Shown: piece by piece, positions 1 through 64,000 of the stretch | Numbering within the stretch: the stretch's first letter is position 1 | How the letters are laid out: each line of letters starts with the position of its first letter | Assembly (NCBI GenBank): GCA_029559035.1 | Contig: JAKQCT010000061.1 | Location: forward strand, 94,162 to 158,161 | Source of the DNA: Acidobacteriota bacterium | GTDB lineage: Bacteria; Acidobacteriota; UBA4820 | DNA: 64,000 bases | Direction: 5' to 3' | Program-made: the position numbers and the translations under genes | Notes under the pieces: model-generated | What the model was told of the DNA's origin: nothing | The model's input: the letters and a program-made list of their open reading frames with translations, nothing else | Databases searched by the model: none

Positions 1-318
1 GAGGCGGGCCGTCACCCCCTGGCCGTTCACGACCGTTTCGCCGAAAGCGTTGGAATCGTAGGTTTCCGTCTTGGGGTCCACGTAGGCTATTATGTTGCCC
101 ATGTGGATCCTGGCGATCTCCACGCTCAGCCTGTAGACCAAATCCCTGCTGAGCACTCCCGTCACATCATCCACTATGACGAACCGGGAATATTTTCTGA
201 GGTCGCCCTCCCTCCTCAATTCCTTCCAGAAATTGAGCGCGTTGTCGTAGGATTCCGGCCCCTTCATGTGGACGAACATGTAGCCTTCCCTGTATTCATA
301 ACGCAGAGTGTAGGCCAC
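1..318 (-). CDS. hypothetical protein, N-terminal part (gene runs off the window start); putative GTG start at 316-318
   Basis: Minus-strand frame is open from 318 down to position 1 and translates to a well-composed sequence (VAYTLRYEYREGYMFVHMKGPESYDNALNFWKELRREGDL...GQGVTARL). It is absent from the ORF track because it is truncated. The plus-strand ORF 103..873 that overlaps it is low-complexity antisense. Confidence 0.3.
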   Translation of the reverse strand, partial: MAYTLRYEYREGYMFVHMKGPESYDNALNFWKELRREGDLRKYSRFVIVDDVTGVLSRDLVYRLSVEIARIHMGNIIAYVDPKTETYDSNAFGETVVNGQGVTARL

Positions 319-399
319 GGCTCACATCCCCGCTTTCCCTTTCATATCCTTAATCTTATTACCGGAATGCCGGGCAGTCAACACCGGCACCGGGACCTG

Positions 400-798
400 T
401 CATTCCTCCGTCGTGAACAGGGCCTTGACTTCTTCCTTGGAGAGGAGCACCAGAGTGAAAACGCCCAGGATCGTCCCCCAGGGAAAGAACACGCACGCGA
501 CGCCGCCCGTCACCAGGCAGAAATAGTAGTGCCTGGCCTGCCTGAGAAATCTTCCGGCGAAAAAAAGGCAGGTCCCGAAAGCCGCTCCGAGCAGTATCAG
601 GAAAGAAGCGACCAGGACGAATACCCCCCCGACGAGGGTAAGCGGGAACATCGCCCTGAGGTTGAACAGCGAAACTACGAGAAGGACCGACCCTATCGTG
701 AAATGTATCATCGGGATCAGAGCGATCATGGCCGCGAACGCCGCGACCACGTAATAGAAAACGCCGAGAAGCCTCAGGTTCTCCAGGTTCTTGTCCAT
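400..798 (-). CDS. small integral membrane protein (3-4 predicted TM helices), function unknown
   Basis: 132 aa with hydrophobic stretches typical of TM helices (VFYYVVAAFAAMIALIPMIHFTIGSVLLVVSLF...). No recognisable motif. Confidence 0.5.
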   Translation of the reverse strand: MDKNLENLRLLGVFYYVVAAFAAMIALIPMIHFTIGSVLLVVSLFNLRAMFPLTLVGGVFVLVASFLILLGAAFGTCLFFAGRFLRQARHYYFCLVTGGVACVFFPWGTILGVFTLVLLSKEEVKALFTTEE

Positions 799-826
799 GC
801 CGGCCCTCCCCCGCCGCGCCGGGCCT

Positions 827-1354
827 TCAGGAAACCTTCCGCATGCGGATCACTTCGGTTTTTTTTCCGCTGATCGAAGCACCTTCCCTGACGAACTCGG
901 TCGTTATGTCGAGGATCTCCTTCCCCTGGAGCTTGTAGGTGATCCTGTCGCCCTCGTTGGCTCCGACGCCGGTGAACACCGCCGACTTGCTGTCATGAAC
1001 ACCAAGCTTGAAGACAACTGTGCGGTCCCTGTCTTCCCACGCCGACTTCAGGCCGGGGCCGAAATGCCGTATCCTCATCACGGTGTCCGTACCCTCGGGC
1101 TCGATGACCATGATCTCGAAGAATGTCGATTCCCCGTCCTTCATCTCCCTGCACATCCCCATGAACGTCCCGCCGAGGTTGCTCCAGTGCTCTTCCATGA
1201 AGTTCTCCCCGTAGGCTTTCACCCACCTGCCGTCAAGCCACGAGATCACCTGCACCGGTTTGGGGTCGACCACCTTTTCGGCTGCGGGCGCGCCGTGAAA
1301 TGCAGCGAGGACGGCGACATAGACCGTCACGATCAATATCAGCGCTCTTCTCAT
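827..1354 (-). CDS. secreted/periplasmic hypothetical protein with signal peptide
   Basis: Start taken at the internal Met of MRRALILIVTVYVAVLAAFHGAPAAEK (signal peptide), with GGGAGGTG 6 nt upstream on the minus strand. No family recognised. Confidence 0.5.
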   Translation of the reverse strand: MRRALILIVTVYVAVLAAFHGAPAAEKVVDPKPVQVISWLDGRWVKAYGENFMEEHWSNLGGTFMGMCREMKDGESTFFEIMVIEPEGTDTVMRIRHFGPGLKSAWEDRDRTVVFKLGVHDSKSAVFTGVGANEGDRITYKLQGKEILDITTEFVREGASISGKKTEVIRMRKVS

Positions 1355-1395
1355 TTTCACACCTCCCAGAAATAACATTCTATCCCGCGGGGGCC

Positions 1396-1428
1396 AAAAG
1401 AAAAAAGGCCACGCCGCGGGGCATGGCC
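1396..1428 (-). terminator. candidate rho-independent terminator downstream of rubrerythrin (minus strand)
   Basis: A GC hairpin (ggccacgccgcggggcatggcc, 1407-1428) is followed on the minus strand by TTTTTTCTTTT (plus-strand aaaagaaaaaa, 1396-1406). It lies 25 nt after the rbr stop. Confidence 0.4.
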
Positions 1429-1452
1429 TGTCGGATCATGCAGAACGCGGAC

Positions 1453-2019
1453 CTACTCTGCCGGTTCGAAGTACGCCTTCGGGTGTTTGCAGAGAGGACA
1501 TGTTTCGGGGGCTTCCGACCCTTCGTGGATGTGGCCGCAGTTCCTGCATCTCCACCTTATCGGATTGTCCCTCTTGAAATATGTTCCCTTCTCCACCATT
1601 TCCTGGAGGACCTTGTAGCGTTTCTCATGCTCGACCTCGACCTTGCCGATGGCCCTGAATGTGAAGGCGACCGCCTTGAACCCCTCCTGTTCCGCGACCT
1701 CCGCGAACTCCGGGTACATCTTCGTGTGCTCGAAGTTCTCCCCTGACGCGGATTCCTTCAGGTTCTCCGCCGTGGTCCCTATCACGCCCGCGGGGAACGC
1801 CGCGGTGATCTCCACTTCGCCGCCCTCGAGCAGTTTGAAGAGGAGCTTCGCGTGCTCCAGTTCGTTGGCGGCCGTTTCCGAGAATATGGCTGCTATCTGC
1901 TCGTAACCCTCTTTCTTCGCCTTGCTCGCGAAGAAGGTGTACCTGTTCCTGGCCTGGGATTCCCCGGCGAAGGCGCAGAGGATGTTCTTTTCGGTCTTCG
2001 TTCCCTTGATGCCTGCCAT
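1453..2019 (-). CDS. rbr: rubrerythrin
   Basis: N-terminal ferritin-like di-iron domain with ExxH pairs (ENILCAFAGESQARNRY; ANELEHAKLL), plus a C-terminal rubredoxin-like CxxC...CxxC (CRNCGH...CPLCKH). AGGAGA RBS. Confidence 0.9.
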   Translation of the reverse strand: MAGIKGTKTEKNILCAFAGESQARNRYTFFASKAKKEGYEQIAAIFSETAANELEHAKLLFKLLEGGEVEITAAFPAGVIGTTAENLKESASGENFEHTKMYPEFAEVAEQEGFKAVAFTFRAIGKVEVEHEKRYKVLQEMVEKGTYFKRDNPIRWRCRNCGHIHEGSEAPETCPLCKHPKAYFEPAE

Positions 2020-2049
2020 TCTTATTCTCCTTTCGTCTTAAAAGTCCGT

Positions 2050-3027
2050 TCACATATCCATAACATAGGCAAAAACAAGCGGCGCCACGATCGTGGCGTC
2101 CGACTCTATGATGAACTTCGGAGTGTCGATCCCGAGCTTGCCCCAGGTGATCTTCTCGTTGGGCACCGCTCCGGAATACGAACCGTAGCTCGTCGTAGAA
2201 TCGGAGATCTGGCAGAAGTAGCCCCACAGGGGGACATTCTTCATCCTGAGGTCCTGGTGAAGCATCGGCACCACGCAGATCGGGAAATCCCCCGAGATGC
2301 CTCCCCCGATCTGGAAGAATCCGATCGAATGCTTCTTCGATGTCTTCATGTACCACTCGGCGAGTATCATCATGTATTCCATGCCGCTTCTCATAGTCAG
2401 CGGGTTCCTGATGTCCCCGTTCATGCAGTGGGCGGCGTACATGTTGCCGAGCGTGGCGTCCTCGGCTCCGGGGACGAAGATCGGGAGGTCCCTCTTCGCG
2501 GCCTCGAGCAGCCAGGAGTGTTTCGGGTCTATCTGGTAATATTTTTCGAGCTTCCCTGAGAGAAGTATCCTGAAGAGGAACTGGTGCGGGAAGCACCTTT
2601 CGCCCTTCCTGTCCGCGGCCATCCATTCCGCAAGGACAACCTTCTCGATCCTCCTCATCGCCTCCTCTTCGGGTATGCAGGTGTCGGTGACGCGGTTCAT
2701 GTGCCTGTCCAGCAGCTTCTTTTCGTCCTTCGGCGTCAGGTCGCGGTAGTTCGGTATCCTCGCGTAGTGGTCGTGGGCAACAAGGTTGAAGACGTCCTCC
2801 TCCAGGTTGGCCCCCGTGGTGCAGATCGCGTTGACCTTGCCCTTCCTTATCATCTCGGCGAGAGATATGCCGAGTTCCGCCGTGCTCATCGCCCCTCCCA
2901 GGGTAACGAGCATGTGGCCGCCCTTCTTCATGTGTTCCCCGTAAGCTTTCGCGGCGTCGACGAGCGCCGCCGCGTTGAAGTGCCTGAAGTTCATGTCGAT
3001 GAACTTTCTGATCTCGCCCTTTGCCAT
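2050..3027 (-). CDS. deoxyhypusine synthase-like protein (DHS / homospermidine synthase-like)
   Basis: Full-length DHS-family sequence (MAKGEIRKFIDMN...GGAMSTAELG...GANLEED...GGGISGDFPICV) at a typical length of 325 aa. Confidence 0.8.
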   Translation of the reverse strand: MAKGEIRKFIDMNFRHFNAAALVDAAKAYGEHMKKGGHMLVTLGGAMSTAELGISLAEMIRKGKVNAICTTGANLEEDVFNLVAHDHYARIPNYRDLTPKDEKKLLDRHMNRVTDTCIPEEEAMRRIEKVVLAEWMAADRKGERCFPHQFLFRILLSGKLEKYYQIDPKHSWLLEAAKRDLPIFVPGAEDATLGNMYAAHCMNGDIRNPLTMRSGMEYMMILAEWYMKTSKKHSIGFFQIGGGISGDFPICVVPMLHQDLRMKNVPLWGYFCQISDSTTSYGSYSGAVPNEKITWGKLGIDTPKFIIESDATIVAPLVFAYVMDM

Positions 3028-3243
3028 TTTCGTTCTCCCCTCTTACTGACCTTTTCTTCGTTCATCCCGCCGAAGCCGGGGCTTCCCGGTGGGCGGGCCA
3101 TCGCAAAGTCTATCAGAGGAATACCCTTTCTTCAACCGGCCGAGCTCCCTTACCAGAAGAACAGCGGGCGGCACTCTTCCCGCTCCCTGTGCACTTGCTT
3201 TCCGCCATGTTTTTAAGGTATTTTCTTAGCTTGAGGAGACAAT

Positions 3244-4176
3244 GTGATGCCTGATCCTGCCATTTCGATAAGGGGACTCAAAAAAACATTTGTGGGGCAT
3301 CTTTCCATCGGCAGGATACACGCCCTGCGGGGAGTGGACCTCGAAGTGCCGTCAACAGGCATCTACGGATTCCTCGGGCCGAACGGCGCGGGCAAGACGA
3401 CGACGCTGAAGATAGTCACCGGCCTTCTTTTCCCGTCGGAAGGAGAGGTCAGGATCATGGGCAGGCCCGCCGGGGACAACCTCGTCCGGATGAACCTCGG
3501 GTTCCTTCCCGAATCGCCCTATTTCTACGATTACCTCACCGGCGAGGAACTGGTCACATTTTTCGGAAGCCTCTTCGGTATCCCCGGGAAAGAGCTGAAG
3601 GATCGGACGAGGCTCCTTCTGGACATGGTCGGGCTCAGAGGCAAGGAAAAGCTCCCCCTCAGGAAGTATTCGAAAGGAATGCTTCAAAGGGTCGGCCTGG
3701 CGCAGGCGATGGTCAACGACCCCCAGATACTCATACTCGACGAACCGATGAGCGGCCTGGACCCGATAGGCAGGAGGGAGATCAGGGACCTCATCCTCGG
3801 CCTGAAGGAAAAAGGGAAGACAATTTTCTTCTCCTCTCACATCCTCGCGGACGCCGAGATGATATGCGACGAGGTGGCCATAATCGTCAAGGGGAAGGTG
3901 GTCCAGAAGGGGAGGCTCGAAGAACTCCTGGGCAAGGACGTGCGATTCTGGGACCTCTCGTTCAAGGGCCCTGCTGACGCCGAAGGCCTTCCGTCCCGGC
4001 ATGTCATAACATCGCACGAGGGATACACGATGATCAGGCTCGACTCGGAAGAAGCGGTCGAACAAGCGGTTTCCGAACTGCCGAAGCGGGGCGCGAGGAT
4101 CATCAGCCTGGTACCGCACAAGGCCTCGCTGGAGGAGCTTTTCCTCTCGAGCATAGAGGAGCGGGAAAATGACTGA
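3244..4176 (+). CDS. ABC transporter ATP-binding protein (ABC-2 type exporter)
   Basis: Walker A GPNGAGKTT, Q-loop, ABC signature LSGGMLQR-like (YSKGMLQRVGLA), Walker B ILILDEP, H-loop SSHIL. Confidence 0.85.
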   Translation: MMPDPAISIRGLKKTFVGHLSIGRIHALRGVDLEVPSTGIYGFLGPNGAGKTTTLKIVTGLLFPSEGEVRIMGRPAGDNLVRMNLGFLPESPYFYDYLTGEELVTFFGSLFGIPGKELKDRTRLLLDMVGLRGKEKLPLRKYSKGMLQRVGLAQAMVNDPQILILDEPMSGLDPIGRREIRDLILGLKEKGKTIFFSSHILADAEMICDEVAIIVKGKVVQKGRLEELLGKDVRFWDLSFKGPADAEGLPSRHVITSHEGYTMIRLDSEEAVEQAVSELPKRGARIISLVPHKASLEELFLSSIEEREND

Positions 4177-4963
4177 AAAACTCGGCGCGCTTTCTCTCCT
4201 GCAGGTCAGGGCGATAATGAAGAACACTTTCAAGGAAGCCATAAGGAGCCGCATCTTCTACATCCTGATGGCCTTCGCCGTAACCATGCTGGGATTTGCG
4301 GTCGTCCTGAGCTTCCTGACGCTGGGTTCCCAGAAGCGGGTGATCCTCGACCTGGGACTCGCGGGGATATCTTTCTTCTCCGTCATGACCTCCATTTTCG
4401 TAGGGATCGGCCTCATTTACCTCGAGGTCGAGAAGAAGACCATCTACAACGTCCTCCCAAAGCCGATGCCCAGGTCGAATTTCATTATCGGAAGGTATTT
4501 CGGGCTCATGGCCGTACTGGGGACCAACCTCCTGGCGATGCTCGCGATCCTGTCGGTCCTGCTCGCGGTCTTCAAGGGTTTCACCATGGCAGTCTTCCAG
4601 GCAGGCCTTTTCATATACATGGAACTGGCTATCATAACCGCCATCGCGATCTTCTTCTCCTCGGTCGCGTCTCCCGTCCTGAGCGCCATCTGCACTGTCT
4701 CCTTCTACATCATCGGGCACACCTCCAGCACTTTTCCCGACATCCTCGTTCCCCTGCTCAGGTCGCCTTTCCAGAAGAAGATCGCCACGTGGTTCTTCCA
4801 CCTGCTTCCCGACCTGAACATCCTCAATACCTCCAACCTCATCACCTACGACATACCGATCGCCGAGGGCTTCACGCTCAGGGCGCTGTTGTACACGGGC
4901 GTTTTCGTCTCCCTGCTCCTGCTCGCGGCCTGCCTGTGCTTCAGAAAAAGGGACCTGGTATGA
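4169..4963 (+). CDS. ABC-2 family transporter permease
   Basis: Six hydrophobic TM segments, immediately downstream of and overlapping the ATPase gene. Confidence 0.6.
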   Translation: MTEKLGALSLLQVRAIMKNTFKEAIRSRIFYILMAFAVTMLGFAVVLSFLTLGSQKRVILDLGLAGISFFSVMTSIFVGIGLIYLEVEKKTIYNVLPKPMPRSNFIIGRYFGLMAVLGTNLLAMLAILSVLLAVFKGFTMAVFQAGLFIYMELAIITAIAIFFSSVASPVLSAICTVSFYIIGHTSSTFPDILVPLLRSPFQKKIATWFFHLLPDLNILNTSNLITYDIPIAEGFTLRALLYTGVFVSLLLLAACLCFRKRDLV

Positions 4964-5844
4964 CGAAAGGACGCGCCGTCCGCGCGCTGGGCCTCGCCGC
5001 GGTCTTCGCGCTGCTCGCGTGCGCGTTCTCGCTTCACGTTAGGATGAGGGAGCTGACGGCGGGATACCCGGACGAGTACCGCTCCTACTACATCCCCTCC
5101 AGCACGCAGGCCAAGGCGTTCTCCCTGGGCTACCACAACGCCGCGGCGGACATCCTCTTCATCTGGTTCCTGCAGTTCTACGACTGGTACAACAGGAGCG
5201 TCAGGTACGGCTACATGGAGCATACCTTCGACGTGATGACTGACCTCGACCCGAAATTCCAGGAAGCCTACATGACCGCGGCCCTCTTCGCTTTCATACC
5301 CTTGAAATACGACTATGTCTACAAATTCCTCGACAAGGGCATAGAGAAGAACCCGGACAACTTCGTCCTTCCGTACGACGCGGGGTGTTACGCCTTCTTC
5401 TCTGAAAAGAACTTCGAGAGAGCGGCGAAATATTTCAAGATAGCCCAGGACAGGAACCCCGACAAGGCTCTCGTCAGGAACCTTTACGCCAAGGCGCTCT
5501 TGCAGAAGGGCGACCTCGAATCGGCGCTGGATTATTTCCGCGAGCTTTACAGGATATACGAGAACGATACGACGCCCGAAGGGAACTATTACAGGGCGGC
5601 TGCCGTGAGGCACATCTGGAGCACCGTGAACGCCATAGGAGAGAGGGACATAGGAAAGGCCGTGGAAGATTACAGGTCGAAGCACGGCAAGAACCCGCCG
5701 TCTCTCTCAGCCATCAAGAAGGAGGGCCTCCTCTCCGTCATCCCGAGGGATCCCGCTGGCAACGAGTTCGGTTACGATCCCGCAAGCGGCAGGATAACAT
5801 GCCTCACCCCCTTCGACCCGAAAAAGGCTATCGGAAGATGGTGA
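4960..5844 (+). CDS. exported hypothetical protein with TPR-like helical repeats
   Basis: ATG at 4960 gives MTKGRAVRALGLAAVFALLACAFS (signal/lipoprotein-like) and overlaps the permease stop (ATGA). Helical repeat-like C-terminal half. The track ORF from 4789 overlaps the upstream gene. Confidence 0.5.
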   Translation: MTKGRAVRALGLAAVFALLACAFSLHVRMRELTAGYPDEYRSYYIPSSTQAKAFSLGYHNAAADILFIWFLQFYDWYNRSVRYGYMEHTFDVMTDLDPKFQEAYMTAALFAFIPLKYDYVYKFLDKGIEKNPDNFVLPYDAGCYAFFSEKNFERAAKYFKIAQDRNPDKALVRNLYAKALLQKGDLESALDYFRELYRIYENDTTPEGNYYRAAAVRHIWSTVNAIGERDIGKAVEDYRSKHGKNPPSLSAIKKEGLLSVIPRDPAGNEFGYDPASGRITCLTPFDPKKAIGRW

Positions 5845-6638
5845 CCCTCCTCCTGGTGTTCTCCGCCCTGCTGGGGCTCGCCTGCGGGTCTTTCGCGAAC
5901 GTCCTCATATTCCGCCTTCCGAGGGACCTCTCAATAGTGAGGCCGCCGTCGCACTGCCCTTCCTGCGACAAAGAGATAAAATGGTACCGGAACATTCCGG
6001 TCCTTTCATTCGTGATCCTCGGGGGCAGATGCGCCGACTGCAAGGCCAGGATCTCTCCCCGCTATCCGCTCGTGGAGCTGCTCGTAGGGGTCCTGTTCTG
6101 GTTCGCCGCCTACAATTTCGCCCCCGCGTTCCCCCCCGACTGGAGGACTGTCCTGACGCTCGTTTCCTCGTGGATCTTTCTCCTGTTCACCACGGCCTTG
6201 ATATTCATCGACCTCGAACATTACATCCTTCCCGACAAGCTCACGCTGCCAGGGATAGTCATAGGGCTCGGCTCCAGTTTCTTCCTGCCCTGGACCAGTC
6301 CGCTGGAATCCATAGCGGGCGCCGCCGCCGGGGCTCTCATCCCGTCGGCGCTCATAGGCCTTTACGCGCTCAGGAAAATCGAGGCCATGGGATGGGGCGA
6401 CGTTAAGATGCTTGCCATGATCGGGGCCTTCCTCGGCTGGCAGGGGGTCATACTCACGCTCCTTATAGGCGCCGTACTCGGGACGGTGATCGGAGGGCTC
6501 TATATCTTGACCAGGAAAAAGGACAAGAGGACTCAGCTCCCGTTCGGAACCTTTCTCGGGATGGCGTCCTTTGTATCGATCTTCTGGGGGGAGAGCTTCT
6601 GGGAGTGGTACATGGGATTCTCGGGAGTCTCTCCTTGA
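5838..6638 (+). CDS. pilD: type IV prepilin peptidase (A24 family)
   Basis: N-terminal LGLACGSFANVLIFRLP, zinc-binding CPSCDKEI...CADCKARI tetracysteine, catalytic Asp region and GWGDVKM motif; 8 TM helices. The ATG overlaps the upstream stop (ATGGTGA). Confidence 0.85.
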   Translation: MVTLLLVFSALLGLACGSFANVLIFRLPRDLSIVRPPSHCPSCDKEIKWYRNIPVLSFVILGGRCADCKARISPRYPLVELLVGVLFWFAAYNFAPAFPPDWRTVLTLVSSWIFLLFTTALIFIDLEHYILPDKLTLPGIVIGLGSSFFLPWTSPLESIAGAAAGALIPSALIGLYALRKIEAMGWGDVKMLAMIGAFLGWQGVILTLLIGAVLGTVIGGLYILTRKKDKRTQLPFGTFLGMASFVSIFWGESFWEWYMGFSGVSP

Positions 6639-8320
6639 GGGGCAGGAGGATATTCTACCTTCAGGTGGCCTTCTTCCTGTTCGCTTTCTGCATAGGAATC
6701 CTGATCCTGATGAAACTGGTCTCGGACCTGAAGGACAGCTCCGCCGACCTTTCCCGGCAGATTAACGCGCGCAGCACCGCCATACTGGAGAAGTTCAAGC
6801 TGACGCACTTCCGGAAGCCCGACCCGGGAGACCCTCAGCTTTTCAGCCCGAGGGAGAAAGAGAGCGGAGATTATCACATCTCCTCGATCGGGTCCTATTT
6901 CGGCAGCAAAGCTCATTGGGTGCTGCCCAAGGATGCGTCGGTCCCTCTTTTTTCAGAACCGATGAAGGGCTTTTCGGATGTCATGGTCCTTTCCAGCTCG
7001 AGGCGGATGTTCCTCTCACGGATCGACGACGGCCGCACCCTCGCGATAGTGTTCGAGACTCCGAGATACAGGTCGCAGTGGCGCCAGACCATCACGATCT
7101 CGACCCTTCTGGTCCTCTTCGTGATCGCCGGGATGATACTGTTCTCATTCACCGTGAGGAGGTTCGTTCCCGAGGACCCTGACAGCCAACCCGCGAAACG
7201 CGACATCGGGCCGATGGATGCGGTGGTCATGATGAAGAAAACCGTCTCCGAGCTGAAGGAAAAGAACCGCGAGCTTGAAGAGAAACTCGGGGCGGAAAAG
7301 ACCAAGGCCAAGGGGGCCGCTTCGGTCCTGGAGAGCCTGACTTCCGGGCTTGACGCGGGATTCCTCCGGTTCGACCATTCGGGGAAACTCCAGGGACTGA
7401 ACCAGAACGCGAACCGTCTTCTGGGGCTGTCGGAGCTCATGACCATCGGGGACAGCCACGAGAAGATATTCAGGGGAAGGCCCGCCCTCAAGGAACTTGT
7501 GGACGATGCGATCGAACAGAAAGCGATACTTACTGCCGAGGCGGTCGAAGGATTCCAGGGGAAGCTTCTCCTCGTCCTGACCATACCGCTCCTCGACGAC
7601 CTTAACCATTTCCGGGGCGTCCTCCTTATAATCCACGACAGGAGCCGCTACTACGCGATGGAGAACGCCATAAGGGAAAAAGAAGCCCTGGCGAGGCTCG
7701 GCGAAGTTGCCGCGGGAGTGGCTCACGAGATAAGGAACGGCCTCAACGTCCTCTCCGGGGAACTGAGGCTCCTAAAGCAGGAGACCGGCGGCGGCCACGG
7801 GACGAGGACCGGCAGGATAGAGAACGAGATCGGCCAGATGGAAAGGGTCGTCAGGGACCTGCTTTACTACTCCAAGCCGCTTGCCCTGGAGAAGGAACCG
7901 ATCGGCCTGAGGGCTTTCGCGGGGGAGATCTTGAGATCGGCGGCCGCCCAATTCCCGGGAACAGCTTTCACCTCCGAAACGGAAGACGCGGACTTCAGCG
8001 GAGACCAGGATTCCCTCTTCAGGGCGGTTTCCAACGTGGTCTCCAACGCGGCGGAGGCGGCGGGAGAAGGCGGAGAAGTGTTCATAAGGGCCGCCGCGGC
8101 GGAAGACCGGGTGACCATCGGGGTCGAGGACAGCGGAGCCGGGGTTTCCGACGAAGCGGTCGCGGACCTCTTCTCGCTTTTCGCCTCTCACCGGAAGGGG
8201 GGCACGGGCCTCGGCCTCCCGATCTCCAGGAAGATCGCCAGGGAACACGGGGGCGAACTTTCCCTGGCGAAATGTGCTAAACTTGGAGGGGCGTGTTTTG
8301 AATTTAAATTACCCAGGTAG
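6605..8320 (+). CDS. sensor histidine kinase (2 TM helices, periplasmic sensor domain, PAS, HisKA, HATPase_c)
   Basis: Two TM helices flank a ~150 aa periplasmic segment. A coiled-coil linker follows, then a PAS-like region, the H-box HEIRNGLNVLSGEL, and N/G-boxes (NVVSNAAEA; GTGLGLPISRKIAREHGGEL). Confidence 0.8.
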   Translation: MVHGILGSLSLRGRRIFYLQVAFFLFAFCIGILILMKLVSDLKDSSADLSRQINARSTAILEKFKLTHFRKPDPGDPQLFSPREKESGDYHISSIGSYFGSKAHWVLPKDASVPLFSEPMKGFSDVMVLSSSRRMFLSRIDDGRTLAIVFETPRYRSQWRQTITISTLLVLFVIAGMILFSFTVRRFVPEDPDSQPAKRDIGPMDAVVMMKKTVSELKEKNRELEEKLGAEKTKAKGAASVLESLTSGLDAGFLRFDHSGKLQGLNQNANRLLGLSELMTIGDSHEKIFRGRPALKELVDDAIEQKAILTAEAVEGFQGKLLLVLTIPLLDDLNHFRGVLLIIHDRSRYYAMENAIREKEALARLGEVAAGVAHEIRNGLNVLSGELRLLKQETGGGHGTRTGRIENEIGQMERVVRDLLYYSKPLALEKEPIGLRAFAGEILRSAAAQFPGTAFTSETEDADFSGDQDSLFRAVSNVVSNAAEAAGEGGEVFIRAAAAEDRVTIGVEDSGAGVSDEAVADLFSLFASHRKGGTGLGLPISRKIAREHGGELSLAKCAKLGGACFEFKLPR

Positions 8321-8329
8321 GAGGCATAG

Positions 8330-9343
8330 ATGAAAAGAACGGTTTTTTTCATCCTCATTGCGGCGTTCGGGCTCTCCGTGCTCGCCCAGGAGATGTGGCA
8401 CTCGGGGACTATCGATTCGGGCCTTGCCAAGGCGAAGAAAGAGGACAAGGTCCTGTTACTCAAGTTCTACTCGGACACCTGACACTGGTGCAAAATACTG
8501 GACCGTGATGTCCTAACGCCTGAGAACACGAAACTTTTCACGAAGCTCTTCGTCATGATGAAGATCGACACGAGAAAGGAAGACGGCAAAGCTCTCCGCG
8601 AGAAATACGCCATCAGGGGAGTTCCGACCGTGGTGCTCCTGGACCGGGCCGGAAACGAGATAGACAGGATCGTCGGCTACGAAAAGAGGGACGCCTGGGT
8701 CAAGGAGATTCTCGGCTACGCTTTCAACGTGGGCACGCTCGCAGATCTTAAGGCGCAGGCCGACGAGAAGAAAAGCGGCGAGCTTTTCTTCAAGGTCGCC
8801 ATGAAATATTACGACCGCGGAGCTTACGCCGATTCCTCGGCATATATCGGCAGGGCCAAGTCCGATCAGGCGAACTCCGAAGAGCTAAAAGGCTCGATCG
8901 CCCTGCTCGAAGGTGAATGCCTCCTGCAGACGGAACCCGATAAGGGAAAGAAACTTCTCCGCGACATCATGGCGGGCTCCGACAAGGAGAAGGCCGATGC
9001 CGCGTTCGAGGACCTTGCGGGTTATTACAGGAAAAAGAAGGACCACGACGGGACCGTCTCGATCTTCAAGGAGATGCTCCTGAAGAAGGGCGACGACAAG
9101 GACTTCCTGAACAGCTACGCGTGGACCCTCGCCGAGATCGGCAGGGAACTGGAATCCGCGGCCGAAGCGGCCCGGAAGGCCGTGGAACTGAGCAAGGAGG
9201 ACCCGCAGATCCTGGACACGCTCGCCGAGGTATACTTCAAGATGGGGAAAAAGCAGCTCGCCGTGGAGACCATTGAGAAGGCCATCGCCAAGGAGCCTGA
9301 AGATGAGTATTACAAAGAACAGAGAGCAAAGTTCCTTGAATGA
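8330..9343 (+). CDS. periplasmic thioredoxin-fold (Thioredoxin_7/TlpA-like) plus TPR protein with in-frame TGA (8480-8482) at the CxxC position: probable selenocysteine (U-H-W-C) selenoprotein
   Basis: AGGAGG RBS, then ATG 8330, then signal peptide MKRTVFFILIAAFGLSVLAQE, then ...KVLLLKFYSDT-TGA-HWCKILDRDVL...KYAIRGVPTVVLLDRAGNEI (thioredoxin cis-Pro loop). The same frame continues into track ORF 8555..9343 (TPR-like C-terminal half). There is no other stop between 8483 and 9343. Confidence 0.55.
8500..8513 (+). other. candidate minimal bSECIS hairpin 17 nt downstream of the putative Sec-UGA
   Basis: GGAC-CGTGAT-GTCC (4-bp stem, 6-nt loop containing GU), within the coding sequence and immediately 3' of TGA 8480-8482. 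Folding and covariation were not checked. Confidence 0.2.
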
Positions 9344-9368
9344 AGGGGCCCCTCCGGCCCCGAGGGAG

Positions 9369-10529
9369 ATGTCGAAATTCGAAGAGGTCGAGCTGATACG
9401 CCTCCTGTCCGCTTCCAGGAACAGCTTCGACAAGCTGGAGCGTAAGCTCGGGAAGTACAGGGAGATCTACGGCGACGCCCTCTACACGAAACTGCTTTTC
9501 CTCATATCCCACCTGGATTTCAAGCCTGCCGTGGCGAAAAAGCATTACGAGGCCATCAGGGAGCACCACCGAAACTGCGAAGAGAAGATGCAGAGGCCGG
9601 TGGACATCCGCGTCGCTATGGCGGACTATTTCGTTTCCAACAAGAAAAAGATCAAGAACCCGATGGTCCTGGAGATCCACCTCTTCAGGCAGGCCCAGCA
9701 GGCCGGCTTCATAGACATGCTCACCTCGCTTTACAACTACTCGTTCCTGAGGGCCGCCCTTCCCCACGAGATGGCGCACTCCAAGCGCTACGCCGACCCC
9801 ATGAGCATAGTTTTCTTCGACCTCGACGATTTCAAGAAGGTCAACGACAAGTACGGCCACGAGATCGGCAACTCCTGCCTGAAGTACGTCGCGCAGGTGA
9901 TCCAGGCCTCCATCAGGGAAATGGACATGGCTTTCCGCTACGGCGGGGAGGAGTTCCTCTGCATCCTTCCAAAGACCGACAAGTTCGGCGCGCTGGCCGT
10001 CGCTGAAAGAATAAGGAAGACGCTCGAAAAAAGCGACCTCTCCTTCCTCGGGCAGAAGGACCTCAAAATATCGTTGAGCGGCGGAGTCTCGTCCTTCCCC
10101 GTCGACGGAGAACAGGGCGACTCACTCGTGAAGTTCGCCGACGAGGCGATGTACCGTGCCAAGAACAAGGGAAAGAACCGGATCGAGCTGTTCTCGCTTG
10201 AGAAGAGGGCTTACGAAAGGTTCGACGACAAGTTCAAGAGCGTGATCACGATAAACGGCAGCGATTACCCCGTAATGGGAAAGAACATCAGCATCGGGGG
10301 CTTTTATTTCGAGGGGAAACACGGAATGCAGTGCCCCGCGAAGGTCCCCTTCCGGATGGAGTTGGAACACCCCCTCTACAAGACCGCCGTCATAAAGGGC
10401 GACGGGAAGGTGACCCGGGTCGAGCCCCAGCCGGGCGGAAAATGCGGGATAGCGGTGACCTTCATGGGAATGAGGGCCGCCGACAGGGACATGCTGAGAA
10501 AGTACATATCGTTCCTTACTGCCAAATGA
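9369..10529 (+). CDS. diguanylate cyclase (GGDEF) with C-terminal PilZ domain
   Basis: GGDEF core RYGGEEFLCILP with upstream DLDDFKKVNDKYGH. C-terminal PilZ motifs RAYER (RxxxR) and NISIGG (D/NxSxxG). Start moved to the ATG at 9369 to avoid overlap with the upstream gene. Confidence 0.8.
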   Translation: MSKFEEVELIRLLSASRNSFDKLERKLGKYREIYGDALYTKLLFLISHLDFKPAVAKKHYEAIREHHRNCEEKMQRPVDIRVAMADYFVSNKKKIKNPMVLEIHLFRQAQQAGFIDMLTSLYNYSFLRAALPHEMAHSKRYADPMSIVFFDLDDFKKVNDKYGHEIGNSCLKYVAQVIQASIREMDMAFRYGGEEFLCILPKTDKFGALAVAERIRKTLEKSDLSFLGQKDLKISLSGGVSSFPVDGEQGDSLVKFADEAMYRAKNKGKNRIELFSLEKRAYERFDDKFKSVITINGSDYPVMGKNISIGGFYFEGKHGMQCPAKVPFRMELEHPLYKTAVIKGDGKVTRVEPQPGGKCGIAVTFMGMRAADRDMLRKYISFLTAK

Positions 10530-10532
10530 TGA

Positions 10533-12845
10533 ATGTTTGAGCTCATTTTCTTTTCCGCCGGGCTCGCCTCGTCTCTGTTCCTGAAGATATTCTTGCCGGC
10601 GCTGGGGATCTCGGTCCCGGCGCTTTTTCTTTTGTTCCCCGGCCCTTCCCGTTCCCGCGCGAAAAAGTCGCTCGTACTGATTATCGTCTTCTCCATCGGC
10701 CTGTCAATCGGGAACTTGAGGACTCGCGAGACCCCGAAGACTCCGCTTTTCGAGAAGGTTGCAGCCGCCCGCGGGGAAGTGCCCTGCTGGATCGAGGGAA
10801 AAGTGATCTCCTCCGAGCCGGACCCGGGAGGGTCGAAGGCGGTCGTGACGACGGATTGCTTCTTCAACGGAAACGAGAGAGTCCCGGACGAAAGCAGGAT
10901 CCAGCTTTACCTTCAGTTCGAACCGCCCCTGCCGGGCTCCCGGTTCAAGGCTTCCGCGATCCTCTTCCTCCCCGGCGAAGCGAGCAATCCCGGCCAGTTC
11001 GATTACAGGAAGAATCTCAGGGACAAGGGCATCCTTCTTTCGGGAAAAGTGAAGGACCGTACTCTTTTCGAGGTTACGGGACGGAACGGGCTGACGCTTC
11101 CCGGCCGGTACAGGGAGATGATCAGGAGGCAGGTCTCCGACTGGGGGGGCGATCAGAGCGGCGTCATCCTCGCCCTGCTCCTGGGGGAAAGAGGGCTGAT
11201 AAGCGAGGAAGCGGGCTCAAGTATGATCAGGTCGGGGCTCTATCACCTCGTCGCGCTCTCCGGGTTCAACATCGGAATGATAATGCTCCTAATCTCGTTC
11301 TTCTTCGTCCTTTTCAGGTCCTCCCCCGCTTCGGCTGATATTTTCGCGATGGCTTTCCTGCCTGTGTACGGCATGCTTGTGGGGCAACAGCCTTCCGTCT
11401 GGAGGGCCATCCTGATGGGGCTCATATTCCTTGCGGGAAGGCTGCTTGCCCGCCCCCACGCCGCGACGAGGGCACTCGTCATCACTTTCGCCGCGCTTCT
11501 GCTTGCCGATCCCCGCGACATAACCGATGTGGGGTTCCAGCTTACCTTCTCGGCGGCTCTGGGGATAATTCTGATGTACAGGCTCTGCCCCTCTCTGTTC
11601 AAAGAAGGCTCTCTGCCGGACTACGGTCTCAAGCTTTTCTGGGTCGGCCTTTCCGCCCAGCTCTTCACGCTCCCCATACTCGCGGTCTATTTCCAGAGGG
11701 TGTCCCCGGCGGGCTTTCTCTGGACGCCGTTCGCTTCCCTGCCGATGTTCCCCCTTTTCGCTTTCGGAATGGTCTATCTCTTCGGGGGCTGTTTCGTCCC
11801 GGGCCTGAACATCTTTCTCGTTTCGCTGATACGGTTCTTCACCGAGCTTTTCCTGATCGTCCCGAAGTGGGCTTCAGGCGTCAGGCTCTCCACGCTTTTC
11901 GTGCCGATGCCGTCGCTTTTCTATTTCCTGGCTTTCGCGGCAGCGCTCATGGTGATAGTTTTCGGAGGCAGGAGGCGCCTCGCCGGAGCTTTCATGATCG
12001 TCCCGGTGATCCTCGCGGCATATTTCTATCCCCATCCTTTCGAAAAAGCTCCCGCGGACTCCATGATCGTCCTCGACGTGGGACAGGGGTCGTGCCAGCT
12101 TCTCCTTTACGACGGGAGAAGCTACATGGTCGATGCTCCGGATACTTCCTACCGCTCCATATCAACGGCGAGGTCGGTGATCGAACCCGCGCTCTCGAGG
12201 CTGCATGTCGACGGCATCGACGGGATATTCATAACCCATTGGGACAGGGACCACGCGGGAGGGATAGGCGAGCTTGCCTCGGACATGCGGATAGGGTTCG
12301 TCGGATACCCGGCAGCCGCGCCGCCGTCCGAAGAGATCGCGGCGATGCTCGGAAAAAGGAAGATACGGACGATCCCCCTGAAGGCAGCCGACAGACTGCC
12401 TCTCGGCAGGGCTGAAATTTCGGTGCTTCATCCTCCTGAAAGTTCCGGAGGAAGCGACAACGACCTCTCCCTGGTCCTCAAGTTCACGATCGGGGACAGG
12501 GGCGTCCTATTCACGGGAGATGTGGAGAGAGAGGGGCTTGAAGAAGCGACGGAGGTTCCCGGACCGCTCTGCGCGGACATTCTCGTCGCCCCGCATCACG
12601 GGGCCAGAAAGACCCTTGATCCCATATTCGCCTCCGCCGTTTCCCCACGCTTCGCCGTCTTTTCCGTCGGGAAGAACAACCGGTTCAACCATCCGCACGC
12701 CCCCGTCCTCGATCTTTACAGGAGGCTGGGATCGAGGACTTTGAGGACGGACCGGGACGGCGCGGTTCTTTTCAGACTGGATGCAAGAGACACAACTCCC
12801 GTGACTTTCGCCTCGCGCGAATGGACGGAGGAACTGTGGCGCTGA
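10533..12845 (+). CDS. comEC: DNA internalisation competence protein ComEC/Rec2 (DUF4131, competence domain, metallo-beta-lactamase)
   Basis: Multi-TM competence domain, C-terminal MBL fold with ITHWDRDHAGG (HxHxDH-type). 770 aa, typical architecture. Confidence 0.85.
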   Translation: MFELIFFSAGLASSLFLKIFLPALGISVPALFLLFPGPSRSRAKKSLVLIIVFSIGLSIGNLRTRETPKTPLFEKVAAARGEVPCWIEGKVISSEPDPGGSKAVVTTDCFFNGNERVPDESRIQLYLQFEPPLPGSRFKASAILFLPGEASNPGQFDYRKNLRDKGILLSGKVKDRTLFEVTGRNGLTLPGRYREMIRRQVSDWGGDQSGVILALLLGERGLISEEAGSSMIRSGLYHLVALSGFNIGMIMLLISFFFVLFRSSPASADIFAMAFLPVYGMLVGQQPSVWRAILMGLIFLAGRLLARPHAATRALVITFAALLLADPRDITDVGFQLTFSAALGIILMYRLCPSLFKEGSLPDYGLKLFWVGLSAQLFTLPILAVYFQRVSPAGFLWTPFASLPMFPLFAFGMVYLFGGCFVPGLNIFLVSLIRFFTELFLIVPKWASGVRLSTLFVPMPSLFYFLAFAAALMVIVFGGRRRLAGAFMIVPVILAAYFYPHPFEKAPADSMIVLDVGQGSCQLLLYDGRSYMVDAPDTSYRSISTARSVIEPALSRLHVDGIDGIFITHWDRDHAGGIGELASDMRIGFVGYPAAAPPSEEIAAMLGKRKIRTIPLKAADRLPLGRAEISVLHPPESSGGSDNDLSLVLKFTIGDRGVLFTGDVEREGLEEATEVPGPLCADILVAPHHGARKTLDPIFASAVSPRFAVFSVGKNNRFNHPHAPVLDLYRRLGSRTLRTDRDGAVLFRLDARDTTPVTFASREWTEELWR

Positions 12846-13501
12846 AGCCGGGAGTTTATAAAACCGCGGTTTTGGAGCAGCGAAGGCTTCTGGCGATGCT
12901 CGAAGAACGGCCGATTTCCAAGCCCGTGCGGTTTGTAGGCGGAGCCGATGTCTCGAGTTCGATGTTCTCAAAGACCGGCTTCGGCGGGATCGTGGTCCTC
13001 GACCTTGAAAACAAAATGAAGCTCGAGGACAGCGCGGTCGTCAAGCGGGAGATCGATTTTCCATACATCCCCGGCCTTCTCGGTTTCAGGGAGGTCCCCG
13101 TCCTCTCGGCGGCTTACGGCCTTCTGAAGATAAAGCCTGACGTTATGATCGTCGACGCTCAGGGTGTCGCCCATCCGCGCGGTTTCGGCGCGGCGGCGCA
13201 CCTCGGGGTCGTCCTCGGAGTCCCGACGATCGGCTGCGCAAAGAGCCGCCTCTGCGGGGAATACGAAGATCCCGGAATGGAAAAAGGCAGCTCGACCCCT
13301 CTCAACCTCGACGGAAAAGAGATAGGCCGGGTCCTCAGGACAAGGACGAATGTTAAGCCTCTTTTCATTTCGAGGGGACACCTAGTGACGCTTCAAGATT
13401 GTCTTACCGTGGTTATGAGCTCTCTAACGAAATACCGTCTTCCCGAACCAATCAGATTAGCCCACCAGCTCGTCAACGAGTTCAGGAGAATAAATACCTG
13501 A
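12821..13501 (+). CDS. nfi: endonuclease V (deoxyinosine 3' endonuclease)
   Basis: FVGGADVS, YIPGLLGFREVP and DAQGVAHPRGFGAAAHLGVVLGVPTIGCAKS motifs characteristic of EndoV. Overlaps the comEC 3' end. Confidence 0.8.
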   Translation: MDGGTVALKPGVYKTAVLEQRRLLAMLEERPISKPVRFVGGADVSSSMFSKTGFGGIVVLDLENKMKLEDSAVVKREIDFPYIPGLLGFREVPVLSAAYGLLKIKPDVMIVDAQGVAHPRGFGAAAHLGVVLGVPTIGCAKSRLCGEYEDPGMEKGSSTPLNLDGKEIGRVLRTRTNVKPLFISRGHLVTLQDCLTVVMSSLTKYRLPEPIRLAHQLVNEFRRINT

Positions 13502-13512
13502 TCAGGTAATTC

Positions 13513-16500
13513 TTATTCGCATACCCCCGAACTGTTGACCATCCTTCCGTTTCCCGCAGGGCCTTCGCCGGAGCCGTTGGTGCCGCTGACGATGTACCAA
13601 TACAACCTGCCTATTTCAGAAGACGGATCGTCGGCGGATAGGTCTATCGATGTTGATGATCCCTCGTATCTCAGGCAGGAATCCGGATCCGCTGTCAGCA
13701 GGTTTGGAAGGCCGCTCTGGATTCCCCGGTAAAGCTTGTAGCCTGTCGCGCCTGTGAGGGAAGGCCAGCTCTGGCTCGTCCCGCTCCATGTCTGCCCGTT
13801 CTCGTACGTGTCGCCCGGCGCGCATTCCGTCAGGACCGCGTCGCATTCGCCCGAACCCACATAATCGCAGTTCATGGTCGTCGGCGGAGTATAGTTGATC
13901 CTGAGGATGGGGCGGTTCCCGCTAGTTCCGTTCTCCTTGGACGCGAAGATGTAGGTCAACGCGGTCTTGTCGTTCTCGACGCTTCCCTTCACTATCAGGC
14001 CGTAATTGTCACTCGTCCCGTCGACCCAATCCTGGACAAGGGAAGCTATGTTCCATATCTTCCAGCCCGTCGATGTTCCGCCCGTGATCGAAGCGTTCGC
14101 CGTGGAAGTGAATGACGGTTGGTTGGTCCAGGTGACCCCGGCCTCGGTCCAGCTCCCTGTGATCTTGTGGACGTTGAGCGTGAGGCCCGTCGTCGGAGCT
14201 GAGCTCGCGTAAAGCTCCAGCGTCGCCGAATTGATCACCGAATTTTCCGGTATCGCGGAAAGGTCGAACATGACAAGCGTCCTCTGCGCCTGGGACAATC
14301 TCGACTGCACAGACATCGTCGCCCCTGAACCGTAGTTCGTCCCGGCTGACCCCTGGTTCACATATGAATCCGCCGTCGACGGCTGAAGAACGAGGTCCGT
14401 CGGCACTCCCGCAGCTATCTGCCCCACCTGTACTAAGAACAGGTTCGTCTCGTCCGCTCCCGCAGGGGTGAGTTCCGTGCATACCTTGCTTCCAAGATTG
14501 AAGTTGATGTTGCCTCCGCAGGGTGTGAAGTCGTCGTCTATGACGAAGCTGTAAGCATATGTTCCAGTCCCGCCGGCGGCGATCGTCCCGAAAGAACCTG
14601 TGGGGTTGCATACAGTTATTCCGTTACCCGAAAAGACTGCAGTAACGTTCGACGCGGGAGTATTGCCCGAGTTAGTAACGGTAACAGGAACCGACCATTT
14701 CTCGCCCCTCTCAAAGTAACTGTCTCCGTCGCCAGTCACTTGCGAGAAAGTGCCGTGGGATTGGTAAATGATGTTCGGAATGCAGGGGGTTATAGTCACA
14801 GAGTGAGAATCGGAAGTACCAGAACAGCTATTGGAGTCTGTCACGGAGACAGTGTAACTGCCTGAAACGGTTGCCTCATATGCGCTTGAAGTTGCGCCCG
14901 AGATCTGAGAACCGTCGAGATTCCATTGGTAGGAGGAGTAGGAGGCGGGAATTGAGAGAGAAACGGAGGAAGAGGGGCAGGTGTTTGAGGTTGAACCGGA
15001 GATGGAGGGTTGAATAAAGGTGCCGGGATAGTAAATACCGCCTAAATGACCATTCCATGAGGATTGACCACCCCAAATAATCATGCTGTCCTCTGTCCAT
15101 ACAGCAGAATGATCATATCTTCCAACAGGAACAGGTGCCAATGTCGATGTTACAACCCATTTATCTTCCAATGGATAATATTTGCCCCCTGAATTTAGAT
15201 TATATCCATATGAACCATCGGATCGAAAGCCACCCCACACAATCATTTCGCTGCCTGTCCATACCACGCTATGCCAATATCTCTCTTCTGGACAGTTTGT
15301 TCCTGTCGATGTCGCGTTCCACGCATCCAAGTGGGGGTTATACCTGCCGCCTGTATTTAAGATGAAAGAAGAAGATCCATCATAAAATAGTCCTCCCCAA
15401 ATAATCATTTCAGAACCTGTCCAAACAGCAGTGTGATCCTTTCTCATGGATGGGAGATTAACACCAGTTGAAGTTGGTTGCCAGGAATCGTTCAAAGGAT
15501 TATACTTGCCTCCATCATTGTAATACTCGTAATTATTGTTACCTCCCCATACTATCATCTCGGTTCCAGACCAAACAGATGTATGATAACTTCGCACCGA
15601 TGGACAATTGACACCAATTGATGTGGAAAGCCAAGAGTTCGTTGATGGATTATATCTGCCGCCATCATTTTTGGGGGTTGGAAGATAGCCGTCCCCACCC
15701 CATATCACCATCTCCGATCCTGTCCAAACAGCAGTGTGACGGAATCTGGAGGCAGGCACGTTAATATCAAGAGAAGTTGAACTCCAAGTATCTGAAATTG
15801 GATTATATTTGCCGCCACAATTAAGATATGCAGAGCCGATATTATGTCCACCCCAGACAATCATTTCTGAGCCAGTCCAGACTGCTGTATGAAGGTGCCT
15901 TGGCATGGGACAATTAGCTCCAGTTGATGTTGAAATCCAGCTATCAGTTGAAGTGTTATACTTCCCTCCAGTATAGAGAGGATAGTAATTATCGGTGTAT
16001 GTAAGTCCACCCCAGACTATCATCTCTGTTCCTGTCCATACTGCGGTATGATCAGTTCGCTTTTCAGGATTATTAATTCTTGATGTTGGGACCCAATCAT
16101 CACTTGAGGGGTTGTAGCGCCCGCCTGTGTTAAGACTTTTACCATATCTATCATGGCCACCCCAAATAATCAACTCAATTCCTGTCCATATTCCTGAAAA
16201 CGACACTCTTGCCTGCGGAACATTTGCACTTTCAGAAGTGGCATTCCATGTGTCATTCGTCGGAATATATATTCCACCTGTATTAGCATAATCATCCTCA
16301 TCTATACCCCCCCATACAATCATCTCTGAACCAGTCCATATTGCAACATGACCCAATCTAGCAGAAGGAGTATTTGAATTCACTGACGTAATCACCCAAG
16401 TGTTGGAAACAGGATTATATCGGCCTCCAGAATTTTGATATCCATCTATATAAGCGTTATCTCCACCCCATATTATCATTTCAGACCCTGTCCATACTGC

Positions 16501-18075
16501 TGAGTGTCGACATCTGACGGATGGAACATTTGCTCCGGTTGAAGTCGATATCCAACCGTTTGTCATTGGATCGTATACCCCCCCTGTGTTGAAATATATG
16601 TATATGCTGCCATCATGATATACTCCTCCCCAGATTATCATCTTGGATCCAGTCCATACTGCTGAGTGCCACATTCTTGCAGATGGGGTTGTTGCCTCTA
16701 CTGAAGTTCCTATCCATTGACCAGTAGCTGGGTCGTATCTTCCTCCATCATTATAATAATATCTATTCGTACCACTACTGCTGTACCCTCCCCAAATTAT
16801 CATTTCACTTCCAGTCCATATAGCACTAGGATGGCTTCTCGCCGAAAGAGGGTTGGAATCTTCTGATATTAATAACCATGAATCTGATGATGGATTGTAT
16901 CGTCCTCCGTTTTTATAGTAGGTTGCGCCATTAAGCCCTCCCCAGACTATCATTTCAAGACCGGTCCATACCGCGGCACTCGATCCTCTTGGCGTAGGGA
17001 CATTAGAACTTGCAGAGATTCCCGTCCAATTATCGGTAGATGGATTATAAAGACCTCCAGTACTCAATGCCGTTAATTCATGATCGTGAAGAATAAAGCC
17101 ACCCCATATGATCATTTCAGTTCCAGTCCAAACCGCACAGTGACATATCCTCTCACAAGGCATATCATCCAAAATCCCGTTGTCCCAGCCCTCAACACAT
17201 CCACTTTCCATTACCGGCGGCAAGTACATTGAAACATTTCCTTCGGTCTTTGGCAGATTTTTTATCACCTCTTGGCCTTTTAACCATTCTTCTGAAGAGA
17301 CTTTCTTGAAGGTCATTCCTTCAACGATTATCTCTCCTTCATTCTTTAAAGCGGTGTGAAGTATCACAAAACAATCATTCTTCTCTATCACCCCGGATAT
17401 CTTCCCTTCTTCGGGTATCTCTTGGAACATCTTTTCGAATTCTTTTTCCGACAACCCTATAGAATGATCTTCAGGATCAAGTCTATCCATTTCCGGTTCG
17501 GAGTTTTTCATCTCCAGCCTGTAAGTCATCTTGCTGTACTTGCCTTCGGGATATGAGCAGAAGTTCTCTGTGGTTAATTTCTTCCGTATTTCTTCTGCTT
17601 TATCTCTCGTCTCCTTGTGGAACCTCTCATCATTCGCGTACCAGTTCCTGACGAGTCTGTCGGCGAGGACGGGCCTGGCGAGGCACTCTGCTATCAGGTA
17701 TGGGTCGTTATTGAGGGCTTCGAAAAGTTCGTTCAGCGTGGCAGGATCCTTGGTCCCTTTCGCCATCCTGTCCATCTCGGCCTGGAGCTGATCGCCGGTT
17801 ATGGGGCGGTACCAGTACTTTTCAAGGGCGGCGGATTTCTTGAGATAGTCCGTGACCTTGTTCTCTATCGTTTCTTTCGAGACCATCGTTTCGAAGGCGG
17901 GCTTCGGGGTCTTGTTCTCCTTCGGCCAGATGCGGTGGTTGTAATATACCTTCTCTATCGCCTCCTGCGCCTTCACCCTCTGCTCGATTGTCAGAGGCTC
18001 GCGCCCGAGAGCCGAAAAAGATGAAAGCATCAGAATTCCGGAAAACACAAAGAGAATAAGATCCCCTCTCTTCAT
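13513..18075 (-). CDS. giant secreted Kelch-repeat beta-propeller protein (~16 blades) with Ig-like region, DNRLRE-like domain and C-terminal FN3-like Cys-bracketed module
   Basis: Signal peptide MKRGDLILFVFSGILMLSSFSALG. About 16 repeats of the form RxxHTAVWTGSEMIVWGG...GGRYNPxTDxW. The C-terminal third has Ig-like segments, then SVQSRLSQAQRTLVMFDLSAIP...ATLELYA...GSWTEAGVTWTNQP (DNRLRE-like, ~13908-14388), then a terminal ~120 aa module shared with the FG-GAP protein. Confidence 0.8.
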   Translation of the reverse strand: MKRGDLILFVFSGILMLSSFSALGREPLTIEQRVKAQEAIEKVYYNHRIWPKENKTPKPAFETMVSKETIENKVTDYLKKSAALEKYWYRPITGDQLQAEMDRMAKGTKDPATLNELFEALNNDPYLIAECLARPVLADRLVRNWYANDERFHKETRDKAEEIRKKLTTENFCSYPEGKYSKMTYRLEMKNSEPEMDRLDPEDHSIGLSEKEFEKMFQEIPEEGKISGVIEKNDCFVILHTALKNEGEIIVEGMTFKKVSSEEWLKGQEVIKNLPKTEGNVSMYLPPVMESGCVEGWDNGILDDMPCERICHCAVWTGTEMIIWGGFILHDHELTALSTGGLYNPSTDNWTGISASSNVPTPRGSSAAVWTGLEMIVWGGLNGATYYKNGGRYNPSSDSWLLISEDSNPLSARSHPSAIWTGSEMIIWGGYSSSGTNRYYYNDGGRYDPATGQWIGTSVEATTPSARMWHSAVWTGSKMIIWGGVYHDGSIYIYFNTGGVYDPMTNGWISTSTGANVPSVRCRHSAVWTGSEMIIWGGDNAYIDGYQNSGGRYNPVSNTWVITSVNSNTPSARLGHVAIWTGSEMIVWGGIDEDDYANTGGIYIPTNDTWNATSESANVPQARVSFSGIWTGIELIIWGGHDRYGKSLNTGGRYNPSSDDWVPTSRINNPEKRTDHTAVWTGTEMIVWGGLTYTDNYYPLYTGGKYNTSTDSWISTSTGANCPMPRHLHTAVWTGSEMIVWGGHNIGSAYLNCGGKYNPISDTWSSTSLDINVPASRFRHTAVWTGSEMVIWGGDGYLPTPKNDGGRYNPSTNSWLSTSIGVNCPSVRSYHTSVWSGTEMIVWGGNNNYEYYNDGGKYNPLNDSWQPTSTGVNLPSMRKDHTAVWTGSEMIIWGGLFYDGSSSFILNTGGRYNPHLDAWNATSTGTNCPEERYWHSVVWTGSEMIVWGGFRSDGSYGYNLNSGGKYYPLEDKWVVTSTLAPVPVGRYDHSAVWTEDSMIIWGGQSSWNGHLGGIYYPGTFIQPSISGSTSNTCPSSSVSLSIPASYSSYQWNLDGSQISGATSSAYEATVSGSYTVSVTDSNSCSGTSDSHSVTITPCIPNIIYQSHGTFSQVTGDGDSYFERGEKWSVPVTVTNSGNTPASNVTAVFSGNGITVCNPTGSFGTIAAGGTGTYAYSFVIDDDFTPCGGNINFNLGSKVCTELTPAGADETNLFLVQVGQIAAGVPTDLVLQPSTADSYVNQGSAGTNYGSGATMSVQSRLSQAQRTLVMFDLSAIPENSVINSATLELYASSAPTTGLTLNVHKITGSWTEAGVTWTNQPSFTSTANASITGGTSTGWKIWNIASLVQDWVDGTSDNYGLIVKGSVENDKTALTYIFASKENGTSGNRPILRINYTPPTTMNCDYVGSGECDAVLTECAPGDTYENGQTWSGTSQSWPSLTGATGYKLYRGIQSGLPNLLTADPDSCLRYEGSSTSIDLSADDPSSEIGRLYWYIVSGTNGSGEGPAGNGRMVNSSGVCE

Positions 18076-18241
18076 CGTCGATCCCCCTGTCCTAGGCTTT
18101 ATTCTAATCCCATCAGCAACTTACTGCAAGGATGAAGACTCGAGAACCGCATCTTTCAATTGTCTTTTATTCGGTCAGGTAGTAAATTCTAATTTACGGG
18201 ATGCGGAAACAGAATTTCCCGGCATCCGAACCGGAGGCATC

Positions 18242-19042
18242 ATGAAAAAGATCCTGTTCATCCTGGCGCTTGCGGCATTGGTTACAGGGGTTATTCCCGG
18301 GGAGTCAAAGTTCCGTGAAAAGCCGGAGTGGAAAAAGTTCTTCGCCGCCGAGGGCGTTCCCGGAACGATCGTGGTGGTCGATGAGAGGAACGGCGACAGG
18401 CTCGTCTGCGATTCGGAGAGGGCAGGGACCAGGTTCCTTCCAGCCTCCACCTTCAAGGTGCCCCACGCGCTCTTCGCCCTCGACGCAGGCGTGGTCTCGG
18501 ACGAATTCCAGCTGTTCAAGTGGGACGGGGTGAAGCGGGAGATGGAAGGGTGGAACCGCGACCAGACATTGAGGTCCTCGATGAGATACTCGGTCGTCTG
18601 GCTCTACCAGGAGTTCGCGAGGAAGCTGGGGCAAGCGAAAGAAAAGGCCTACCTTGAGAAGATCGGATACGGCAACGCCGATCCTTCAGGAGGCGTGGAC
18701 AGGTTCTGGCTGGACGGAGGCCTCAGGATATCAGCCTTCGAACAGGTCGATTTTCTAAGACGCCTGTACAGGAACGAACTGCCTTTCAGGAAGGAGCACC
18801 AGCTCCTGGTGAAGGACATCATGGTGGTCGAGGCCAACAGGAAATACATCCTGCGCGCCAAGACGGGCTGGACGGGCCGCACGGAGAAGCAGATCGGCTG
18901 GTGGATCGGCTGGGTAGAGCTGGACGACGGCCCGGTCTTCTTCGCTCTCAACATCGACATGCCGGGAGGATCCAAGGACACTCCCAAGCGCGAGGCCATT
19001 TCGAGGGCCGTCCTGGGCTCGATCGGCGCTCTGCCGAAATAA
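18242..19042 (+). CDS. class D (OXA-type) beta-lactamase
   Basis: Signal peptide, then all class D motifs in order: S-T-F-K (ASTFKVPHA), S-x-V (YSVVW), Y-G-N (GYGNAD), K-T-G (AKTGWT), W-x-x-G (WWIGWVE). Confidence 0.85.
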   Translation: MKKILFILALAALVTGVIPGESKFREKPEWKKFFAAEGVPGTIVVVDERNGDRLVCDSERAGTRFLPASTFKVPHALFALDAGVVSDEFQLFKWDGVKREMEGWNRDQTLRSSMRYSVVWLYQEFARKLGQAKEKAYLEKIGYGNADPSGGVDRFWLDGGLRISAFEQVDFLRRLYRNELPFRKEHQLLVKDIMVVEANRKYILRAKTGWTGRTEKQIGWWIGWVELDDGPVFFALNIDMPGGSKDTPKREAISRAVLGSIGALPK

Positions 19043-19054
19043 CAAGGAGGTTCG

Positions 19055-19375
19055 ATGGCGAAACACGTGGTGCTTCTCAGGGACAAGAACAAGGGCACTC
19101 TCACTAAAGAGCTTCTGCTGAGGCACATCGGGCACCTAAGGTCCCTCAAGGCGGAAGGGCGTCTCCACCTCTGCGGCCCCTTCAAGGACGACAGCGGAGG
19201 ATTCATTTTGATCGAGGCCGGAAGCGAGAAGGAGGCGATGGACCTGGCTTCGAGGGACCCGTTCATCAGGGAGGGCTACTACCGCTCGCTCGAAGTTCAT
19301 GAACTGATGGAGAGCGGCGAGCACAACAACTGGCTCATGGACGACGACCAGACAAAAGGAAATCTAAAGGATTGA
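19055..19375 (+). CDS. YciI-like (Dabb/YCII family) protein
   Basis: ~100 aa with the conserved His (RHIGHLRSL) and GPF of the YCII family. Confidence 0.55.
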   Translation: MAKHVVLLRDKNKGTLTKELLLRHIGHLRSLKAEGRLHLCGPFKDDSGGFILIEAGSEKEAMDLASRDPFIREGYYRSLEVHELMESGEHNNWLMDDDQTKGNLKD

Positions 19376-20076
19376 ACCGCTACGCCGTCATCTCCGACAT
19401 CCACGGCAACATCCTGGCTCTTCAGGCGGTCCTTACAGATATCGAAAGGCGCAGTATCAGCGACATCATAAACCTGGGCGACAGCGTCCACGGCCCGCTC
19501 GAACCCGAGGCAACGGCGAGGCTTCTGATGGATCTTCACGCGAAAAACATCCGCGGCAACCAGGACAGGGACATACCCGAAGGAACGGCTAAAGCCCTAT
19601 CGCCACGGAGCGTAGAATGGCTCGAATCGTTGCCCGCGACCGGTTCCGTCGGTGAAGACATCTTCCTCTGCCACGGCACCCCGCGCGCGGACGACGAGTA
19701 CCTCCTCGAAAAGATCGAGAATGGAAAGGGCGTCCTGAAAGATGAAGCGGATATCATTCCCCTGCTCGCTGGCATCAAGCAGAAAGTCATCCTCTGCGGC
19801 CACAGCCATATCCCCCGCGTGATCTGTCTCAAGGAGGGTAGGCTGGTCGTAAATCCCGGCAGCGTGGGCCTCCCCGCGTACCAGGACGAGACTCCCGTCC
19901 CGCACATGATGGAAACCGGAAGCCACCACGCCCGCTACGCCATTCTCGAAAAGGACGGAACGGAATGGAAAGCGGAACTGATAGCGGTCCCCTACGATTT
20001 CGAAACAGCCGCGCGAAAGGCCCGGGCCAACGGAAGAGAAGATTGGGAGAGATGGCTCATGGAGGGAAGAGCGTGA
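19372..20076 (+). CDS. metallophosphoesterase (calcineurin-like phosphoesterase, YfcE-like)
   Basis: DIHGN, GDSVHGP, GNQDR and GHSHIP metal-binding motifs. Confidence 0.8.
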   Translation: MNRYAVISDIHGNILALQAVLTDIERRSISDIINLGDSVHGPLEPEATARLLMDLHAKNIRGNQDRDIPEGTAKALSPRSVEWLESLPATGSVGEDIFLCHGTPRADDEYLLEKIENGKGVLKDEADIIPLLAGIKQKVILCGHSHIPRVICLKEGRLVVNPGSVGLPAYQDETPVPHMMETGSHHARYAILEKDGTEWKAELIAVPYDFETAARKARANGREDWERWLMEGRA

Positions 20077-20188
20077 AGGAAGAAAGAAATTCAAAATTCT
20101 TACCCGGTTTTGAAGGTTACTTTTTGAACATCTTCCGGACGTCTTGACATCTTGACGTTATAATGTTACAAGATATCCGGAGGTTCCA

Positions 20189-20425
20189 GTGATGAAAGAA
20201 CAGGCGAAGCGGTCGACCATCTATCTTGACGAGGCTCTGCACAAGGCTCTGCGGATGAAGGCGGCCAGCACCGGAAGCACGATCAGCGAACTCGTGAACG
20301 ACGCCGTGCGCGATTCTTTGCGTGAAGACCAGGAAGACCTCGCGGCGTTCGAGGAGAGGGTCAAAGAACCGGAAGTCTCCTATGAAGCGCTCTTGAAAGA
20401 CCTAAAGGCTCATGGAAAGATATAG
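20189..20425 (+). CDS. relB: type II antitoxin (RHH/RelB-DinJ-like)
   Basis: 78 aa, charged, ribbon-helix-helix-like N-terminus. Overlaps the downstream toxin by 14 nt. Confidence 0.55.
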   Translation: MMKEQAKRSTIYLDEALHKALRMKAASTGSTISELVNDAVRDSLREDQEDLAAFEERVKEPEVSYEALLKDLKAHGKI

Positions 20426-20666
20426 GCAGGTATTCAAGAGGTCGGTCGCCAAAGACCTGCGGCCCATCCCCAACCGCGGTGTGGCAAGGATCCTCGACCG
20501 CCTGAAAGCCCTATCCGAAAATCCCCGCCCACCCGGATGCGAGAAGCTTTCCGGCCAGGAGCGGTACAGGATCAGACAGGGTAGTTTTCGCATCATATAC
20601 GAGATCAGGGACAAGATACTGCTTGTCGTCGTCGTGAAGATAGCCCACAGGAAAGAAGCGTATTAG
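20412..20666 (+). CDS. relE: type II toxin, RelE/ParE (StbE) family mRNA interferase
   Basis: ENPRPPGCEKLSGQERYRIRQGSFRIIYEIRDKILLVVVVKIAHRKEAY matches the RelE/StbE C-terminal signature. Confidence 0.75.
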   Translation: MERYRQVFKRSVAKDLRPIPNRGVARILDRLKALSENPRPPGCEKLSGQERYRIRQGSFRIIYEIRDKILLVVVVKIAHRKEAY

Positions 20667-20670
20667 CCAG

Positions 20671-20908
20671 GAAGCGCTGATGGCTGACGCCAGACTGAAG
20701 GCTGAAGGGTCAACAAGGAAATGATTCCACAAATTTAAAATTTAATCTTTAAAATTTGATATTTAATATTCAAGCGAAGCCGCATGGCTGACGCCAGGCT
20801 GAAGGCTGAAGGCTGAAGGGTCAATAAGGAAACAGATTCCTCAATTTTTCACTTTTCAATTTTCATTTTTAAATTTTCAATCACGGTTAAATGCCCGGCG
20901 CAGCCGGC
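20671..20908 (+). repeat. modular intergenic repeat, 2 tandem units (locus R1)
   Basis: Each unit has tggctgacgccag, (gctgaag)2-3, the tcaa(c/t)aaggaaa..gattcc.caatttt core, an AT-rich (ttttcaa)n block, and a terminal hairpin (caagcgaagc / ccggcGCAgccgg). It ends at the macro-domain gene stop. Confidence 0.8.
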
Positions 20909-20909
20909 T

Positions 20910-21431
20910 TTAACCTAAATGCTTCGCCGATTCCATGAACGCCTGGTATGTCTCGTCGTCGAAGAGGACTATGTGGACCTCTTCGGGGTATTCGTGGGAT
21001 TCGAAGAAATCACGGACCGTATGCAGGAGTATCTCCGCGCCGTTTCTGACCGGGAAGCCCGCTATGCCCATCCCGACCGCCGGCATGGCGATCTTCGCGA
21101 ATTTCCACTCCTCGGCCCTTTTCAACGAATTGATAACGGCGTTCCGCAGGCTATCTTCAGTGCACGGTTCCCTCGTGCCCATAGCGGCCGCGTGGATGAC
21201 ATAATCGGCGGGAAGCAGTCCGGCGCCCGTGACAACCGCCTCTCCCAGCGGAATGGATCCTATCCTGTCGCACTCCCGCTGGATCGAGGGGCCTCCCTTT
21301 TCCCTGATGGCCCCGGCGACGCCTCCTCCAAGCACCAGTTCCTTGTTGGCGGCGTTGACTATCGCGTCGACCTGCATTTCGGTGATATCGCCTTTTTCTA
21401 TGAAGATGCGGCTGTTCAGGATTCCAGCCAT
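20910..21431 (-). CDS. macro domain protein (O-acetyl-ADP-ribose deacetylase, MacroD/YmdB-like)
   Basis: GDITEMQVDAIVNAAN...GGGVAGAI and HAAAMG motifs. Confidence 0.85.
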   Translation of the reverse strand: MAGILNSRIFIEKGDITEMQVDAIVNAANKELVLGGGVAGAIREKGGPSIQRECDRIGSIPLGEAVVTGAGLLPADYVIHAAAMGTREPCTEDSLRNAVINSLKRAEEWKFAKIAMPAVGMGIAGFPVRNGAEILLHTVRDFFESHEYPEEVHIVLFDDETYQAFMESAKHLG

Positions 21432-23662
21432 TTTTCGATCTCCTCCTCGGAAATAAGGATCTCGCGGGATTTAACCCCGTTGGGAGGGCCGACGATGCCG
21501 CGCTCCTCCATGTTGTCCAGTAGTCTCGCCGCCCTCGCGTAGCCCAGCCTCATCTTCCTCTGGAGGTTGCTGGCCGTGGCGATCTTCGTTGAAACGACCA
21601 GCTTGACGGCGTCCTTGAAGAGCGGATCCTCGTAATTGTCCGCGCTGTCGGCTTCCCCGCTCAGGATGTCGCTCTTCTCCTTGAGCACCACGCTGTCGAA
21701 CTCCTGAGGCGCCTGCCTCGCTATGTACTGGATCACCCTCTGCGTCTCGATGGTCGAAAGGAAACCTCCGTGGATCCTGATCACGCGCGAAGAGCCTGGC
21801 GGGAGGAAGAGCATGTCTCCCTTGCCTTCGAGCGTTTCCGCTCCGTTCTGGTCGAGGATCAGCCTGCTCTCCAGTTTTTCGCGCACCTGGAAGGCCACCC
21901 TGGCCGGCAGGTTGCTCTTGATGACGCCGGTGATTACATCCCTCGAGGGCCTCTGCGTGGCAATTATCAGGTGTATGCCGACGGCGCGCGCCATCGCGGA
22001 GAGCCTGCCTATCGCCGTCTCGACCTCCTTCGCGACGACCGCCATCAGGTCGTAGAGCTCGTCAATTACTATCACGATGTACGGGATCGGCCTGGTCAGG
22101 GGGATCGCTTCGTCGTGGCCGTGGGGCGTGAGCGTCTTCACGAACCTGTTGTACTGCTCGATCGACCTGACCTGCGCCGCCGCGAAAAGCTTGTAGCGCT
22201 CCTGCATCTCCTTGAGGACCCATGTCAGCGCGCTCGCGGCTTTCTTGACATCCGTGACGACGGGGGTGAGCAGATGCGGCAGCCCCTCGTAGATCTTCAG
22301 CTCCACCTGCTTCGGGTCGATCATGATGAACTTGACCTCTTCGGGGCTGGACCTGAAGAGGATCGAATTGATGAGTGCGTTTATCCCGACGCTCTTTCCG
22401 GAGCCGGTCGTCCCGGCGACAAGCAGGTGCGGCATTTCCGTGAGGCTCGAAACGTACGGCGTTCCGTCCACGAGCTTCCCCATGGCGAGGGGCAGTTTCG
22501 TCGTGCTTTTCCTAAAATGATCCGATTCGACCAGCTCCCTGAAAGATATGAGCTCTCTCGATTCGTTCGGTATCTCCACCGCGATCGTCGCCGCCCCGGA
22601 CATCCTGTCGATGCGGACATGCTCCTTCCTGAGCCTGATCGCGAGATCCTCGGACGACTGCACCACCTTGGAGAACTTCACTCCGGCGGCCGGCTTGAAC
22701 TCGTAGATAGTCACCACAGGGCCGGGATGGATCTCGAGAACCTCCCCGGGAATGTCGAACTCGCCGAGCTTCTCTTCGATCTGTTTCGCCTGGACAAGCA
22801 GGGATTTGTCGTCGTAGGGAAGCTTGGACAGCGGCGGATCCAGAAGGTCCGCCGGAGGCAGCCTGTAGTCGCTTTCGTCGTCCGTCTCGAGAGGCAGGGG
22901 GGGCGCTTCCGGCTCTTCCTCCTGCTTGGCCGGGGCCTTCTCCCTGGTCTTCTGAGGGGGGGACGCCTTCTTTGCGGCTTCCGTCTGCTGGGCCCACTTC
23001 AGCCGGGCCTCTTCCACTTCCTGCTTTTCTTTCTCTTTCCTGCTTCTTTCCTTTTTCAGCCTGCGGTTCTCGAGGTACTTCCTGAATGGCGACGCGGCGG
23101 CCCGGAAAGGAGAGAGGGGCGAGAACCCGAAAAGGAATGCGAGACTCAGGAGGAACCATACCAGCGCCACGGCGAGAGCGCCGATCATGCCCATCCACGC
23201 GGAGAGCAGGGCGCCGATCACTATCCCGAAGAGGCCTCCCGAATGGACCGCGGCGTTCTGGCCCCAGAGAAAGGGGTTGAACTCGCCCACGGTCACGCTC
23301 ATCAGGAGCGAGAAGCTTGCCGCGAGAGATCCCCAGAGGATCAGCGGATAGAGCGAGTTTCCGCAGAGGACCCGCCAGCCCGAATAGAAGAGCATCGCGG
23401 GAACGATCAGCGCCGCGAAACCGAGCATGCCCACGAGAAGGTCCGCGAGGTAGGAACCCAGCCCTCCTACCCAGTTCATGGGTATCTTCGAGAAATTTCC
23501 CACCGCTTTCGAGAAAAAGCCCGGATCGAGAGGATGATATGAAACAAGGGAAAGGAGCGCCAGCAGGCCGGCAATCCAGAGGACCACCACCACGCTTTCG
23601 CGCATGGCGGTCCGCGATCGGTCCGAAACCGGGCTTTCCTTCAACAATCCGTTCGAGGCCAA
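21416..23662 (-). CDS. ftsK: DNA translocase FtsK/SpoIIIE
   Basis: N-terminal 4-TM domain, Pro/Glu-rich linker, motor domain with Walker A GTTGSGKS, C-terminal gamma (winged-helix KOPS-reading) domain ASNLQRKMRLGYARAARLLD. Confidence 0.9.
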   Translation of the reverse strand: MASNGLLKESPVSDRSRTAMRESVVVVLWIAGLLALLSLVSYHPLDPGFFSKAVGNFSKIPMNWVGGLGSYLADLLVGMLGFAALIVPAMLFYSGWRVLCGNSLYPLILWGSLAASFSLLMSVTVGEFNPFLWGQNAAVHSGGLFGIVIGALLSAWMGMIGALAVALVWFLLSLAFLFGFSPLSPFRAAASPFRKYLENRRLKKERSRKEKEKQEVEEARLKWAQQTEAAKKASPPQKTREKAPAKQEEEPEAPPLPLETDDESDYRLPPADLLDPPLSKLPYDDKSLLVQAKQIEEKLGEFDIPGEVLEIHPGPVVTIYEFKPAAGVKFSKVVQSSEDLAIRLRKEHVRIDRMSGAATIAVEIPNESRELISFRELVESDHFRKSTTKLPLAMGKLVDGTPYVSSLTEMPHLLVAGTTGSGKSVGINALINSILFRSSPEEVKFIMIDPKQVELKIYEGLPHLLTPVVTDVKKAASALTWVLKEMQERYKLFAAAQVRSIEQYNRFVKTLTPHGHDEAIPLTRPIPYIVIVIDELYDLMAVVAKEVETAIGRLSAMARAVGIHLIIATQRPSRDVITGVIKSNLPARVAFQVREKLESRLILDQNGAETLEGKGDMLFLPPGSSRVIRIHGGFLSTIETQRVIQYIARQAPQEFDSVVLKEKSDILSGEADSADNYEDPLFKDAVKLVVSTKIATASNLQRKMRLGYARAARLLDNMEERGIVGPPNGVKSREILISEEEIEKWLES

Positions 23663-23760
23663 ATCCTTGTCCCTCCCTGACCTTCTCTGACCATTTAAAA
23701 ATACCTCTTTTCACGATTTATAGCAAGATTGACGGGGCATTGGAGGCGGTCGGGGCCGTT

Positions 23761-23788
23761 TTGTCCCAGCCGGGAATGAGGCTATAAT
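23761..23788 (+). promoter_or_regulatory. candidate sigma70 promoter for the MFS gene (TTGTCC-N16-TATAAT)
   Basis: ttgtcc 23761-23766, tataat 23783-23788. GGAG RBS and a TTG start at 23809 follow. Confidence 0.3.
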
Positions 23789-23808
23789 CAGCCATTGGAG
23801 ACGGTTCG

Positions 23809-24984
23809 TTGAAGAAGAACGCCACTGTGCTCGCGCTCTCGGCCCTTTCCCACGTCATGGTGGATTCTCTCACCGTGGCCATAGCGGTTATCGTGGCCGA
23901 ACTGTTCGGAAGAAGCGGCCGCTACCTTAGCGTCGGAGCGATCCTCGCATTCTTCACACTCGCGACGGCGATATCCGAGCCGCTCTGGGGAAGGCTCTCC
24001 GATTCCACTGGAAGACGGGGAGCGATCGTTTCGCTGGGAATTATCTTCGCGGGGTTCTTCTTCTTTTCCTTCTCGATGATAGACCCGAAAGGGGATCACG
24101 CCGTCGTCCTCTTCTCGTTCGCCTCGTTCATGACGGGAATAGCCGCCGGAACCTACCACTCGGTGGCCACGGCGCTGCTTAACGAGCAGGCCGTCAGCTC
24201 GAACCGGGGGCTCTACCAGGGGATCAACAACGCCGGCGGGAGCCTCGGAAGGACAGCGGCGCCCCTGGTGATAGGGCTTCTTCTCAGCAGGTCCGGGATG
24301 ACAGCGGTGTTCGTTCCCTACCTGGTATTCGGAGCGGCGGTGGGGCTGGTCTCCCTCGCCCTCTTCCCGCGCTCCCAGGCTTCGCCCGGAAATGATCGCG
24401 GCGAGAGTTCCCCTCTTCGCGCCGGCCTCGGAAGGTTCACCGCCGGGCTGATGCTCTTCTCTTTCCTGAGGACCGCCTTTTTCCTGACGGCGATGAACTT
24501 CCTTCCTTCTTACCTGATGGGTTTCAAGGGGCTAGAGGCTCTTCCGGCGGGCTACATAATGACATTCATCCTTGCCACAGGGGTGATAGCCCAGCCGATC
24601 GGAGGCATCATATCGGACCTGAGGGACAGGTCGAAACTCATGGCTCTGCTCCTGGCGGTCGCCGGTGTTTCGTTCGGTATGGCCATACTTGTGCCGATGG
24701 CAGCTTCAGTGATCCTTCTCGCCGTTTCGTTCTTCTGTCTTCTCATGACCTTCCCGATACTCTTCGCCCTCATCGGCGATTTCGTGCCGAGGGAAAGGAT
24801 GGGATGGATGACAGGCCTCGTGTCGGGGGCCGGAGGGATCTCTGCCACGATCTTCCAGTTCGCGACGGGCTATTTTTCAGAGGTATTTCACCCGCCGGCG
24901 GTGCTCCTCGCGCTTTCCGCCCTGCCCGTGATCTCCGCCGCGGTCGCCTTCCGGCTCGCTCCGCGCGGAGCTATGAAAGCGTGA
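23809..24984 (+). CDS. MFS transporter
   Basis: 12 TM segments, MFS motif-A-like GRLSDSTGRR between TM2 and TM3. TTG start. Confidence 0.7.
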   Translation: MKKNATVLALSALSHVMVDSLTVAIAVIVAELFGRSGRYLSVGAILAFFTLATAISEPLWGRLSDSTGRRGAIVSLGIIFAGFFFFSFSMIDPKGDHAVVLFSFASFMTGIAAGTYHSVATALLNEQAVSSNRGLYQGINNAGGSLGRTAAPLVIGLLLSRSGMTAVFVPYLVFGAAVGLVSLALFPRSQASPGNDRGESSPLRAGLGRFTAGLMLFSFLRTAFFLTAMNFLPSYLMGFKGLEALPAGYIMTFILATGVIAQPIGGIISDLRDRSKLMALLLAVAGVSFGMAILVPMAASVILLAVSFFCLLMTFPILFALIGDFVPRERMGWMTGLVSGAGGISATIFQFATGYFSEVFHPPAVLLALSALPVISAAVAFRLAPRGAMKA

Positions 24985-25543
24985 TCTTCGTTATTTCCGC
25001 GCCGAGGCTTCTCAGCGACGCGATCATCGAAAGGACGGGCCTTATGTCTCCCTCTATCGAGCCTCCGGCCCTCAGTTCGTAGGAATGCTCGGGAGCGTAA
25101 AGCTCCACTCCCTTCGCCCCTTCCCGAAAGGTCTCCGTGATCTTCTTCCTTAACTCCACGCGGACGCCTTCCTCCGGCTTTTCAAGAAGCAGTTTTGCCT
25201 TCCCGCCCGCTTCCCTGCTGAAAAGCTCGATGGAGAAAAGCGCGGAAGCCTTGGAGTAAGCGCGGAATGTTTTCTCGGCGGCGGGGAACCCTTCTTTTTC
25301 GAGAGCGGAGAGCGCTTCCATCACGGCGGCCCGCGCCGGTTCGGGGACCAGCAGGTGCGCGACCTCCTCCCCCGGATGAGCCAACTCCTGGAGGAGTTCC
25401 CTGAAACTTTCCCTCTCTATCTCTTCCCTTTCGAGGTTGAGCACTTCCGACGCGTCACCCCTGGCCCTCAGCCATCCCCTTATGAACCCTTCGCCGATGC
25501 CCCTGGCTGTTGATATAACCATTTCGACATATTTCTGAGACAC
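24971..25543 (-). CDS. hypothetical protein (GTG start), last gene of a 3-gene minus-strand operon
   Basis: Balanced composition with GGAGGG 7 nt upstream of GTG. Converges with and overlaps the MFS gene 3' end by 14 nt. No family recognised. Confidence 0.45.
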   Translation of the reverse strand: MSQKYVEMVISTARGIGEGFIRGWLRARGDASEVLNLEREEIERESFRELLQELAHPGEEVAHLLVPEPARAAVMEALSALEKEGFPAAEKTFRAYSKASALFSIELFSREAGGKAKLLLEKPEEGVRVELRKKITETFREGAKGVELYAPEHSYELRAGGSIEGDIRPVLSMIASLRSLGAEITKITLS

Positions 25544-25553
25544 TGCGGCCCTC

Positions 25554-26984
25554 CTAAAGGAAAATCAACACCACAAGGATGAAGATCGGAACCAGAACCG
25601 GAACAGACCACTTGAAGATGTAGCCAAGGAAAGAAGGCATGGCGATCCCGCCTTCCTCCGCTATCGACTTCACCATGAAGTTCGGAGCGTTGCCGATGTA
25701 TGTGACGGCCCCCATGAAGACGGCTCCCAGCGATATGGCCTCGAGATGGAGCTCGTGGTTGGAGATAAGGTCCATGATCGCCTCTTTTTCGGGAAGCCCC
25801 GGGGAAAAGTGGCCGAGCGCCATGTTGAGGAAGGTCAGGTAGGTGGGCGCGTTGTCGAGGAACGACGAAAGTATCCCCGTCAGCCAGAAGTAGTGCCACG
25901 GTTCGCTCGCCCCTCCCACTATCATCGCCATGTGTCCCTTGTCGCCCGCCTTGAGCATCGCGAGCGCGGGGATCATCGTTATGAATATCGCGGCGAAGAG
26001 GATGGCGACCTCCCTCATCGGCTCCCAGCTGAAGCCGTTGTCGTCCCTCATCTTCCTCGATGTGAGTTTCAGCGAGACGATCCCGGCCGCCACGGTCAGT
26101 ATTTCCCTGATGAGGTCCTGGTATTCGAGGTGTATCTCCCCCAGGTGCAAGGCCCCCAGATGGAAAGTTCCCGAGAACAGCACCGAACCGAGGATGCACA
26201 GGATCAGGAGAAAGTTGAAAGACCCTTCTATCCTGAATTTTTCGGTGGCCTGCCTTTCTACTTCACGAGGTTCGGCCCCGCGATCCCTGGCGTAGTAGCG
26301 CGAATCCACGATGAAAAAGACAGAAAGAAGGATAACCGACGCGAAAAGGAACGGAAGGAACAGCTTGAGCGTCCAGAAGAAAGGAACGCCGCGCAAGAAC
26401 CCCAGGAAAAGGGGAGGATCTCCCAGCGGCGTCAGGGACCCTCCGATGTTCGCGACAAGGAAGATGAAGAATACGATTATGTGCTTCCTGTGCCGTCTTC
26501 CGCTGTTGGCGCGCATGAGGGGCCTTATGAGGAGCATGGCGGCACCCGTGGTTCCCATCAAGGAGGCTATCGATGTCCCGATGGCGAGCAGGGCCGTGTT
26601 GAATACCGGCGTTCCCGCGAAGGTCCCCCGGAAGACTATGCCCCCCGAAACGGTATAAAGTCCCCATAAAAGGATAAGGAAGGGCACATAGTCGAGAAGG
26701 ATTATGTGGAGGATCTCCATGACCGCCTGCGCCCTGTAAACCGCGATGAATGGAACCGCGAAGGCGATCCCCCAAGCGAGCGAGACGAGCGGGTACCTTT
26801 TGTGCCAGAAATGGGGAAAGAACAGCGGAAAAAGGGATATGGAGAGAAGTATTCCCGCGAACGGTATCACGGAGTACAGGGGAAGATTCTCCCCGAAGCC
26901 TGCTCCCTCAGATGCGGATAGCGCTAGCGGCGAGGCCAGGAACAACAACGCCGCCGCGAGCGCTCTTGACATGATCCCCGTCAT
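25554..26984 (-). CDS. ion transporter superfamily permease (ArsB/NhaD/citrate-transporter-like)
   Basis: 476 aa, ~11-12 TM helices with an internal duplicated topology typical of the IT superfamily. Confidence 0.55.
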   Translation of the reverse strand: MTGIMSRALAAALLFLASPLALSASEGAGFGENLPLYSVIPFAGILLSISLFPLFFPHFWHKRYPLVSLAWGIAFAVPFIAVYRAQAVMEILHIILLDYVPFLILLWGLYTVSGGIVFRGTFAGTPVFNTALLAIGTSIASLMGTTGAAMLLIRPLMRANSGRRHRKHIIVFFIFLVANIGGSLTPLGDPPLFLGFLRGVPFFWTLKLFLPFLFASVILLSVFFIVDSRYYARDRGAEPREVERQATEKFRIEGSFNFLLILCILGSVLFSGTFHLGALHLGEIHLEYQDLIREILTVAAGIVSLKLTSRKMRDDNGFSWEPMREVAILFAAIFITMIPALAMLKAGDKGHMAMIVGGASEPWHYFWLTGILSSFLDNAPTYLTFLNMALGHFSPGLPEKEAIMDLISNHELHLEAISLGAVFMGAVTYIGNAPNFMVKSIAEEGGIAMPSFLGYIFKWSVPVLVPIFILVVLIFL

Positions 26985-28294
26985 AGTATCGATTTCTTGA
27001 ACTCATTGCCTCCGAGGATCAGGAAATCCACAGCGAGTTTCCAGGAGCCTTCGTTGTCCCTGTTCCAGACATGCAGGAATGTGCCCCTCTGATATGGCTG
27101 AGGGCCCTTGGCTTCAGCGCCTCCCCAGACGACCGCTATGTCGCGGCCTTTGGCGGTCATCGTCCTTACGATGTTCCCCTCCAGGAATCCTCTTTCCACG
27201 ACCGACTTCAGGAATACCTGTTTCTTTCCGCGGATCATCGGCCCGTTGTGTCGGATCTTCATTATGTCGTTGTCGGCGAACGAGTCGTATGCTTTCGCCC
27301 ATCCGCCGCGTTTCAGGGCGCCGAAAAGTTCCTTTTCGATCTCATCGATATCATTCCCTGCGAAAAGGCCCTTCTTTTCGAACTGCGAGCCGATCTCCGT
27401 CACGGGAGGCCTTTTTTCGGTCTTGTATCCGCGGACAAGGTTGTTCTTCGCGTGGATTATTATCTTCCATTCTTTCTTCACTTTTTTCCAGACGTTCACG
27501 TACTGGCCGCCCCAGATGACCTTTCCGTTCCTCGTCTCCTCCCAGTCGCCTACCACATAGCCGTAATCGCAGGCTGAAGAAACCTTGACGGAGAAAGGCC
27601 TGAAGACTATGGACTGTCCCGCTTCGGCCGCTTCGGCGTAGGTCTTTCCTTCGATGATCGTCGAAGCTACGACTATCGAGTCCTTCGAGAAGAACGCCTT
27701 GAAGGCCGGCCCCGTGCCGGCTTCCCTGACAATCTGGTTGAACTTGCTTTCAATCTCGAGTACGGAGCAGTTGTCGTCTTCGTCCTCCTCCTCGCCGTCC
27801 GCTCCTTCCGTGTCGTCCTCGTAGTCCTCGTCGTCATGAACGTTAGCGGATGCCGCCGGGTTGGACTCCTGTTTCACCTCGGGTTTGGCTGTCGGAGCGG
27901 GAGCAGGCTGCTGCGGCTTGGCTTCCGGTGCGGGAGCCGCCGCAGGCGCAGGTTGCTGTGGATTCGCCGCGGGAGCCGGGGTCGCTTGTGGCGCGGCCGC
28001 GGGCTTGGGTTCGCCGCGACGCGTCGTCCTCGGTCCCTGAGCTCTCGGATCGGTCTTCCGCTCGGGCTTGGCTTGCGGAGCGGGCTCGATCTTCCCTTCG
28101 GGTTTAGCCTCCTGCATGGCTTCAGGCTTTTTTTCCTGGTTCGGATCAACCGTCGCCTCGGGCTTGACTTCCTGCTTCGGTTCGGCCCGGGATTCGGGCT
28201 TCGCTTCCGGCTTGACCTCCTGCGCGGCGAGGGAATTCAAAAGGAAAAAGGAAAGGATCATAACGACGATAAGGGCGAGATTCTTCTTCATCAA
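26981..28294 (-). CDS. secreted protein with Pro/Glu/Lys-rich low-complexity linker, acidic stretch and two NTF2-like (DUF4440/SnoaL-like) domains
   Basis: Signal peptide MMKKNLALIVVMILSFFLLNSLAA, then (KPE/EVKPE)n and PAPAAAPAPEAKPQQPAPAP, then DDEDYEDD, then two copies of a fold ending ...VWKKVKKEWKIIIHA / ...LHVWNRDNEGSWKLAVDF. Confidence 0.6.
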   Translation of the reverse strand: MMKKNLALIVVMILSFFLLNSLAAQEVKPEAKPESRAEPKQEVKPEATVDPNQEKKPEAMQEAKPEGKIEPAPQAKPERKTDPRAQGPRTTRRGEPKPAAAPQATPAPAANPQQPAPAAAPAPEAKPQQPAPAPTAKPEVKQESNPAASANVHDDEDYEDDTEGADGEEEDEDDNCSVLEIESKFNQIVREAGTGPAFKAFFSKDSIVVASTIIEGKTYAEAAEAGQSIVFRPFSVKVSSACDYGYVVGDWEETRNGKVIWGGQYVNVWKKVKKEWKIIIHAKNNLVRGYKTEKRPPVTEIGSQFEKKGLFAGNDIDEIEKELFGALKRGGWAKAYDSFADNDIMKIRHNGPMIRGKKQVFLKSVVERGFLEGNIVRTMTAKGRDIAVVWGGAEAKGPQPYQRGTFLHVWNRDNEGSWKLAVDFLILGGNEFKKSIL

Positions 28295-28370
28295 TCAACT
28301 CCTTGCGGGCCTCAAAAGCCCAATAAATGGTATATCCTGGAGCAGGTTAAGTCAAGGCGATAACTCGCCG

Positions 28371-28431
28371 GCGCTGAAGGCTGATGGCTGATGGCTGATG
28401 GCAAGAATAAATAGGGAACAGGAATTGATCC
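28371..28431 (+). repeat. degenerate partial unit of the modular repeat (gctgaag then (gctgatg)3, with a diverged core)
   Basis: gcgctgaaggctgatggctgatggctgatggcaagaataaatagggaacaggaattgatcc. Confidence 0.5.
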
Positions 28432-28565
28432 CGCCCAAACAAGCCAGTGCGTGAAGAACCGGGATCTCGCGCCAAAACAGATCGAACCATGTCCCACTAT
28501 CCGCGAGCGAAAAAGCGCCTCCATCACTAATGACGGATTGGCGAGGCGGAGTGTCTATGGCGATA

Positions 28566-28833
28566 GGGCGGAAGGCTGACGGCTGAAGGCTGGTGTCCTT
28601 CGGACGGCGCTGAAGGCTGAAGAGTTGAAGCGCTGAAGTTAAATATGGAATGGGATCTCTTTGGTAGGCGCGGGCTTTACGCCCGCGGGCGCGCCCGTGA
28701 AGGGCGCGCCTACCCAAAAACCCCACGCTCTCGCTCTCTCCCTTTGCAAAGGGGGTTCAAGGGGGTTTTCCCACAATTTTTCACTTTTCAATTTTCAACT
28801 TTCATTTTTCATTGCAAGCGAAGCATCGCCCCC
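28566..28833 (+). repeat. modular repeat unit (locus R2) carrying a ~110-bp GC-hairpin insertion
   Basis: The heptamer block includes the gtccttcggac stem-loop sub-module. The core is interrupted at 28661-28770 by three GC palindromes. The unit then resumes with ttttcacttttcaattttcaactttcatttttcattgcaagcgaagcatcgccccc. Confidence 0.7.
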
Positions 28834-28845
28834 GGGCAATTGATA

Positions 28846-30072
28846 TCAGTCTGTTTTTACTTCTTTTTTTTCTCTGCTTGCAGGCACGAGGAAGATCATG
28901 AGGCCGAGCGCTGCGACGAGGAAGATCGAAACGAATACCGCTACCGTCCGCATCCCGTAAAGGTCCATGATCAGCCCGCCGGCGAAGGGGAAGGCGATCT
29001 GCGGGACCGTGTTCAAGAACCCGTGCCACGCCAGCACCGAGTGCCTGTCCTCGGGAGCGGGAAGCGCCATCATCCAGCTGTTCTGCGTCGTGAACTCCGA
29101 CGAGACATAGATCCCCAGCGCGACGGCCAGGAGGATGTAGGAGAAGGTGAAACTGCCGAAGATCATCAGCACCGTAGCTACGAGGAAAGCCGTCGTCGAG
29201 AAGACCACCGGGAACTTGTTGTTGACGCTGTCCCCCCACCTCCCCAGCGCAAGGCTCGCGACGGCCTGGGATAGGAGCAGGAAGACGCCGATCGAGATGG
29301 CGGCCGAGCTCGCCCCGTGCCTCTTCTCCATGTAATCGACGATATAGAAGGAGCTGACGATAAGGTAGCATCCCCTGAGTATCCACCTGAAGCCGCACAT
29401 CGGGATGAGCCAGTTGTATTTTTCCGCTAGCTTCCGAAAGGAGACATAAGGCGTTTCGTGGACGCCCTCGAAGCTCTCCTCCTTCGTCCCGAAGAAGAAG
29501 AAGGTCCCGACGAACATCGTCAGGAACGCGATGAGGAAGAGGACAGACGCCCTCGCCGCGTCGAAAGAAACCCCGTAGATGCGTGAGGCTGCCCATACGC
29601 CCAGCGCCCCCGTGAGTGTCTGGCAGAAGAAGATCAGGCCGAAGGCCCTCCCCCTCGCCGAGGGGTCGAGTATCTTCGCCATGTAGCTGAGCCATAGCGG
29701 CAGCACGAGTCCGATGGACGCGCAGTGGACGGCCCAGGCGATCAATATCACCGCGGCCGGCTTGCCGTAACCTCCGTAGAGCATTATCGATACGGCCAGC
29801 AATGGAAGCGTTACCGGGATGTGAAGAAGTATCAGGGGAAGTTTAAGCTTCCCCGCGCCGCCGAACAGCTTCGGGGAAAGCAATTGGGGAATCCCGACTC
29901 CGACGGAAGCGATGACCGGAACGAGGGCGATCTCGATATGGCTGGCTCCCAGGTCCTTCAGGATGACGGGTAGAATGGCGGACATCGAGATGATGTTCAT
30001 CCCCGCCCCCCAGAAAAGTTCTACGAGGCCCAGGAAAACCGTGTTCCGGGCGTGGACGCGTCCCTGTTCCAT
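28846..30072 (-). CDS. MFS transporter
   Basis: 12 predicted TM helices; MFS-like loop motifs. Confidence 0.7.
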   Translation of the reverse strand: MEQGRVHARNTVFLGLVELFWGAGMNIISMSAILPVILKDLGASHIEIALVPVIASVGVGIPQLLSPKLFGGAGKLKLPLILLHIPVTLPLLAVSIMLYGGYGKPAAVILIAWAVHCASIGLVLPLWLSYMAKILDPSARGRAFGLIFFCQTLTGALGVWAASRIYGVSFDAARASVLFLIAFLTMFVGTFFFFGTKEESFEGVHETPYVSFRKLAEKYNWLIPMCGFRWILRGCYLIVSSFYIVDYMEKRHGASSAAISIGVFLLLSQAVASLALGRWGDSVNNKFPVVFSTTAFLVATVLMIFGSFTFSYILLAVALGIYVSSEFTTQNSWMMALPAPEDRHSVLAWHGFLNTVPQIAFPFAGGLIMDLYGMRTVAVFVSIFLVAALGLMIFLVPASREKKEVKTD

Positions 30073-30081
30073 TTGAAAGGG

Positions 30082-32238
30082 TCAGCTTTCCCTGGGGACT
30101 ATCTCCGCGAAGTCCGCGATCTTGTAGAAGAGCTTCGTCAACCTTTCGAGAAGGGCCAGCCGGTTCTGCTGGACCGCCGTCTTCTGCGGGTCCTTTCCTT
30201 CCGGGTCGCACATCACCAGGACCTCGTCGTAGAACTTGTCGACGTGGGGCCTCAGGGTGGCTATCGAACGCAGTGCCCCGCGGTATTCGCCCCTCGCGAT
30301 GTCCTCTTCCGCCTTGTCCTTTATCTGGATGTACGCCTTGTGGAGTTCCCTTTCGCAGACGCCTTCCTTCGAATTCTCCGGCAGGAACTTTGCCGGGTCG
30401 AGGCGGTACGAGGGAAGGCCCTTGAGGATGTTCCTGGATCGCTTGAAGGCGACTCCCAGGGCGTCGAAGTCCTCGCGGTGCTCCTGCCTCACGGCGTTGA
30501 GCGCGGAGAGCCTCTCCCCCATGTCGATGAGGTTGTTCATCGGGGTGGCAAGGACCGCGTTTATCTCGTCGTACTGGAACCTGGACTTGCCGTCGGGGCT
30601 TTTCGCGTTCTCGAAGAAATGCCGCAGCCTCTCTTTGAGGAATTCGAGCAGTTCCGGGCAATCCTTGCCGTACCACCTTCTGGCCAGTTCCTCGAGCGAA
30701 ACCTTCGGCTTCGCTCCACCTTCGTAAAGGGAAGCGTCGGCAAGTATCTCGACCACCATCTTTCCCGCGCGCCTGAGGCCGAACGGGTCCTTCGAACCAG
30801 TAGGAGTTTCCTTTATCTTGAAGAACTCGATCAGCGTGTCGAAACGGTCCGCCACGGTGACGGCGAGGGAATAGGGGCTCGCCTTTCCGTCCTCTCCCAT
30901 AACGGGCTGGTAATGCTCAGATATAGCGCGTGCGATCCTCGGGTCCTCGCCCTGCGACTCGGCGTAGAGCCCGCCGGCGACGCCCTGCAGCGAGGTGAAT
31001 TCCTTCTCCTGGACCAGCAATGAAGCGAGGTCGCACTTGGAAAGGAGGGCGGCCTTCGCGGCGACGTCCGGATCTATGGAGAAGAATGGCGCCAGCTCCC
31101 TCGCGTAGCGCTCCATCCTTCTGGATTTATCGTAGTAGGTCCCGATCTTGGGGTGGTAGAGGATGCCCTTGAGTTCTTCCAGCCGCTTTTCCAGCTTCAC
31201 CGCCTTGTCGTGCTCGTAGAAGAACTTGGCGTCCTGGAGCCGCGCGATGGTGACGTTCTTCAACCCTTCGAGTATGGTCCTTGTCTCTCCCAGGGTCCGC
31301 GGGCCGTCGCACACGGCGAGGAAGTAAGGCAGGATCTCGTGCTTCGAACCGATCCCATTCTTATAGACGCTGAAGAACTTCTGGTGCTCCCTGAGGCAGG
31401 TCGAGAGAACGGGCGTCGGAAGCGACAGGAATTCCTGGGGTATCTCTCCGAGCACCACCGACGGGAACTCCGAGAGGAAGATTACGGACTTTAGAAGCTC
31501 CTCAGTTTCGGGTTTGTCGTCATGCCATTTGCCGTCAACCGATTCGGCCAGGTCGCCCAGCGCCCTGAGGATCTTTTTCCTTCTCTCCTCGATGTCGGCT
31601 ATGACATGCTCGTGCTTCAGCGTGTCGAAGTAGGCCGTGGGGTCGGCCACGACCGCGCCTTCCTTGCCGAAAACCCTGTGGCCCCGCGTCGTGTTGCCCG
31701 CTTCGACTCCCTTGATGTTCATGGGGACGACTTTCGTGTCGAGAAGCGCCAGGACCCATCTGACCGGCCTCACGAATTCGTGCTCTCCGTCCCCCCATTT
31801 CATCGATTTGGGAAGGTAAAGGGAATCGACGGCCGCCGGGATCACTTCGGCGAGGATCTCCTCCGCCGTTCTTCCTTTTACCTGGACCTCCGCGCCGACG
31901 ACCTTGCCCTTGGGGCCTTCGATCACCTTCAGTTCTTCCAGCTTGAGGCCGTTCTTTTTCGCGAAACCTTCGGCGGCCTTGGTCCACTCTCCATTGTCAT
32001 TCATGGCTATGGAAGCGGGCGGCCCCAGAAGGGTCTCGTCGCTGTCCGGCTGTTTTTCAGCGATGTTCCAGATACAGAGCCCGATCCTTCTGGGAGCCCC
32101 GAACTTCTTTATCGCTTCGAAAGGAATCCTCTTCTCCGCGAGCCTCGCCCTCACCTTGTCCTCGAGTTCTCCGACAAGAGCGGGTATCATGTTCGACGGG
32201 ATCTCCTCCGTGCCTATCTCTATGATGAAGTCAGCCAT
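30082..32238 (-). CDS. glyS: glycine--tRNA ligase beta subunit
   Basis: Start taken at MADFIIEIGTEEIPS (the track ORF carries an N-terminal artefactual extension); full-length GlyS with C-terminal anticodon-binding region. Overlaps glyQ by 8 nt. Confidence 0.9.
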   Translation of the reverse strand: MADFIIEIGTEEIPSNMIPALVGELEDKVRARLAEKRIPFEAIKKFGAPRRIGLCIWNIAEKQPDSDETLLGPPASIAMNDNGEWTKAAEGFAKKNGLKLEELKVIEGPKGKVVGAEVQVKGRTAEEILAEVIPAAVDSLYLPKSMKWGDGEHEFVRPVRWVLALLDTKVVPMNIKGVEAGNTTRGHRVFGKEGAVVADPTAYFDTLKHEHVIADIEERRKKILRALGDLAESVDGKWHDDKPETEELLKSVIFLSEFPSVVLGEIPQEFLSLPTPVLSTCLREHQKFFSVYKNGIGSKHEILPYFLAVCDGPRTLGETRTILEGLKNVTIARLQDAKFFYEHDKAVKLEKRLEELKGILYHPKIGTYYDKSRRMERYARELAPFFSIDPDVAAKAALLSKCDLASLLVQEKEFTSLQGVAGGLYAESQGEDPRIARAISEHYQPVMGEDGKASPYSLAVTVADRFDTLIEFFKIKETPTGSKDPFGLRRAGKMVVEILADASLYEGGAKPKVSLEELARRWYGKDCPELLEFLKERLRHFFENAKSPDGKSRFQYDEINAVLATPMNNLIDMGERLSALNAVRQEHREDFDALGVAFKRSRNILKGLPSYRLDPAKFLPENSKEGVCERELHKAYIQIKDKAEEDIARGEYRGALRSIATLRPHVDKFYDEVLVMCDPEGKDPQKTAVQQNRLALLERLTKLFYKIADFAEIVPRES

Positions 32239-33097
32239 TTTTCTTCTCCACGAGGCCCTGCGATTCGAGGTACTTGCGGGCGGAAAGTATCGCGAGCCTC
32301 CTGACCCTCTTGATGAGGTCCTGCCGCGCGGAGACCGAAATGGCGCCACGGGCGTCGAGGACGTTGAAGATGTGGCTCGCCTTCAGGCAGAAATCGTAGC
32401 CGGGAAGATAGAGGTCGTTGTTCAGGAGCCTCACGCACTCGGCCTCGCACTCGTTGAACCATTTTCCGAAGAGCTCGATGTTGGCGGCGGAATAGTTGAA
32501 GATGGAGAACTGCTTCTCCGTCTCGCGCCGCATGTCGCCGTAGGTGAAACGCTCGTTCCAGTGAAGGTCGTATATGTTGCCTATCCTGTTGAGGAACATG
32601 CAGAGCCTCTCTATGCCGTAGGTTATCTCGACCGTCACGGGCTTCAGCTCGAAGCCGCCCGACTGCTGAAAGTATGTGAACTGCGTGATCTCGGTCCCAT
32701 CCAGCATAACCTGCCAGCCGACGCCCCAAGCTCCGAGGGTCGGGGCTTCCCAGTTGTCCTCCTCGAACTTGAGGTCGTGCTTCTTGAGGTCTATGCCGAA
32801 GAACTCGAGGCTCCTGAGGTATTTCTCCTGGATGTCCTCGGGGCTCGGCTTCACTATGACCTGGAACTGGTGGTGCTTCTCGACCCTCTGGGGGTTCTCC
32901 CCGTACCTGCCGTCCCTGGGCCTGCGGCACGGCTCCACGTAGGCGCTTGCGTAAGGCTTCGGGCCGAGCACCCTGAAGAAGGTCTCGGGGTTCATTGTCC
33001 CGGCGCCTTTCTCGAGGTCGTATGGCTCGGCGATCAGGCACCCCTCTCCCGCCCAGAATTCCTTCATTTTCCGGATAAGTTCCTGTATGGTTATCAT
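32231..33097 (-). CDS. glyQ: glycine--tRNA ligase alpha subunit
   Basis: MITIQELIRKMKEFW...highly conserved GlyQ sequence; 288 aa. Confidence 0.9.
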   Translation of the reverse strand: MITIQELIRKMKEFWAGEGCLIAEPYDLEKGAGTMNPETFFRVLGPKPYASAYVEPCRRPRDGRYGENPQRVEKHHQFQVIVKPSPEDIQEKYLRSLEFFGIDLKKHDLKFEEDNWEAPTLGAWGVGWQVMLDGTEITQFTYFQQSGGFELKPVTVEITYGIERLCMFLNRIGNIYDLHWNERFTYGDMRRETEKQFSIFNYSAANIELFGKWFNECEAECVRLLNNDLYLPGYDFCLKASHIFNVLDARGAISVSARQDLIKRVRRLAILSARKYLESQGLVEKKNG

Positions 33098-33101
33098 CTC
33101 T

Positions 33102-33824
33102 CTACATCCCGATCCGGAGCGTGTTTATATCGCTCCCCAATAGGTGGTAAATGTTGAAATATAGCATAGTTTCCAGCTCTTTTGGAAATGTTTGCCCCTT
33201 CTTTTGAGAGAGTCCCGCCGGGGGCTTCGAGAAAACCTCTTTGATGAGATTCACCGATTCGGCGCCAAGTAGAAAGCCGCCCTCCTTGTGGCATTTCGGG
33301 CAGAGCCAGCCGCCCTCCTCCTTCTGGAAAGCCCTGGGAATGTCCGCAGACCCGCACTTCCCGCAAAGGCCGGGAGAAGAAAGGACCCCTTCCAGCTTCA
33401 GGAGCCAGTAAAGAAAGTAGTTGAAGACCCATCTCGGGGGGGCTTTCTCTTTCATAGCCGACACCGAAGCCCTGACCAGCCTGAATATCTCTTCCTCGGC
33501 CTGCCCCTCGACCATCGCCCTGCACAGGATCTCCGAGATGGCGAACGCCGCCTTCGAGCTTTCCGTATCCGAAAAGAGGGAAAAGGCGCTTGAGACAAGT
33601 TCCGCCTGCCTCAGAGTGCCGAGGTCGCTCCCCTCCTTCTTCACGAACTCGATCTCCACAAGGTTCATGGTCTCGATGTTCCCGCGGAAGGGGGATTTTT
33701 GCCTTTTCGCGCCTTTCGCTACCAGCTTGATGGCGCCTGCTTCCCGGGTGAAGAAATGTACAATGAAGGATGATTCGGTGAAATCGTATTTCCTGAGGAC
33801 AAAAGCTTCAGCCTTTGTCAGCAC
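33102..33824 (-). CDS. recO: DNA repair protein RecO
   Basis: N-terminal OB fold (AFVLRKYDFTESS) and C-terminal zinc finger CGKCGS...CPKCH. Located immediately upstream of glyQS, as in many bacteria. Confidence 0.8.
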   Translation of the reverse strand: MLTKAEAFVLRKYDFTESSFIVHFFTREAGAIKLVAKGAKRQKSPFRGNIETMNLVEIEFVKKEGSDLGTLRQAELVSSAFSLFSDTESSKAAFAISEILCRAMVEGQAEEEIFRLVRASVSAMKEKAPPRWVFNYFLYWLLKLEGVLSSPGLCGKCGSADIPRAFQKEEGGWLCPKCHKEGGFLLGAESVNLIKEVFSKPPAGLSQKKGQTFPKELETMLYFNIYHLLGSDINTLRIGM

Positions 33825-34995
33825 CGGACCGCTCCGCCGAACGGGCGAGCCCCGCGAAGAAAGCGAAAAGGCCCGCGACCTCGGCGTCCCCCAGATTGTA
33901 TTCGAAGAGCCCTCCGAGGAGGAAATAACAGCAGATGGCGAGGAAGCCCCATTTCGAAGGACTCCCGCTTTTGATGATGGAGAGCAGGAGGACGGCTATG
34001 AAAGCGAGATACCCGGCGAGCCCGACTATCCCGCTCTCGACAAGCACCATAAGGTAGCTGTTGTGGGTGTGGCATTCGGTATTGAATCCCACCTTGTGGG
34101 GATAGACGACCCTGTCGTTGTATTTATCCCTGAACTCCTTCGAGTTGGCGGTGTAGCAGCCGGGGCCCCAGCCGAAGACCGGTTTTACCGCGGCCATCTC
34201 CATCCCGCTCCTGAAAAGATATACCCTTTCCGCGAAGGAGCCGTTCTTCATGCTGAAAAGGTTGAACGCTCTCTCTTTCACATGCCGCGGAGAAACAATG
34301 AACACAACGATAAGGATGGCCGCCGCCGAGGCCAAAGCTTTCAGGATGTGGCGCTTCGACGACCCGTAAAGCAGAACGGGAAGACAGAGGATCATCACCA
34401 GCAGATACCCTCTGGACTGGCTGAGGAGCAGGCACAGCATGGCCGCGGAAGCACCCGCGACCAAGATCTTTTTCCTCTCTCCGTAGATGATCCCCGCGAG
34501 GAGGAACAGCAGGATGATCCCCATGAACCCGGCGAACGTGAGGTGATGGCTGAAGAAACCGGTTGAAGGGTCCGACCCGATGGGCATTTTCGAGAAGAGC
34601 CTCTGCTTGTGGAAGTTGGTGCCGAAGAGGAATTCGACGACAGCCATCGCCGCGGCGAAGAGCGAACCGATCGCGAGGAACGCCCTGAACTTCGGGAGCT
34701 TTTCCACGCAATAAGGCGACAGGCCGTAGCCCGCCATGAACCCTGCCGCGAGCGCCCACCAGTCCCTGATCCCCTTCAAGGCCGCGTGAGTGTCGGCGCT
34801 GAAGAAGACGGAAAACAACTGCGTGACGATAAAAATGAAAAAGAAGATTAGCTGCATGTTGACGGGGATCTTTTTCGCGGCCAGCTTCACGATGCAGAAG
34901 ATGAAGAGCGCCGCGAGGCAAAGGTTCTGGACGAAGATGGAGAGCGGCGAACCCGCGCCGTAAAGGTAGAAGAGGAAAAGCTCAGCGTTCGGCAA
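33808..34995 (-). CDS. O-antigen ligase (WaaL/Wzy_C) family membrane protein
   Basis: Multi-TM protein with a periplasmic loop containing HNSYLMVLVESGIVGL (O-antigen ligase signature). Confidence 0.7.
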   Translation of the reverse strand: MPNAELFLFYLYGAGSPLSIFVQNLCLAALFIFCIVKLAAKKIPVNMQLIFFFIFIVTQLFSVFFSADTHAALKGIRDWWALAAGFMAGYGLSPYCVEKLPKFRAFLAIGSLFAAAMAVVEFLFGTNFHKQRLFSKMPIGSDPSTGFFSHHLTFAGFMGIILLFLLAGIIYGERKKILVAGASAAMLCLLLSQSRGYLLVMILCLPVLLYGSSKRHILKALASAAAILIVVFIVSPRHVKERAFNLFSMKNGSFAERVYLFRSGMEMAAVKPVFGWGPGCYTANSKEFRDKYNDRVVYPHKVGFNTECHTHNSYLMVLVESGIVGLAGYLAFIAVLLLSIIKSGSPSKWGFLAICCYFLLGGLFEYNLGDAEVAGLFAFFAGLARSAERSGADKG

Positions 34996-36121
34996 GGGCT
35001 ATCTCCATCACTTTCTTTATCTGGATACCGGGATTGAAGCTTTTCAAAACCCTCTCCCTTCCCTTGCTTCCCATCTCTCCGCGCAGTTCCGGTGAAACGA
35101 TAAGCTTTTCGACCGCTTCGCGGAGATGCTCTTCCTCCTTAGGAACCACAAAGCCGGTGACTCCGTCCTCGACTATCTCCTGCAGGGCACCGCTCTTCGT
35201 GACAACGACGGGGAGGCTCCTCGCCATCCCCTCAACCGACACGAGGCCGAAAGGCTCCTCCCACACCGAAGGCACCACAAGTATGTCCATCCCGTCGTAA
35301 AAATCCCTTCCCTCTATCATGCCCGTGAAACGGACCTTATCCCCGCCGGGGAAGCCCGACGCCAGCTTCTTTATTTCGTCCTCTTCTTTTTTGTTCTCGA
35401 AATCGGAGCTTCCCGCGACAACGAGACGAAGCGACGGATGGATCGTCAGAAGAGGAAGCAGCGCGTTCAGGAAGAGCCTCTGCCCTTTCGTCGGGGAGAT
35501 CCTTCCTATGACCCCCGCCGCGATGTCGGAACCGCCGATGCCGAGCCTATTCCTTATCTCAGCCCTGCGCGAGGGTTCGGAGAGGAATTCGGGGCTCACC
35601 CAGTAGGGAACTGTCTGCATCTTCCCGGGTTTTACCGATGTGAACGGGGCTGAGACCTTTTTCGAGCACGCTACGGCCGACCTCACCACATCGCTTTTCA
35701 GCAGATGGGAGATCAGCATCTTCTCGGCTCCCCTCTCGAAGAGCAGGTGAAGCTGAAGATGGACCGGCACCCCGGCGCCCTTCCCAGCCATCACGCAGGG
35801 AAGGAATATCCTCGGGCCGTTGGCGAATATGAGATCGGCCTTCAGCTCGTCCGCGATGTCGGAGATGCGGTTCGACGCCCTCATGCACCTCGGCGGGTAG
35901 GCGATCTTCTCGAAGATATTTTTCCTGCCGGCCGTCATCCCCGGAAAGGGAAAAGCGAAGAACGGTATCCCTTTTTCAGCCGCGGCCTTCGTCACGTAGC
36001 CCTCATCGGGTAGCATCAGGAAGGGAGAGTGGCCGTTTTCCAGCGACCAGTTCATGAGGTCGAGGAGGACCCTCTGGCCTCCGCCGAGCGACGAGTTCTG
36101 GTCGACGAAGAGTATCTTCAC
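34982..36121 (-). CDS. glycosyltransferase family 4 (GT-B)
   Basis: EPFGLVSVEGMARSLPVVVTKSGALQEIVEDGVTGFVV (the E-x7-E region of GT4). Confidence 0.85.
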   Translation of the reverse strand: MKILFVDQNSSLGGGQRVLLDLMNWSLENGHSPFLMLPDEGYVTKAAAEKGIPFFAFPFPGMTAGRKNIFEKIAYPPRCMRASNRISDIADELKADLIFANGPRIFLPCVMAGKGAGVPVHLQLHLLFERGAEKMLISHLLKSDVVRSAVACSKKVSAPFTSVKPGKMQTVPYWVSPEFLSEPSRRAEIRNRLGIGGSDIAAGVIGRISPTKGQRLFLNALLPLLTIHPSLRLVVAGSSDFENKKEEDEIKKLASGFPGGDKVRFTGMIEGRDFYDGMDILVVPSVWEEPFGLVSVEGMARSLPVVVTKSGALQEIVEDGVTGFVVPKEEEHLREAVEKLIVSPELRGEMGSKGRERVLKSFNPGIQIKKVMEIALAER

Positions 36122-37248
36122 CGGTCCTCCCGCCTGGAAGCCACGAATTCCGATATCTCGCGGACGAAGCGCTCCTTCGAGAACTTCTTCGCGTTCTCCG
36201 TCATCGCTTCCCTTCGGAAGTTCTTCTCGATCCTCTCGAACTTCCTGACAGCCCCGGCTAACGAATCCGAGTCCTGGCTGTCGAAGAAGATCCCCGTCGC
36301 GGATGAATAATCTTCCCCCGCGGGAGGAACAACGGTCTCGAGAGCCCCTCCCCTGCCGTAGGCTATCACCGGCGTCCCGAGAGCCTGGGCTTCGACAGGA
36401 AGTATCCCGAAATCCTCGAGGGCCGGAAATATGAGGGCGCGCGCGGAGGCGATCTCCCTTCTCAGCTCGTCCTTCGGAAGATGGCCGAGAAAAGTGACGT
36501 TGTCCGGTGCGGTCTTTTGGAGCTCCGCGAGCTGGGGCCCTCCTCCGGCGATCCTGACGGGCGCTCCGATCTTCCCGGCGGCTTCTACGACAAGGTCCGC
36601 CCTCTTGTACTGCACCAGCCTCGAAGCGAAAATGAAATGGCCGCCCTTCGGCGTCCCTTCTTCAAGAGGTTCTACTCCGCATGGCGGATAGATCGTCACG
36701 GCCTCTTTTCCCCAGCAGTTCTTTATCCGCGAGGCGATGAAATTAGAATTGGAGACATAGTAGCGAGCCCTCGAGGAGACGCGCCTGTCCCACCTCCTGA
36801 TGTAAGAAAGCGCCGCCTTCGCCAGCCACGACTTGGGCCCGGACGCCATCCCCGATAGTGCCAGGTATTCGTCCATCATGTCCCAGGCGTACCTTATCGG
36901 AGTGTGGCAGTAGCAGATGTGGAGCTGTTCCGGCGTTGTTCTCACCCCGTGAGCCACGCAGTGGGATGAGGATATGACAACGTCGCAGTCTGTTATCTTC
37001 AGCCTTTCCACCGCGAAGGGGAAAAGCGGCAGAAGCTTCCTGTACCGCCTGCGCGCCCATTTCGTGTCGAGGAAGGTCGTGTGGATACGGCATTTCGAGA
37101 TCGGCGACGAGGCGAAGTTCTCCGGGTCGTAGAAGAGGGTGTGGATGTCCTTCGGCAGGAATGTTTCGACCAGGGCCTCGACGACGCTCTCCGCGCCGCC
37201 GAAATCGACGAGCCAGTCGTGCACCAGCGCAACTCTCATTTCATCCAT
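36118..37248 (-). CDS. glycosyltransferase family 4 (GT-B)
   Basis: N-terminal VALVHDWLVDFGGAE and C-terminal EDFGILPVEAQALGTPVIAYGRGGALETV. Confidence 0.85.
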   Translation of the reverse strand: MDEMRVALVHDWLVDFGGAESVVEALVETFLPKDIHTLFYDPENFASSPISKCRIHTTFLDTKWARRRYRKLLPLFPFAVERLKITDCDVVISSSHCVAHGVRTTPEQLHICYCHTPIRYAWDMMDEYLALSGMASGPKSWLAKAALSYIRRWDRRVSSRARYYVSNSNFIASRIKNCWGKEAVTIYPPCGVEPLEEGTPKGGHFIFASRLVQYKRADLVVEAAGKIGAPVRIAGGGPQLAELQKTAPDNVTFLGHLPKDELRREIASARALIFPALEDFGILPVEAQALGTPVIAYGRGGALETVVPPAGEDYSSATGIFFDSQDSDSLAGAVRKFERIEKNFRREAMTENAKKFSKERFVREISEFVASRREDR

Positions 37249-37269
37249 CGGCCTTCCAGGCTCCGGCTC

Positions 37270-38481
37270 CTACTTGATCAGCCAGAGCTCCGTCTGAAGG
37301 TGGGAAAGGTATTTCGCGCCGTCCTCGGCGACGATGACGTCCTCCTCTATCCCGATCGCGCCCATTCCAGGAACTTTGAGGGACGGCTCCAGGGTGAAGA
37401 CCTGGTTCGCGCCCAGTTTCATGAAGGGCGTGTTCTTGTACCTCGCCCACGCGGGCCCGAGGAGCGCTCCGCCGTCGTGGACGTAACGGCCGAGCTGGTG
37501 GCCGAGGGCGTGAGGGTATTCGGGGTATCCGTTCTTCGTCACGTGGCCTCTCGTTATGTTGTCGAGCTCTATGCCCTGCGCTCCCGGCCTGAGGGCTTTT
37601 CCGCTCTCGACGATCGCGTCCCTGATGGTGTTGAATCCCTTCACCGCCGCTTCGGGGGCTTTGTCCTCCCCGTCCTTCAAAATGTACCAGGTCCTCTGGA
37701 GGTCCGACGCGTAGCCGTTGTAGAAGACGCCCATGTCGACGTGCAGGAGGTCGCCCTTCTGGATCTTATTGTCCGTCACCTGGCCGTGACCCATGCCGTC
37801 GCCCCTGTCCCCCGAAAAGACGAGGGTCTCGAAGCTGGGCTTCAGTCCGCGCGAAGCGAACCTCTCCTGGATGAAGTCGTAGACCTCCCTCTCGGTCCTA
37901 CCGGCCTTCAGAAAACCGGAGATCTCGGTGAATATTTCTTCCGTGACCTCGACCGCCTTTTCTATATATTCTATTTCCATTGGGCTCTTCTGCGAGATGA
38001 GGCTGCCGATCACTTCTTCGGCGGAAACGATCTCCGCTCCAGGGACCGCTTCCTTTATCATCTTCTCCATGTAGACGTACTTTCCGTAAGTGATTCCGTC
38101 GGCCGAGGCGTCCGAGAAGGAATAGTTGAGCGCCACCTTCTTCGGCGAATGCTCCTTCATGAGCTGGGTCATCGGCTCCCTGAAGTCCTGGACGTATGGC
38201 AGCATCTTCGTGTAGAGCTTGGAATCCCTGAAGGGCTGTTCGTCGAACTGGCCGAGGATCACGAATTTCTCTCCGCTTTTGGTGATGACCACCGCGCTCT
38301 CCCAGGTGAGATCCGACACGGCGATGTAATCGAAGATCCTCTCCCTTCCGGCCGAGGTCTCCTGCACGAAAGTGATCCACATGTCGATGTCTTTTTCCCT
38401 CAGGAGCTTCGAAGCCTGCTCCAGCTTCTGTGCCACGATCTCAACCGGCGCGAAATCTTTTCCCATAGCATCCTCCTTCAA
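37270..38481 (-). CDS. M24 family metallopeptidase (Xaa-Pro aminopeptidase/prolidase-like)
   Basis: Creatinase N-domain plus pita-bread domain with metal ligands (DLLHVDMG, HGxGHxxG-like HALGHQLG, EPSL...E). Confidence 0.85.
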   Translation of the reverse strand: MKEDAMGKDFAPVEIVAQKLEQASKLLREKDIDMWITFVQETSAGRERIFDYIAVSDLTWESAVVITKSGEKFVILGQFDEQPFRDSKLYTKMLPYVQDFREPMTQLMKEHSPKKVALNYSFSDASADGITYGKYVYMEKMIKEAVPGAEIVSAEEVIGSLISQKSPMEIEYIEKAVEVTEEIFTEISGFLKAGRTEREVYDFIQERFASRGLKPSFETLVFSGDRGDGMGHGQVTDNKIQKGDLLHVDMGVFYNGYASDLQRTWYILKDGEDKAPEAAVKGFNTIRDAIVESGKALRPGAQGIELDNITRGHVTKNGYPEYPHALGHQLGRYVHDGGALLGPAWARYKNTPFMKLGANQVFTLEPSLKVPGMGAIGIEEDVIVAEDGAKYLSHLQTELWLIK

Positions 38482-38592
38482 AGGCGGTGGAATTTCTCGA
38501 ACAATAAGTATAAAGAAAACAGTCTCCGATTGAAAGGCTGGGAAGAAGCGGGCGGTTCTCCGTTATGATAGAATTCCTTTTCAGGGGGTAAC

Positions 38593-40221
38593 ATGAGAAG
38601 GTCCTTTGCGATCCTCGTCATCGACGACAACCATCCCGAGTACGGTCGGAAGCTATCCCGGGAAATGAAAAAGAAAAGGAAAGAGTGGTCTTTTATCTTC
38701 GCTTCGGACGAAAAATCCGCCCGCGCCGTCCTGCGCGAAGCGCCCCCTGACCTGGTTCTCCTCGACACCGACCTCTCGAGGAAAGGCCGCGAGGGGCTGG
38801 GGCTCATCCGCCACATCCGCGAGAAATACCCGCAGATACCGGTGATATTGATGACCGCCTCCAAGAAATGCGATATCGTAAGGGACTCCTTCATTACGAA
38901 GGCGACGCAGGATTCGCTCAAGGTGGCCGAAGTGGCGCCCCAGGGCTTCGTATTCAAGGACGAGATCTTCGACCCCGACAGCAGCTTCGCCCTCCTCGAA
39001 AAGGAGATATCGCGGGCTCTCAGGAAGTTCGGAAGGGTCCGCAACACGACGGGAGTGCTGATCACCCACGGCACCGACACTTTCGCCTGGGTGCTTGCCT
39101 ACCTGCGATATTCGCTGAAGGGGCTAACCGCGAACGTCGCCGTGACGGGCTCTCAGATACCCCTCGAAGCGACGTTCTCGCCTTCGGACGCGATCGGGAA
39201 CCTGAGGACGGCGATATTCCTCCTTTCGAAGCTCAGCCCGGCGCACCTTTTCGCGGTCTTCAACAACGGCAAGCAGGTCTTCTCGGGAAGGCTTATCAAG
39301 TTCAGGAAATGGGACCCCGAGGCGTTCGAGGGAAGGCTGGCCGCCTCCGTGACGCACGACGGGATAAAGATCCTGAGGGACGACTGGGTGCTGATCCCTT
39401 ACGAGGACCAGAAGCTCGAGGACCTGCACCTTCTCAGGACGGGCGGGACGATAGAATCCTCGCAGAAGAAGGGCGGCGGGCTGTCGCCTAAGGGCCATTT
39501 CGTGCCGGAGTACATCAGGACCTCTTTATCCGGTTATTTCGACAAGCTTCACACCCACGACATCGTCGCGCTCGACTCTTCCAACATTTCTTACGAGGAA
39601 TGGGAGAAGCTCTCGAAAGCGATAGAGAAACTGGGGCTGTGCGAGGCGGACACCAAGTTCGAAAAGGGCGTCAAGCCGATCTTCGTGAACCCGCTCTTCA
39701 CGACGCAGGACTACAGGAAGTTCTTCAACTTCTGCGGGCAGGGGGCGATATTGCTCGGCTACGGCGCGGGCAACGCCAACGTCCTCGAGAAGTCTCCAAG
39801 GTCCATTCTTCCGGCCCTGAGGGAGGCGATCGAGGGCGGCATGGTAGTCGCCGTAACGTCCCAGGTCCCTCTCGAATCCTACGACGCGGAATACGAAAGC
39901 GGCAGGAAGCTTCTCGAAGCGGGCGGCATCCCGTGCGGCGACCTTTCGTTCTCGGACGCACAGGTGAAGCTCAGCTACATCCTCGGGCACAGGGAAAAGA
40001 TCAGGGAGGCGGCGGAAGAAGCGGGGCTCAGCGAGGAGCTCGTGATCGTTTCGTCGTTCCTTTCGGGCGTCACGCTCTTCAGGAGCCAGAGCGACGAACT
40101 GCAGAAAAGGTTCACCCGCGAGAAGAAGGGCCTGATAAGGCTTCTGCCGAAGGACCCGTTCGTCTTCAGGCCTTTCGACTACGCCCTGAAAAAGATCATC
40201 GCCACTCTGAAAGAGCCTTGA
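38593..40221 (+). CDS. response-regulator receiver domain fused to an L-asparaginase-like domain (N-domain motif order permuted)
   Basis: REC: ILVIDD...DLVLLDTDL...PVILMTAS. Asparaginase: VLITHGTDT (~aa 165) comes BEFORE LLRTGGTIES...VALDSSNISYEEWEKLSKAI (~aa 285), which is followed by the C-domain LLGYGAGNANV...VVAVTSQVPLES. Confidence 0.75.
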   Translation: MRRSFAILVIDDNHPEYGRKLSREMKKKRKEWSFIFASDEKSARAVLREAPPDLVLLDTDLSRKGREGLGLIRHIREKYPQIPVILMTASKKCDIVRDSFITKATQDSLKVAEVAPQGFVFKDEIFDPDSSFALLEKEISRALRKFGRVRNTTGVLITHGTDTFAWVLAYLRYSLKGLTANVAVTGSQIPLEATFSPSDAIGNLRTAIFLLSKLSPAHLFAVFNNGKQVFSGRLIKFRKWDPEAFEGRLAASVTHDGIKILRDDWVLIPYEDQKLEDLHLLRTGGTIESSQKKGGGLSPKGHFVPEYIRTSLSGYFDKLHTHDIVALDSSNISYEEWEKLSKAIEKLGLCEADTKFEKGVKPIFVNPLFTTQDYRKFFNFCGQGAILLGYGAGNANVLEKSPRSILPALREAIEGGMVVAVTSQVPLESYDAEYESGRKLLEAGGIPCGDLSFSDAQVKLSYILGHREKIREAAEEAGLSEELVIVSSFLSGVTLFRSQSDELQKRFTREKKGLIRLLPKDPFVFRPFDYALKKIIATLKEP

Positions 40222-40239
40222 TTCCTTAGCTTGAGGATC

Positions 40240-41388
40240 TCATTTTTTATCGGCGGCCCGGGCGGGTTTTTCACCTGAAGCCACCACCGCGACGAGGCGC
40301 CTCACAAGTTCGAACCCGTTGGTCGCCCCGTGATTGAGGACGCACCCCGAAACTGTCATGTCGAGCGACGGTATGTAAAACGCGAACGTGTTCCAGAACC
40401 CCTGGTGCCCTATGGCGAGCCGGCCGTCGCACTCCTTGACCATCAGGCCTAACCTGTAAGGATAGGTCCCCCGCCCGAGCATCTCCCTTATCGTGCGCGG
40501 CTTGTCGAAAACCTCCCCCGATATGAGCTTTCGCGTGAAGATCGCCATGTCCCTCGTGTCGGAGACTATGCCCCCTCCTCCGTAGAGATCGTAAGAGGCG
40601 GTCCAGCCCGTGACATCCCGATCGCCGAAATATTGATGGGCCCTCGGGCCTGCGCCTTCCGGAGCCTTCTCCATGTACTCCCAGTGGGTCGCCTTCAGGC
40701 CGAGCATGTCATATCGGAGAAGCTCCCGGACGGCCGGGCCGAGCTTCATCCCGGTCCACTTCTCGAGCAGCGTCCCCAGAAGCACATATCCGCTGTCGCT
40801 GTACTGGTACTTCTCCCCGGGCTTCCCCACCGGCTCCCGCCATTCGACGAGAAGGCGAAGCTGTTCATCGGGCGTCCAAGGGTAGTCGTGGTTCGAAATT
40901 ATCCGTTCCTCGAAACGATCATCGCTGGTGTGGTCCCCGAAGCCGGCGGTGTGGCTGAGCACCTGTGCCAGGGTTATGGAATCCACATCATAACCGTCGC
41001 TCTTCAGAAGTTTTGACTGCTCCGTGGAGATGTGCTTCGACAGAGGATCGTCGAGGTTTACCCGCCTCCTTTCCGCAAGGCGCAGAACTGATGCCGCCAC
41101 ATAGGTCTTGGTGTTGCTGGCCACTCGGAAGGTATGAAACTGAGTGAGCGGCCCGGCCTCCCCGCGGTCTGCTTTGCCCGCCGCTCCTGACCAATCCAGC
41201 CCTTTTTCGGGGCAGATGACGGTCACGCACACTCCCGGCGCGGACGGGTTTTCCGTGAGGAACGTCTCTATCGTTTTCTGAAGCCTCGTTTTCATTTCCG
41301 CTTCCTGCGCCCGAATCGTTCCTGAGGCAAAAAACATTGCTGTCGCGAAGATCGATAGTTTGATGAAGCCCGATGTTCTCCCTGTCAT
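40240..41388 (-). CDS. serine hydrolase, beta-lactamase/transpeptidase-like fold (class C beta-lactamase/esterase family)
   Basis: Signal peptide, S-x-x-K (VASNTKTY), YSDSGY (Y-x-N-like) and HTAGF motifs. Confidence 0.75.
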   Translation of the reverse strand: MTGRTSGFIKLSIFATAMFFASGTIRAQEAEMKTRLQKTIETFLTENPSAPGVCVTVICPEKGLDWSGAAGKADRGEAGPLTQFHTFRVASNTKTYVAASVLRLAERRRVNLDDPLSKHISTEQSKLLKSDGYDVDSITLAQVLSHTAGFGDHTSDDRFEERIISNHDYPWTPDEQLRLLVEWREPVGKPGEKYQYSDSGYVLLGTLLEKWTGMKLGPAVRELLRYDMLGLKATHWEYMEKAPEGAGPRAHQYFGDRDVTGWTASYDLYGGGGIVSDTRDMAIFTRKLISGEVFDKPRTIREMLGRGTYPYRLGLMVKECDGRLAIGHQGFWNTFAFYIPSLDMTVSGCVLNHGATNGFELVRRLVAVVASGEKPARAADKK

Positions 41389-41520
41389 CCCGCCTCCACG
41401 CGAGCCGTTGTCATTTCAGCCCGGCCAGGAACCATTTTATCAGGTTTTGGAAAGGAAAAGAGGACTCCAAAAGAAGGGTCTCCCGCATGGATAGAAAAGC
41501 ATGCGTATTATCCCTGACCC

Positions 41521-41964
41521 CTACTCTTTCTTCATCAGCCGGAAGCCATTCTCAGCCGGGCCTGCATCAGTGAACCCGCATTTTTCCAGGACCCTTATCG
41601 AAGCGGTGTTGTTTTTGGACACTCCGGCATAAATCGGGCGGTCAGTCTCCGCCTCGAGGAAAAGCTCAAGCGCTTTTGTCGCTAAGCCCTTCCCCCAGTA
41701 CTCCCTGCCTATCCAGTACCCGACCTCCCGCCTGCCTTCGACGATAAAGCTGACGATGTTGCCCGCGACCTCTCCGTTAAAGAGGATGGTCCTTTTCAGG
41801 ACGAGGCCGTCCTCCATGATCTTCCGCCAGTGGGCAATGAACGCCGCTTCGTCCCTGCTTTTGAACTCGGCCATCGCCGCCGCGTCGGGATCAGCCTGGT
41901 GCAGGAAGAAAACGGGAAGGTCCTCCGCTTTCACTTCCCGAAGCGTGATCTCTGCATCCCTCAT
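41521..41964 (-). CDS. GNAT family N-acetyltransferase
   Basis: GNAT motif A region VGYWIGREYWGKGLATKA. Confidence 0.8.
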   Translation of the reverse strand: MRDAEITLREVKAEDLPVFFLHQADPDAAAMAEFKSRDEAAFIAHWRKIMEDGLVLKRTILFNGEVAGNIVSFIVEGRREVGYWIGREYWGKGLATKALELFLEAETDRPIYAGVSKNNTASIRVLEKCGFTDAGPAENGFRLMKKE

Positions 41965-42045
41965 TTTTGCGTCCCCTCACGGGAGAGAACCGGCAGTCAT
42001 AATCCGTATCCCCCTCTCTGAAAACGCCTTCCCGCGCGCCCTTAG

Positions 42046-42474
42046 TTAGTTGGCTTCGACCATCTCCGCCCACGCGGCCCTCTCGAGCACGGCCGTGAGC
42101 TCATAGATCATCAGGCTCTGCCTGAGGACCGTCTGAAGCATCGCTTTCAGCGGTTCGTTCCTAATGTCTGAGTTGCGGTCAAGGTCGATCTTTTTCATCC
42201 GCCACTCCGGGAACAGGCGCTCCATCTCGCCTTCCTCCGATTTTAAAAGGAGTATGTCCTTGTGGCGGGGGTCCTTGAGGAGAGAGCTCCAGAGCGAATC
42301 TATCGCCTCGGGAGGGCCTTCTATCACCTGGAAAAAGATCCCGCCCGAAGCCATGAGAGCACCTGTGATGTCCTTTTTCGAGTTGTTCTCCCCCGCGATC
42401 TTTGCAAGCTCATCTATCTCGGGGGTTGAAAGCTGTTTCGCGAACCTGCTTATGTACTTTATCCTTTTTAGCAA
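42046..42474 (-). CDS. BLUF domain blue-light photoreceptor (short, single-domain)
   Basis: YISRF...(Y)...ITGALMASGGIFFQVIEGPPEAIDSLWSSLLKDPRHKDILLL...W(R)M matches the BLUF flavin-binding core (conserved Tyr, Gln in FQVIEG, Trp/Met C-terminal to it). Confidence 0.8.
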   Translation of the reverse strand: MLKRIKYISRFAKQLSTPEIDELAKIAGENNSKKDITGALMASGGIFFQVIEGPPEAIDSLWSSLLKDPRHKDILLLKSEEGEMERLFPEWRMKKIDLDRNSDIRNEPLKAMLQTVLRQSLMIYELTAVLERAAWAEMVEAN

Positions 42475-42558
42475 GGCATCCTCCTCTGATTAATGATCAA
42501 ACCTTAACTTTTGCGTTTGTATTCCGCAACGACACCTTTTTCGGAAATATAAACTATT

Positions 42559-43356
42559 TCACGCGAGCACTCCCCGTAGCCGCCCGCCGTCAACCGGCAG
42601 GGAAACACCCGTGATGTATGAAGCCTGTTCCGAGCAGAGGAAGGCAGTTGCGGCTGCGATCTCTTCCGGCTGAGCCATCCTTCGCATGGGGATGGAAGCC
42701 TCCCACTCCTCGCGGACTTTCTCGGGAGTGACACTCCTCTTCGCCGCCAGCGCGGAGGAGAGTTCCAGGTGCCTCTCTGTCCTCGTGTATCCGGGGCAGA
42801 TCGAATTGACGGTGATCCCTTCCTTCGCGACCTCGTTCGAAAGAGTCTTCAGGAATCCTGTCAGGCCCGCCCTGAAAGTATTCGACAGCGCGAGGTTCTC
42901 TATCGGCTCGAAGACCGAAACGGAAGTTATCGCGACTATCCTCCCCCATTTCTTTTCTCTCATCGAAGGAAGAAAAGCGCGGACAAGCCTGACGGTCGAG
43001 AGAAAGGTCTGCCGGAAGCCGCCATCTAGGCTCTCCTCGTCCATGACTTCAAGCGCCCCGCCCGCCTTTGGACCTCCGCAGTTGGCGATGAGGATATCGA
43101 TGCCGCCGAATGTTTTGACGGTATTCATAACCGCCGCGTCGATCTCATCCTCTTTCGTCAGGTCGCAGTTGTGGAACGACGCCTTAACGCCGTATCGCGA
43201 TCCGAGATCTTCCGCCCTCTTTTCAAGAAGCTCTCCGTTCCTCGCTACAAGGAATAAATCAGCTCCTTCCCGGGCGAGCGATTCCGCCGACGCATAGCCG
43301 ATTCCCTTGGAACTTCCGGCAACGAAGGCTCTCTTTCCTCTTAGACCTAGATCCAT
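42559..43356 (-). CDS. SDR family oxidoreductase
   Basis: TGxxxGIG cofactor motif (AGSSKGIGYA), NCGG, and catalytic S...Y-x3-K region. Confidence 0.85.
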   Translation of the reverse strand: MDLGLRGKRAFVAGSSKGIGYASAESLAREGADLFLVARNGELLEKRAEDLGSRYGVKASFHNCDLTKEDEIDAAVMNTVKTFGGIDILIANCGGPKAGGALEVMDEESLDGGFRQTFLSTVRLVRAFLPSMREKKWGRIVAITSVSVFEPIENLALSNTFRAGLTGFLKTLSNEVAKEGITVNSICPGYTRTERHLELSSALAAKRSVTPEKVREEWEASIPMRRMAQPEEIAAATAFLCSEQASYITGVSLPVDGGRLRGVLA

Positions 43357-43392
43357 TTTACCTCCATTTTGGGTTTTGTCACGTCAAAAAGA

Positions 43393-43584
43393 TCAGGCCG
43401 GTTTCCTGTTCTCGAACCAGAGATACGCGGCGATACCTCCCGCGAACAGGAAGCCGACAACGCTCATCCAGAGCGGTACCTCCGCGCCGCCCACAACCAC
43501 TTCCAGCCGGAATATGACTCTCAGCAGATGAGCCAGGGAAACGATCGTCAGGATGATCATCGCCAGCACAACGGATCTTTTCAT
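43393..43584 (-). CDS. small membrane protein (2 TM helices), hypothetical
   Basis: Start taken at the internal Met (MKRSVVLAMIILTIVSLAHLL...). The longer track ORF has a non-membrane N-terminal extension. Confidence 0.35.
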   Translation of the reverse strand: MKRSVVLAMIILTIVSLAHLLRVIFRLEVVVGGAEVPLWMSVVGFLFAGGIAAYLWFENRKPA

Positions 43585-43687
43585 GGCATCCTCCCATCGG
43601 TTTTCTTCACAGTTCAATATTAAACCCTGCCGGGATTTTTTAAAAGAAGGAATAAAACCGGCTGGTCGGAGATTTATTCTTTGTGAG

Positions 43688-43715
43688 TTGAAAATCACGC
43701 AGACTCTGTTATAAT
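43688..43715 (+). promoter_or_regulatory. candidate sigma70 promoter of the cupin-hcp-rubredoxin operon (TTGAAA-N16-TGnTATAAT)
   Basis: ttgaaa 43688-43693; tg 43707-43708; tataat 43710-43715; AAAGGAGAG RBS before ATG 43749. Confidence 0.45.
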
Positions 43716-43748
43716 TTCCACACCACATTTTTTCGAAAGGAGAGAGAG

Positions 43749-44069
43749 ATGCCTGAAAACGCCTTCATAGCGAAGCTCGACGGAATGATCCAGTTCGCCG
43801 ACAAGGGGATAGTCTCGAAATCGATCTACGACTCTAAACACTCCAAGGTGGTGCTATTCTGTTTCGAGGAAGGGCAGTTCCTGAGCGAACACACGGCGCC
43901 CTTCGAGGCTCACATAAACGTCCTCGACGGGGAGGGAGAATTCCTTCTCGGCACGGAAACCTTAACCGGGACTAAAGGTTCTTTCTTTGTGATGAACAAG
44001 GGAATGCTTCACGCCATCAAGGCGAAAAAGAGGCTCGTCTTTCTCTTGACTTTAATCAAGGAAAGCTGA
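43749..44069 (+). CDS. cupin domain protein
   Basis: ~105 aa with two His-containing cupin motifs (EHTAPFEAH...; GMLHAIKA). Confidence 0.7.
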   Translation: MPENAFIAKLDGMIQFADKGIVSKSIYDSKHSKVVLFCFEEGQFLSEHTAPFEAHINVLDGEGEFLLGTETLTGTKGSFFVMNKGMLHAIKAKKRLVFLLTLIKES

Positions 44070-44072
44070 ACC

Positions 44073-44101
44073 CCTTTCAAGTAGAATGTGTTCTTGAAAG
44101 G
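44073..44101 (+). promoter_or_regulatory. inverted repeat CCTTTCAAG-N11-CTTGAAAGG between cupin gene and hcp (regulator site or attenuator hairpin)
   Basis: A perfect 9-bp inverted repeat 30 nt upstream of the hcp start. Confidence 0.25.
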
Positions 44102-44131
44102 GCATGAAGCCCGCGTGAAAGGAGGAGCCAA

Positions 44132-45793
44132 ATGTTTTGTTTTCAGTGCCAGGAAACGGCGAAGAACACGGGATGCACGGTAAAAGGGGTCTGCGGCAAA
44201 CAGGAAAGCACGGCCGACCTGCAGGACCTTCTAATATTCGTTCTCAAGGGGATCGCGGTCTACCAGGACAAGCTCAGGGAACTGGACGAACCGTGCCGCT
44301 GCAACCATGAGTTCATCATCAAGAGCCTCTTCGCGACGATCACGAACGCCAATTTCGACGACGCCCGCTTCACGACGCTCATAACCGAGGCGCTCGAGCG
44401 GCGCGAGAAGTCCAGAGCGAAGTTCCTCGAGGTGTGGAAGAAGAAGAACGGAAGCGATTTCAACGGAACGCTCCACGCGTCCGCCACCTGGACGGGAGCT
44501 CCTTCGACCTTCGCGGCTCAGGCGAAGCTGGCCGGCATACTCGCCACAGGCAACGAGGACGTAAGGTCTCTGAGGGAACTGCTGGTGATCGGACTCAAGG
44601 GCATCGCGGCCTACGCCGAACACGCCTGGGTGCTCGGGCACAAGAAGGACGAGATAGGCGATTTCATGATAGAAGCTCTCGCATCGACCACAAAGGACCT
44701 TCCGGTGGACCAGATGGTAGGCCTCGTAATGAAAGCCGGACAAACTGCCGTGACGACGATGGCCCTTTTGGACGAGGCGAACACCAGGGCATACGGGAAC
44801 CCCGAGATCACCGAAGTGAACATCGGCGTCGGCAAAAACCCCGGCATCCTGATCTCCGGACACGACCTCAAGGACATGGAAGAACTTCTCAAGCAGACAG
44901 AAGGGACGGGAGTTGACGTCTACACCCACAGCGAAATGCTGCCCGCCCATTACTATCCCGCCTTCAAGAAATACAAGCACTTCGTCGGCAACTACGGCAA
45001 CTCCTGGTGGAAACAGAACGAAGAGTTCGAATCCTTCAACGGCCCGATCCTGCTCACCACGAACTGCCTCGTCCCGCTGAGGAAGGAGAACACCTACCTC
45101 GACAGGCTATTCACGACGGGAGTTGCCGGCTACCAAGGAGCGACGCATATTGTCGACAGGCCCGAAGGAGGAAGAAAAGACTTCTCCGTCATCATCGAGA
45201 AGGCGAAGAAGTGCCCGCCCCCGAAGGAGATCGAGACCGGGAAGATCATCGGCGGCTTCGCCCACAACCAGGTGATGGCGGTGGCCGACAAGGTCGTCGA
45301 GGCGGTAAAGTCGGGCGCGATCAAACGCTTCGTGGTCATGGCCGGCTGCGACGGAAGGATGAAGAACCGCAGCTACTTCACCGAGGTCGCCGAAGCTCTG
45401 CCGAAGGACACGATCATCCTCACCGCGGGCTGCGCGAAGTACCGCTATAACAAGCTTCCGCTGGGCGACATCGGCGGCATCCCGCGAGTCCTCGACGCCG
45501 GGCAGTGCAACGACAGCTACTCCCTCGCCGTGATAGCCCTCAAGCTCAAGGAAGTGTTCGGCCTTGACGACATCAACAAGCTTCCATTATCCTTTGATAT
45601 CGCCTGGTACGAGCAGAAGGCCGTCGCCGTGCTTCTCGCCCTGCTCTACCTGGGAGTGAAAGGGATACGCCTGGGGCCGACCCTTCCGGCGTTCCTTTCA
45701 CCCAACGTCGCGAAGGTGCTGGTCGAGAAGTTCGACATCAAGCCGATCGCTACCGTCCATGAGGACGTTGCCGCGATGATGGCTGGAAACTGA
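44132..45793 (+). CDS. hcp: hydroxylamine reductase / hybrid-cluster protein
   Basis: N-terminal Cys cluster [23 protein letters not shown], full-length 553 aa. Confidence 0.9.
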
Positions 45794-45824
45794 TGATGAC
45801 CGTTTTTCTTGAGAAGGAGGAAGC

Positions 45825-45989
45825 ATGAGCAAGTGGCGCTGTATTCCGTGCGGTTACATTTACGACCCTGCCGAAGGCGACGCGGACGGCGGGATAGCAC
45901 CCGGCACCGCGTTCGAAGACCTTCCGGCCGACTGGGTCTGTCCCGTCTGCGGCGTGGGCAAGGAGGACTTCGAGAAGCTTGAAGAGTAG
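45825..45989 (+). CDS. rubredoxin (54 aa), absent from the ORF track
   Basis: [54 protein letters not shown] with CxxCG...CPxCG iron-binding knuckles. GAAGGAGG RBS 6 nt upstream. Confidence 0.85.
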
Positions 45990-46016
45990 CGTTCAGTTAA
46001 ATATTAACAATCATAA

Positions 46017-46045
46017 GGGGCGGTCATCCGCCCCTTTTTCTTTTT
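46017..46045 (+). terminator. rho-independent terminator after rubredoxin
   Basis: ggggcgg-tcat-ccgcccc followed by tttttcttttt. Confidence 0.65.
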
Positions 46046-46128
46046 GGCTGAATTGCATTTTCCCGTTCCTTGCCATAAAATAATTTCTTGATAATTGAAA
46101 AACATCGCTCTTGAGAAGGGGGTATCAA

Positions 46129-49100
46129 ATGAAAAGATCCTTCGCTTTTCAGGTCTCTTTACTAATGCTGGCGGCGGTCGTACTGGCGGGCGTATCTTCA
46201 TTAGGGCAGGACAAGCTTCTTGCCGGCGGCGGCAGGGTCGATCTTCCGCCCGGCGCGAGCGGCGACTGGTGGTCCACCGTCCAGCAGAACATCATGGAGG
46301 AGGAATACCATTTTTCCCCCTCATCAGGCGAGAAGAACGCCCTCTACCAGGCGCCCAACAGGGCGCATGGTTTCAGGAGCTACTTCAACGAGAAGGGCGT
46401 CAGGCTCGTCCCGAGGACGGAGGAGAAGCCTTCTTGGGAGTTGGGACTGGAGCTTGCCGGAAAGGCTGAAGGCTCAAGGCTGAAGGCTGATGTAAAAGCC
46501 GACGGCGACAGGATCGAGATAAACAGGGGCGATATCGTCGAATGGTACGTCAACGACGAGAACGGACTCGAACAGGGCTTCACGATTTTGAGGCCGCTTC
46601 CCTCTACCGAACCGGGCAAACTGAGCCTCGACATGAAGCTGACGGGCAACCTGCTCCCCCGTTTTTCTGAAGACGGCCTGGAAGTGACATTTTTCAAAGA
46701 GGGGGGTATCAGCGTCCTGAGCTACCGTGAACTGATCGTTAAAGATTCGGAAGGCAGGCTTCTTGCATCCGGTTTTATCCCCATCCGGGGAGGCATCAGG
46801 ATCTCGATCGACGACGATAATGCGATATATCCCATCACCATCGACCCGATGCTTTCTGCTCCCGCCTGGACCTGGGAACCGAACCAGGCTCTCGCGAGTT
46901 TCGGTCAATCCGTCTCATCGGCGGGCGACGTGAACGGCGACGGCTACAGTGATGTCATCATATCGGCGCACAGATACGACAACGGCCAGAACGAAGAAGG
47001 CAGGGTGTATGTCTTTCACGGTTCGGCTTCAGGGCTCTCTTCCAGCCCGGACTGGACCGCGGAATCCGACCAGGCTGAAGCCTATTTCGGACACAGTGTT
47101 TCCACGGCAGGGGATGTGAACGGAGACGGTTACAGCGATGTGATCATCGGCGCGAGATTGTTCGATAACGGACAGACGAACGAAGGAAGGGCTTTTGTCT
47201 ACCACGGATCGTCTTCGGGGCTTTCCCCGACACCCGCATGGACAGCCGAATCCGACCAGGGAGAGGCATTTTTCGGCATGAGCGTTTCGACTGCCGGCGA
47301 CATCAACGGGGACGGATATTCGGATGTCATCGTGGGGGCGCCATATTATCAAAGCGGCGTGCTGGAAGAAGACGAAGGAGCAGTTTTCTTTTATCCCGGC
47401 TCTTCCTCCGGGTTGAGCCCGACTTCCACCTGGAGCAGGCAGGGAAACCTTGCCGGGGCCAATTTCGGGTACAGCGTTTCCAACGCCGGGGATGTGAACG
47501 GTGACGGATACAGCGACATAATTGTCGGAGCCAGATACTATTCCAACGGACAGTCGGAAGAAGGAAGGGTGTATGTCTATCCGGGATCCAACAAGGGTCT
47601 GCAGGCAGCGATCTGGATCAAGGAGCTGGACATAGCGAACGCCAATTTCGGGTACAGCGTCTCGGACGCCGGCGACGTGAACGGCGACGGATACGGAGAC
47701 GTGACCATTGCCGCCCCCGGAACGGCTCTCGCGTATGTCTATCACGGTTCTTCCTCCGGCCCGGGTTCTTCCGCGGCATGGACGGGAACGGGAGCTTCCT
47801 GCGTGTCTTCAGCCGGCGACGCCAACGGCGACGGGTTCGGCGACATCGTAACAGCGTCCGCCGCATACGACAACGGTCAGACAGACGAAGGAGCCGGGTT
47901 CGTCTTTTTCGGGTCGTCTTCGGGGCTTTCCGCGACAGCCGATTGGATCGGGGAGTCAAATCAGACTTACGCCTATCTCGGTAGTTGTTCGTCCGCGGGA
48001 GATGTCAACGGCGACGGTTTCTCGGACATTCTCCTTGGTTCTACCTATTACAGCAACGGAGAAACCTCGGAGGGAAGGGCGTTCCTTTATTATGGAAGCG
48101 GGTCCGGCATCGCCGCAACTCCCTCCGCGGTCCGAGATTCAAATCAGGCGGAGGCTAAATTCGGGACGAGCGTTTCATCGGCAGGCGACGTCAACGGGGA
48201 CGGCTACGGCGACATCCTGGTAGGAGCTCCTTACTACGACAACGGCCAGGCTGACGAAGGCGCCGCTTTTGTCTATTACGGATCATATTCCGGACCATCT
48301 TCAACTCCCGACTGGATCGGGGAATCCAATAACGCTGGAGCGTTGTTCGGCTTCAGCGTGGCTCCCGCGGGCGACATCAACGGCGACGGGTTCGGAGACA
48401 TCCTAGTCGGAGCACCGGAGTTTACCAACGGGCAAGCCGAAGAAGGAGCTACGTTCGCTTATTACGGATCCGCGACCGGGCTCTCTGCGACTCCCGACTG
48501 GACCGTGGAATCTGACCAGGGATACTCATATTTCGGATGCAGTGTCGCCTCCGCAGGTGATGTGAACAGTGACGGCCGACATGATGTTATTGTCGGAGCC
48601 CGTTATTATTATCTTGGCGAGAACTGGGAAGGAGCCGCTTTTGTTTATCACGGATCGGCCGCGGGATTGTCCCTGACCCCCAGCTGGACAGGGCAATCTG
48701 ACCAGGAGGATGCCAGTTACGGTTTCAGCGTTTCCGGCGGAGGGGATATCAACCTCGACGGTTACGACGATATTATCGTCGGCGCTCCCCTTTTCGACAA
48801 CGGAAACACCGACGAGGGCGCCGCATTCGTTTATCTGGGATCGGCCTCCGGCGTCCATTCCTCCCATTACTGGCGGGGCGAATGCAACCAGGACGGCGCC
48901 TGGTATGGATACAGCCTCGCCTCTTTGGGAACTGTCAACAGGGATACCGCCCCGGAGATCGTCATCGGAGCTCCCCGTTATTCGTATGGCAGTTTATCCG
49001 AAGCTGGAAGGGTCGATATCCACACTCTCTACTCGCTTCCCGACCAATCCCCTGAATGGACGACGGGATCTGACCAGGCAGGTGCCATGATGGGTTACTC

Positions 49101-50196
49101 GGTTTCTTCCGCGGGAGATGTCAACGGGGACGGGTTCACGGATTTAGCAATCGGAGCGCCATATTACTCCAACGGCCAGGCCAACGAGGGAAGGGTTTAC
49201 CTCTACTACAGTTCGGCATCCGGATGGTTCGATTCCTATTCGGTCATGGAATCGGACCAAACCGGCGCTTCACTTGGCATGTCGGCAGCTTCGGCGGGAG
49301 ACGTGAACGGGGACGGCATCGGAGACTTCATAACCGGAGTCCCCTGGTATGATAACGGTCAGACCAACGAAGGCGGGGCGTATCTTTTTTACGGAGGTAA
49401 ATCCGGCGGGGCCCAGATTAAACCAAGACAGTTCAGGCCGGATCATTCGGCGCAGATAGTCCCCGCGCTCTATTCCAATTCCGAGGATTCCTTCGCCGTG
49501 AGGTTCAACGCCTTTTCCTACTGCGGAAGGGCGCTCGCTAAGGTGGAATACCAATGGACCGAATACGGTTTCTTCAACCCCGCGAACTACGACACTTACG
49601 AGACCGACTGGATCGATCTTTCAATCCCTGGAACCCAAATGGATCACGTTTTTTCGTCCCTGCTGACCGATCATTTCTTCAAGTGGCGCGCCAGGCTGAA
49701 GTTCCACCCGAAGTACGGAGAACCCATTTTAAGCCGCTGGTATTATGTCCAGGGAAACTCCCTTGAACAATTCGACGTCAGGGTCGGCCTGGATGAAAGC
49801 GGAGACAACGACGGCGACGGAGTTCCCAACGAAACCGACTGCGCCCCTTACGACAACACTGTATGGGCAAGCCCCTCGCAGGCCGTTTCAAACCTTAAGA
49901 TCACGAGGGCTGCCACGGACAACTTTTCATGGTCCATGCCTCCTTCGGGAACATGGGGCTCTACTGCTCTCTCGATCGACATCCTGAGGAGCGACAGCCC
50001 ATCGATGTTCGACGGGAGCCACGCGACCTGCAGGGCGGCGAATCTATCCGACTCCACGGTCGCGTTCACCGACACCGCGGAGCCGATGAGCGGCAATGTC
50101 TGGTTCTACCTTTTAAGGCTCGAGAATGGCTGCGGTACCTTGAGCGGGTTCGATTCCCAAGGAACGCCAAGAGATCCGGACCTTGAATGTAATTGA
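46129..50196 (+). CDS. giant secreted FG-GAP (integrin-alpha-like) repeat protein (14 repeats) with C-terminal FN3-like Cys-bracketed module
   Basis: GAAGGGGG RBS, then signal peptide MKRSFAFQVSLLMLAAVVLAGVSSLG. About 14 repeats of the form FG.SVS.AGDVNGDGY.D...GAP...NG...EG..YV..GS..GL. The C-terminus has CAPYD...SW...C...GNVWFYLLRLENGCG...C, homologous to the Kelch protein C-terminus. Confidence 0.8.
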   Translation: MKRSFAFQVSLLMLAAVVLAGVSSLGQDKLLAGGGRVDLPPGASGDWWSTVQQNIMEEEYHFSPSSGEKNALYQAPNRAHGFRSYFNEKGVRLVPRTEEKPSWELGLELAGKAEGSRLKADVKADGDRIEINRGDIVEWYVNDENGLEQGFTILRPLPSTEPGKLSLDMKLTGNLLPRFSEDGLEVTFFKEGGISVLSYRELIVKDSEGRLLASGFIPIRGGIRISIDDDNAIYPITIDPMLSAPAWTWEPNQALASFGQSVSSAGDVNGDGYSDVIISAHRYDNGQNEEGRVYVFHGSASGLSSSPDWTAESDQAEAYFGHSVSTAGDVNGDGYSDVIIGARLFDNGQTNEGRAFVYHGSSSGLSPTPAWTAESDQGEAFFGMSVSTAGDINGDGYSDVIVGAPYYQSGVLEEDEGAVFFYPGSSSGLSPTSTWSRQGNLAGANFGYSVSNAGDVNGDGYSDIIVGARYYSNGQSEEGRVYVYPGSNKGLQAAIWIKELDIANANFGYSVSDAGDVNGDGYGDVTIAAPGTALAYVYHGSSSGPGSSAAWTGTGASCVSSAGDANGDGFGDIVTASAAYDNGQTDEGAGFVFFGSSSGLSATADWIGESNQTYAYLGSCSSAGDVNGDGFSDILLGSTYYSNGETSEGRAFLYYGSGSGIAATPSAVRDSNQAEAKFGTSVSSAGDVNGDGYGDILVGAPYYDNGQADEGAAFVYYGSYSGPSSTPDWIGESNNAGALFGFSVAPAGDINGDGFGDILVGAPEFTNGQAEEGATFAYYGSATGLSATPDWTVESDQGYSYFGCSVASAGDVNSDGRHDVIVGARYYYLGENWEGAAFVYHGSAAGLSLTPSWTGQSDQEDASYGFSVSGGGDINLDGYDDIIVGAPLFDNGNTDEGAAFVYLGSASGVHSSHYWRGECNQDGAWYGYSLASLGTVNRDTAPEIVIGAPRYSYGSLSEAGRVDIHTLYSLPDQSPEWTTGSDQAGAMMGYSVSSAGDVNGDGFTDLAIGAPYYSNGQANEGRVYLYYSSASGWFDSYSVMESDQTGASLGMSAASAGDVNGDGIGDFITGVPWYDNGQTNEGGAYLFYGGKSGGAQIKPRQFRPDHSAQIVPALYSNSEDSFAVRFNAFSYCGRALAKVEYQWTEYGFFNPANYDTYETDWIDLSIPGTQMDHVFSSLLTDHFFKWRARLKFHPKYGEPILSRWYYVQGNSLEQFDVRVGLDESGDNDGDGVPNETDCAPYDNTVWASPSQAVSNLKITRAATDNFSWSMPPSGTWGSTALSIDILRSDSPSMFDGSHATCRAANLSDSTVAFTDTAEPMSGNVWFYLLRLENGCGTLSGFDSQGTPRDPDLECN
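46464..46492 (+). repeat. in-frame heptanucleotide tract (ggctgaa ggctcaa ggctgaa ggctgat g) inside the FG-GAP gene
   Basis: It is the same heptamer as the intergenic repeat's (GCTGAAG)n block and encodes GKAEGSRLKADVKAD within the N-terminal domain. Confidence 0.6.
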
Positions 50197-50222
50197 CTGT
50201 CTCTGACTATTCACATCGACCT

Positions 50223-50250
50223 GGGCGCGATCCGTCGCGCCCTATTTTTT
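50223..50250 (+). terminator. rho-independent terminator after the FG-GAP gene
   Basis: gggcgcga-tccg-tcgcgccc followed by tatttttt. Overlaps the stop of the convergent small ORF. Confidence 0.5.
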
Positions 50251-50469
50251 CCGCAGCTCCCTTCTTTTCCTGAACCACTCCTCCGCGGCTGTCAGCGCGC
50301 CCGCAGACCATTTGCCGAAGCCGACTCTTGTCATGATCCTGTCCAGGCCGTTTATCATCCAAAGGATCCATCTTTCGGCTGTGAAGACAAGAACGGCCAG
50401 CAGGAAGGCCGCCAGGATGGTCGTGACGAGAAGAATCAGCGTGATCATGGACCCATTATAACCCGTCAA
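50242..50469 (-). CDS. small membrane protein, hypothetical
   Basis: 75 aa with one strong TM helix (ITLILLVTTILAAFLLAVLVF) and a basic C-terminus. Confidence 0.4.
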   Translation of the reverse strand: MTGYNGSMITLILLVTTILAAFLLAVLVFTAERWILWMINGLDRIMTRVGFGKWSAGALTAAEEWFRKRRELRKK

Positions 50470-50470
50470 G

Positions 50471-50734
50471 GGCTGAGAGCTGAAGCCTGACTTCAGTCTG
50501 AAGGCTTAAGGCTGAAGGTTGAAGTTTGATAGGGGAAATGGATTCCATAATTTTAAGCTTTTCAATTTTCAATCTTCAATTTTCAATGCAAGCGCAGCTT
50601 GCCGGGCTGGCGCCAAGGCCTAGGGCTGAAGCCGGATGGCTGAAGTTCTATAAGGAAATGGATTCCATAATTTTGAACTTTTCAATTTTCATTTTTCAAA
50701 TTTCAATGCAAGCGCAGCTTGCCTGATAATCCCC
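50471..50734 (+). repeat. modular intergenic repeat, 2 units (locus R3)
   Basis: ggctgagagctgaag...ctgaaggttgaagtttgataggggaaatggattccataattttaagcttttcaattttcaatcttcaattttcaatgcaagcgcagcttgcc, then a second unit ending caagcgcagcttgcctgataatcccc. Confidence 0.8.
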
Positions 50735-50747
50735 TCAACTGTATAAT
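50719..50747 (+). promoter_or_regulatory. candidate promoter for the AsmA-like gene using the repeat terminus as -35 (TTGCCT-N17-TATAAT)
   Basis: ttgcct 50719-50724 (the end of the repeat hairpin), tataat 50742-50747 preceded by tg. The ATG is at 50821. Confidence 0.35.
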
Positions 50748-50820
50748 CGTTCGGGGTGAAACACGGATGGTGTTTATGAACGAAAAAGAATGACTGCTCT
50801 GAAAGTCAAAGGGTGAAAAG

Positions 50821-52797
50821 ATGAAATTCCTCGCGAAAGTTTTTGTCGGCCTCGGTTTTATTTTTCTTTTTTTCCTGATCGGAGCGGTCGCTCTCTACAT
50901 TTTCGGCGGGAACTGGGCGGTAAATTCCGGGTTCCTGGAAAACCTGCTGAGCCGTCACCCGGAGCGTTTCAAGATCGAATGGGAGTCTGGCAAATTCTCC
51001 ATGCCCGGCACATTCAGGCTCGAAGGACTCGCCATAAAGAGCCGCAGCGCGGGAAGGGAAACCCTCATCAAAGCGGACAAGTGCGAACTCAAGATAAAGC
51101 CTCTCAAGCTCTTCCTCTGCAAGGCGGACTTCAGGGATGCCCGGGCTGAAGGCTTCACCCTCTGGACGAGGCGGAACGGAGAAGCAGGCGCGCGGGACCC
51201 GCTTGCGCCCCCTATAACGGAAAACGCCGGAAACACCGGCCACCACGGAGGGGGCGGAAAAATCGCCTCACCTTGGAGCCTCAGCTTCGGAAAACTTAAG
51301 ATCAACGAAATCCGCGAGATCTGGATAGACTCCTACAGGACCAACGGGGTATGCTCCGCGGAAGCGAACTTCTATTTCCGGATCAGGGGCGCCATGGAAG
51401 CGCGCGACGTACGGTTCTCCCTGAAAGACGCCACCATGAGGAAAGGCGCCGAAACTATCGCCTCGGGACTTGGCCTGGACATTGACGGCAGCATCGACCG
51501 CGTGATTCCGGCGAAACACAAAGGGCGTGCTTTTCTCCGTTTCGTAAACGCCAGATGCAAGGGAAAAGGCGATGTGCGGAGTCTCGGGTTCCTGAACCAG
51601 GCTTTCGGGGATAACGCCCCGGTCAGGTTCACCGGGAACGGAAACCTCCTGATGGACATATCGATAGCTCAAGGAGTCATCGGCCCCGGGTCTTCGCTTT
51701 CATGGAGCGGGAAGGGACTGACCGGCTCATCGGCGGGCGTCTCGGCGAAAGGAGACGGAGCTCTCTCCGGAGGCACCGGCGCCGGCGGAACGGCTTTCTC
51801 GCTGACCGCCAAATGGTCGAAGATCGTTGTTTCCCTGGAAGGTATACCGCCGATCCCGATCGAAGGGCCGGGATTGACCGCGGTCGTCACCACGCCCAGG
51901 CTTGACCTTGCGTCAGACAACGACGATCTTGCCGCGAAGCTTGACCTGCCGGAATCAAGGATATCCAACTTGTCGCTTCTTAACGGCTTGCTTCCCCCTC
52001 AAAGCCCGGTAGCGTTCAGTCCGGGATCGGAGGGCCGTCTCAGGGCCAACCTGGAACTGAAGGACAAGGACCCTCGCGGAGAAGCTTATATCGAAGGGAC
52101 CCGTGTCGGTATCAGCCTCAAGCAGCAGTCCTTGCGCGGCGATTTTCACGCCCTGCTGCGCTTGAGCGGAGGAGACCTCAAGGCGAAGACATTCGACATT
52201 TCAGGGAGCAAATTCGGCCTCGGGAACGCGGACCTGACAAATTCATCCGGTCAGGTTACCGATAGAGGATGGAAGGGAGATGTAGCTCTTTCGGAATCTT
52301 CTCTCAGGCTTTCGGTTCCTGCCGCGATAAAGACGAAGGCAGAAGTGACATTGTCCGACACCCGCCCTGTAATGGCCGCGCTGATACCCGAGAACAAAAT
52401 GTCGAAGTGGCTGGATCCTATCCTCGACATTCCAGATGTGAGAGGCACCGCCGAGATCGAGACCGACGGCAAGAGAACGACCGTCAGGAACGCCGACCTT
52501 CGCGGCCGCGACCTCCGCCTCATCGCGGACCTGACCATGTATGAAGGTCTCACCGAAGGTACGATGCGGGCAGAGTACCACGGCCTCTCGGGGACCATAG
52601 CTTTCAAGGGCCGGGACGTTGAGCTGAACATGGGCGGATTGAAGGTAGGCGGAGACATAGGAACTTTGGGGAAGATCGTAACCGACGTTGTGACAGACGA
52701 TGCGAACGTCGACAAGGCGGTCGGAGCCGCGAAAAAGGGATTGGACAAACTTAAGAAGCGATTCGGGAAGAAAGAAAAGGAAGGCGAGAACAAGTAG
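50821..52797 (+). CDS. AsmA-like / DUF748-type envelope protein (N-terminal TM anchor, long Gly/Ser-rich beta-rich periplasmic region)
   Basis: MKFLAKVFVGLGFIFLFFLIGAVALYIF anchor, followed by an AsmA-like N-terminal segment (ERFKIEWESGKFSMPGTFRLEGLAIKS...). Remote similarity only. Confidence 0.45.
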   Translation: MKFLAKVFVGLGFIFLFFLIGAVALYIFGGNWAVNSGFLENLLSRHPERFKIEWESGKFSMPGTFRLEGLAIKSRSAGRETLIKADKCELKIKPLKLFLCKADFRDARAEGFTLWTRRNGEAGARDPLAPPITENAGNTGHHGGGGKIASPWSLSFGKLKINEIREIWIDSYRTNGVCSAEANFYFRIRGAMEARDVRFSLKDATMRKGAETIASGLGLDIDGSIDRVIPAKHKGRAFLRFVNARCKGKGDVRSLGFLNQAFGDNAPVRFTGNGNLLMDISIAQGVIGPGSSLSWSGKGLTGSSAGVSAKGDGALSGGTGAGGTAFSLTAKWSKIVVSLEGIPPIPIEGPGLTAVVTTPRLDLASDNDDLAAKLDLPESRISNLSLLNGLLPPQSPVAFSPGSEGRLRANLELKDKDPRGEAYIEGTRVGISLKQQSLRGDFHALLRLSGGDLKAKTFDISGSKFGLGNADLTNSSGQVTDRGWKGDVALSESSLRLSVPAAIKTKAEVTLSDTRPVMAALIPENKMSKWLDPILDIPDVRGTAEIETDGKRTTVRNADLRGRDLRLIADLTMYEGLTEGTMRAEYHGLSGTIAFKGRDVELNMGGLKVGGDIGTLGKIVTDVVTDDANVDKAVGAAKKGLDKLKKRFGKKEKEGENK

Positions 52798-52805
52798 ACA
52801 ACGGG

Positions 52806-53056
52806 GCGGAAGACTGACGGCTGGCGCCAAGTATGAAGGCGGACTAGCTAGGAGGCGGGGAAGCTAGGAAGCTTGAAAGCTCCATAAGGAAATATATTCC
52901 ACAATTTTAATATTTTCATTTTTCAATCTTCAATTTTCAATTCAGGCGAAGCCATACGGCTATCGCCAGCGCTGAAGGCTGAAGGCTGAAGGTTCAATAG
53001 GGAAAATGATTTCTTAATTTTTCAATCTTCAATTTTCAATTCAGGCGAAGCCTGCT
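52806..53056 (+). repeat. modular intergenic repeat, 2 units (locus R4)
   Basis: ...ccataaggaaatatattccacaattttaatattttcatttttcaatcttcaattttcaattcaggcgaagcc..., then gcgctgaaggctgaaggctgaaggttcaatagggaaaatgatttcttaatttttcaatcttcaattttcaattcaggcgaagcctgc, ending at the adh stop. Confidence 0.8.
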
Positions 53057-54096
53057 CAGCTCAGTGTCAGCACCTTCGCGCCCCTGATCTGCCTCTGCTT
53101 GATCTGCTTGAGGGCCGTCACGGCGTCTTCAAGGTGAAAGAGCTCGACCTGAGGCTTGATGCCGAATTTATCCGCGAGCTTCAGGAATTCGTCGATGTCT
53201 TTCCTGGTCACGTTGGCCACGCTCTTGATTTCTTTCTCCTGCCAGAGGTGTTTTCCGTAATCCAGCAGCATCAGCCCCCCCTTGTCCGTGTTCTCTTTTC
53301 TTATGGCGTTGATAACAAGCCTTCCCCCCGGCTGAAGATTCTCCATGGCGCATACTACCGTTTTCCACACGGGAGTGGTGTCGATCACCGCCTTCATTCT
53401 CGCGGGGGGCTTGTCCGAAATGTCGCCCGTCCATTCCGCCCCGAGTTCTTTCGCGAACGCCCTCTCCTTGGCGCTTCTTGCGAAGACATAGAACCTGTTC
53501 TCCGGGTAGAGCGACTTGGCCAGCTTGAGAACAAGGTGCGCCGAAGCGCCGAACCCAGTGAACCCCAGATGGTCCCCCTCCTTTATGCCCGAGAGCTTGA
53601 GCGACCTGTATCCCACTGCTCCCGCGCAGAGTAGTGGCGCGGTCTCCTCGTCGGTCAAGCTGCGCGGCACCTTGAAGGCGAAGTTCTCGTCCGCGACCAT
53701 GTACTCGGCGTACCCGCCGTCCATGTCCCTTCCGGTCGCGATGTAACCCTCGCATAGGTTCTCCATCCCGCCCCGGCATTTCTCGCATTTCCCGCACGCC
53801 CAGCCTATCCATCCTACTGCGGCTCTTTCCCCAATCGTGAACTTGCGGGCGCTCGTGCCCCTCGCGACGACAGTCCCGACCACCTGGTGTCCCGGAATTA
53901 CGGGGAATTCCGGCGGAGGCGTCCTCCCCTCTATCTCGTCGAGTTCCGTGTGGCAGACGCCCGATGCCGAGACCTTGACGAGTATCTCGTTCGTCTTCGG
54001 CTCGGGGACCTCGCACTCGATCAGGTCCAGCAGGCGCCTGTCGTCGAGCACGCTTCCCGTCCTGTTTATCACCCACGCCCGCATCTTAGAAGGCAT
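53056..54096 (-). CDS. zinc-dependent alcohol dehydrogenase (MDR family)
   Basis: GVCHTELDEIEG (catalytic Zn), structural-Zn Cys cluster CGKCEKCRGGMENLC, GxGxxG-like NAD site. Confidence 0.85.
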   Translation of the reverse strand: MPSKMRAWVINRTGSVLDDRRLLDLIECEVPEPKTNEILVKVSASGVCHTELDEIEGRTPPPEFPVIPGHQVVGTVVARGTSARKFTIGERAAVGWIGWACGKCEKCRGGMENLCEGYIATGRDMDGGYAEYMVADENFAFKVPRSLTDEETAPLLCAGAVGYRSLKLSGIKEGDHLGFTGFGASAHLVLKLAKSLYPENRFYVFARSAKERAFAKELGAEWTGDISDKPPARMKAVIDTTPVWKTVVCAMENLQPGGRLVINAIRKENTDKGGLMLLDYGKHLWQEKEIKSVANVTRKDIDEFLKLADKFGIKPQVELFHLEDAVTALKQIKQRQIRGAKVLTLS

Positions 54097-56383
54097 GACT
54101 GAACACCTCCTTGATGTCGTCCACGAAGATCATTTCCGTGCTCGACAGCACGGACTTCGGAAGCTCCGCCGTGTCCTTCCTGTTGAACGAAGGCAGGACG
54201 ACCCTCCTGATCCTCGACCTGTGCGCCGCGAGGATCTTCTCTCTCACCCCGCCCACCGGCAGGACGTCTCCTCTGAGCGTTATCTCCCCGGTGAAGGCCG
54301 TGTCCCTGTCCACCTTTTTTCCCGTCAGGACCGAATAGAGCGCCACCGCTATCGTGATGCCCGCTGACGGCCCGTCCTTCGGGATGGCGCCTTCGGGGAA
54401 ATGGATGTGCACGTCCTTCTTCGACAGCGATCTCGCGTTCAGTTTGAGCTCCGACGCCTTCGACCTTATGAATGTGAGCGCAGCCTGCGCCGACTCCTTC
54501 ATGACCTCGCCGAGCTGTCCCGTCAGCGTCAGGTTCCCCGTGCCGTCAATGACCGAGGCTTCCACGAAAAGCACTTCCCCCCCGACTTCCGTATATGCCA
54601 GGCCTGTCGCTACCCCCACCTTCTCCTTTTTCATCCGCTCGTTGCAGAAGAATGGTTGAGGCCCGAGTATCTTCCTCGCCTCTTGATCGCCTATCCTTTC
54701 GCCGACGGCTTTCCCCCTTGCCAGTTTCAGAGCGGCGTTCCTGTAAATCTTCTCGAGCTCCCTCTCCAGGTTCCTCAGCCCTGCTTCGCGCGTGTAGCTT
54801 CGGATTACGGCGGTTATCGCCCGGTCGTCTATCGATATCCTGTCGCCTACCCCCGTCGAGGCTTTTATCCGTTTCACCAGGTGCCTCTTCGCGATCGAAA
54901 TCTTTTCTTCCTCGGTATACGAAGGCAGTTCCAAGATCTCGAGCCTGTCGAGGAAAGCGGGGTGTATCCCTTCGGTCGTGTTCGCGGTGGTTATGAATAG
55001 GACTTTGGACAGGTCGAAAGGGAAGCCGAGGTAGTTGTCGACAAAGTGGTTGTTCTGCACCGGGTCCAGGGCCTCGAGAAGAGCGGACGACGGGTCTCCC
55101 CTGAAATCCATACCAACCTTGTCTATCTCGTCCAGCAGGAAGAGAGGGTTCATCGTCTTGGCCATCCTCAGCCCCTGGATGATCCTGCCGGGCATCGCGC
55201 CGATGTAAGTCTTCCTGTGGCCGCGTATCTCCGCTTCGTCCTTGATGCCGCCCAGCGACATCTGGACGAACTTCCTTCCGAGCGCCCCCGCGATAGCCTT
55301 TCCGAGGCTCGTCTTTCCTACCCCGGGCGGCCCGACGAGACAGAAGATCCTCCCACCGCCCTTTCCTCCTATCTTAAGGACCGCGAGATGCTCCAGGATC
55401 CTCCGCTTGACCTTCTGGAGCCCGAAGTGCTCCTTGTCGAGCAGCCGTTTCACCTTTCCGAGATCCAGGTTGTCTTCCGTGAACTTCCCCCAGGGCAGGT
55501 CGAAGACCAAGTCGAGGTAAGGCTTGAGCTGGGCCGTTTCCTCGGAATATGGAGAAAGCCGCGCCAGCCTGCCGATCTCCTTGACGAGGTGCTCCCTGAC
55601 GGCTTCCGGAGCATCGAGAGATTCGGCCTTCCCGAGATACGGCGCTTCGGTTCCCTCCTGCTCCCTGCCCTGGGAGAGTTCCGACTGGATCGTTTCCATC
55701 TGCTGCTTCAGGAAGTATTCCCTCTGCCTCTTGTCTATCTCGTTGTAGGTCTTGTTCTCCATCTCCACGCGGATCGATTCGATCTCGATCTCGCTCTGGA
55801 GGAACTTGTGGAGCAGATCCACCCTCTTCCGCGGGTCCGCCTCCGAAAGAAGTTCCCCCGCCTTGTCTGGCGGCAGTGAAAGCTCCTGCGCGAGTATGTC
55901 GGAGAACCGTCCGGGAAGCCTTATCCTTGAAAGTTCGTCCACGAAGGCCGGGGAGATCGTCCCCGCGGAGACGGCAAGGCCGTTCAGCCGGTCGAGGATC
56001 CCCCTGATCTTTGCGGCCGCGAGAGGAGAAGATCCTTTCAATGGCTTGTCCGGTAAAGGCGCGTGCCTGACGGCTGTCGTCCCGCCATCTTTTGGGCGTG
56101 AGAACCTCGTCCTGCAGACTCCCTGGACTACCAGCGACATTCGGCCCTCGCCCGCTCCTTCTGACTGAAGGACCTTGCAGACCGTTCCGACGCCTTTGTC
56201 CGAACCTGGCACCGCGATTATAAGGAACTCCGCCGAAGCCATCACGCGGGCATTCGGAGCGTTCCCTTCCCCGTCCGCCACGGCGAGCTTTTCTATTCCG
56301 AAAGGAAAAACGGCCCTGTCGGCGTGTTCCCAGACCAAAAGCTTTTCGGGGACGGGAAGAAGACCCTGGGGCTTACGGGCCAT
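54086..56383 (-). CDS. lon: ATP-dependent Lon protease
   Basis: LON N-domain, AAA+ Walker A GPPGVGKTSLGKAIA, protease domain with catalytic Ser in DGPSAGITIAVALYS. Confidence 0.9.
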   Translation of the reverse strand: MARKPQGLLPVPEKLLVWEHADRAVFPFGIEKLAVADGEGNAPNARVMASAEFLIIAVPGSDKGVGTVCKVLQSEGAGEGRMSLVVQGVCRTRFSRPKDGGTTAVRHAPLPDKPLKGSSPLAAAKIRGILDRLNGLAVSAGTISPAFVDELSRIRLPGRFSDILAQELSLPPDKAGELLSEADPRKRVDLLHKFLQSEIEIESIRVEMENKTYNEIDKRQREYFLKQQMETIQSELSQGREQEGTEAPYLGKAESLDAPEAVREHLVKEIGRLARLSPYSEETAQLKPYLDLVFDLPWGKFTEDNLDLGKVKRLLDKEHFGLQKVKRRILEHLAVLKIGGKGGGRIFCLVGPPGVGKTSLGKAIAGALGRKFVQMSLGGIKDEAEIRGHRKTYIGAMPGRIIQGLRMAKTMNPLFLLDEIDKVGMDFRGDPSSALLEALDPVQNNHFVDNYLGFPFDLSKVLFITTANTTEGIHPAFLDRLEILELPSYTEEEKISIAKRHLVKRIKASTGVGDRISIDDRAITAVIRSYTREAGLRNLERELEKIYRNAALKLARGKAVGERIGDQEARKILGPQPFFCNERMKKEKVGVATGLAYTEVGGEVLFVEASVIDGTGNLTLTGQLGEVMKESAQAALTFIRSKASELKLNARSLSKKDVHIHFPEGAIPKDGPSAGITIAVALYSVLTGKKVDRDTAFTGEITLRGDVLPVGGVREKILAAHRSRIRRVVLPSFNRKDTAELPKSVLSSTEMIFVDDIKEVFSHAF

Positions 56384-56388
56384 GAAGG

Positions 56389-56835
56389 CTATTCCTTGTG
56401 AACTGTTATCGGATGAGGGGCTCCCCGCCTGTCCTTGACCTTCGGGAACTCGATCCTGAGAACTCCCTTGCGGAATACGGCTTCACCCTTGTGCGTGTTG
56501 AACGGGCCGTCGATGAGAATGTTCTTCTTGAACTTTCCTTTGGACCTCTCCATCAGGTGGAAATGCGAGGAGCTCTTTTTGACGCCGTGCCCCCTGATTC
56601 CCTCGATTATAACGTGGTCGCCGATGGCCGTTATCTTAAGGCTGTCGGGCTTCGTCCCGGCGAGGTCCATCTCCACGATTATCGCCGAGGATGTCTCGAA
56701 TATGTCATAGGCGGGAGCGTATTCGATCGCGTAGGAATCTTCTTCGCTCTCGAGAGCTTCCAGGACTTCGAAGATCCTGTTCATCTCGGACTGCAGCCGC
56801 ATCAGCTCCAGGACCGAAGAGAGGACGCGTGTCAT
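56389..56835 (-). CDS. Hsp20/alpha-crystallin family small heat-shock protein
   Basis: Alpha-crystallin domain (DIFETSSAIIVEMDLAGTKPDSLKI...GVLRIEFPK). Confidence 0.85.
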   Translation of the reverse strand: MTRVLSSVLELMRLQSEMNRIFEVLEALESEEDSYAIEYAPAYDIFETSSAIIVEMDLAGTKPDSLKITAIGDHVIIEGIRGHGVKKSSSHFHLMERSKGKFKKNILIDGPFNTHKGEAVFRKGVLRIEFPKVKDRRGAPHPITVHKE

Positions 56836-57320
56836 CCCTCATCCCCGTGTTTGTGACTCTCTGGCCGGTGGGGCTCGGCGAGGCGCTTGACCTCCTCGAT
56901 GAACTCGCTGATGTCTCCGAACCTCCTGTAAACGCTCGCGAAACGGACATACGCAACCTGGTCGAGCTCCTTGAGCCTGTCCATGATGATGTTGCCTATC
57001 GTGCTCGTCGGGACTTCCCTGTCGGGAGAGTTCTGAATGAGGCCTTCTATCTCGTCAGCGATCCCCTCGAGCGTCGAGGAAGGCACGGCCCTCTTCTCGC
57101 AAGCCCGGAAAAGCCCGGCGAGGAGCTTTTCCCTGTCGAACTTCTGACGGTTGCCGTCCCTCTTGACGACCTGGAACGGGATCGTTTCTATCCTTTCGTA
57201 GGTAGTGAACCTGCGGTGGCAGTCGAGGCACTCGCGCCGCCTCCTGATGCTTGCGCCCTGGGAGACCTCCCTGGAATCCACCACTTTATCTTCCATATGA
57301 CCGCAAAATGGGCAGAGCAC
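56832..57320 (-). CDS. nrdR: transcriptional repressor NrdR
   Basis: MLCPFCGH...DSRE zinc ribbon (CxxC...CxxC) plus ATP-cone. Confidence 0.9.
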   Translation of the reverse strand: MLCPFCGHMEDKVVDSREVSQGASIRRRRECLDCHRRFTTYERIETIPFQVVKRDGNRQKFDREKLLAGLFRACEKRAVPSSTLEGIADEIEGLIQNSPDREVPTSTIGNIIMDRLKELDQVAYVRFASVYRRFGDISEFIEEVKRLAEPHRPESHKHGDEG

Positions 57321-57381
57321 TGTGCACCTCCTTGAAAAAGTCTACAACATATAGTTATAAGTGTAAATAGCAAGTCAATAT

Positions 57382-57673
57382 AGGGCTGATGGCTGGCGCC
57401 TAGGCTGAAGGCTGAAGGCGGATGGCTGGTGTCCTTCGGACGGCGCTGAAGGCTGAAGCGCTGAAGTTCAATAAGGAAAATGATTCCTCAATTTTGATAT
57501 TTTCAATTTTCAATTTGATATTTTAAATGCAGGCGAAGCCTGCCGGGCTGACGCCAGAACTGAAGAGCTGAAGCGCTGAAGGCTGAAGTTCAATAAGGAA
57601 AATGATTCCACATTTTTTCACTTTTCAATCTTCACTTTTCATTTTTCAATTCAAGCTACGCTTGCCTATCCCC
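57382..57673 (+). repeat. modular intergenic repeat, 2 units (locus R5), including the gtccttcggac sub-module
   Basis: ...ggctggtgtccttcggacggcgctgaaggctgaagcgctgaagttcaataaggaaaatgattcctcaattttgatattttcaattttcaatttgatattttaaatgcaggcgaagcctgcc | gggctgacgccagaactgaag...caagctacgcttgcctatcccc. Confidence 0.85.
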
Positions 57674-57697
57674 TATTTGCCTGACCTCCCATCCTTT

Positions 57698-58762
57698 TCA
57701 GTAATAAAGATTGGGACCCCAGTTCGGAGTTTCGCCTTTATTGATGGCTTCCATGAAACAATTCGCCTCTTTCCAGAAGCTTGAACATTTCCCTAAAAAC
57801 TCGAGGACTACCTTTTTTTCTCCCTTTTCCAACAATTCCTTGGCGAGCGTCAGGTTGGGCCCGAAAGTATCGAGGTTTGGAGAACCGGGCGACTCCGAAG
57901 CTTTCAGCAGGAAGCTCTTCGCCTCATCCATTTTCCCTTCGCGCAGGGCTATTCTCCCCAGGACAAGGTTGCCGTCATAAAGCGCGTTGCCGTAATTCCA
58001 GTTCTTCATGTCCTTTTGGGCATTTTTCAGCAGAAGTCTGGCATAAGTTCCGGCCTTTTCGATCTCATCAGCTTCAAAAGCACATTTCGCAAGATCGTTA
58101 AGCAGAGGGAACCGGTACTCGTCATTTGTCTTTGCAAGAGCATAAGCTTCTTCCAAAAGCGCGAGAGCTTTGGCGTTCCTGTTTCTTGTCGATCCGGCAT
58201 CATCCTTTTCCGTCTGCCTTCCCAGGCGGTACAAGTGCGCAAGTTCTTCCGGCCATTTTGGATTGGCAGGTTCGAGTTTCTTGCATCTCAGGAACAGTTC
58301 TTCGGAGGTTGTTCTTTCGTAAAGCGTAAGAGCCCGCGCCGCGTTGCCGAGTATCGAGGCATCGGCCGGGTTTCTCTTCACGTGCCTGAGCCAGAGCTTC
58401 TTGCCTTTTTCATAAGCCTTTCCGTCAATCCTTGGATCGAGGGCGCACTCATAAACGGCCATCTTCGAGGCGGGAAAGTTATTGATGACCCAGAGAGCGT
58501 GCTTGGCGAACAACTTCCTGGCCTCAGGAGAGGATAACCGCTCCGTTCCATAATGTATAAGCAGTTTTTCCCTGGCCGCCAGATCAGAAGGGTTCTTTTT
58601 CACCTGGTTCTCTAGAGATGTAATCTCCTCTGCCGACATATTCCACTTCGAGATCAAATAGTCAGCATCATTCGATTCGTCTTCCGGTGGTCCCGCGATA
58701 GCGAAAACGGAAAACAGAAGGATCGCCGCAGAAAGGAATAATCTGTTGTTAGATCTGCGCAT
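57698..58762 (-). CDS. exported TPR-like repeat protein, hypothetical
   Basis: Start at the internal ATG (MRRSNNRLFLSAAILLFSVFAIAG, signal peptide) preceded by GGGGAGG. Helical repeat composition throughout. Confidence 0.55.
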   Translation of the reverse strand: MRRSNNRLFLSAAILLFSVFAIAGPPEDESNDADYLISKWNMSAEEITSLENQVKKNPSDLAAREKLLIHYGTERLSSPEARKLFAKHALWVINNFPASKMAVYECALDPRIDGKAYEKGKKLWLRHVKRNPADASILGNAARALTLYERTTSEELFLRCKKLEPANPKWPEELAHLYRLGRQTEKDDAGSTRNRNAKALALLEEAYALAKTNDEYRFPLLNDLAKCAFEADEIEKAGTYARLLLKNAQKDMKNWNYGNALYDGNLVLGRIALREGKMDEAKSFLLKASESPGSPNLDTFGPNLTLAKELLEKGEKKVVLEFLGKCSSFWKEANCFMEAINKGETPNWGPNLYY

Positions 58763-58787
58763 ACTTACCTCCCCTTCAACCATTTCC

Positions 58788-58987
58788 TTTTTTGCTTTTC
58801 ATTTTTCACTTCTCATTTTTCAATCTTCAATTTTAAATGCAGGCGAAGCCTGCCTGGCTGACGCCAGAACTGAAGCGTGAAGCGCTGAAGCGCTGAAGTT
58901 CAATAAGGAAAATGATTCCTCAATTTTGATATTTTCAATTTTCAATTTGATATTTAAAATGCAGGCGAAGCCTGCCTCCCCCCCTCC
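58788..58987 (+). repeat. modular intergenic repeat (locus R6): partial AT-rich/hairpin unit plus one full unit; 3' end overlaps the PPC-protein CDS terminus
   Basis: ttttttgcttttcatttttcacttctcatttttcaatcttcaattttaaatgcaggcgaagcctgcc | tggctgacgccagaactgaagcgtgaagcgctgaagcgctgaagttcaataaggaaaatgattcctc...aaaatgcaggcgaagcctgcctccccccc. Confidence 0.85.
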
Positions 58988-59772
58988 TGCCACGCGTTGG
59001 CGAGCCTGTTGTAGAGGATGGTGGTCGACTGGTTTGTTCCGCTGATGATCGTGATCGGCACCCACGATCCGTCCTTGGGGAACATCGCCTTGAGGGCGGC
59101 TCCCTTCTTCAGTTTCAAAAGGGTCGTCTCCTTGACAGTGAAATTGGTCCACTCGTTTCCGTTGATCACCACCCTTGTTCCGCTGTAGAACCTGTTCCCG
59201 AAGATCAAAAGCCTGAAGGGATTCCCTGCCTTTGAAAGACTGCTGACGGAGGGAGCTTCTCCCTGAGCACCCACGTCGACCCTCAGGAAGTAATCTGTCG
59301 GTCCCGGTTCGAAGCAGTAGTAAATAGTCGAGAGGCTGACGCCGATGATATAGGTCCCAGGCTCGAGATAAGTGTTCACGATCTCGGGGTTGCCGCAGGT
59401 TATCCCGCAGGTGTAATCGCCGCACTCGTTCAGGTTCAAGAGGTTAAGGTCCTGATCCATCAGGTATAGGTCTGCATCCACATATCCGTAAAAAAGCAGG
59501 TTCACGGAGTAATAACCGGCCTGTGAAACCGTTAAGGCGTAAAGGTCCTCGATATATTCGTCGCCGTCATCATACCCGAAGTAAAGACAGCCTTCGGTAT
59601 CTTGCGTCGAGACCGAACCGTAAACTCCCATCCCGGGATGAAGCGTCTGATAGGCGTCTCCGCCCCCCGCGAGGGTTATGCAGCCGTTAGGCTCCGCTTC
59701 GTTTATGGTCTGCGAGAATGCCGAGATCCCCACAAAAATAACAATCGACAGAACAAAAAGAGCCTTTTTCAT
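58954..59772 (-). CDS. secreted protein with pre-peptidase C-terminal (PPC)-like domain and Ig-like domain
   Basis: Signal peptide MKKALFVLSIVIFVGISAFS. EAEPNG...GGGDAYQ...DDGDEYIEDLYALTVSQAGYYSVNL...DADLYLMDQD matches PPC-domain motifs. The last 8 codons plus stop lie inside repeat R6. Confidence 0.6.
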   Translation of the reverse strand: MKKALFVLSIVIFVGISAFSQTINEAEPNGCITLAGGGDAYQTLHPGMGVYGSVSTQDTEGCLYFGYDDGDEYIEDLYALTVSQAGYYSVNLLFYGYVDADLYLMDQDLNLLNLNECGDYTCGITCGNPEIVNTYLEPGTYIIGVSLSTIYYCFEPGPTDYFLRVDVGAQGEAPSVSSLSKAGNPFRLLIFGNRFYSGTRVVINGNEWTNFTVKETTLLKLKKGAALKAMFPKDGSWVPITIISGTNQSTTILYNRLANAWQEGGRQASPAF

Positions 59773-59798
59773 ATCAACCTCCGTTTTACAGCGCCATT

Positions 59799-61181
59799 CT
59801 ACTCCATATTTTCGTCCGAGTCATCAATATTCCCTGATATCAGGAACCTGTCCGTCTGCGACACTATGATCTTGGAAAGAAGAAGGAGCGAAATCAGGTT
59901 CGGAACCGCCATCAGCCCGTTGGCTATGTCCGCGAAGCTCCAGACGCTCTTCAAAGCGACGATGCTTCCCACGAAAACGAGGAGGACCCAGAGGACCCTG
60001 TACGGGATCCTGACCTTCTCCCCGCAGAGATATTCCGCCGCCTTTTCCCCGTAATACTCCCAGCCGAGGATCGTCGAGAAGACGAAGGTGAAGAGAGAGA
60101 TAGTCAATATGGCCGGGCCGAAGAAGGAGAGGTCCGTGAAAGCTTCCTTTGTCAGAGCCGCGCCTCCGTGCCCCGCCTCCCACTTTCCCGAATTGACGAG
60201 CACAAGGCCGGTCATGGCGCAGACGACCACCGTGTCCCAGAAGGTTCCGGTCATGGAGACGAGCGCCTGCCTCACGCTGTTCTTTGTCTGTGCCGCTGCC
60301 GCGATGATCGGCGCGCTCCCGAGTCCCGATTCGTTGGAGAAGAGCCCTCTCGCCACTCCGAACCTGATAGCTTCCTTGATCGTCGCGCCCAGGAATCCTC
60401 CGATCGCCGCCTGGCCGGTGAAGGCCGAAGTGAAGATCAGCGAGATCGACCCGGGGATCTTTTCAAAATGAATCACAAGAAGGGTCAGGCAGCCAAGGAC
60501 ATAGACGATAACCATGAAAGGGACGAGCTTCTCGCAGAACGAGGCGATCCATTTGACGCCACCCAGGATGACCACGGCAGTGAAGATAGCCAGAAGAGCC
60601 CCGACGAAATAGGTCGATGTTCTCGCGCCGTTTTCGCTTACTCCGTGATGGACCAGTGTCTCCCTGAAGAGCGCGGATATCGCGTTCGCCTGGACCATGC
60701 AGCCTATCCCGAAAGCGGCGACCGCCGTGAGGAAGGCGAAGGTCACTCCGAGCCATTTCGCCTTGAGCCCCTTTTCGAGGACGTACATCGGGCCGCCGAC
60801 CACCTCACCCTTGGGATTGCGCGTCCTGAAATTGACGCTGAGAAGGGCCTCGGAGTACTTGGTCGCGATCCCGAATACGCCCGTGAGCCACATCCAGAGG
60901 ACCGCTCCCGGCCCTCCCGCGGAGACAGCCGTCGCGACGCCCACGATATTCCCCGTTCCGATCGTGGCCGCGAGCGCGGTCGTGAGCGCGCCGAACTGGC
61001 TTATCTCACCCGCGCCTTCCCTTTTCCTGCTCAGGGAGATCTTTATCGCGAGCGGGATGAACCGCTGGATGAAATTCAGCCTGAGCGTCAGGAATATGTG
61101 GGTCCCCATCAGCAGGATGAGAAGCGGGTATCCCCACACGATGTCGCTTATCTTCGAAAGGATCTGCTCCAGAACTTCCAT
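59799..61181 (-). CDS. sodium:alanine (amino acid) symporter, AGCS family
   Basis: FGALTTALAATIGTGNIVGVATAVSAGGPGAVLWMW signature of the AgcS family; ~11 TM. Confidence 0.85.
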   Translation of the reverse strand: MEVLEQILSKISDIVWGYPLLILLMGTHIFLTLRLNFIQRFIPLAIKISLSRKREGAGEISQFGALTTALAATIGTGNIVGVATAVSAGGPGAVLWMWLTGVFGIATKYSEALLSVNFRTRNPKGEVVGGPMYVLEKGLKAKWLGVTFAFLTAVAAFGIGCMVQANAISALFRETLVHHGVSENGARTSTYFVGALLAIFTAVVILGGVKWIASFCEKLVPFMVIVYVLGCLTLLVIHFEKIPGSISLIFTSAFTGQAAIGGFLGATIKEAIRFGVARGLFSNESGLGSAPIIAAAAQTKNSVRQALVSMTGTFWDTVVVCAMTGLVLVNSGKWEAGHGGAALTKEAFTDLSFFGPAILTISLFTFVFSTILGWEYYGEKAAEYLCGEKVRIPYRVLWVLLVFVGSIVALKSVWSFADIANGLMAVPNLISLLLLSKIIVSQTDRFLISGNIDDSDENME

Positions 61182-61255
61182 CTTTCCTCCAAGGAATTAT
61201 TATATCAAAGACCGGGAACGGGGAAGGATGGATCGTCCGCAGGGGGCGCACTATC

Positions 61256-61565
61256 AAGAGCTGAAGGCGGATGGCTGAAGGGTCAATAGGGAAAATGACT
61301 CCACCAAATTAGATTCTTCATTTTTCAATCTTCCATTTTTAATTCAAGCGAAGCTCGTGCAGCGCTGAAGGTTTAAGGCTGAAGCTCATTAAGGAAATGA
61401 ATACCACAAATTTCAAATTTGAAATTTAATCCTTAAAATTTAAAATGCAGGCGCTGACTGCAGGGCTGAAGTGCTGAAGTTCAAAAAGGAAATGGATTCC
61501 TCAATTTTAATATTTTCAATTTTCATTTTTCAATTTAAAATTCAAGCGAAGCTTGTAACTCCCCC
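61256..61565 (+). repeat. modular intergenic repeat, 3 units (locus R7)
   Basis: Three consecutive units, each with gctgaag-type heptamers, a tcaa.aaggaaa.g..t.c core, an AT-rich (ttttcaa)n block, and a terminal caagcgaagc / gcaggcg.. hairpin. It ends tcccc, 5 nt before the STAS gene stop. Confidence 0.8.
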
Positions 61566-61570
61566 TTTCC

Positions 61571-61900
61571 TCAGAACGATCTCAGCGCTTCTTCTTCCGT
61601 GTCGTAGATGTCGAAAACGGTGGAGAGCTTCGTGATGTCGAGAATGCCCCTGACATTCGTGGTCGGATTGGCAAGCTTGACGACCGCCTTGTAACGCTGG
61701 GCGCTGACGAGCGATGAAACAAGCTCGGCGAGGGCGGCGGAACCCATGATGGGGATGCCTCCCATCTCGAGGACGATCCTTTTTACTCCCTTGCGGAGCA
61801 TTTCGAGGACTGTCTCCCTCAAGAGGTTTTCTTCCTGGCCTATCTTTCCGGTCAGGCGTAAAAGAGCCACTCCGTTCATAAGGATGGTTTCTGACTGCAT
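61571..61900 (-). CDS. STAS domain protein (anti-sigma factor antagonist, SpoIIAA-like)
   Basis: Start at the internal Met (MQSETILMNGVALLRLTGKI...). Conserved phosphorylatable Ser region (GIPIMGSAALAELV). Confidence 0.7.
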   Translation of the reverse strand: MQSETILMNGVALLRLTGKIGQEENLLRETVLEMLRKGVKRIVLEMGGIPIMGSAALAELVSSLVSAQRYKAVVKLANPTTNVRGILDITKLSTVFDIYDTEEEALRSF

Positions 61901-61983
61901 GGATCCTCCCGACAAAGATTTTACCACAAGTCAAGCCATAAACTTATATATAACAATGCGAAAAGAAGACTGTTCAGGCGGCG

Positions 61984-62106
61984 CTTGCCGGGCTGATGGT
62001 TAACCCCAGACCTGAAGTTCAATAAGGAAATGGATTCCACAGGTTTAATATTTTCAATCTTCATTTTTCAATTCAAGCGAAGCTTGTTCTCTCCGCCTGT
62101 TACCTT
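61984..62106 (+). repeat. modular intergenic repeat, 1 unit preceded by an orphan hairpin (locus R8)
   Basis: caggcggcgcttgcc gggctgatggttaaccccagacctgaag ttcaataaggaaatggattccacaggtttaatattttcaatcttcatttttcaattcaagcgaagcttgttctctccgcc. Confidence 0.8.
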
Positions 62107-62134
62107 TTCCCTCTTCCCGCATCTTCTGTATAAT
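62106..62134 (+). promoter_or_regulatory. possible promoter of the tolC-like/MFP operon (weak -35, TGTATAAT -10)
   Basis: tataat 62129-62134 directly preceded by tg; GGAGG RBS 6 nt before ATG 62159. Confidence 0.2.
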
Positions 62135-62158
62135 GGTGACATCAGAGCGGAGGTCGGA

Positions 62159-63490
62159 ATGAAGATGTTCAAAACTATAATGACGATGATCCTGGCGGCG
62201 GCGACCCCTTTAGCCGCACAGGAAACCGTTGCCGTGACGCTGGACGAGGCGGTCTCCACCGCCCTTAGGCAGAACAACCTGCTGAATGCCGCGCGAATGG
62301 GAGTCGACAAGGCTGTCGGGATGAAAAAGGAAGCCGACTCGTACTATTTCCCGCAGATTGACCTGAGCCTCGCCTACAGCAGGACCGACAACCCCGTCTA
62401 TGTCTTCATGGGCAAGCTGACGCAGGAGAGATTCTCGATGATGGATTTCGCCATCGACAACCTGAACACCCCCGCCCCTCTGACCAACTACCAGGGAAAG
62501 GTAAGCCTCGCGATGCCGATCTGGACGGGCGGGAAGATCAGCGCGGCCGGCAGGGCGGCAAAATTGGGGATCACTGCGGCCGAGAGCATGGCTAAGGAAG
62601 CCGAAGAGGCGACCAGGAGCGGCGTGACACGGGCCTTCTTCGGCGCCCTCCTCGCCGAAGAAGCCGTCGGCGTTTATCAAGAAGCCGCCGAGACCGCACT
62701 AGCGCACGAAAAGAGGATAACCGCGATGCACAGGGAAGGGCTGGTCCTCGACTCGGACCTCCTCAGGATGAGGGTCTATCTCTCTGAAATCCAGCAGGAG
62801 CTCGCTTCGAGGAAGGCCGACCTCGAGATAGCGAGAGAATACCTCGCCTACGCGATGGGCGTGACGGAGAAGGTAACGCCCGAGGGAGACATCGCCTCTT
62901 ACATTCCTCCCGAGAAAACCCTTGAAATGCTTTCCGAAGCGGCTCAGGCCAACCGCGGAGAACTTCTCGCCCTCGAAGCCCGGGTGAAACAGGCGGGAGA
63001 GGGAGTGAAGATCAAGAAAGCCGATTACCTGCCGCAGGTAGGCCTAGGGGCGTCCCTCGAAAGGGATTACTTCAACAGAAGCGAGTACGGAAAGAACTGG
63101 GCCGTCGGAGTGGAAGTGAGGATACCTGTCTTCGACGCGGGGAGAAGAGGCGGGGCGCTCATGCAGGCGAGGTCCGACGAACTGCAGGCAGCCTCGGCGC
63201 TCGCCGACCTCAGGATGAAGGTGCTTCTCGAAGTTAAGGAGTCTTACCTGAAGCTGAAAGCCGACGAGGAGAGGATAGCCGTCACCGCCAAGGCTCTCGA
63301 ACAGGCGAGGGAGAACCAGAGGATCGTCTCGAAGCGTTACGAAGAGGGAATGGCTCTGGTGACGGAGCTTCTCGACGCCGACATACTGGTCACATCCACA
63401 AGACTTTCAAGAGCAAAATCTTATTTTGACGCGCTGTCCGAAAAGGCCGCTCTCGCGGCCGCGGTCGGCGGCGCGCATCTGCTTCAGTAG
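62159..63490 (+). CDS. TolC-family outer-membrane efflux protein
   Basis: Signal peptide MKMFKTIMTMILAAATPLAA. Two OEP repeats with coiled-coil/beta-barrel alternation (LSLAYSRTD...; LGASLERDYF...). Confidence 0.8.
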   Translation: MKMFKTIMTMILAAATPLAAQETVAVTLDEAVSTALRQNNLLNAARMGVDKAVGMKKEADSYYFPQIDLSLAYSRTDNPVYVFMGKLTQERFSMMDFAIDNLNTPAPLTNYQGKVSLAMPIWTGGKISAAGRAAKLGITAAESMAKEAEEATRSGVTRAFFGALLAEEAVGVYQEAAETALAHEKRITAMHREGLVLDSDLLRMRVYLSEIQQELASRKADLEIAREYLAYAMGVTEKVTPEGDIASYIPPEKTLEMLSEAAQANRGELLALEARVKQAGEGVKIKKADYLPQVGLGASLERDYFNRSEYGKNWAVGVEVRIPVFDAGRRGGALMQARSDELQAASALADLRMKVLLEVKESYLKLKADEERIAVTAKALEQARENQRIVSKRYEEGMALVTELLDADILVTSTRLSRAKSYFDALSEKAALAAAVGGAHLLQ

Positions 63491-63502
63491 AAGGAGCCTG
63501 AA

Positions 63503-64000
63503 ATGAAGAAATTGATCTATCTCGCCGCCGCGCTGGCCGTTGTTTCGTTGCTGGCATGCTCTTCCGGAAAAGACGAGTCCGGCCCCAAGGAAACCGTCAA
63601 GGTCAGTCTCGGAAAAGCCGAAAAAAGGCAGTTCTCCTCCGAAGAGAACTATGTCGGGGCCATAAAGTCCAGAGACACAGTCAACATTTCGACGAAGATG
63701 ATGGGGAGGCTCCTCTCGCTCAAGGTATCCGAGGGCGACGCCGTAAAGAAGGGACAGCTCCTCGCGGAGGTGGACGCCGCGGAGGCGGAGAGCGCCTACC
63801 GCCAATCGGGCGCCGGGCTCAAGGCCGCCGAAGTGAACGCCGCCAACATGGAGCGCGACCTCGAACGGTTCAGGAGGCTCTTCGAAGAAAAGGCCGTGAC
63901 TCGCCACCAGCTCGAACAGATGGAAGCGGGAGCGGCCGCCGCGAAGGCGCAGATGGAGCAGGCTTCCGCGAGCCTCAAAATGGCGGGGACGCTCCTCTCA
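63503..64000 (+). CDS. efflux periplasmic adaptor (HlyD/MFP family) lipoprotein, 5' part (continues beyond window)
   Basis: AAGGAG RBS, then lipobox LAAALAVVSLLACSS. Biotinyl-lipoyl-like segment LKVSEGDAVKKGQLLAEVD and coiled-coil. Confidence 0.8.
   Translation, partial: MKKLIYLAAALAVVSLLACSSGKDESGPKETVKVSLGKAEKRQFSSEENYVGAIKSRDTVNISTKMMGRLLSLKVSEGDAVKKGQLLAEVDAAEAESAYRQSGAGLKAAEVNAANMERDLERFRRLFEEKAVTRHQLEQMEAGAAAAKAQMEQASASLKMAGTLLS

Follow-up and report, generated by a model that had tools for sequence, protein, structure and literature searches.

Positions 8330 to 9343 of the forward strand, in the 64-kb stretch of DNA analyzed here (the window), very probably form a single gene for an exported selenoprotein, in which the UGA at 8480–8482 would be read as selenocysteine (Sec). 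This assignment is drawn from the sequence and its comparison with related loci. The frame is interrupted only once, by the in-frame TGA at 8480–8482, and the translation across it reads ...KFYSDT-[TGA]-HWCKILDRDVL...IRGVPTVVLLDRAGNEI... Standard ORF calling yields, in the one frame, a 50-aa ORF (8330–8482) and a 262-aa ORF (8555–9343). The elements of the gene are as follows.

8330–9343, forward strand: full gene of the predicted selenoprotein, 337 codons including Sec51, with the terminal TGA stop at 9341–9343
8319–8324, forward strand: Shine–Dalgarno AGGAGG, read directly, 5 nt before ATG 8330
8480–8482, forward strand: TGA, probable Sec codon (U51) at the first position of U-H-W-C; a Cys is aligned there in orthologues
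8489–8491, forward strand: TGC, the resolving C54 of UxxC, present in all motif-carrying loci
8555–8557, forward strand: internal ATG (Met76), the wrong start of the 262-aa protein in public annotation

Public gene callers divide the gene in this way in all close relatives and on 11 independent contigs, from different samples, that carry the identical protein. P0001, which covers 78% of the read-through protein at 100% identity, bears the NCBI name "tetratricopeptide repeat protein." Two real genes, the first for a secreted peptide of 50 aa that stops at the TGA and the second for a TPR protein initiated at ATG 8555, would correspond exactly to the output of the gene callers and to that name, but such an arrangement is very improbable. 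The split would cut the thioredoxin (Trx) fold in the middle of the active-site motif (Thioredoxin_7 covers residues 23–105), the conserved segment xxCKxLDxxV is encoded by the 72 in-frame nt that separate the TGA from ATG 8555, and the Cys orthologues are one continuous protein. The AGGAGG, which overlaps the TAG stop (8318–8320) of the preceding HisKA kinase gene (ORF 6605–8320), serves the ATG at 8330, whereas the sequence upstream of ATG 8555 contains no comparable purine-rich motif; the second product would also be without the signal peptide found across the family. The preliminary description had joined the two called ORFs over the TGA, behind an AGGAGG and a signal peptide, and this is borne out: the frame contains a single TGA, the Pfam Trx domains span 8480–8482, and the N terminus MKRTVFFILIAAFGLSVLAQE is that of a typical signal peptide. 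The region is one gene.

The codon at the first position of CxxC was compared across 158 related loci; these represent at least six phyla (Acidobacteriota, with Aminicenantes and Thermoanaerobaculia, Marinimicrobia, Fidelibacterota, KSB1, and others). TGA occurs in 108 of them (56 + 52) and TGC or TGT in 50 (23 + 27), while TAA and TAG never do. A closed Fidelibacterota genome (CP070656.1) has the TGA form, and OZ245730.1, from Calditrichia, the Cys form. The shared TGA reaches proteins down to ~25% identity, and the coding sequence is conserved among relatives on both sides of it. Full-length Cys orthologues (P0007, P0008, P0011, P0013, and P0014) are 49%–53% identical and ~340 aa long, and their KFYSDTCSWC aligns with KFYSDT-TGA-HWC. 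As the earlier reading had anticipated, Cys orthologues place their Cys at the TGA and run through the TPR half as one protein. In the family tree, there are at least 11 interconversions between Sec and Cys.

In the Aminicenantes-like clade, the gene order is conserved (ABC transporter, TPR protein, prepilin peptidase, HisKA kinase, selenoprotein gene, GGDEF/PilZ, ComEC, and endonuclease V), and both this synteny and the split into two ORFs are kept in relatives of 62%–85% identity. Outside that clade, the gene neighborhoods are unrelated. We did not observe, among the loci examined, a conserved operon partner (DsbD/CcdA, Msr) favoring a specific redox pathway.

TGA is one base away from TGC and TGT, the window belongs to a metagenome-assembled genome, and the Sec machinery was not found in its 64 kb; these points would be compatible with a Cys codon that had been mutated, or misread in sequencing or assembly, with inactivation of the gene. 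Because the TGA is conserved, at the same codon in the 108 loci and over the whole range of identities, a pseudogene or an error is effectively refuted, and we hold it to be next to impossible. The 262-aa product is identical, and preceded by the 50-aa ORF, on the 11 independently assembled contigs, both halves are still open and conserved at the protein level, and an RNA hairpin co-occurs specifically with the TGA. That hairpin and the sequence around it are the following.

8500–8513, forward strand: candidate SECIS core, with stem 8500–8503 GGAC / 8510–8513 GUCC and loop 8504–8509 CGUGAU
8498–8518, forward strand: 21-nt core CUGGACCGUGAUGUCCUAACG, with synonymous sites almost invariant in the clade of the window

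The GGAC/CGTGAT/GTCC hairpin begins 17 nt past the TGA, at the place first described, and its apical loop presents G–U at +26/+27, counted from the U of UGA (the range used by bSECISearch is 16–37 nt). With 23 aligned sequences, the sole helix predicted by RNAalifold is that of 8500–8503 with 8510–8513 (positions 21–24/31–34); all of its cells (100%) are paired, without broken pairs, as against 26%–55% in slid controls. At two of the four pairs, G–C is replaced by A–U through a double change, in five and three sequences, respectively; a double-sided change in eight cells was equalled by none of 500 shuffles. An equivalent hairpin at the fixed position is found in 86 of 93 unique TGA forms versus five of 48 Cys forms, a contrast that is partly non-independent because the TGA and Cys forms cluster phylogenetically. 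For nt 13–38, the median folding energy is −6.6 kcal/mol in TGA forms versus −1.5 kcal/mol in Cys forms (p = 8e-15), whereas the 60-nt MFE is equal in the two (p = 0.74), and the folding signal that separates them appears only over this narrow interval and with fixed registers. The mean pairwise codon identity is 0.85 in 8498–8518 versus 0.40 at 52 other columns with invariant residues (p = 4e-4).

Folded alone, the 66 nt after the UGA (8480–8545) have an MFE of −11.9 kcal/mol (z = −1.16), no better than shuffles; this single-sequence fold is uninformative because the MFE structure pairs the UGA itself and lacks the conserved hairpin. It is from the comparison with relatives, and from there only, that the hairpin draws its significance. 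In Rfam, no family, SECIS or other, matches anywhere in the window at the gathering threshold, and no SECIS match appears on 8440–8600 at E ≤ 10 (chance matches to snoR24 and a lncRNA only). The alternative hairpin CGUGA-AGUCC-UUACG, present in some single-sequence folds, was rejected: it is broken in the outgroups L080 and L093, which keep pairing of the GGAC/GUCC type. A conserved lower SECIS stem was likewise discarded for the clade of the window, where the registers vary among members. The conserved stem in that clade is short (4–5 bp); in Marinimicrobia, the hairpins often reach 10–14 bp. The stem-loop of the original proposal is conserved in related genomes, covaries, and is mostly lacking in Cys forms. 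The hairpin at 8500–8513 is a candidate bacterial SECIS.

Neither selA, selB, nor selD, nor a tRNA-Sec, is present within the 64-kb window or in the ~2 Mb of flanks of related loci (172 loci). A dedicated search for tRNA-Sec in the window and in 60 related loci returned none, and tblastn with E. coli SelD and SelB as queries (approximate sequences) gave no match in all loci and the window. With NCBIfam, the 20 large ORFs of the window contain no SelA, SelB, or SelD. The matches among those ORFs are to Lon, Hcp, GlyQS, FtsK, alcohol dehydrogenase, AgcS, and TolC. The anaerobe markers (rbr, hcp) that had been put forward in favor of Sec are circumstantial.

A read-through of another kind, with UGA reassigned to Gly or Trp, a suppressor tRNA, or near-cognate insertion of Cys or Trp, and with the hairpin as a mere stimulator, would fit with the Sec machinery not being found in the 64 kb and with the general ability of stem-loops 3′ of stop codons to promote read-through. 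We consider it improbable. TGA is the ordinary stop of 35 of the 52 window ORFs, and the genetic code is therefore not reassigned; a GC3 screen of the window for read-through TGAs leaves 8480 as the only credible case. At this position, the homologues carry only Cys, the standard partner of Sec, and it is the position of the catalytic nucleophile in a redox motif, which would not function with Trp or Gly. The placement of the hairpin and its G–U-containing loop agree with the rules for bacterial SECIS, and repeated switching between U and C is a signature of selenoprotein families. Decoding as Sec is the reading kept below for a protein with the following parts.

8330–8386, forward strand: signal peptide MKRTVFFILIAAFGLSVLA, with predicted cleavage before QE
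8396–8707, forward strand: Trx-fold domain, residues 23–126 (Pfam, partial NCBIfam matches, PDB 2kuc, and the fold of an orthologue)
8624–8626, forward strand: cis-Pro codon, P99 of G-V-P-T, invariant in two alignments
8732–9340, forward strand: TPR-like helical solenoid, residues ~135–337 (Pfam; all-helical in the model of an orthologue)

Export signals are found throughout the family, with 83 SPI-like peptides and 48 lipoboxes, that is 131 of the 136 loci with a complete 5′ end, as counted with a heuristic of our own. The Marinimicrobia members are predicted lipoproteins, and the window protein has a signal peptide. Pfam Thioredoxin_7 (PF13899) covers residues 23–105 and spans the TGA (52.7 bits for a cut-off of 27; 4.7e-14), as do Thioredoxin_2 (PF13098; 40.8 bits, cut-off 27) and Thioredoxin (PF00085; 34.5 bits, cut-off 23.5). 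Partial NCBIfam matches are to the C-terminal domains of DsbD (1e-11) and TsoB, and also to DsbH (4e-10); among PDB sequences, the Trx domain matches 2kuc (2e-10). The assignment made at first to a Thioredoxin_7/TlpA type is thus retained for Thioredoxin_7 (of the DsbD-gamma/DsbH kind) and dropped for TlpA. The GVPT loop pointed out in the same description does contain an invariant P99, the other signature feature of a Trx active site.

In the C-terminal half, Pfam recognizes TPR_19, TPR_14, and TPR_2, and the conserved motifs are FLNSYAW and ILDTLAEVY, with N261, A264, W265, D296, and T297 invariant. The TPR half had been viewed as an unusual partner; on the contrary, it is found in every homologue, whether Sec or Cys. 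For the structure, the AF2 model of P0007 (pLDDT 93), a 52%-identical Cys orthologue, stands in for the window protein. There, the CxxC motif opens helix 51–59, after strand 40–46, and the Trx domain superimposes on 2kuc, DsbH, and cDsbD with 2.5–3.0 Å rmsd. The helical C-terminal half matches TPR proteins, and the best whole-chain match in the PDB found by Foldseek is E. coli YbbN/CnoX.

The insertion of Sec in the source organism, the direction in which electrons would flow, and the clients are inferred. From the comparison with relatives, the UGA at 8480–8482 would be decoded by SelB and Sec-tRNA(Sec), with SelB recruited by the short hairpin within the coding sequence (8500–8513) and its loop G–U ~26 nt past the UGA. 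After removal of the Sec-type signal peptide, the mature protein would reside in the periplasm. The attacking nucleophile of the DsbD-gamma-like Trx domain would be Sec51, with C54 as the resolving residue and cis-Pro99 opposite, and the protein may act as a thiol/selenol–disulfide oxidoreductase that alternates between a selenolate/thiol state and an intramolecular selenenylsulfide. The TPR domain may bind a redox partner or else clients, whether proteins or peptides; given such binding, the protein would be to the envelope what the Trx-TPR chaperedoxin CnoX is to the cytoplasm. Sec would bring faster exchange and resistance to irreversible over-oxidation.

Trx-fold selenoproteins with UxxC, including exported ones, form the commonest class of prokaryotic selenoproteins, and uncultured bacteria, marine and anaerobic, are rich in the catalogued Trx-like families (PMC2398784, PMC13188914). 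The Trx7-TPR family belongs to this well-known kind. As in the catalogued families, Sec takes the place of the first Cys in CxxC, Cys homologues exist alongside, the SECIS (here, a candidate) lies within the coding sequence right after the UGA, and PF13098 and DsbD-gamma-type models are matched. In both, Sec forms outnumber Cys forms (212 vs. 183 for GOS Trx-like 3, 108 vs. 50 for the window family). On the other hand, the catalogued families are described as stand-alone domains, and a C-terminal TPR solenoid is in none of the descriptions. The window family and GOS Trx-like 2 or 3, compared through their descriptions, may or may not be the same; a TPR half could have been hidden by the ~800-nt length of GOS reads.

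The Trx7/PDZ (seleno)proteins of NF041199 similarly combine a Thioredoxin_7-type domain with a protein-interaction domain and occur in Sec and Cys forms. The partner is a PDZ domain in NF041199, whereas the window protein has TPR and no PDZ; the Sec motif of NF041199 is given as CxxU (PMC13188914), that of the window protein being UxxC. The match between the two is local and weak (residues 27–80, E = 1.9e-4), and the window protein is not a member because it scores 20.5 bits for a cut-off of 300.

CnoX/YbbN (E. coli 3QOU; Salmonella 3QDN) presents the same order in one chain, an N-terminal Trx followed by a C-terminal TPR. With the P0007 model, Foldseek aligns 307 columns of 3QOU (E = 3.3e-7), at 17% identity, with an rmsd of 22 Å (the domain orientation differs) and a TM of 0.25–0.30; phmmer of the PDB at E ≤ 0.01 gives no match to 3QOU. 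CnoX is cytoplasmic, whereas the window family has signal peptides or lipoboxes. E. coli CnoX has SxxC and is not known to have reductase activity, and the window family has UxxC or CxxC. Some distant Cys homologues (P0043) are named "thioredoxin-like negative regulator of GroEL" by JGI.

The Trx domains closest by sequence and fold are those of DsbD gamma, DsbH, and the Bacteroides "putative disulphide isomerase" 2kuc. These are periplasmic Trx domains of the reductase type, with Cys, without Sec, and without a TPR domain. In DsbD, the gamma domain is attached to a membrane domain for electron transfer, which the window protein does not have. Only the C-terminal Trx parts are matched in DsbD NF001419 (44 bits, cut-off 330) and TsoB NF045694 (50 bits, cut-off 805); the full-length models, with their membrane or rhodanese parts, are not.

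The candidate SECIS resembles that of E. coli fdhF in forming, within the ORF, a hairpin that follows the UGA directly, with a loop G–U (at +26/27 in the window; the fdhF loop has G23 and U24). The family members L093, L134, and L150 carry the loop GGUC, as in fdhF-type SECIS. Unlike the latter, in the clade of the window the stem has 4–5 bp, with neither a conserved bulged U nor a conserved lower helix.

NCBIfam contains no model of the Trx7-TPR family, and a literature search returned no publication describing a Trx-TPR selenoprotein and none dealing with Sec in Aminicenantes. It is possible, although we regard it as rather doubtful, that this is an uncatalogued family, an exported Sec "chaperedoxin" distinct from all listed Trx-like subfamilies and with a minimal SECIS of 4–5 bp. 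If so, a Sec-Trx domain would be coupled to a client-binding TPR solenoid, and the protein would serve, in uncultured anaerobic and marine phyla (Aminicenantes, Thermoanaerobaculia, Marinimicrobia, Fidelibacterota, and KSB1), to protect or repair proteins of the envelope.

The family leaves the understanding of Sec decoding unchanged, and its protein class is already known. With it, the Trx + TPR "chaperedoxin" architecture extends to the cell envelope. In databases, upwards of 100 loci from six or more phyla, together with dozens of protein clusters, appear as an orphan ORF of 49–72 aa with a truncated "tetratricopeptide repeat protein" behind it; a family model for Trx7/TPR (seleno)proteins, built on the pattern of NF041199, would correct these split annotations. 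The selenoproteomes of Aminicenantes, Thermoanaerobaculia, Marinimicrobia, and Fidelibacterota would each gain one selenoprotein. The short hairpin embedded in codons, with three sequence types in one family, would offer a test set for the minimal bacterial SECIS, and the Sec/Cys switches, at least 11 in number, would provide natural pairs with which to study the conditions under which selenium benefits an exported oxidoreductase.

The frame at 8330–9343 on the forward strand has 338 codons with a single interruption, the TGA at 8480–8482, and with read-through it encodes MKRTVFFILIAAFGLSVLAQE...KVLLLKFYSDT-*-HWCKILDRDVL...IRGVPTVVLLDRAGNEIDRIVGY..., and then a TPR-like helical half. The start is preceded by one feature.

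8319–8324, forward strand: strong Shine–Dalgarno sequence AGGAGG, upstream of ATG 8330

Mechanical ORF listing yields two pieces from this frame, one of 50 aa and one of 262 aa, the latter starting at ATG 8555. With Cys substituted at the TGA position, the Pfam match to Thioredoxin_7 (residues 23–105, 52.7 bits) crosses the TGA, as do those to Thioredoxin_2 and Thioredoxin, and several TPR families match residues about 208–334. On this re-reading of the frame, the TGA, the ORF split, and the Pfam matches, every sequence feature of the preliminary description was recovered in its place. The public start calls of the downstream GGDEF/PilZ gene (window 9273–10529, forward strand) differ between related loci (L161 against L162–L164), giving 386 aa or 408 aa; with the longer call, about 40 nt of the 3′ end of the selenoprotein gene are overlapped, or 70 nt with TTG 9273.

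Homologues were sought in a collection of 5.8 billion proteins. The protein identical to the 262-aa fragment, P0001, is named “tetratricopeptide repeat protein” at NCBI (MAG, Acidobacteriota; contig up to 301 kb). Many homologues have 262–292 aa and cover only about 78% of the query; fewer are full-length (340–360 aa). These carry KFYSDTCSWCKKLD, or CGPC in distant ones, and their first Cys aligns exactly with the window TGA; they are the full-length Cys orthologues that the preliminary description had proposed to look for. In the DNA compared (80 species-representative genomes, 80 metagenome contigs, and several “truncated” relatives among the closest), the first CxxC codon is TGA in 56 + 52 loci, TGC or TGT in 23 + 27, and TAA or TAG in none. 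The TGA form is found in Acidobacteriota MAGs (Thermoanaerobaculia among them), Aminicenantes UBA4820, Neomarinimicrobiota/Marinimicrobia, Fidelibacterota, KSB1, and further groups. Record titles place the Cys form in Thermoanaerobaculum aquaticum, Latescibacterota, Calditrichia, Krumholzibacteriia, Bacteroidota, Ignavibacteriales, Planctomycetota, and some Marinimicrobia. Public gene callers split every close relative alike, into an ORF of 49–72 aa and then a truncated ORF. Parsimony on a neighbor-joining tree built from 128 unique full-length sequences (87 with U, 41 with C) counts at least 11 changes between U and C, and the sister of the window's clade is the Cys form of Thermoanaerobaculum (L001). 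Judged from the sequences, the TGA/Cys distribution, the shared split, and the U/C switching form the pattern of a true selenoprotein family, with a single gene and Sec or Cys at the nucleophile of the Trx active site. None of three alternatives (a pseudogene, an error of assembly, two separate genes) is compatible with this family-wide pattern. Two loci, L026 (JALUUH010000018.1, labeled Gammaproteobacteria) and L031 (JAADGP010000043.1, labeled FCB group), have the same active-site segment, IVLVNYYTDW-U-TWCKRLDADTFSD, and nearly identical DNA 3′ of the TGA; the Gammaproteobacteria label of L026 may reflect misbinning.

Folded alone, the 66 nt 3′ of the window UGA do no better than shuffles, TGA and Cys forms are not told apart by the MFE of 60 nt, and Rfam has no match for the window RNA element. 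Anchoring the comparison on codons reveals a recurrent small hairpin, fixed in position, across the family. Counted from the U of UGA, it lies at nt 16–19/25–28 (register A, CGGC-UGGAU-GCCG), mostly in Marinimicrobia and Fidelibacterota, or at nt 21–24/31–34 (register B/C, AGACC-AGUU-GGUCU, with GGAC-CGUGAA-GUCC in the window's clade). A perfect 4-bp helix in either register is present in 86 of 93 unique TGA forms versus 5 of 48 unique Cys forms, both forms being phylogenetically clumped; the median local MFE of nt 13–38 is −6.6 versus −1.5 kcal/mol, respectively (Mann–Whitney p = 8e-15). Double changes maintain the stem at pairs 17–27 (GC 30, GU 15, UA 4, AU 1, CG 1), 21–34 (GC 22, AU 12, GU 7), and 22–33 (GC 31, AU 8). 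Compensation also occurs by codon choice, Arg CGG to Leu CUG being paired with Ala GCC to GCA opposite (L023, L044, L053). A conserved stem-loop 3′ of the TGA, the second observation anticipated for relatives, is thus present and covaries.

For 23 register-B/C sequences, the sole helix predicted by RNAalifold is 8500–8503/8510–8513, with 100% of cells paired (26%–55% with the partner slid) and two-sided changes in 8 cells, none of 500 shuffles giving as many. Synonymous sites were compared in 12 genes of the window's clade, with proteins down to about 36% identical. Mean pairwise codon identity is 0.85 at the six invariant-residue codons between +6 and +12 versus 0.40 at 52 other invariant-residue columns (p = 4e-4); the Arg+8 codon is CGT in 12/12, and other invariant Arg columns use 3–4 codons. 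The hairpin loop in this clade has G–U at +26/+27, one codon farther from the UGA than the SelB-contacting nucleotides of E. coli fdhF (G23/U24), and the fdhF loop, GGUC, is itself present in some family members. The difference is that the conserved stem in the window's clade has only 4 bp, the comparison establishing no lower stem there. In five Cys forms (L077, with TGT at 10037, L049, L030, L106, and L110) the hairpin in the SECIS register is still perfect; L077, for instance, retains CGGCUGGAUGCCG. These forms may have changed from Sec to Cys recently and retain a fossil SECIS; alternatively, their hairpin may be partly a by-product of the K-R-L-D-A-D codons.

TGA is the stop of 35 of the 52 ORFs picked in the window, so that UGA normally terminates translation here and TGA 8480 is a local exception; a GC3 screen singled out no further TGA in the window as a credible read-through site. 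There are no tRNA genes in the window and no SelA/B/D among its 20 largest genes, which include those for Lon, GlyQ/GlyS, FtsK, alcohol dehydrogenase, AgcS, a TolC-like protein, glycosyltransferases, and Hcp.

44132–45793, forward strand: hydroxylamine reductase/hybrid-cluster protein Hcp (NF003658, 834 bits)

This match bears out the earlier naming of Hcp as an anaerobe marker; no tie between Hcp and the selenoprotein gene is shown. Neither tRNA-Sec nor SelD/SelB homologues lie in the flanks of related loci, as expected, because the machinery is normally unlinked. A 1520-aa ORF at 13513–18075 (reverse strand) has a GC3 of 0.51 versus 0.7–0.85 in most real window genes and could be foreign, repetitive, or compositionally unusual. 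From the codon pattern, the U/C switches, and the TGA-tied covarying hairpin, which support the selenocysteine reading first proposed, TGA 8480–8482 is very probably a genuine Sec codon.

The N-terminus of the window protein is a Sec-type signal peptide. With a simple heuristic applied to the 136 family members with a complete 5′ end, 83 are SPI-like and 48 have a lipobox (mostly Marinimicrobia); the remaining 5 are lipoprotein-like by eye. By these predicted signals the Trx-TPR family is exported. Marinimicrobia/Fidelibacterota loci, including L016–L027, show lipoboxes such as LFIFAC, IIFSC, and FLGAC, so that the marine members are probably lipoproteins; Acidobacteriota members, including the window protein, have ordinary signal peptides. 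No family-specific NCBIfam model exists for the window protein and none claims it; the nearest to its Trx domain are DsbD-gamma, DsbH, and the TsoB C-terminal domain, all far under family cut-offs, and in the PDB a Bacteroides “putative disulphide isomerase” (2kuc). The AlphaFold2 model of P0007, a Cys orthologue 52% identical to the window protein, is confident (pLDDT 93.3, pTM 0.85), with a Trx fold at about residues 27–130 and then eleven helices (136–341). Over the whole chain, Foldseek matches it best to E. coli YbbN/CnoX (3QOU; 307 columns, rmsd 22 Å, 17% identity); the Trx domain alone superposes at 2.5–3 Å on 2kuc, DsbH, cDsbD, and thioredoxins, and the C-terminal part matches TPR solenoids. 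Conservation of a binding surface is suggested by the invariant TPR residues (N261, A264, and W265 in FLNSYAW; D296 and T297 in ILDTLAE).

Gene order around the selenoprotein gene is shared only inside the Aminicenantes-like clade and offers no clue to function. Upstream, at window 1453–3027 (reverse strand), ORFs sized like rubrerythrin (188 aa) and a deoxyhypusine synthase-like protein (325 aa) match syntenic annotated genes (L168:285–1864), so that the rubrerythrin-to-endonuclease V block is conserved in that clade. In L171:1–5203 (ENA ERZ23499116 scaffold_48), the family gene lies just downstream from a cluster, similar to Alternative Complex III, that encodes a large Fer4 protein, NrfD, ActD, and a cytochrome c; the other lineages do not share this arrangement.

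UxxC Trx-fold selenoproteins are the largest prokaryotic selenoprotein class, and the GOS survey families include Trx-like 1–3, DsbA-like, and “thiol:disulfide interchange protein” (cd02953) (PMC2398784). The present family may overlap with GOS Trx-like 2 or 3, since short GOS reads could have hidden the TPR half. We found no paper joining selenoprotein, thioredoxin, tetratricopeptide, and UxxC; the Trx-TPR selenoprotein is an addition at the family level to a known class, with a domain fusion that lacks an earlier catalogue entry. The window protein falls below the cut-off of NF041199 (20.5 against 300 bits). By analogy it may function like a CnoX-type Trx-TPR protein; it falls outside the CnoX family on three counts: location, sequence similarity, and domain geometry.

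Sec would be inserted at the UGA by SelB, directed by the 8500–8513 hairpin, and the protein would carry out periplasmic thiol/selenol–disulfide exchange via a Sec51–Cys54 selenenylsulfide. The TPR domain would be a module binding a client or partner, which would let the protein act either like a CnoX of the envelope or like a soluble reductase of the DsbD-gamma type. The finding of a Trx-TPR selenoprotein is solid, yet unsurprising to a selenoprotein specialist; genes of the family are widely mis-annotated, and the result is useful for annotation and for Sec/Cys evolution.

Follow-up and report, generated by a model that had tools for sequence, protein, structure and literature searches.

A 64,000-nt stretch of DNA from an Acidobacteriota bacterium (the window) carries AT-rich repeats in several of its intergenic gaps, which raises the question of whether they form a family beyond this region and, if so, on which strand and at what level such a family would act. 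The preliminary description proposed 8 loci and about 15 units; all nine intervals that it gave were read and contain the elements described, and a profile HMM built from 13 window units returned the same tally: 15 matches across 8 intergenic loci, every one on the + strand (E 1e-10 to 1e-32; none expected by chance), with a weak extra match at 28605-28659. In pattern searches of the window, the core TTCAATAAGGAAAATGATTCC was matched 9 times at ≤3 mismatches (0 expected), on the + strand throughout, and the heptamer patterns GCTGAAGGCTGAAG and TTTTCAATTTTCAA were matched 30 and 35 times (0.6 and 0.5 expected), their in-element matches lying on the + strand only. A de novo repeat search of the window grouped 13 copies of 93 nt into one family.

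The repeats are not a local duplication, an outcome that had been considered: a profile search of same-lineage metagenome contigs found ~90 distinct units at 39 distinct loci, all intergenic, and ~31 distinct intergenic loci lie beyond the window on other contigs of this Acidobacteriota lineage. No Rfam family, against which the claim of novelty had been staked, was matched at gathering scores across the whole window or at E up to 10 across 57300-59050. No family members were found on plasmids, phages or viral contigs, and no match to the family was found in the literature. A ~115-base non-coding repeat family is confirmed as real, its hosts being an uncultured wastewater Acidobacteriota bacterium and a sister species, and it is apparently undescribed so far.

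Read on the strand that is probably co-transcribed with the neighbouring genes (the - strand in the window), a unit has five parts. First, usually 0-30 nt past the stop codon, comes a GC hairpin of 5-6 bp whose triloop varies (GCAGGC-TTC-GCCTGC or CAAGC-TTC-GCTTG). Next are an A-rich block made up of five heptads resembling TTGAAAA and a mini-palindrome, GGAA-N5-TTCC; after these come a CTTCAGC heptad array (GCTGAAG on the other strand), hypervariable at 0-11 copies, and a second small palindrome, CTGGC-GTCA-GCCAG. The length of the A-rich block is fixed: it measures 41 nt in 30 of the 38 units and deviates by multiples of 7 in the others. Its GC content is 16% vs 58% for the genome. Two subfamilies of this block, a TTTTCAA type and an AAATTTN type, both recur at unlinked loci. 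The N5 loop of the core is variable (AATGA, ATTGA, ACAGA, ATAGA, ATATA and others). The optional GUCC-UUC-GGAC sub-module reported at two distant loci (28558-28630 and 57394-57466) is real, 73 nt long and 86% identical between them. The account of the repeats as modular, intergenic, variable in subunit number and not CRISPR was borne out, whereas the 'TCCCC' assigned to the unit's tail belongs to the flank, occurring at 7 of 38 distinct loci vs a background of 4.6%. A fifth (GCTGAAG)4 array was observed inside an ORF, at 46458-46492.

The coordinates that follow are profile matches on the + strand unless stated otherwise; every unit is assigned to the - strand, the one inferred to be co-transcribed. 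At locus A, A1 (20673..20782; E=1.8e-22) has an AAATTTN-type AT block and a decayed terminal hairpin, and in A2 (20786..20906; E=1.1e-26) a longer hairpin, GGTTAAAtGCCCGGCgcaGCCGGCTTTAACC, replaces the terminal one and directly adjoins the stop codon of a Macro-domain gene (20910-21431, - strand). The proposed locus at 28371..28431 (- strand) is a degenerate remnant, as described, with a GCTGAAG/GCTGATG array and a decayed core; it lacks the AT block and is missed by the profile. The interval 28566-28833 holds one unit, B2, interrupted by a nested element. The heptamer half of B2 with the optional sub-module (28566..28659; E=0.0015) is split from the AT block and terminal hairpin (28770..28825; E=6.9e-11), which end 21 nt from the stop codon of an MFS transporter gene (28846-30072, - strand). 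The nested element (28660..28715, no strand assigned) adjoins the B2 core and belongs to a different repeat family: it comprises two inverted GC-rich palindromes with GTAG at their outer ends (GGTAGGCGCGGGCTTTACGCCCGCG / GGCGCGCCCGTGAAGGGCGCGCCTACC), the tag of REPs defined in PMC3733652. In the sister species (L069) it recurs within a unit, at the corresponding position, and such GTAG-tagged REP doublets form a separate family in the same genomes, nested within the repeat units.

Locus C comprises C1 (50489..50602), in a divergent gap between a 75-aa ORF (50242-50469, - strand) and a 658-aa ORF (50821-52797, + strand), and C2 (50605..50722; E=2.9e-29). Canonical hairpin-plus-T-run terminators are in use in this genome, for example at 50223-50252. 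D1 (52819..52953) has a variant G-rich array of AGCTAGGA type, and the terminal hairpin of D2 (52958..53055) abuts the stop codon of an alcohol dehydrogenase gene (53056-54096, - strand). E1 (57391..57543; E=5e-32) carries the optional sub-module, and the hairpin of E2 (57546..57665) lies 33 nt from the stop codon of a TPR gene (57698-58762, - strand). The half unit F1 (58801..58853), an AT block and hairpin only, ends ~25 nt upstream of the TPR gene start. In F2 (58856..58975), which is 99% identical to E1 over 93 nt at a distance of 1.3 kb, the terminal hairpin is read through by a 272-aa ORF (58954-59772, - strand) that takes six codons and its stop codon, a TAA in the AT block, from the unit; in the element-free relative L072 the protein counterpart ends ...WQEGGR*. 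The 'TCCCC' at 58976-58990 is coding sequence, present in the element-free relative as well. Locus G comprises G1 (61256..61357), G2 (61359..61461; AAATTTN-type AT block) and G3 (61460..61555), whose hairpin lies 15 nt from the stop codon of a STAS-domain gene (61571-61927, - strand); H1 (61987..62086) occupies the divergent gap between the STAS gene and an outer-membrane efflux gene.

The terminal hairpin varies in sequence while its pairing is kept. Among 28 distinct hairpins, pair 7-15 is GC in 15, AU in 12 and CG in one, and never unpaired; the covariation was matched by 0 of 500 shuffles, and a separate tally in 43 hairpins gave 230 Watson-Crick pairs vs 20 other pairs. Compensatory change across these alignments thus preserves the predicted hairpin. 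The asymmetry between G·U and A·C cells (4 vs 0) weakly favours the co-transcribed strand as the one that would fold, with a hairpin at the DNA level a further possibility. Folding of the whole unit is barely better than that of shuffled sequence (mean z -0.53 and -0.69 for the two strands, n=49).

Units show a polarity towards gene 3' ends. Their hairpin and AT-block side faces the gene 3' end at 22 loci vs 5 under strict flank criteria (p=0.0015), or in 29 of 37 cases when all flanks are counted, and between co-directional genes the polarity splits 15 to 2 (flanking genes at metagenome loci were called with a crude codon-usage caller). In the window the hairpin starts 0-33 nt from the stop codon, and one ORF terminates within the element. 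As the hairpin and AT end faces stop codons, the biologically relevant, transcribed strand is most likely the complement of the one given in the preliminary description. In a two-flank count, 8 of 33 loci have the hairpin side towards a gene start or are antisense to both neighbours, two of them (loci C and H) in the window. As for strand bias, all 8 window loci lie on one chromosome strand, including two convergent and two divergent gaps, although elsewhere both orientations occur within single contigs. Gene orientation makes no prediction for these four gaps; their shared strand is a hint of a second effect, tied to the strand of the chromosome.

In related genomes both turnover and retention of units were seen. 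Between strains of 99.7-100% identity the only differences are one unit of 99 nt, one of 112 nt or 15 nt of heptads: at locus A one 112-nt unit is absent in the strain in L041, and at locus D seven near-identical assemblies have a single hybrid unit rather than two, the 99-nt difference. By these alignments, arrays evidently gain and lose whole units and heptads between near-identical strains, via recombination or slippage between repeats. In the sister species, units are present at orthologous gaps; the unit nearest the alcohol dehydrogenase gene is 90-97% identical, the last 48 nt of D2 (AT block and hairpin) are 100% identical, and E2 shares 91% identity with the unit that follows the TPR paralogue. 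The E-locus unit and its positional counterpart are 80% identical, which does not exceed the family background. Between the two species the flanking genes are 33-53% identical at four-fold degenerate sites, and the sequence comparison accordingly indicates that units persist at orthologous gaps between species whose synonymous sites are saturated. This conservation could come from gene conversion among copies instead of selection. No units were found at the sister-species gap corresponding to locus C, or in a more distant relative.

The explanation that we favour, with moderate confidence, is that these lineage-specific, intergenic, non-coding mosaic repeats are elements of the same kind as REP/BIME, BOX and ERIC and form a co-transcribed 3′-UTR module, their role in RNA being suggested by position. 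Since the hairpin starts a few bases past the stop codon, we infer that it is necessarily part of the upstream mRNA transcript, of which the unit most likely acts as a 3'-end module. In that role the hairpin would stop 3'-to-5' exonucleases, and the unstructured A/U-rich block after it may let an endonuclease enter or insulate one transcription unit from the next. Judged by its sequence, the element does not qualify as a canonical intrinsic terminator: the hairpin lacks a U-tract after it, an A-rich tract standing in place of the T run. REPs too are found chiefly downstream of genes and between ORFs that are unidirectional or convergent (PMC3733652), and mRNA stability is modulated by co-transcribed repeats (PMC3184786).

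It is possible, if doubtful, that the units are instead selfish non-autonomous elements moved as ssDNA by a tyrosine (HUH/Y1) transposase of IS200/IS605 or RAYT type (PATE- or REP-like). Recognition would then lie with the small hairpins at the two ends of a unit, which carry similar short palindromes (CAGGC..GCCTG and CTGGC..GCCAG); neither long terminal inverted repeats nor target duplications were seen at units. The polarity would reflect insertion into one replication strand with tolerance outside genes only, without an RNA function. The single strand of all 8 window loci, including the four gaps without a gene-orientation prediction, is consistent with this, although both orientations occur in single contigs. 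AT-block subfamilies at unlinked loci, which copying of master elements would produce, the near-identity of E1 and F2 despite their separation, an element that starts exactly at the former stop codon of one gene, and the presence in the same genomes of GTAG-tagged REP doublets, the usual RAYT substrates (PMC3733652), also point to mobility. Yet no Y1 transposase was seen among 64 ORFs ≤2.5 kb from units, read by eye (one unit-adjacent ORF, scanned against Pfam, is an IS256/Mutator fragment); the putative target motif GGGGA/TCCCC stands at only 7 of 38 loci; and the strain polymorphisms are gains and losses of units in existing arrays, not new insertions. Persistence at orthologous sites despite saturated synonymous divergence would be unexpected for neutral junk.

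An unlikely alternative is a platform at the DNA level, in which the AT heptad block, lying where transcription units meet, is the binding site of gyrase, a regulator or a nucleoid-associated protein. A block of such low GC content, fixed at 41 bp between two palindromes, would suit this, as would the position of units between the end of one transcription unit and the next promoter: promoter-like sequences for NrdR and a Na/Ala symporter begin directly past a unit. BIMEs in E. coli, which bind IHF and gyrase, are a precedent (PMC3184786). Against it, a period of 7 bp does not match the phase of the DNA helix, no IHF consensus (WATCAANNNNTTR) was seen in units in either orientation (read by eye), no known protein is a candidate, and a dsDNA site does not require strong polarity to stop codons. 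Independent expression of the + strand, as small RNAs folding into a long G·U hairpin or as a short hydrophobic type I toxin-like peptide, is already disfavoured and highly improbable. UGAAGG can pair with UUUUCA at 6 of 7 positions per heptad, as drawn in the E2 MFE fold, but the long hairpin of (GCUGAAG)n with (UUUUCAA)n is not supported, as whole-unit folding hardly exceeds that of shuffles on either strand and the arms do not co-vary, the G-rich heptads varying from 0 to 11 against a fixed AT block. Similarly, AAGGAAAATG within the core resembles a ribosome-binding site followed by a start codon, and some units contain ORFs of 34-68 aa according to JGI gene callers, but the ATG would fall in the variable N5 loop, the frame is shifted by heptad indels, and the + strand is antisense to flanking genes at most loci.

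Several known systems come close to the family. Like REPs and BIMEs, which include GTAG- and CGTC-tagged superfamilies, the units have short GC-rich hairpins in many intergenic copies (PMC3733652, PMC3184786), mainly downstream of genes and between unidirectional or convergent ORFs, are probably co-transcribed, form mosaic clusters with other motifs and vary in copy number by strain. Unlike them, the hairpins here have neither tag, the units run head-to-tail without alternating in orientation and consist mostly of AT-rich heptad repeat instead of palindrome, and no associated RAYT was found for this family.

The BOX elements of Streptococcus pneumoniae have the module structure boxA-boxB(n)-boxC. 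They too are modular, intergenic, often near gene ends, species-restricted and variable in internal subunit number, but they belong to another phylum without sequence relation, and their variable part is a 45-nt module rather than a 7-nt microsatellite; here whole units are also in tandem, with a strong AT/GC split within the unit. BOX elements are mentioned in PMC3184786, as are ERIC and Correia-type MITEs, which resemble the units in being ~100-150 nt, intergenic and co-transcribed at gene 3' ends; ERIC orientation affects mRNA fate, as it would in the units, ERIC creating RNase E sites (PMC3184786). In these MITEs as in the units, internal positions are insertion hot spots for other small elements. 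The units differ in having no long terminal inverted repeats, TA target duplication or visible IHF site, and taken whole a unit does not amount to a stable imperfect palindrome (z about -0.5 to -0.7). Porphyromonas gingivalis has BrickBuilt (PMC4596501), a MITE that contains a minisatellite; it too has a leader and tail with small inverted repeats around a spacer-free tandem array, is always intergenic and has tens of copies in a narrow host range. Its repeat is 23 nt rather than 7 nt, it carries bidirectional promoters and is reported to lie 49-591 nt from coding sequences, whereas units here abut stop codons, and the two are unrelated in sequence.

Tandem heptanucleotide repeats form families elsewhere, among them the cyanobacterial STRR heptamers. 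Geobacter metallireducens has GGGACCG x4 elements (PMC2700814), and bacteria have a general excess of heptameric repeats (PMC4692102). Such families share with the units short 7-nt tandem arrays at many intergenic sites of one lineage; their heptamers are different, the Geobacter elements are present inside genes too, and here GC-rich and AT-rich heptad arrays are parts of a larger unit that also has a conserved core and three palindromes. The likeness to BOX, Correia and REP elements that was first proposed holds as to kind, although species-specific mosaic intergenic repeats downstream of genes are an already well-known element type (PMC3733652, PMC3184786, PMC4596501). The family is, rather than a new kind of system, a fresh example of the familiar class of bacterial repeats to which REP, BOX and ERIC belong.

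On reading, all nine intervals in which the preliminary description had placed repeat units were found to contain them. In the window, a 21-nt core gave nine matches with up to three mismatches (none expected), GCTGAAG dimers occurred 30 times (0.6 expected) and TTTTCAA dimers 35 times (0.5 expected), and every core or dimer match within the elements was carried by the + strand. Repeat finding in the window returned a single family of 13 copies × 93 nt. A profile HMM made from an alignment of 13 units recovered 15 units in the window with E values of 1e-10 to 1e-32, all on the + strand.

A looser form of the core pattern was then applied to metagenome contigs and yielded 51 loci, at 38 of which units were confirmed by the profile; activated sludge was the only environment named in the contig titles. 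Exact matches to NrdR, Lon and the Na/Ala symporter assigned the window to MAGs of uncultured Acidobacteriota and to several metagenome assemblies, and strain and sister-species loci were added through protein look-ups. The combined 213 profile matches stand for some 90 different units, spread over 39 separate loci that hold one to four units each, all of them intergenic. The family is therefore dispersed, and the suspicion that it might be a local duplication artefact can be set aside.

No member of a known family was recognized. Rfam 15 gave no matches at gathering thresholds over both strands of the whole window, and a permissive scan (E≤10) over 57300-59050 returned chance-level matches only (at most 17 bits against thresholds of 36-70). 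There was no match to tRNA genes. A strict 24-base pattern found one chance match among GTDB species representatives, inside an archaeal coding sequence, and no members were found in viral contigs, plasmids or phages, the seven viral pattern matches being chance occurrences in contigs of 38-42% GC. A literature text search for the heptad dimers retrieved unrelated primers only and no paper describing them. The family is real, well delimited and apparently undescribed, but represents no new type of system.

Unit length ranges from 73 to 179 nt with a median of 113 nt, and A+T makes up about 60% of the unit sequence, against a genomic G+C content of 58%. Written on the + strand of the window, a unit starts with a small palindrome (CTGGC-TGAC-GCCAG or a TGTCC..GGACA variant), followed by a heptad array of 0-11 GCTGAAG-like copies with octamer variants such as GCGCTGAAG, a core (TTCAATAAGGAA-N5-TTCC), an AT block and a terminal hairpin with the consensus AAT-GCAGGC-GAA-GCCTGC-C. 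The AT block is 41 nt long in 30 of 38 units and departs from that length by multiples of 7 in the remainder; its two subfamilies, a TTTTCAA type and an AAATTTN type, both recur at unlinked loci. The TCCCC that had been counted as the tail of the unit is instead flanking sequence, as judged from comparison of the 272-aa gene with its homologue on L072, a contig of an element-free relative. TCCCC/GGGGA was present at 7 of 38 loci against a background of 4.6%, which makes it a weak candidate for a fixed target, and it was rejected as a general insertion target on that count.

Among 28 distinct terminal hairpins, the third pair was G-C in 15, A-U in 12 and C-G in one, and was never unpaired; the loops were variable (GAA, GCA, TAC, ATT, ACA, CCA, GAC and others). 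The observed level of covariation was reached in none of 500 shuffles, and the terminal hairpin is structurally maintained. The GGAA/TTCC arms are near-invariant around a variable 5-nt loop, and in one unit this stem is lengthened by an inserted CGCAGG..CCTGCG. A (GCTGAAG)4-like array (GGCTGAAGGCTCAAGGCTGAAGGCTGATG) without the rest of the unit was seen at 46458-46492, within a 1361-aa FG-GAP repeat ORF (46111-50196, + strand); heptad arrays thus occur at least once in coding sequence.

The orientation of the units relative to genes was examined using a simple codon-usage caller, which reproduced nearly all public-contig gene calls on the window but left a few gaps, and the flanks of every distinct locus were then classified. 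With E denoting the element in the orientation first described, 15 loci had the context '<E<', 10 had '>E<', six '<E>' and two '>E>'. Under strict flank criteria (flanking gene score ≥20, within 400 nt), 22 loci had the hairpin/AT end pointing to the 3' end of a gene and five had it pointing to a gene start (p=0.0015), and the opposite end showed no bias (14 vs 11). Given this polarity, the gene-sense strand of a unit is opposite to the one first described, and in the window it is the − strand. The gene-sense order is stop codon, hairpin, (TTGAAAA)5, GGAATCATTTTCC, (CTTCAGC)n and CTGGCGTCAGCCAG.

The gap between stop codon and hairpin is 0 nt for the alcohol dehydrogenase (ADH) gene, about 1 nt for the Macro-domain gene, 15 nt for STAS, 21 nt for MFS and 33 nt for TPR, and the 272-aa ORF reads through the hairpin to a TAA stop within the AT block. 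As there is no space for a terminator before the hairpin, transcripts of the upstream gene must extend into the unit. At the 272-aa ORF, the final six codons (QASPAF) and the stop (58954-58975) are supplied by the unit itself. The homologue on element-free L072 ends six residues earlier (...WQEGGR*), at GGGGGGAAGA-TAA; the element begins at this old stop codon, with no obvious target-site duplication. The counterpart of the QASPAF end in the sister species is QALPSFKSEK.

Promoter-like sequences start right after units upstream of NrdR (TTGACT-N17-TATAAC) and of the Na/Ala symporter (an extended −10, TGATATAAT), and the units therefore sit at transcription-unit boundaries. The NrdR promoter-like sequence lies, together with an AT-rich inverted repeat (ACACTTATAACTATATGTTGT), in an upstream stretch of about 95 nt (57321-57385, − strand; 3592-3686 in sister-species contig L069) that is 100% identical in two species with saturated synonymous sites; the stretch presumably corresponds to the promoter and operator through which nrdR is autoregulated. 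Directly upstream of locus A, a ribbon-helix-helix antitoxin and ParE toxin pair is encoded at 20189-20666.

The age of the family was assessed from the sister species, whose coding sequences (contigs L069-L071) are 76-88% identical to those of the window. Four-fold degenerate sites are 33-53% identical, i.e., saturated, except in the TPR gene (76%). Units are present in both species at orthologous gaps after the 276-aa gene, before TPR, between TPR and NrdR, and after ADH, and the family is therefore older than the split. The ADH-proximal unit of the sister species is closest to its positional counterparts, D2 (97%) and D1 (90%) of locus D, with 48 nt of AT block and hairpin identical, and the unit after the sister-species TPR paralogue is 91% identical to E2 of the window, the gene itself being 74% identical. 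The TPR-NrdR unit of the sister species is 80% identical to E2, no higher than the family background. The units have been kept recognizable far past neutral decay, by either selection or inter-copy conversion. The TPR gene (57698-58762) was compared with positions 2274-3338 of L069, and the sister species also has a tandem TPR paralogue (375 aa) with its own unit; the 76% four-fold identity and the tandem paralogue suggest recent exchange or conversion of this segment.

In the sister species, locus C has no units, but this empty site, which belongs to the sole filled/empty pair, keeps half a hairpin, and the pair is therefore ambiguous as to a target-site duplication. A 75-aa hydrophobic ORF without a Pfam match (50242-50469, − strand) is retained in the sister species, the two C units having been inserted upstream of it in the window species only. 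In the element-free relative (L072; 74-80% nucleotide identity), the gaps are compact and contain no units. The distribution of the family is limited to a narrow clade.

Among assemblies that share 99.7-100% identity with the window, only three differences were seen at element loci. Locus D differs by one 99-nt unit, two units being present in the window and in three assemblies, and a single hybrid unit, its junction marked by a 39-nt overlap, in seven others; locus A differs by one 112-nt unit in L041, a near-identical strain; and unit F2 has lost 15 nt (7+8) of heptads in L065, another such strain. These differences are recombination or slippage inside existing arrays, and none of these assemblies had an insertion at a new locus. 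Units E1 and F2, which lie 1.3 kb from each other, share 99% identity, and two of the three units in the array on contig L019 are identical, which points to recent copying or gene conversion. Beside that array lies a truncated IS256/Mutator-family transposase ORF (L019 393-1028; Pfam PF00872, E=2e-33). The ends of public contigs L005-L010 and L066 fall inside a unit (window positions 57453, 57478 and 58877), and the family thus fragments short-read assemblies.

Next to the core, the units have a hot spot at which other small GC-rich elements recur. Unit B2 contains a doublet of inverted palindromes, GGTAGGCGCGGGCTTTACGCCCGCG and GGCGCGCCCGTGAAGGGCGCGCCTACC, arranged head-to-head with GTAG at their outer ends (28660-28715). 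A similarly tagged doublet lies beside the core of the sister ADH unit (L069 ~7996-8055), a GTAG palindrome follows the L019 array (~432-458), and a different GC-rich insert occupies the equivalent spot by the core at L069 ~3445-3520. By the published definition (PMC3733652) the GTAG palindromes are GTAG-type REPs, a separate family in these genomes; a 2013 survey of GTAG- and CGTC-tagged REPs lists none for Acidobacteriota (PMC3733652). Elsewhere in the window, a low-GC island at ~14900-18100 (44-47% vs 58%) lies within a 1520-aa ORF (13513-18075, − strand) with about 13 tandem 150-162-nt repeats, Kelch beta-propeller repeats and a CBM96 domain, and was probably acquired horizontally.

The polarity of the units, their obligatory co-transcription, the maintained hairpin, the fixed-length A-rich spacer and persistence across species together agree best with a 3'-UTR module of the REP/ERIC type that is transcribed along with the upstream gene. 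In such a module, 3' exonucleases would be blocked by the hairpin, and the unstructured block rich in A and U would serve as a processing or insulating spacer. It is conceivable, though improbable, that the units, far from being junk, are a selected strand-specific 3'-UTR device in which the stop-codon-proximal hairpin, fixed 41-nt A-rich heptad spacer and GGAA-N5-UUCC mini-hairpin would serve as a platform on which an oligomeric RNA-binding protein or ribonuclease recognizes the 7-nt periodicity; such a device would set mRNA 3' ends and insulate neighbours genome-wide, and heptad number would tune its effect between strains. A canonical intrinsic terminator was rejected, as the gene-sense strand is A-rich rather than U-rich past the hairpin: unlike intrinsic-terminator-like repeats (e.g., SPRITE), the units have an A-rich tract (ATTGAAAATTGAAAA) and no U-tract. 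Only three unit hairpins passed a permissive 5-T-in-8 rule. A canonical hairpin-plus-T-run terminator is found in the window at 50223-50252. Nor was a gene-sense Rho-utilization site accepted, the C/G ratio over whole units being only ~1.17, and matches to sigma-70 promoters within the elements (16 vs 4.8 expected, both strands) were explained by AT-richness.

The main rival explanation is that the units are selfish single-stranded-DNA elements. It would account for the location of all eight window loci on one chromosome strand, including those in two convergent and two divergent gaps, and it is consistent with the similar small hairpins at both unit ends and with the existence of master-copy subfamilies. 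However, orientation is mixed within some other contigs, there is no general target motif, every polymorphism observed is a within-array change, and no transposase partner was found, the 64 neighbouring ORFs read by eye having yielded only the IS256-family fragment beside one array. The 3'-UTR module and the selfish element are not mutually exclusive. Protein binding at the DNA level is less likely, as are small RNAs or peptides from the + strand; no IHF consensus was seen in the AT block on reading the units, and a small peptide or type I toxin was discarded because the ATG-holding loop is variable, heptad indels shift the frame and no start codon is conserved.

Acidobacteriota, a phylum without such repeats in the 2013 REP survey (PMC3733652), thus gains a well-delimited repeat family, and the GTAG-tagged palindromes represent a second, REP-type family in this lineage, nested by the core of the heptad unit in two species. 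Few REP-like families offer both an unusually clean stop-codon polarity and conservation past saturated synonymous sites. As the units break metagenome assemblies of the organism, knowledge of the family aids binning and scaffolding, and the hypervariable heptad arrays and whole-unit gain and loss could mark strains in wastewater communities. If the 3'-UTR role is true, the family would be a natural system for the effects of a non-terminator hairpin and A-rich spacer on mRNA ends beyond model bacteria.

The units were compared with known repeat classes. REPs of the GTAG/CGTC kind are defined as short GC-rich palindromes ending in GTAG or CGTC (PMC3733652); the terminal hairpin of the unit has no such tag, and the CGTC in CTGGCGTCAGCCAG is central in its palindrome rather than terminal. 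Like REPs, the units lie mainly 3' of genes (15+2 co-directional, 10 convergent and 6 divergent loci). No RAYT (Y1 transposase) was recognized by eye among 64 unit-neighbouring ORFs in about 560 kb of sequence from this lineage. BIMEs alternate regularly in orientation and have defined linkers, whereas the units run head-to-tail on one strand per array; as originally noted, they abut without spacers and are not CRISPR. Unlike MITEs they have no terminal inverted repeats, the unit ends being only two similar palindromes with 5-bp stems. No autonomous IS with the same ends was found in the loci examined, and the ends of the L019 IS256/Mutator fragment are unrelated to the unit. IS200/IS605-derived (PATE-like) elements are characterized by subterminal hairpins at both ends, lack of a TIR or TSD, insertion 3' of a short fixed target and an orientation tied to the replication strand. 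Against these features the units give a mixed picture: hairpins are present at both ends, the evidence for a fixed target is weak, and orientation is uniform at 8 of 8 window loci but mixed within other contigs.

ERIC forms one long stable hairpin, whereas folding of the units, scored against dinucleotide shuffles, gave mean z values of −0.53 (+ strand) and −0.69 (− strand; n=49). On these values, and on those of single units, a long + strand RNA hairpin in which (GCUGAAG)n would pair with (UUUUCAA)n through G·U pairs (UGAAGG with UUUUCA) was rejected; the AT block keeps its length whereas the number of G-rich heptads is highly variable, so that the arm lengths do not co-vary. The 'multicopy nucleotide sequences' and heptanucleotide elements of Geobacter were rejected as the same family, their sequences and consensus being different (PMC2700814). 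The closest kinds are REP/BIME, BOX, ERIC/Correia, P. gingivalis BrickBuilt and Geobacter-like heptanucleotide families (PMC3733652, PMC3184786, PMC4596501, PMC2700814, PMC4692102). The resemblance to BOX/Correia/REP-type elements proposed in the preliminary description is borne out at the level of the class: the family fails several single-class tests, yet its overall behaviour is that of the class.

Follow-up and report, generated by a model that had tools for sequence, protein, structure and literature searches.

Why do eight intergenic repeat loci in one segment of an Acidobacteriota genome all point the same way? The segment analysed here is 64 kb long (the window), and the repeats come from an uncultured lineage that is often found in anaerobic digesters. 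The head-to-tail architecture of the repeats and their polarity relative to genes make them a clean case for asking what orients such elements: transcription, replication or the way they spread. The best explanation seems to be a lineage-specific mosaic intergenic repeat whose polarity would be coupled to the local direction of transcription, a reading given a probability of roughly 0.45.

The repeat unit and its loci

The unit is about 115 nt long, non-coding and intergenic. Read on the + strand of the window, it consists of heptamers followed by a core, AT-rich heptads and a hairpin. The 5' module has two to five GCTGAAG heptamers, the conserved core is TTCAATAAGGAAAnnGATTCCnCAATTTT and includes a GGAA/TTCC mini-hairpin of 4 bp, the AT-rich module has three to five heptads of type TTTTCAA or ATTTAAA, and the terminal GC hairpin has a stem of 5-7 bp and a loop that is chiefly GAA or GCA. 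Both heptamer modules have a repeat period of 7, being direct tandem copies of one heptanucleotide in intergenic DNA, and the heptamer numbers on the two sides of a unit vary independently. Doublets searched for alone are found 15 times on the + strand and once on the - strand for the GCTGAAG type (CTGANGNCTGANG; 16 compared to 0.23 expected by chance), and 29 times and once for the TTTTCAA type (TTTCANTTTTCAA; 30 compared to 0.34). The arrays are strictly head to tail, and whole units are gained and lost.

A profile made from 13 repeat copies was run against both strands of the window using nhmmer with the filters off. It identified 13 full and three partial units at eight intergenic loci, all on the + strand, while the - strand gave no real match (the best, at E=0.77, is noise). 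The preliminary description had claimed one orientation and one module order for all eight loci, and this is borne out. The flanking genes were verified using public gene calls, Pfam, a codon-usage gene finder and the conservation of a 68-aa ORF, and they are arranged as had been claimed: convergent at R1 and R4, divergent at R3 and R8, and both on the - strand at R2, R5, R6 and R7.

20672..20906, + strand: R1, two tandem units from the profile search, between a ParE toxin gene (+, end 20666) and a Macro-domain gene (-, stop 20910); convergent
28356..28837, + strand: R2, one split unit (5' half 28608-28657, 3' half 28771-28831, with a foreign insert between them) plus two heptamer runs (28366-28400 and 28561-28595), flanked by a DUF4440 (-) and an MFS (-) gene; co-directional
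28664..28713, unstranded: REP-like doublet nested in the unit core of R2, GTAG plus GC hairpin, with an inverted copy ending CTAC
28714-28769: second small module following this doublet, palindrome CCCTTTGCAAAGGGG
46458..46492, + strand: GCTGAAG-type heptamer run without core or hairpin inside the ORF of an FG-GAP protein (+)
50488..50731, + strand: R3, two tandem units between the conserved 68-aa ORF (-, 50242-50448) and a 658-aa ORF (+, 50821); divergent
52839..53064, + strand: R4, two units in tandem, flanked by the 658-aa ORF (+, end 52797) and an ADH gene (-, stop 53056); convergent
57382..57674, + strand: R5, two units preceded by a heptamer run that includes a small GTCC-TTC-GGAC hairpin, flanked by NrdR (-, start 57320) and a 354-aa ORF (-, stop 57698); co-directional
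58781..58984, + strand: R6, one full and one partial unit, the latter limited to AT-rich heptads and hairpin, flanked by the 354-aa ORF (-) and a 272-aa ORF (-, stop 58954); co-directional
61242..61565, + strand: R7, three tandem units between a Na/Ala symporter gene (-, start 61181) and a STAS gene (-, stop 61571); co-directional
61975..62096, + strand: R8, one unit between the STAS gene (-, start 61900) and an OEP gene (+, start 62159); divergent

In some assemblies R4 has only one unit. Other small repeats insert into the units, and the insert seen in R2 is also present in the unit cores of L143, L146, L134 and L153. Since strain copy number varies and small repeats insert, the arrays will break or mis-join metagenome assemblies. 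They could also serve as strain markers.

Orientation within and beyond the window

The chance of eight loci agreeing had been put at about 1/128. This figure presupposes eight independent loci that are free to take either orientation; four of the eight share a single run of - strand genes. If gene direction sets the orientation, the choice is left to just the four convergent or divergent loci, and all of them will be on the + strand by chance in 1/16 of cases (p ~0.06). Runs of genes and one direction of replication extend over all 64 kb, which makes the co-orientation weak evidence. Nor do the loci represent eight recent independent insertions, since relatives whose Lon protein is 88% and 78% identical have units at the orthologous sites, with unchanged orientation. 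In relatives with a Lon at most 72% identical the units are absent. The family is confined to a narrow clade (Lon at least 78% identical), and its copy number is variable.

The single orientation breaks 4 kb outside the window, and it is not a genome-wide strand signal. R9, located 4.4 kb beyond the window end on the same contig, is on the - strand. Its flanking genes, P-II and PKD, are both on the + strand in the window frame, and the inversion occurs exactly at the gene flip. R10, the next locus, is degenerate and of mixed orientation. Ten of the 12 loci in about 90 kb of this contig are on the + strand, and the two exceptions, R9 and R10, are adjacent. On L134, a 2.9-kb contig of a related source, opposite orientations are found 1 kb apart. 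The copies checked in these 90 kb and on scattered contigs are accordingly biased in orientation, but not uniform. When all contigs examined are taken together, 13 of 16 pairs of adjacent loci share one orientation (one-sided binomial p ~0.01), which upholds the proposal that orientation is not neutral. The further claim that it is kept regardless of the flanking genes is misleading, as the firm co-directional units are all antisense and the unit turns over where the genes do.

The GC skew falls steadily across the window without any switch. When the coding effect is removed, the + strand is C-rich (third-position component -0.05, skew of repeat-free intergenic DNA -0.087), and the window is therefore taken to be replicated in one direction.

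Polarity relative to the neighbouring genes

All five co-directional loci on this contig (R2, R5, R6, R7 and R9) have the unit antisense to both genes, and other contigs add three firm antisense cases (L138/L143, L146 and L145:11275). Overall, eight firm antisense cases stand against at most three doubtful sense ones (L136, L131:964 and L147:4829), the status of which hinges on ORFs of 46-83 aa or on a contig edge. At R2, R5, R6, R7 and L143 the distance from the hairpin end to the stop codon of the upstream gene is 15, 28, -28, 8 and -1 nt, respectively, and the heptamers end 55-320 nt from the next start codon, antisense to that gene. About 23 loci could be assigned a context; about 11 are unidirectional, seven convergent and five divergent. 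Transcribed REP-type repeats are found chiefly between unidirectional and convergent ORFs (PMC3733652), and the matching location of the units is counted in favour of a coupling to transcription.

At the co-directional loci the sense strand would be the complement of the window + strand. An mRNA leaving the upstream gene would then meet the GC hairpin at about 0-30 nt from the stop codon, and after it, in turn, A/U-rich sequence, the core and the CUUCAGC heptamers. The most likely role of the unit would be that of a hairpin module at the 3' end, which might terminate transcription weakly or stabilise the RNA end, or else the units may be tolerated in the antisense orientation alone. The AT-rich heptads 3' of the hairpin would look promoter-like only incidentally. 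The co-orientation of all eight window loci would be a by-product, because four of them lie in one - strand run and the four that are free of the rule would be on the + strand by chance.

Several observations count against this reading. The antisense statistics are thin (eight versus at most three), and gene and replication directions are confounded. Six of the seven convergent or divergent loci on this contig are on the + strand, a bias that a local transcription rule alone leaves unexplained, and a role at the 3' end would be meaningless for the five of about 23 loci that lie between divergent genes. Where the flanking genes converge, the heptamer end is likewise close to stop codons (2-48 nt), so this closeness is not specific to the hairpin.

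The hairpin and possible transcription signals

In the terminal hairpin 84.6% of the cells are paired. One position alternates between G-C (26 units), A-U (17) and C-G (1), and the covariation score exceeds those of all 500 shuffles, which indicates that the pairing is under selection. The numbers of G.U pairs are about equal for the two strands (16 versus 10), and there is thus no sign that the hairpin works at the RNA level. The tail after the hairpin on the - strand is AUUGAAAA or AUUUUAAA; with just 2-4 U in this tail it would make a poor intrinsic terminator. Three unit hairpins pass a terminator scan, all on the - strand with ATTTTAAAT-type tails, and none on the + strand. Promoter-like matches within the units number six on each strand. 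A consensus RNA fold was found for neither strand, and RNAalifold on 50 units gave no pairs. Rfam 15 gave no match at gathering score in the whole window, and only noise in 57300-62200 at E up to 5.

Competing explanations

It is possible, if unlikely, that the orientation is instead tied to the replication strand, as also suggested in the preliminary description. The units would then spread or be kept by means of a single-stranded DNA step, using an HUH/Y1-type enzyme as for REPs or IS200/IS605, or a hairpin on the template strand. The copies would all lie the same way relative to fork movement, and R9 and R10 would stem from one later inversion of a ~62-76 kb segment. This fits 10 of the 12 loci and, as opposed to a transcription rule, six of the seven convergent and divergent ones; the two exceptions are neighbours in a block of likewise flipped genes, and the skew points to one replication direction over the window. 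Most + strand loops are of the GNA type with a closing C-G pair (among 43 distinct hairpins, 8 have GAA and 7 GCA), which we take to be the very stable DNA mini-hairpin d(GCGNAGC). The genome also contains REP-like GTAG hairpins, and such hairpins are elsewhere linked to Y1 transposases (PMC3733652, PMC6006769). However, neither a transposase, a target duplication nor a clean boundary between empty and filled sites was found; Y1_Tnp/RAYT is absent from the Pfam calls, which covered scattered fragments and some 90 kb of the 702-kb contig. The units are just 55-80% identical, so there has been no recent burst, and L134 has opposed orientations within 1 kb. By the skew, the strand with the GNA loops is the leading-strand template and not the exposed lagging-strand template, and the per-gene third-position skew (-0.29 to +0.11) is too noisy for assigning the strands of other contigs. 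The proposed inversion is ad hoc, and replication direction is confounded with gene direction here. The preliminary description also offered a directional protein-binding array as a candidate mechanism.

That no orientation rule exists is improbable. The elements would be neutral, with co-orientation reflecting shared history, nearby seeding and chance. The loci are indeed old and inherited, as the same sites and orientations are found in the relatives with 78-88% Lon identity, units exist in both orientations, and the window p is just ~0.06 when gene direction is allowed for. R5 and R6, 1.4 kb apart, have a 93-nt unit in common that is 99% identical. Most units of different loci are, however, only 55-75% identical and their closest matches often lie many kb away, which argues against simple local copying, and neither the agreement between neighbours nor the excess of antisense loci is likely under neutrality.

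Two proposals make the unit an RNA gene. Read on the - strand, it might be a small transcription unit, the arrays being tandem small-RNA genes or terminator-promoter-leader cassettes; this is very doubtful. The heptads would form a promoter (TTGAAR, 17-18 nt, TAAAAT), with the start at the core hairpin, and the transcript would carry CUUCAGC repeats resembling anti-Shine-Dalgarno sequences and end at the GC hairpin of the next unit. A hairpin, single-stranded repeats and a GC hairpin, in that order, are typical of small RNAs that base-pair or sponge proteins, and the units have this order. Correctly spaced promoter-like sites end just 5' of the core on the - strand of several units, a partial unit of R6 immediately precedes the ribosome-binding site and the ATG start of the 354-aa gene, and the orientation tracks neighbouring genes and the probable leading strand, as it would for any gene. 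Yet the + strand is equally rich in promoter-like matches, as expected of AT-rich DNA, the -10-like hexamer is not conserved across the unit alignment, no terminator follows the last unit of each array, and a consensus fold and an Rfam match are both lacking. It is highly unlikely that the arrays are batteries of such predicted - strand units forming a new family of multicopy regulatory RNAs in Aminicenantes-type Acidobacteriota, each with a heptad promoter, a 5' mini-hairpin, C/U-rich CUUCAGC repeats that might resemble anti-Shine-Dalgarno sequences or serve as a protein sponge, and a GC-hairpin terminator. If true, a gene-like strand bias would explain the co-orientation. A structured + strand RNA, as one form of the transcribed RNA offered in the preliminary description, is largely refuted and must be regarded as extremely improbable. 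Its GCUGAAG heptamers would pair with the UUUUCAA heptads through G-U wobbles around a core loop; GCUGAAG/UUUCAAU do pair at six of seven positions, on the + strand only, and the helix appears in three of six single-unit folds. The fold z-scores are weak (-2.5 to +0.2) and alike on the - strand, and RNAalifold and the near-equal G.U counts give it no help. GCTGAAG is unchanged beside ATTTAAA-type heptads, so there is no compensation between the two modules, and their heptamer numbers vary independently. At the four co-directional window loci the + strand is moreover antisense to the flanking genes.

Comparison with known repeat families

No paper describing the heptamer arrays of this family was found in the literature, and the family appears to be undescribed so far. 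It resembles REP, BIME and REPIN elements in being short, non-coding and intergenic, in having a GC hairpin with compensatory stem changes, in forming mosaic arrays with other short motifs, and in being clade-specific with fixed sites that persist (PMC3733652, PMC3116915). The location is also that of REPs, about 18 of 23 unit loci being between unidirectional or convergent genes. A REP is defined as a palindrome of 20-40 bp with the tetranucleotide GTAG or CGTC at one end (PMC3733652). Neither tetranucleotide abuts the stem in any of the 43 distinct terminal hairpins, and a CGTC at a distance of about 6 nt, on the - strand, is confined to units that GGGCTGACGCC follows. The insert nested at 28664-28713, on the other hand, is such a tagged palindrome; the true GTAG doublets here are separate elements nested in the units. 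The units also differ from REPs in forming no inverted doublets and in consisting mostly of two heptamer arrays and a non-palindromic core. A MITE was also considered and rejected: there is no inverted repeat between the two ends of the unit (GCTGAAG... and ...GCCTGCC), and the filled R3 site compared to the empty L153 site displays neither target duplication nor a clean boundary.

The heptanucleotide elements of Geobacter metallireducens (GGACCGG x4 and MTYCTGA x5) are similar in having four to five tandem heptamers and in being species-specific, present in dozens, intergenic and occasionally intragenic, and described from sequence alone (PMC2700814). Their heptamers are different, and the layout with two arrays, core and hairpin and the 115-nt tandem units are not part of their description. 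TAACTGA direct repeats of Beggiatoaceae, Cyanobacteria and Bacteroidetes are likewise intergenic tandem heptamers with strong polarity to the adjacent gene, one genome having 169 direct sets and one inverted (PMC4679880). They are found a few nt upstream of start codons in the sense direction and differ from GCTGAAG in sequence, while the unit heptamers are antisense, 55-320 nt from the start, and part of a larger composite. The cyanobacterial STRR are also tandem heptamer direct repeats. The BOX element of Streptococcus pneumoniae is a modular, non-coding intergenic repeat, boxA-boxB(n)-boxC, that folds into long stable RNA structures. The units share with it the modular build and the variable copy number of an internal module, but they have no sequence or module similarity to BOX and no long stable RNA fold. 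In general kind, then, the units are known: a mosaic intergenic repeat that is polar, non-coding and specific to its lineage.

Unit Orientation within and beyond the Window

When both strands were searched with a profile made from 13 copies, eight intergenic loci (R1-R8) between 20.7 and 62.1 kb proved to contain 13 full units of the non-coding repeat along with several partial ones. The unit is about 115 nt long, and on the + strand it contains two to five heptamers of the GCTGAAG type, a core, TTCAATAAGGAAAnnGATTCCnCAATTTT, that is conserved and includes a GGAA/TTCC mini-hairpin, three to five AT-rich heptads of either the TTTTCAA or the ATTTAAA type, and a GC hairpin, for example GCAGGC-GAA-GCCTGC. 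No tRNA or Rfam family was found. All profile-matched units in the window are on the + strand, the best profile match on the - strand having only E=0.77, and this two-strand search confirms the preliminary description in that all eight loci share one orientation. Each of the two heptamer modules, searched by itself, shows the same strand bias as complete units (15 matches on + versus one on -, and 29 versus one, with fewer than 0.4 expected by chance). A GCTGAAG-type heptamer run is also found at 46458-46492, in frame within the ORF of an FG-GAP protein of 1343-1361 aa; it shares the + strand with the intergenic arrays.

The contig was read from about 10 kb to the left to about 16 kb to the right of the window using the same-organism assemblies L157, L001, and L159 (L-numbers denote public assembly stretches or contigs used for comparison). 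The 10 kb to the left contained no units, and four further loci were found to the right.

Unit loci to the right of the window, in window-equivalent positions
R9, 68.4 kb: - strand
R10, about 73.5 kb: degenerate, core in - orientation, two hairpin remnants in +
R11, 76.0 kb: + strand
R12, 77.1 kb: + strand

A metagenome search with a 20-base core pattern gave 21 short stretches, which supply extra loci and are of insufficient length for replichore analysis. In one of them, L134, loci 1 kb from each other point in opposite directions, and L145, L131, and L147 have two to three loci each, with one orientation per stretch. Adjacent loci are concordant in 13 of 16 pairs over all contigs (one-sided binomial p about 0.01), 10/12 loci across about 90 kb of this contig are in + orientation, and L134 is mixed; the orientation is thus non-random, but regional instead of absolute. 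As a general rule, the one-strand orientation first described holds for the window (8/8) but not beyond it, where R9 is inverted, R10 is mixed, and L134 displays both directions.

Assembled-genome contigs were searched with AAGGAAAN{2,3}ATTCCNNANNTTT, a pattern that was too loose and gave at least 119 chance singletons in unrelated taxa (L007-L125). Two viral-contig matches were rejected as family members; they match the core only (24 nt, nhmmer E about 0.008), apparently by chance.

Orientation Relative to Genes

The genes flanking R1-R8 were checked using public gene calls with Pfam, a Pfam scan, and a codon-usage gene finder, and all three bear out the contexts previously described.

Flanking genes of the loci in the window
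R1: ParE (+) and Macro (-), convergent
R2: DUF4440 (-) and MFS (-), co-directional, both -
R3: 68-aa ORF (-) and 658-aa ORF (+), divergent
R4: 658-aa ORF (+) and ADH (-), convergent
R5, R6, R7: run of NrdR, 354-aa, 272-aa, symporter, and STAS genes, co-directional, all -
R8: STAS (-) and OEP (+), divergent

The 68-aa ORF is a real gene, since it is 90-92% conserved in two relatives. A 1520-aa ORF at 13513-18075 on the - strand includes repeat families D3 and D4, with at least 13 tandem copies of about 150-162 nt, and its product is probably a repeat protein or a beta-propeller; its codon usage departs far enough from the norm for the codon-usage gene finder to have shortened it. At 50223-50242 (+) an FG-GAP gene is followed by a canonical intrinsic terminator, GGGCGCGATCCGTCGCGCCC then TATTTTTT. 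Ordinary U-tract terminators thus occur in this organism, and they are unlike the unit hairpins in appearance.

R9 is situated between P-II and PKD, both + genes, and its unit is on the -; the unit thus flips exactly where the genes flip. At all five co-directional loci of this contig (R2, R5, R6, R7, and R9) the unit runs antisense to the genes; its hairpin end faces the stop codon of the upstream gene and its heptamer end the start of the next. Three firm antisense cases are found elsewhere (L138/L143, L146, and L145:11275). Up to three cases may be opposite (L136, L131:964, and L147:4829), depending on ORFs of 46-83 aa or on a contig edge. Eight antisense cases against at most three is suggestive, with p about 0.04-0.2 according to how the doubtful cases are treated.

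The best explanation is a mosaic intergenic repeat with its polarity coupled to local transcription, to which we give a probability somewhat below one half (about 0.45). The sense strand would then be the complement of the strand on which the units were originally read, and the hairpin would come directly after the stop codon of the upstream gene. Should the antisense rule be correct, four loci of the window, the convergent and divergent ones, are all that remain free to vary, and the chance of about 1/128 initially calculated for eight co-oriented loci becomes 1/16 for four free loci all being +. The interpretation given in the preliminary description is supported in part.

Replication Strand

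GC skew declines steadily across the window without any switch. When the coding effect is separated the + strand is C-rich, with a third-position strand component of -0.05, and the skew of repeat-free intergenic DNA on this strand is -0.087. The + strand of the window is therefore probably the lagging strand, and the steady skew and C-rich + strand indicate a single replication direction across it. Between 20 and 64 kb, the - strand carries two thirds of the coding sequence. Per-gene third-position GC skew was discarded as a means of calling leading and lagging strands on short contigs, because a strand effect of 0.1 is lost in the gene-to-gene variation (-0.29 to +0.11).

The main rival to coupling with transcription is that orientation follows the replication strand. 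This is consistent with 10/12 loci, and the convergent and divergent loci, 6/7 of which are on +, hint at a regional factor of this kind. R9 and R10 are adjacent, and one inversion could account for both; such an inversion would flip genes and units jointly, making the gene rule and the replication rule inseparable on this contig. We consider replication coupling less likely than coupling to transcription. The G-rich GCTGAAG/GCTGGTG heptamers also raised FtsK-orienting (KOPS-like) or Chi-like polar motifs as a main reading, which was rejected because the heptamers are on the lagging strand suggested by the skew and only in intergenic arrays, and because 2/12 loci are inverted.

RNA or DNA Level

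Folds of single units are unremarkable on either strand (z from -2.9 to +0.5), and RNAalifold predicted zero consensus pairs for 50 distinct units on both strands. The terminal hairpin is under selection: 84.6% of its cells are paired (88% across both hairpins), one stem position alternates between G-C (26), A-U (17), and C-G (1), and the covariation score is above all 500 shuffles. G.U pairs are similarly frequent whichever strand is read (16 vs 10), and the count of G.U versus A.C in the two hairpins is nearly symmetric, so the hairpin carries no strand signal. A transcribed RNA had been one option of the preliminary description; the long GCUGAAG/UUUUCAA helix, possible only on the + strand, is unsupported: GCTGAAG does not change in units of the ATTTAAA type, and the number of heptamers on one side varies independently of that on the other. 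A small RNA read from the - strand is, for its part, quite improbable.

Terminator-like calls within units are confined to the - strand (three sites), and promoter-like calls are six on + and six on -, as expected of AT-rich DNA. Read on the + strand, the hairpin loop is usually GAA or GCA with a C-G closing pair, which we take to be the very stable d(GCGNAGC) DNA mini-hairpin, and this likeness is a lead that points to a role at the DNA level.

Distribution and Turnover

The window lies on a 702-kb contig (JAWDGN010000018.1) of an uncultured Acidobacteriota MAG, GCA_032942435.1. Exact copies of window proteins are recorded in JGI metagenomes, an activated-sludge assembly, and other entries of the public assembly collection, 26-37 blocks in all. 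Digesters in which the organism is abundant include, for example, those of JGI 3300025861 and 3300009690, and more distant homologs of the organism's Lon, the protein used as yardstick of relatedness, carry the label Aminicenantes. The units in the window are 55-80% identical over unit plus flanks, the exception being a 93-nt unit of which R5 and R6 have 99% identical copies. Same-species assemblies differ by whole units (one or two at R4, two or one at R9). In relatives with 88 and 78% Lon identity the arrays occupy the same sites and point the same way but differ in the subtype and number of their units, and in the 78% relative the R3 site is empty. Relatives at 72% and beyond have no units and short intergenic gaps, and the distant relatives L156 and L162-L164 have zero units. 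No clear target duplication was seen when the filled R3 was compared with its empty ortholog in L153, or when the R4 and R5 regions were aligned across relatives. Arrays at shared sites with varying units in the closer relatives, and their absence from 72% outward, show that the family is confined to a narrow clade, in which it persists while turning over; it did not arise in a recent burst. That no orientation rule exists, and that the pattern reflects neutrality and shared history, is improbable.

Neighboring Repeat Families

Other small repeats recurrently interrupt the unit cores. At 28664-28713 a core contains a REP-like doublet, GTAGGCGCGGGCTTTACGCCCGCG (GTAG and a hairpin) and then an inverted partner with CTAC at its end. 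The window has a single copy, yet the same insert recurs in unit cores of L143, L146, L134, and L153, which suggests a REPIN-type element targeting the core hairpin; related GTAG hairpins are found in L131 and L145. A second small module follows the doublet at 28714-28769, with the palindrome CCCTTTGCAAAGGGG and a GGGGG run, and recurs beside REP-like hairpins in L143, L145, and L131. An unrelated element of about 118 nt (CCCACGGGCTTACGCCCGGGG...GGAGGGACTCC...) splits the R11 unit in L159 (17540-17665; about 76.1 kb in window-equivalent terms), whereas L161 lacks it in that unit (7904-8022); copies also flank arrays in L139 and L146. It is a third small repeat family, polymorphic in presence and absence. 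The intergenic regions here are mosaics of several repeat families.

Another repeat family is the stretch of about 65 nt (GAGCCTATCCGGAAATAAGACATGGCCGCGACGGTAGTTGTCGGAGATGCATGGCGCGGAAGCG) shared by L001 (2830-2897) and L157 (12330-12395), at two intergenic sites of one contig that are separated by about 79 kb. In L136 (2800-2870), and also in L133, a promoter-like TTGACA-17-TAGTTT downstream of an array is followed by ATGTTGAAAGGGAAAAGCCGGGGGATTGAAAC, which resembles a lone CRISPR-type repeat with ATTGAAAC at its end. A unit in L137 (1255-1351), compared with L146, stops after the first AT-rich heptads and runs into unrelated AT-rich GGCATAATTGCAAATATTTG..., which may mark an insertion or a rearrangement breakpoint inside the array.

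Comparison with Known Repeats

Among the papers of the library searched, none has these heptamer arrays. Integron attC sites were considered as co-oriented repeats of about 120 bp and rejected because of the syntenic housekeeping neighbors, the tandem units without cassettes between them, and the lack of inverted core sites. The closest kinds are the REP/BIME-type mosaic repeats and the heptamer-repeat elements. The units share the typical genomic location of REP sequences (PMC3733652), but their hairpin lacks the GTAG or CGTC stem tag that defines these. Heptamers in tandem between genes have been described in Geobacter (PMC2700814) and as TAACTGA repeats, which display strong gene-linked polarity (PMC4679880); both differ from the present units in sequence, position, and architecture.
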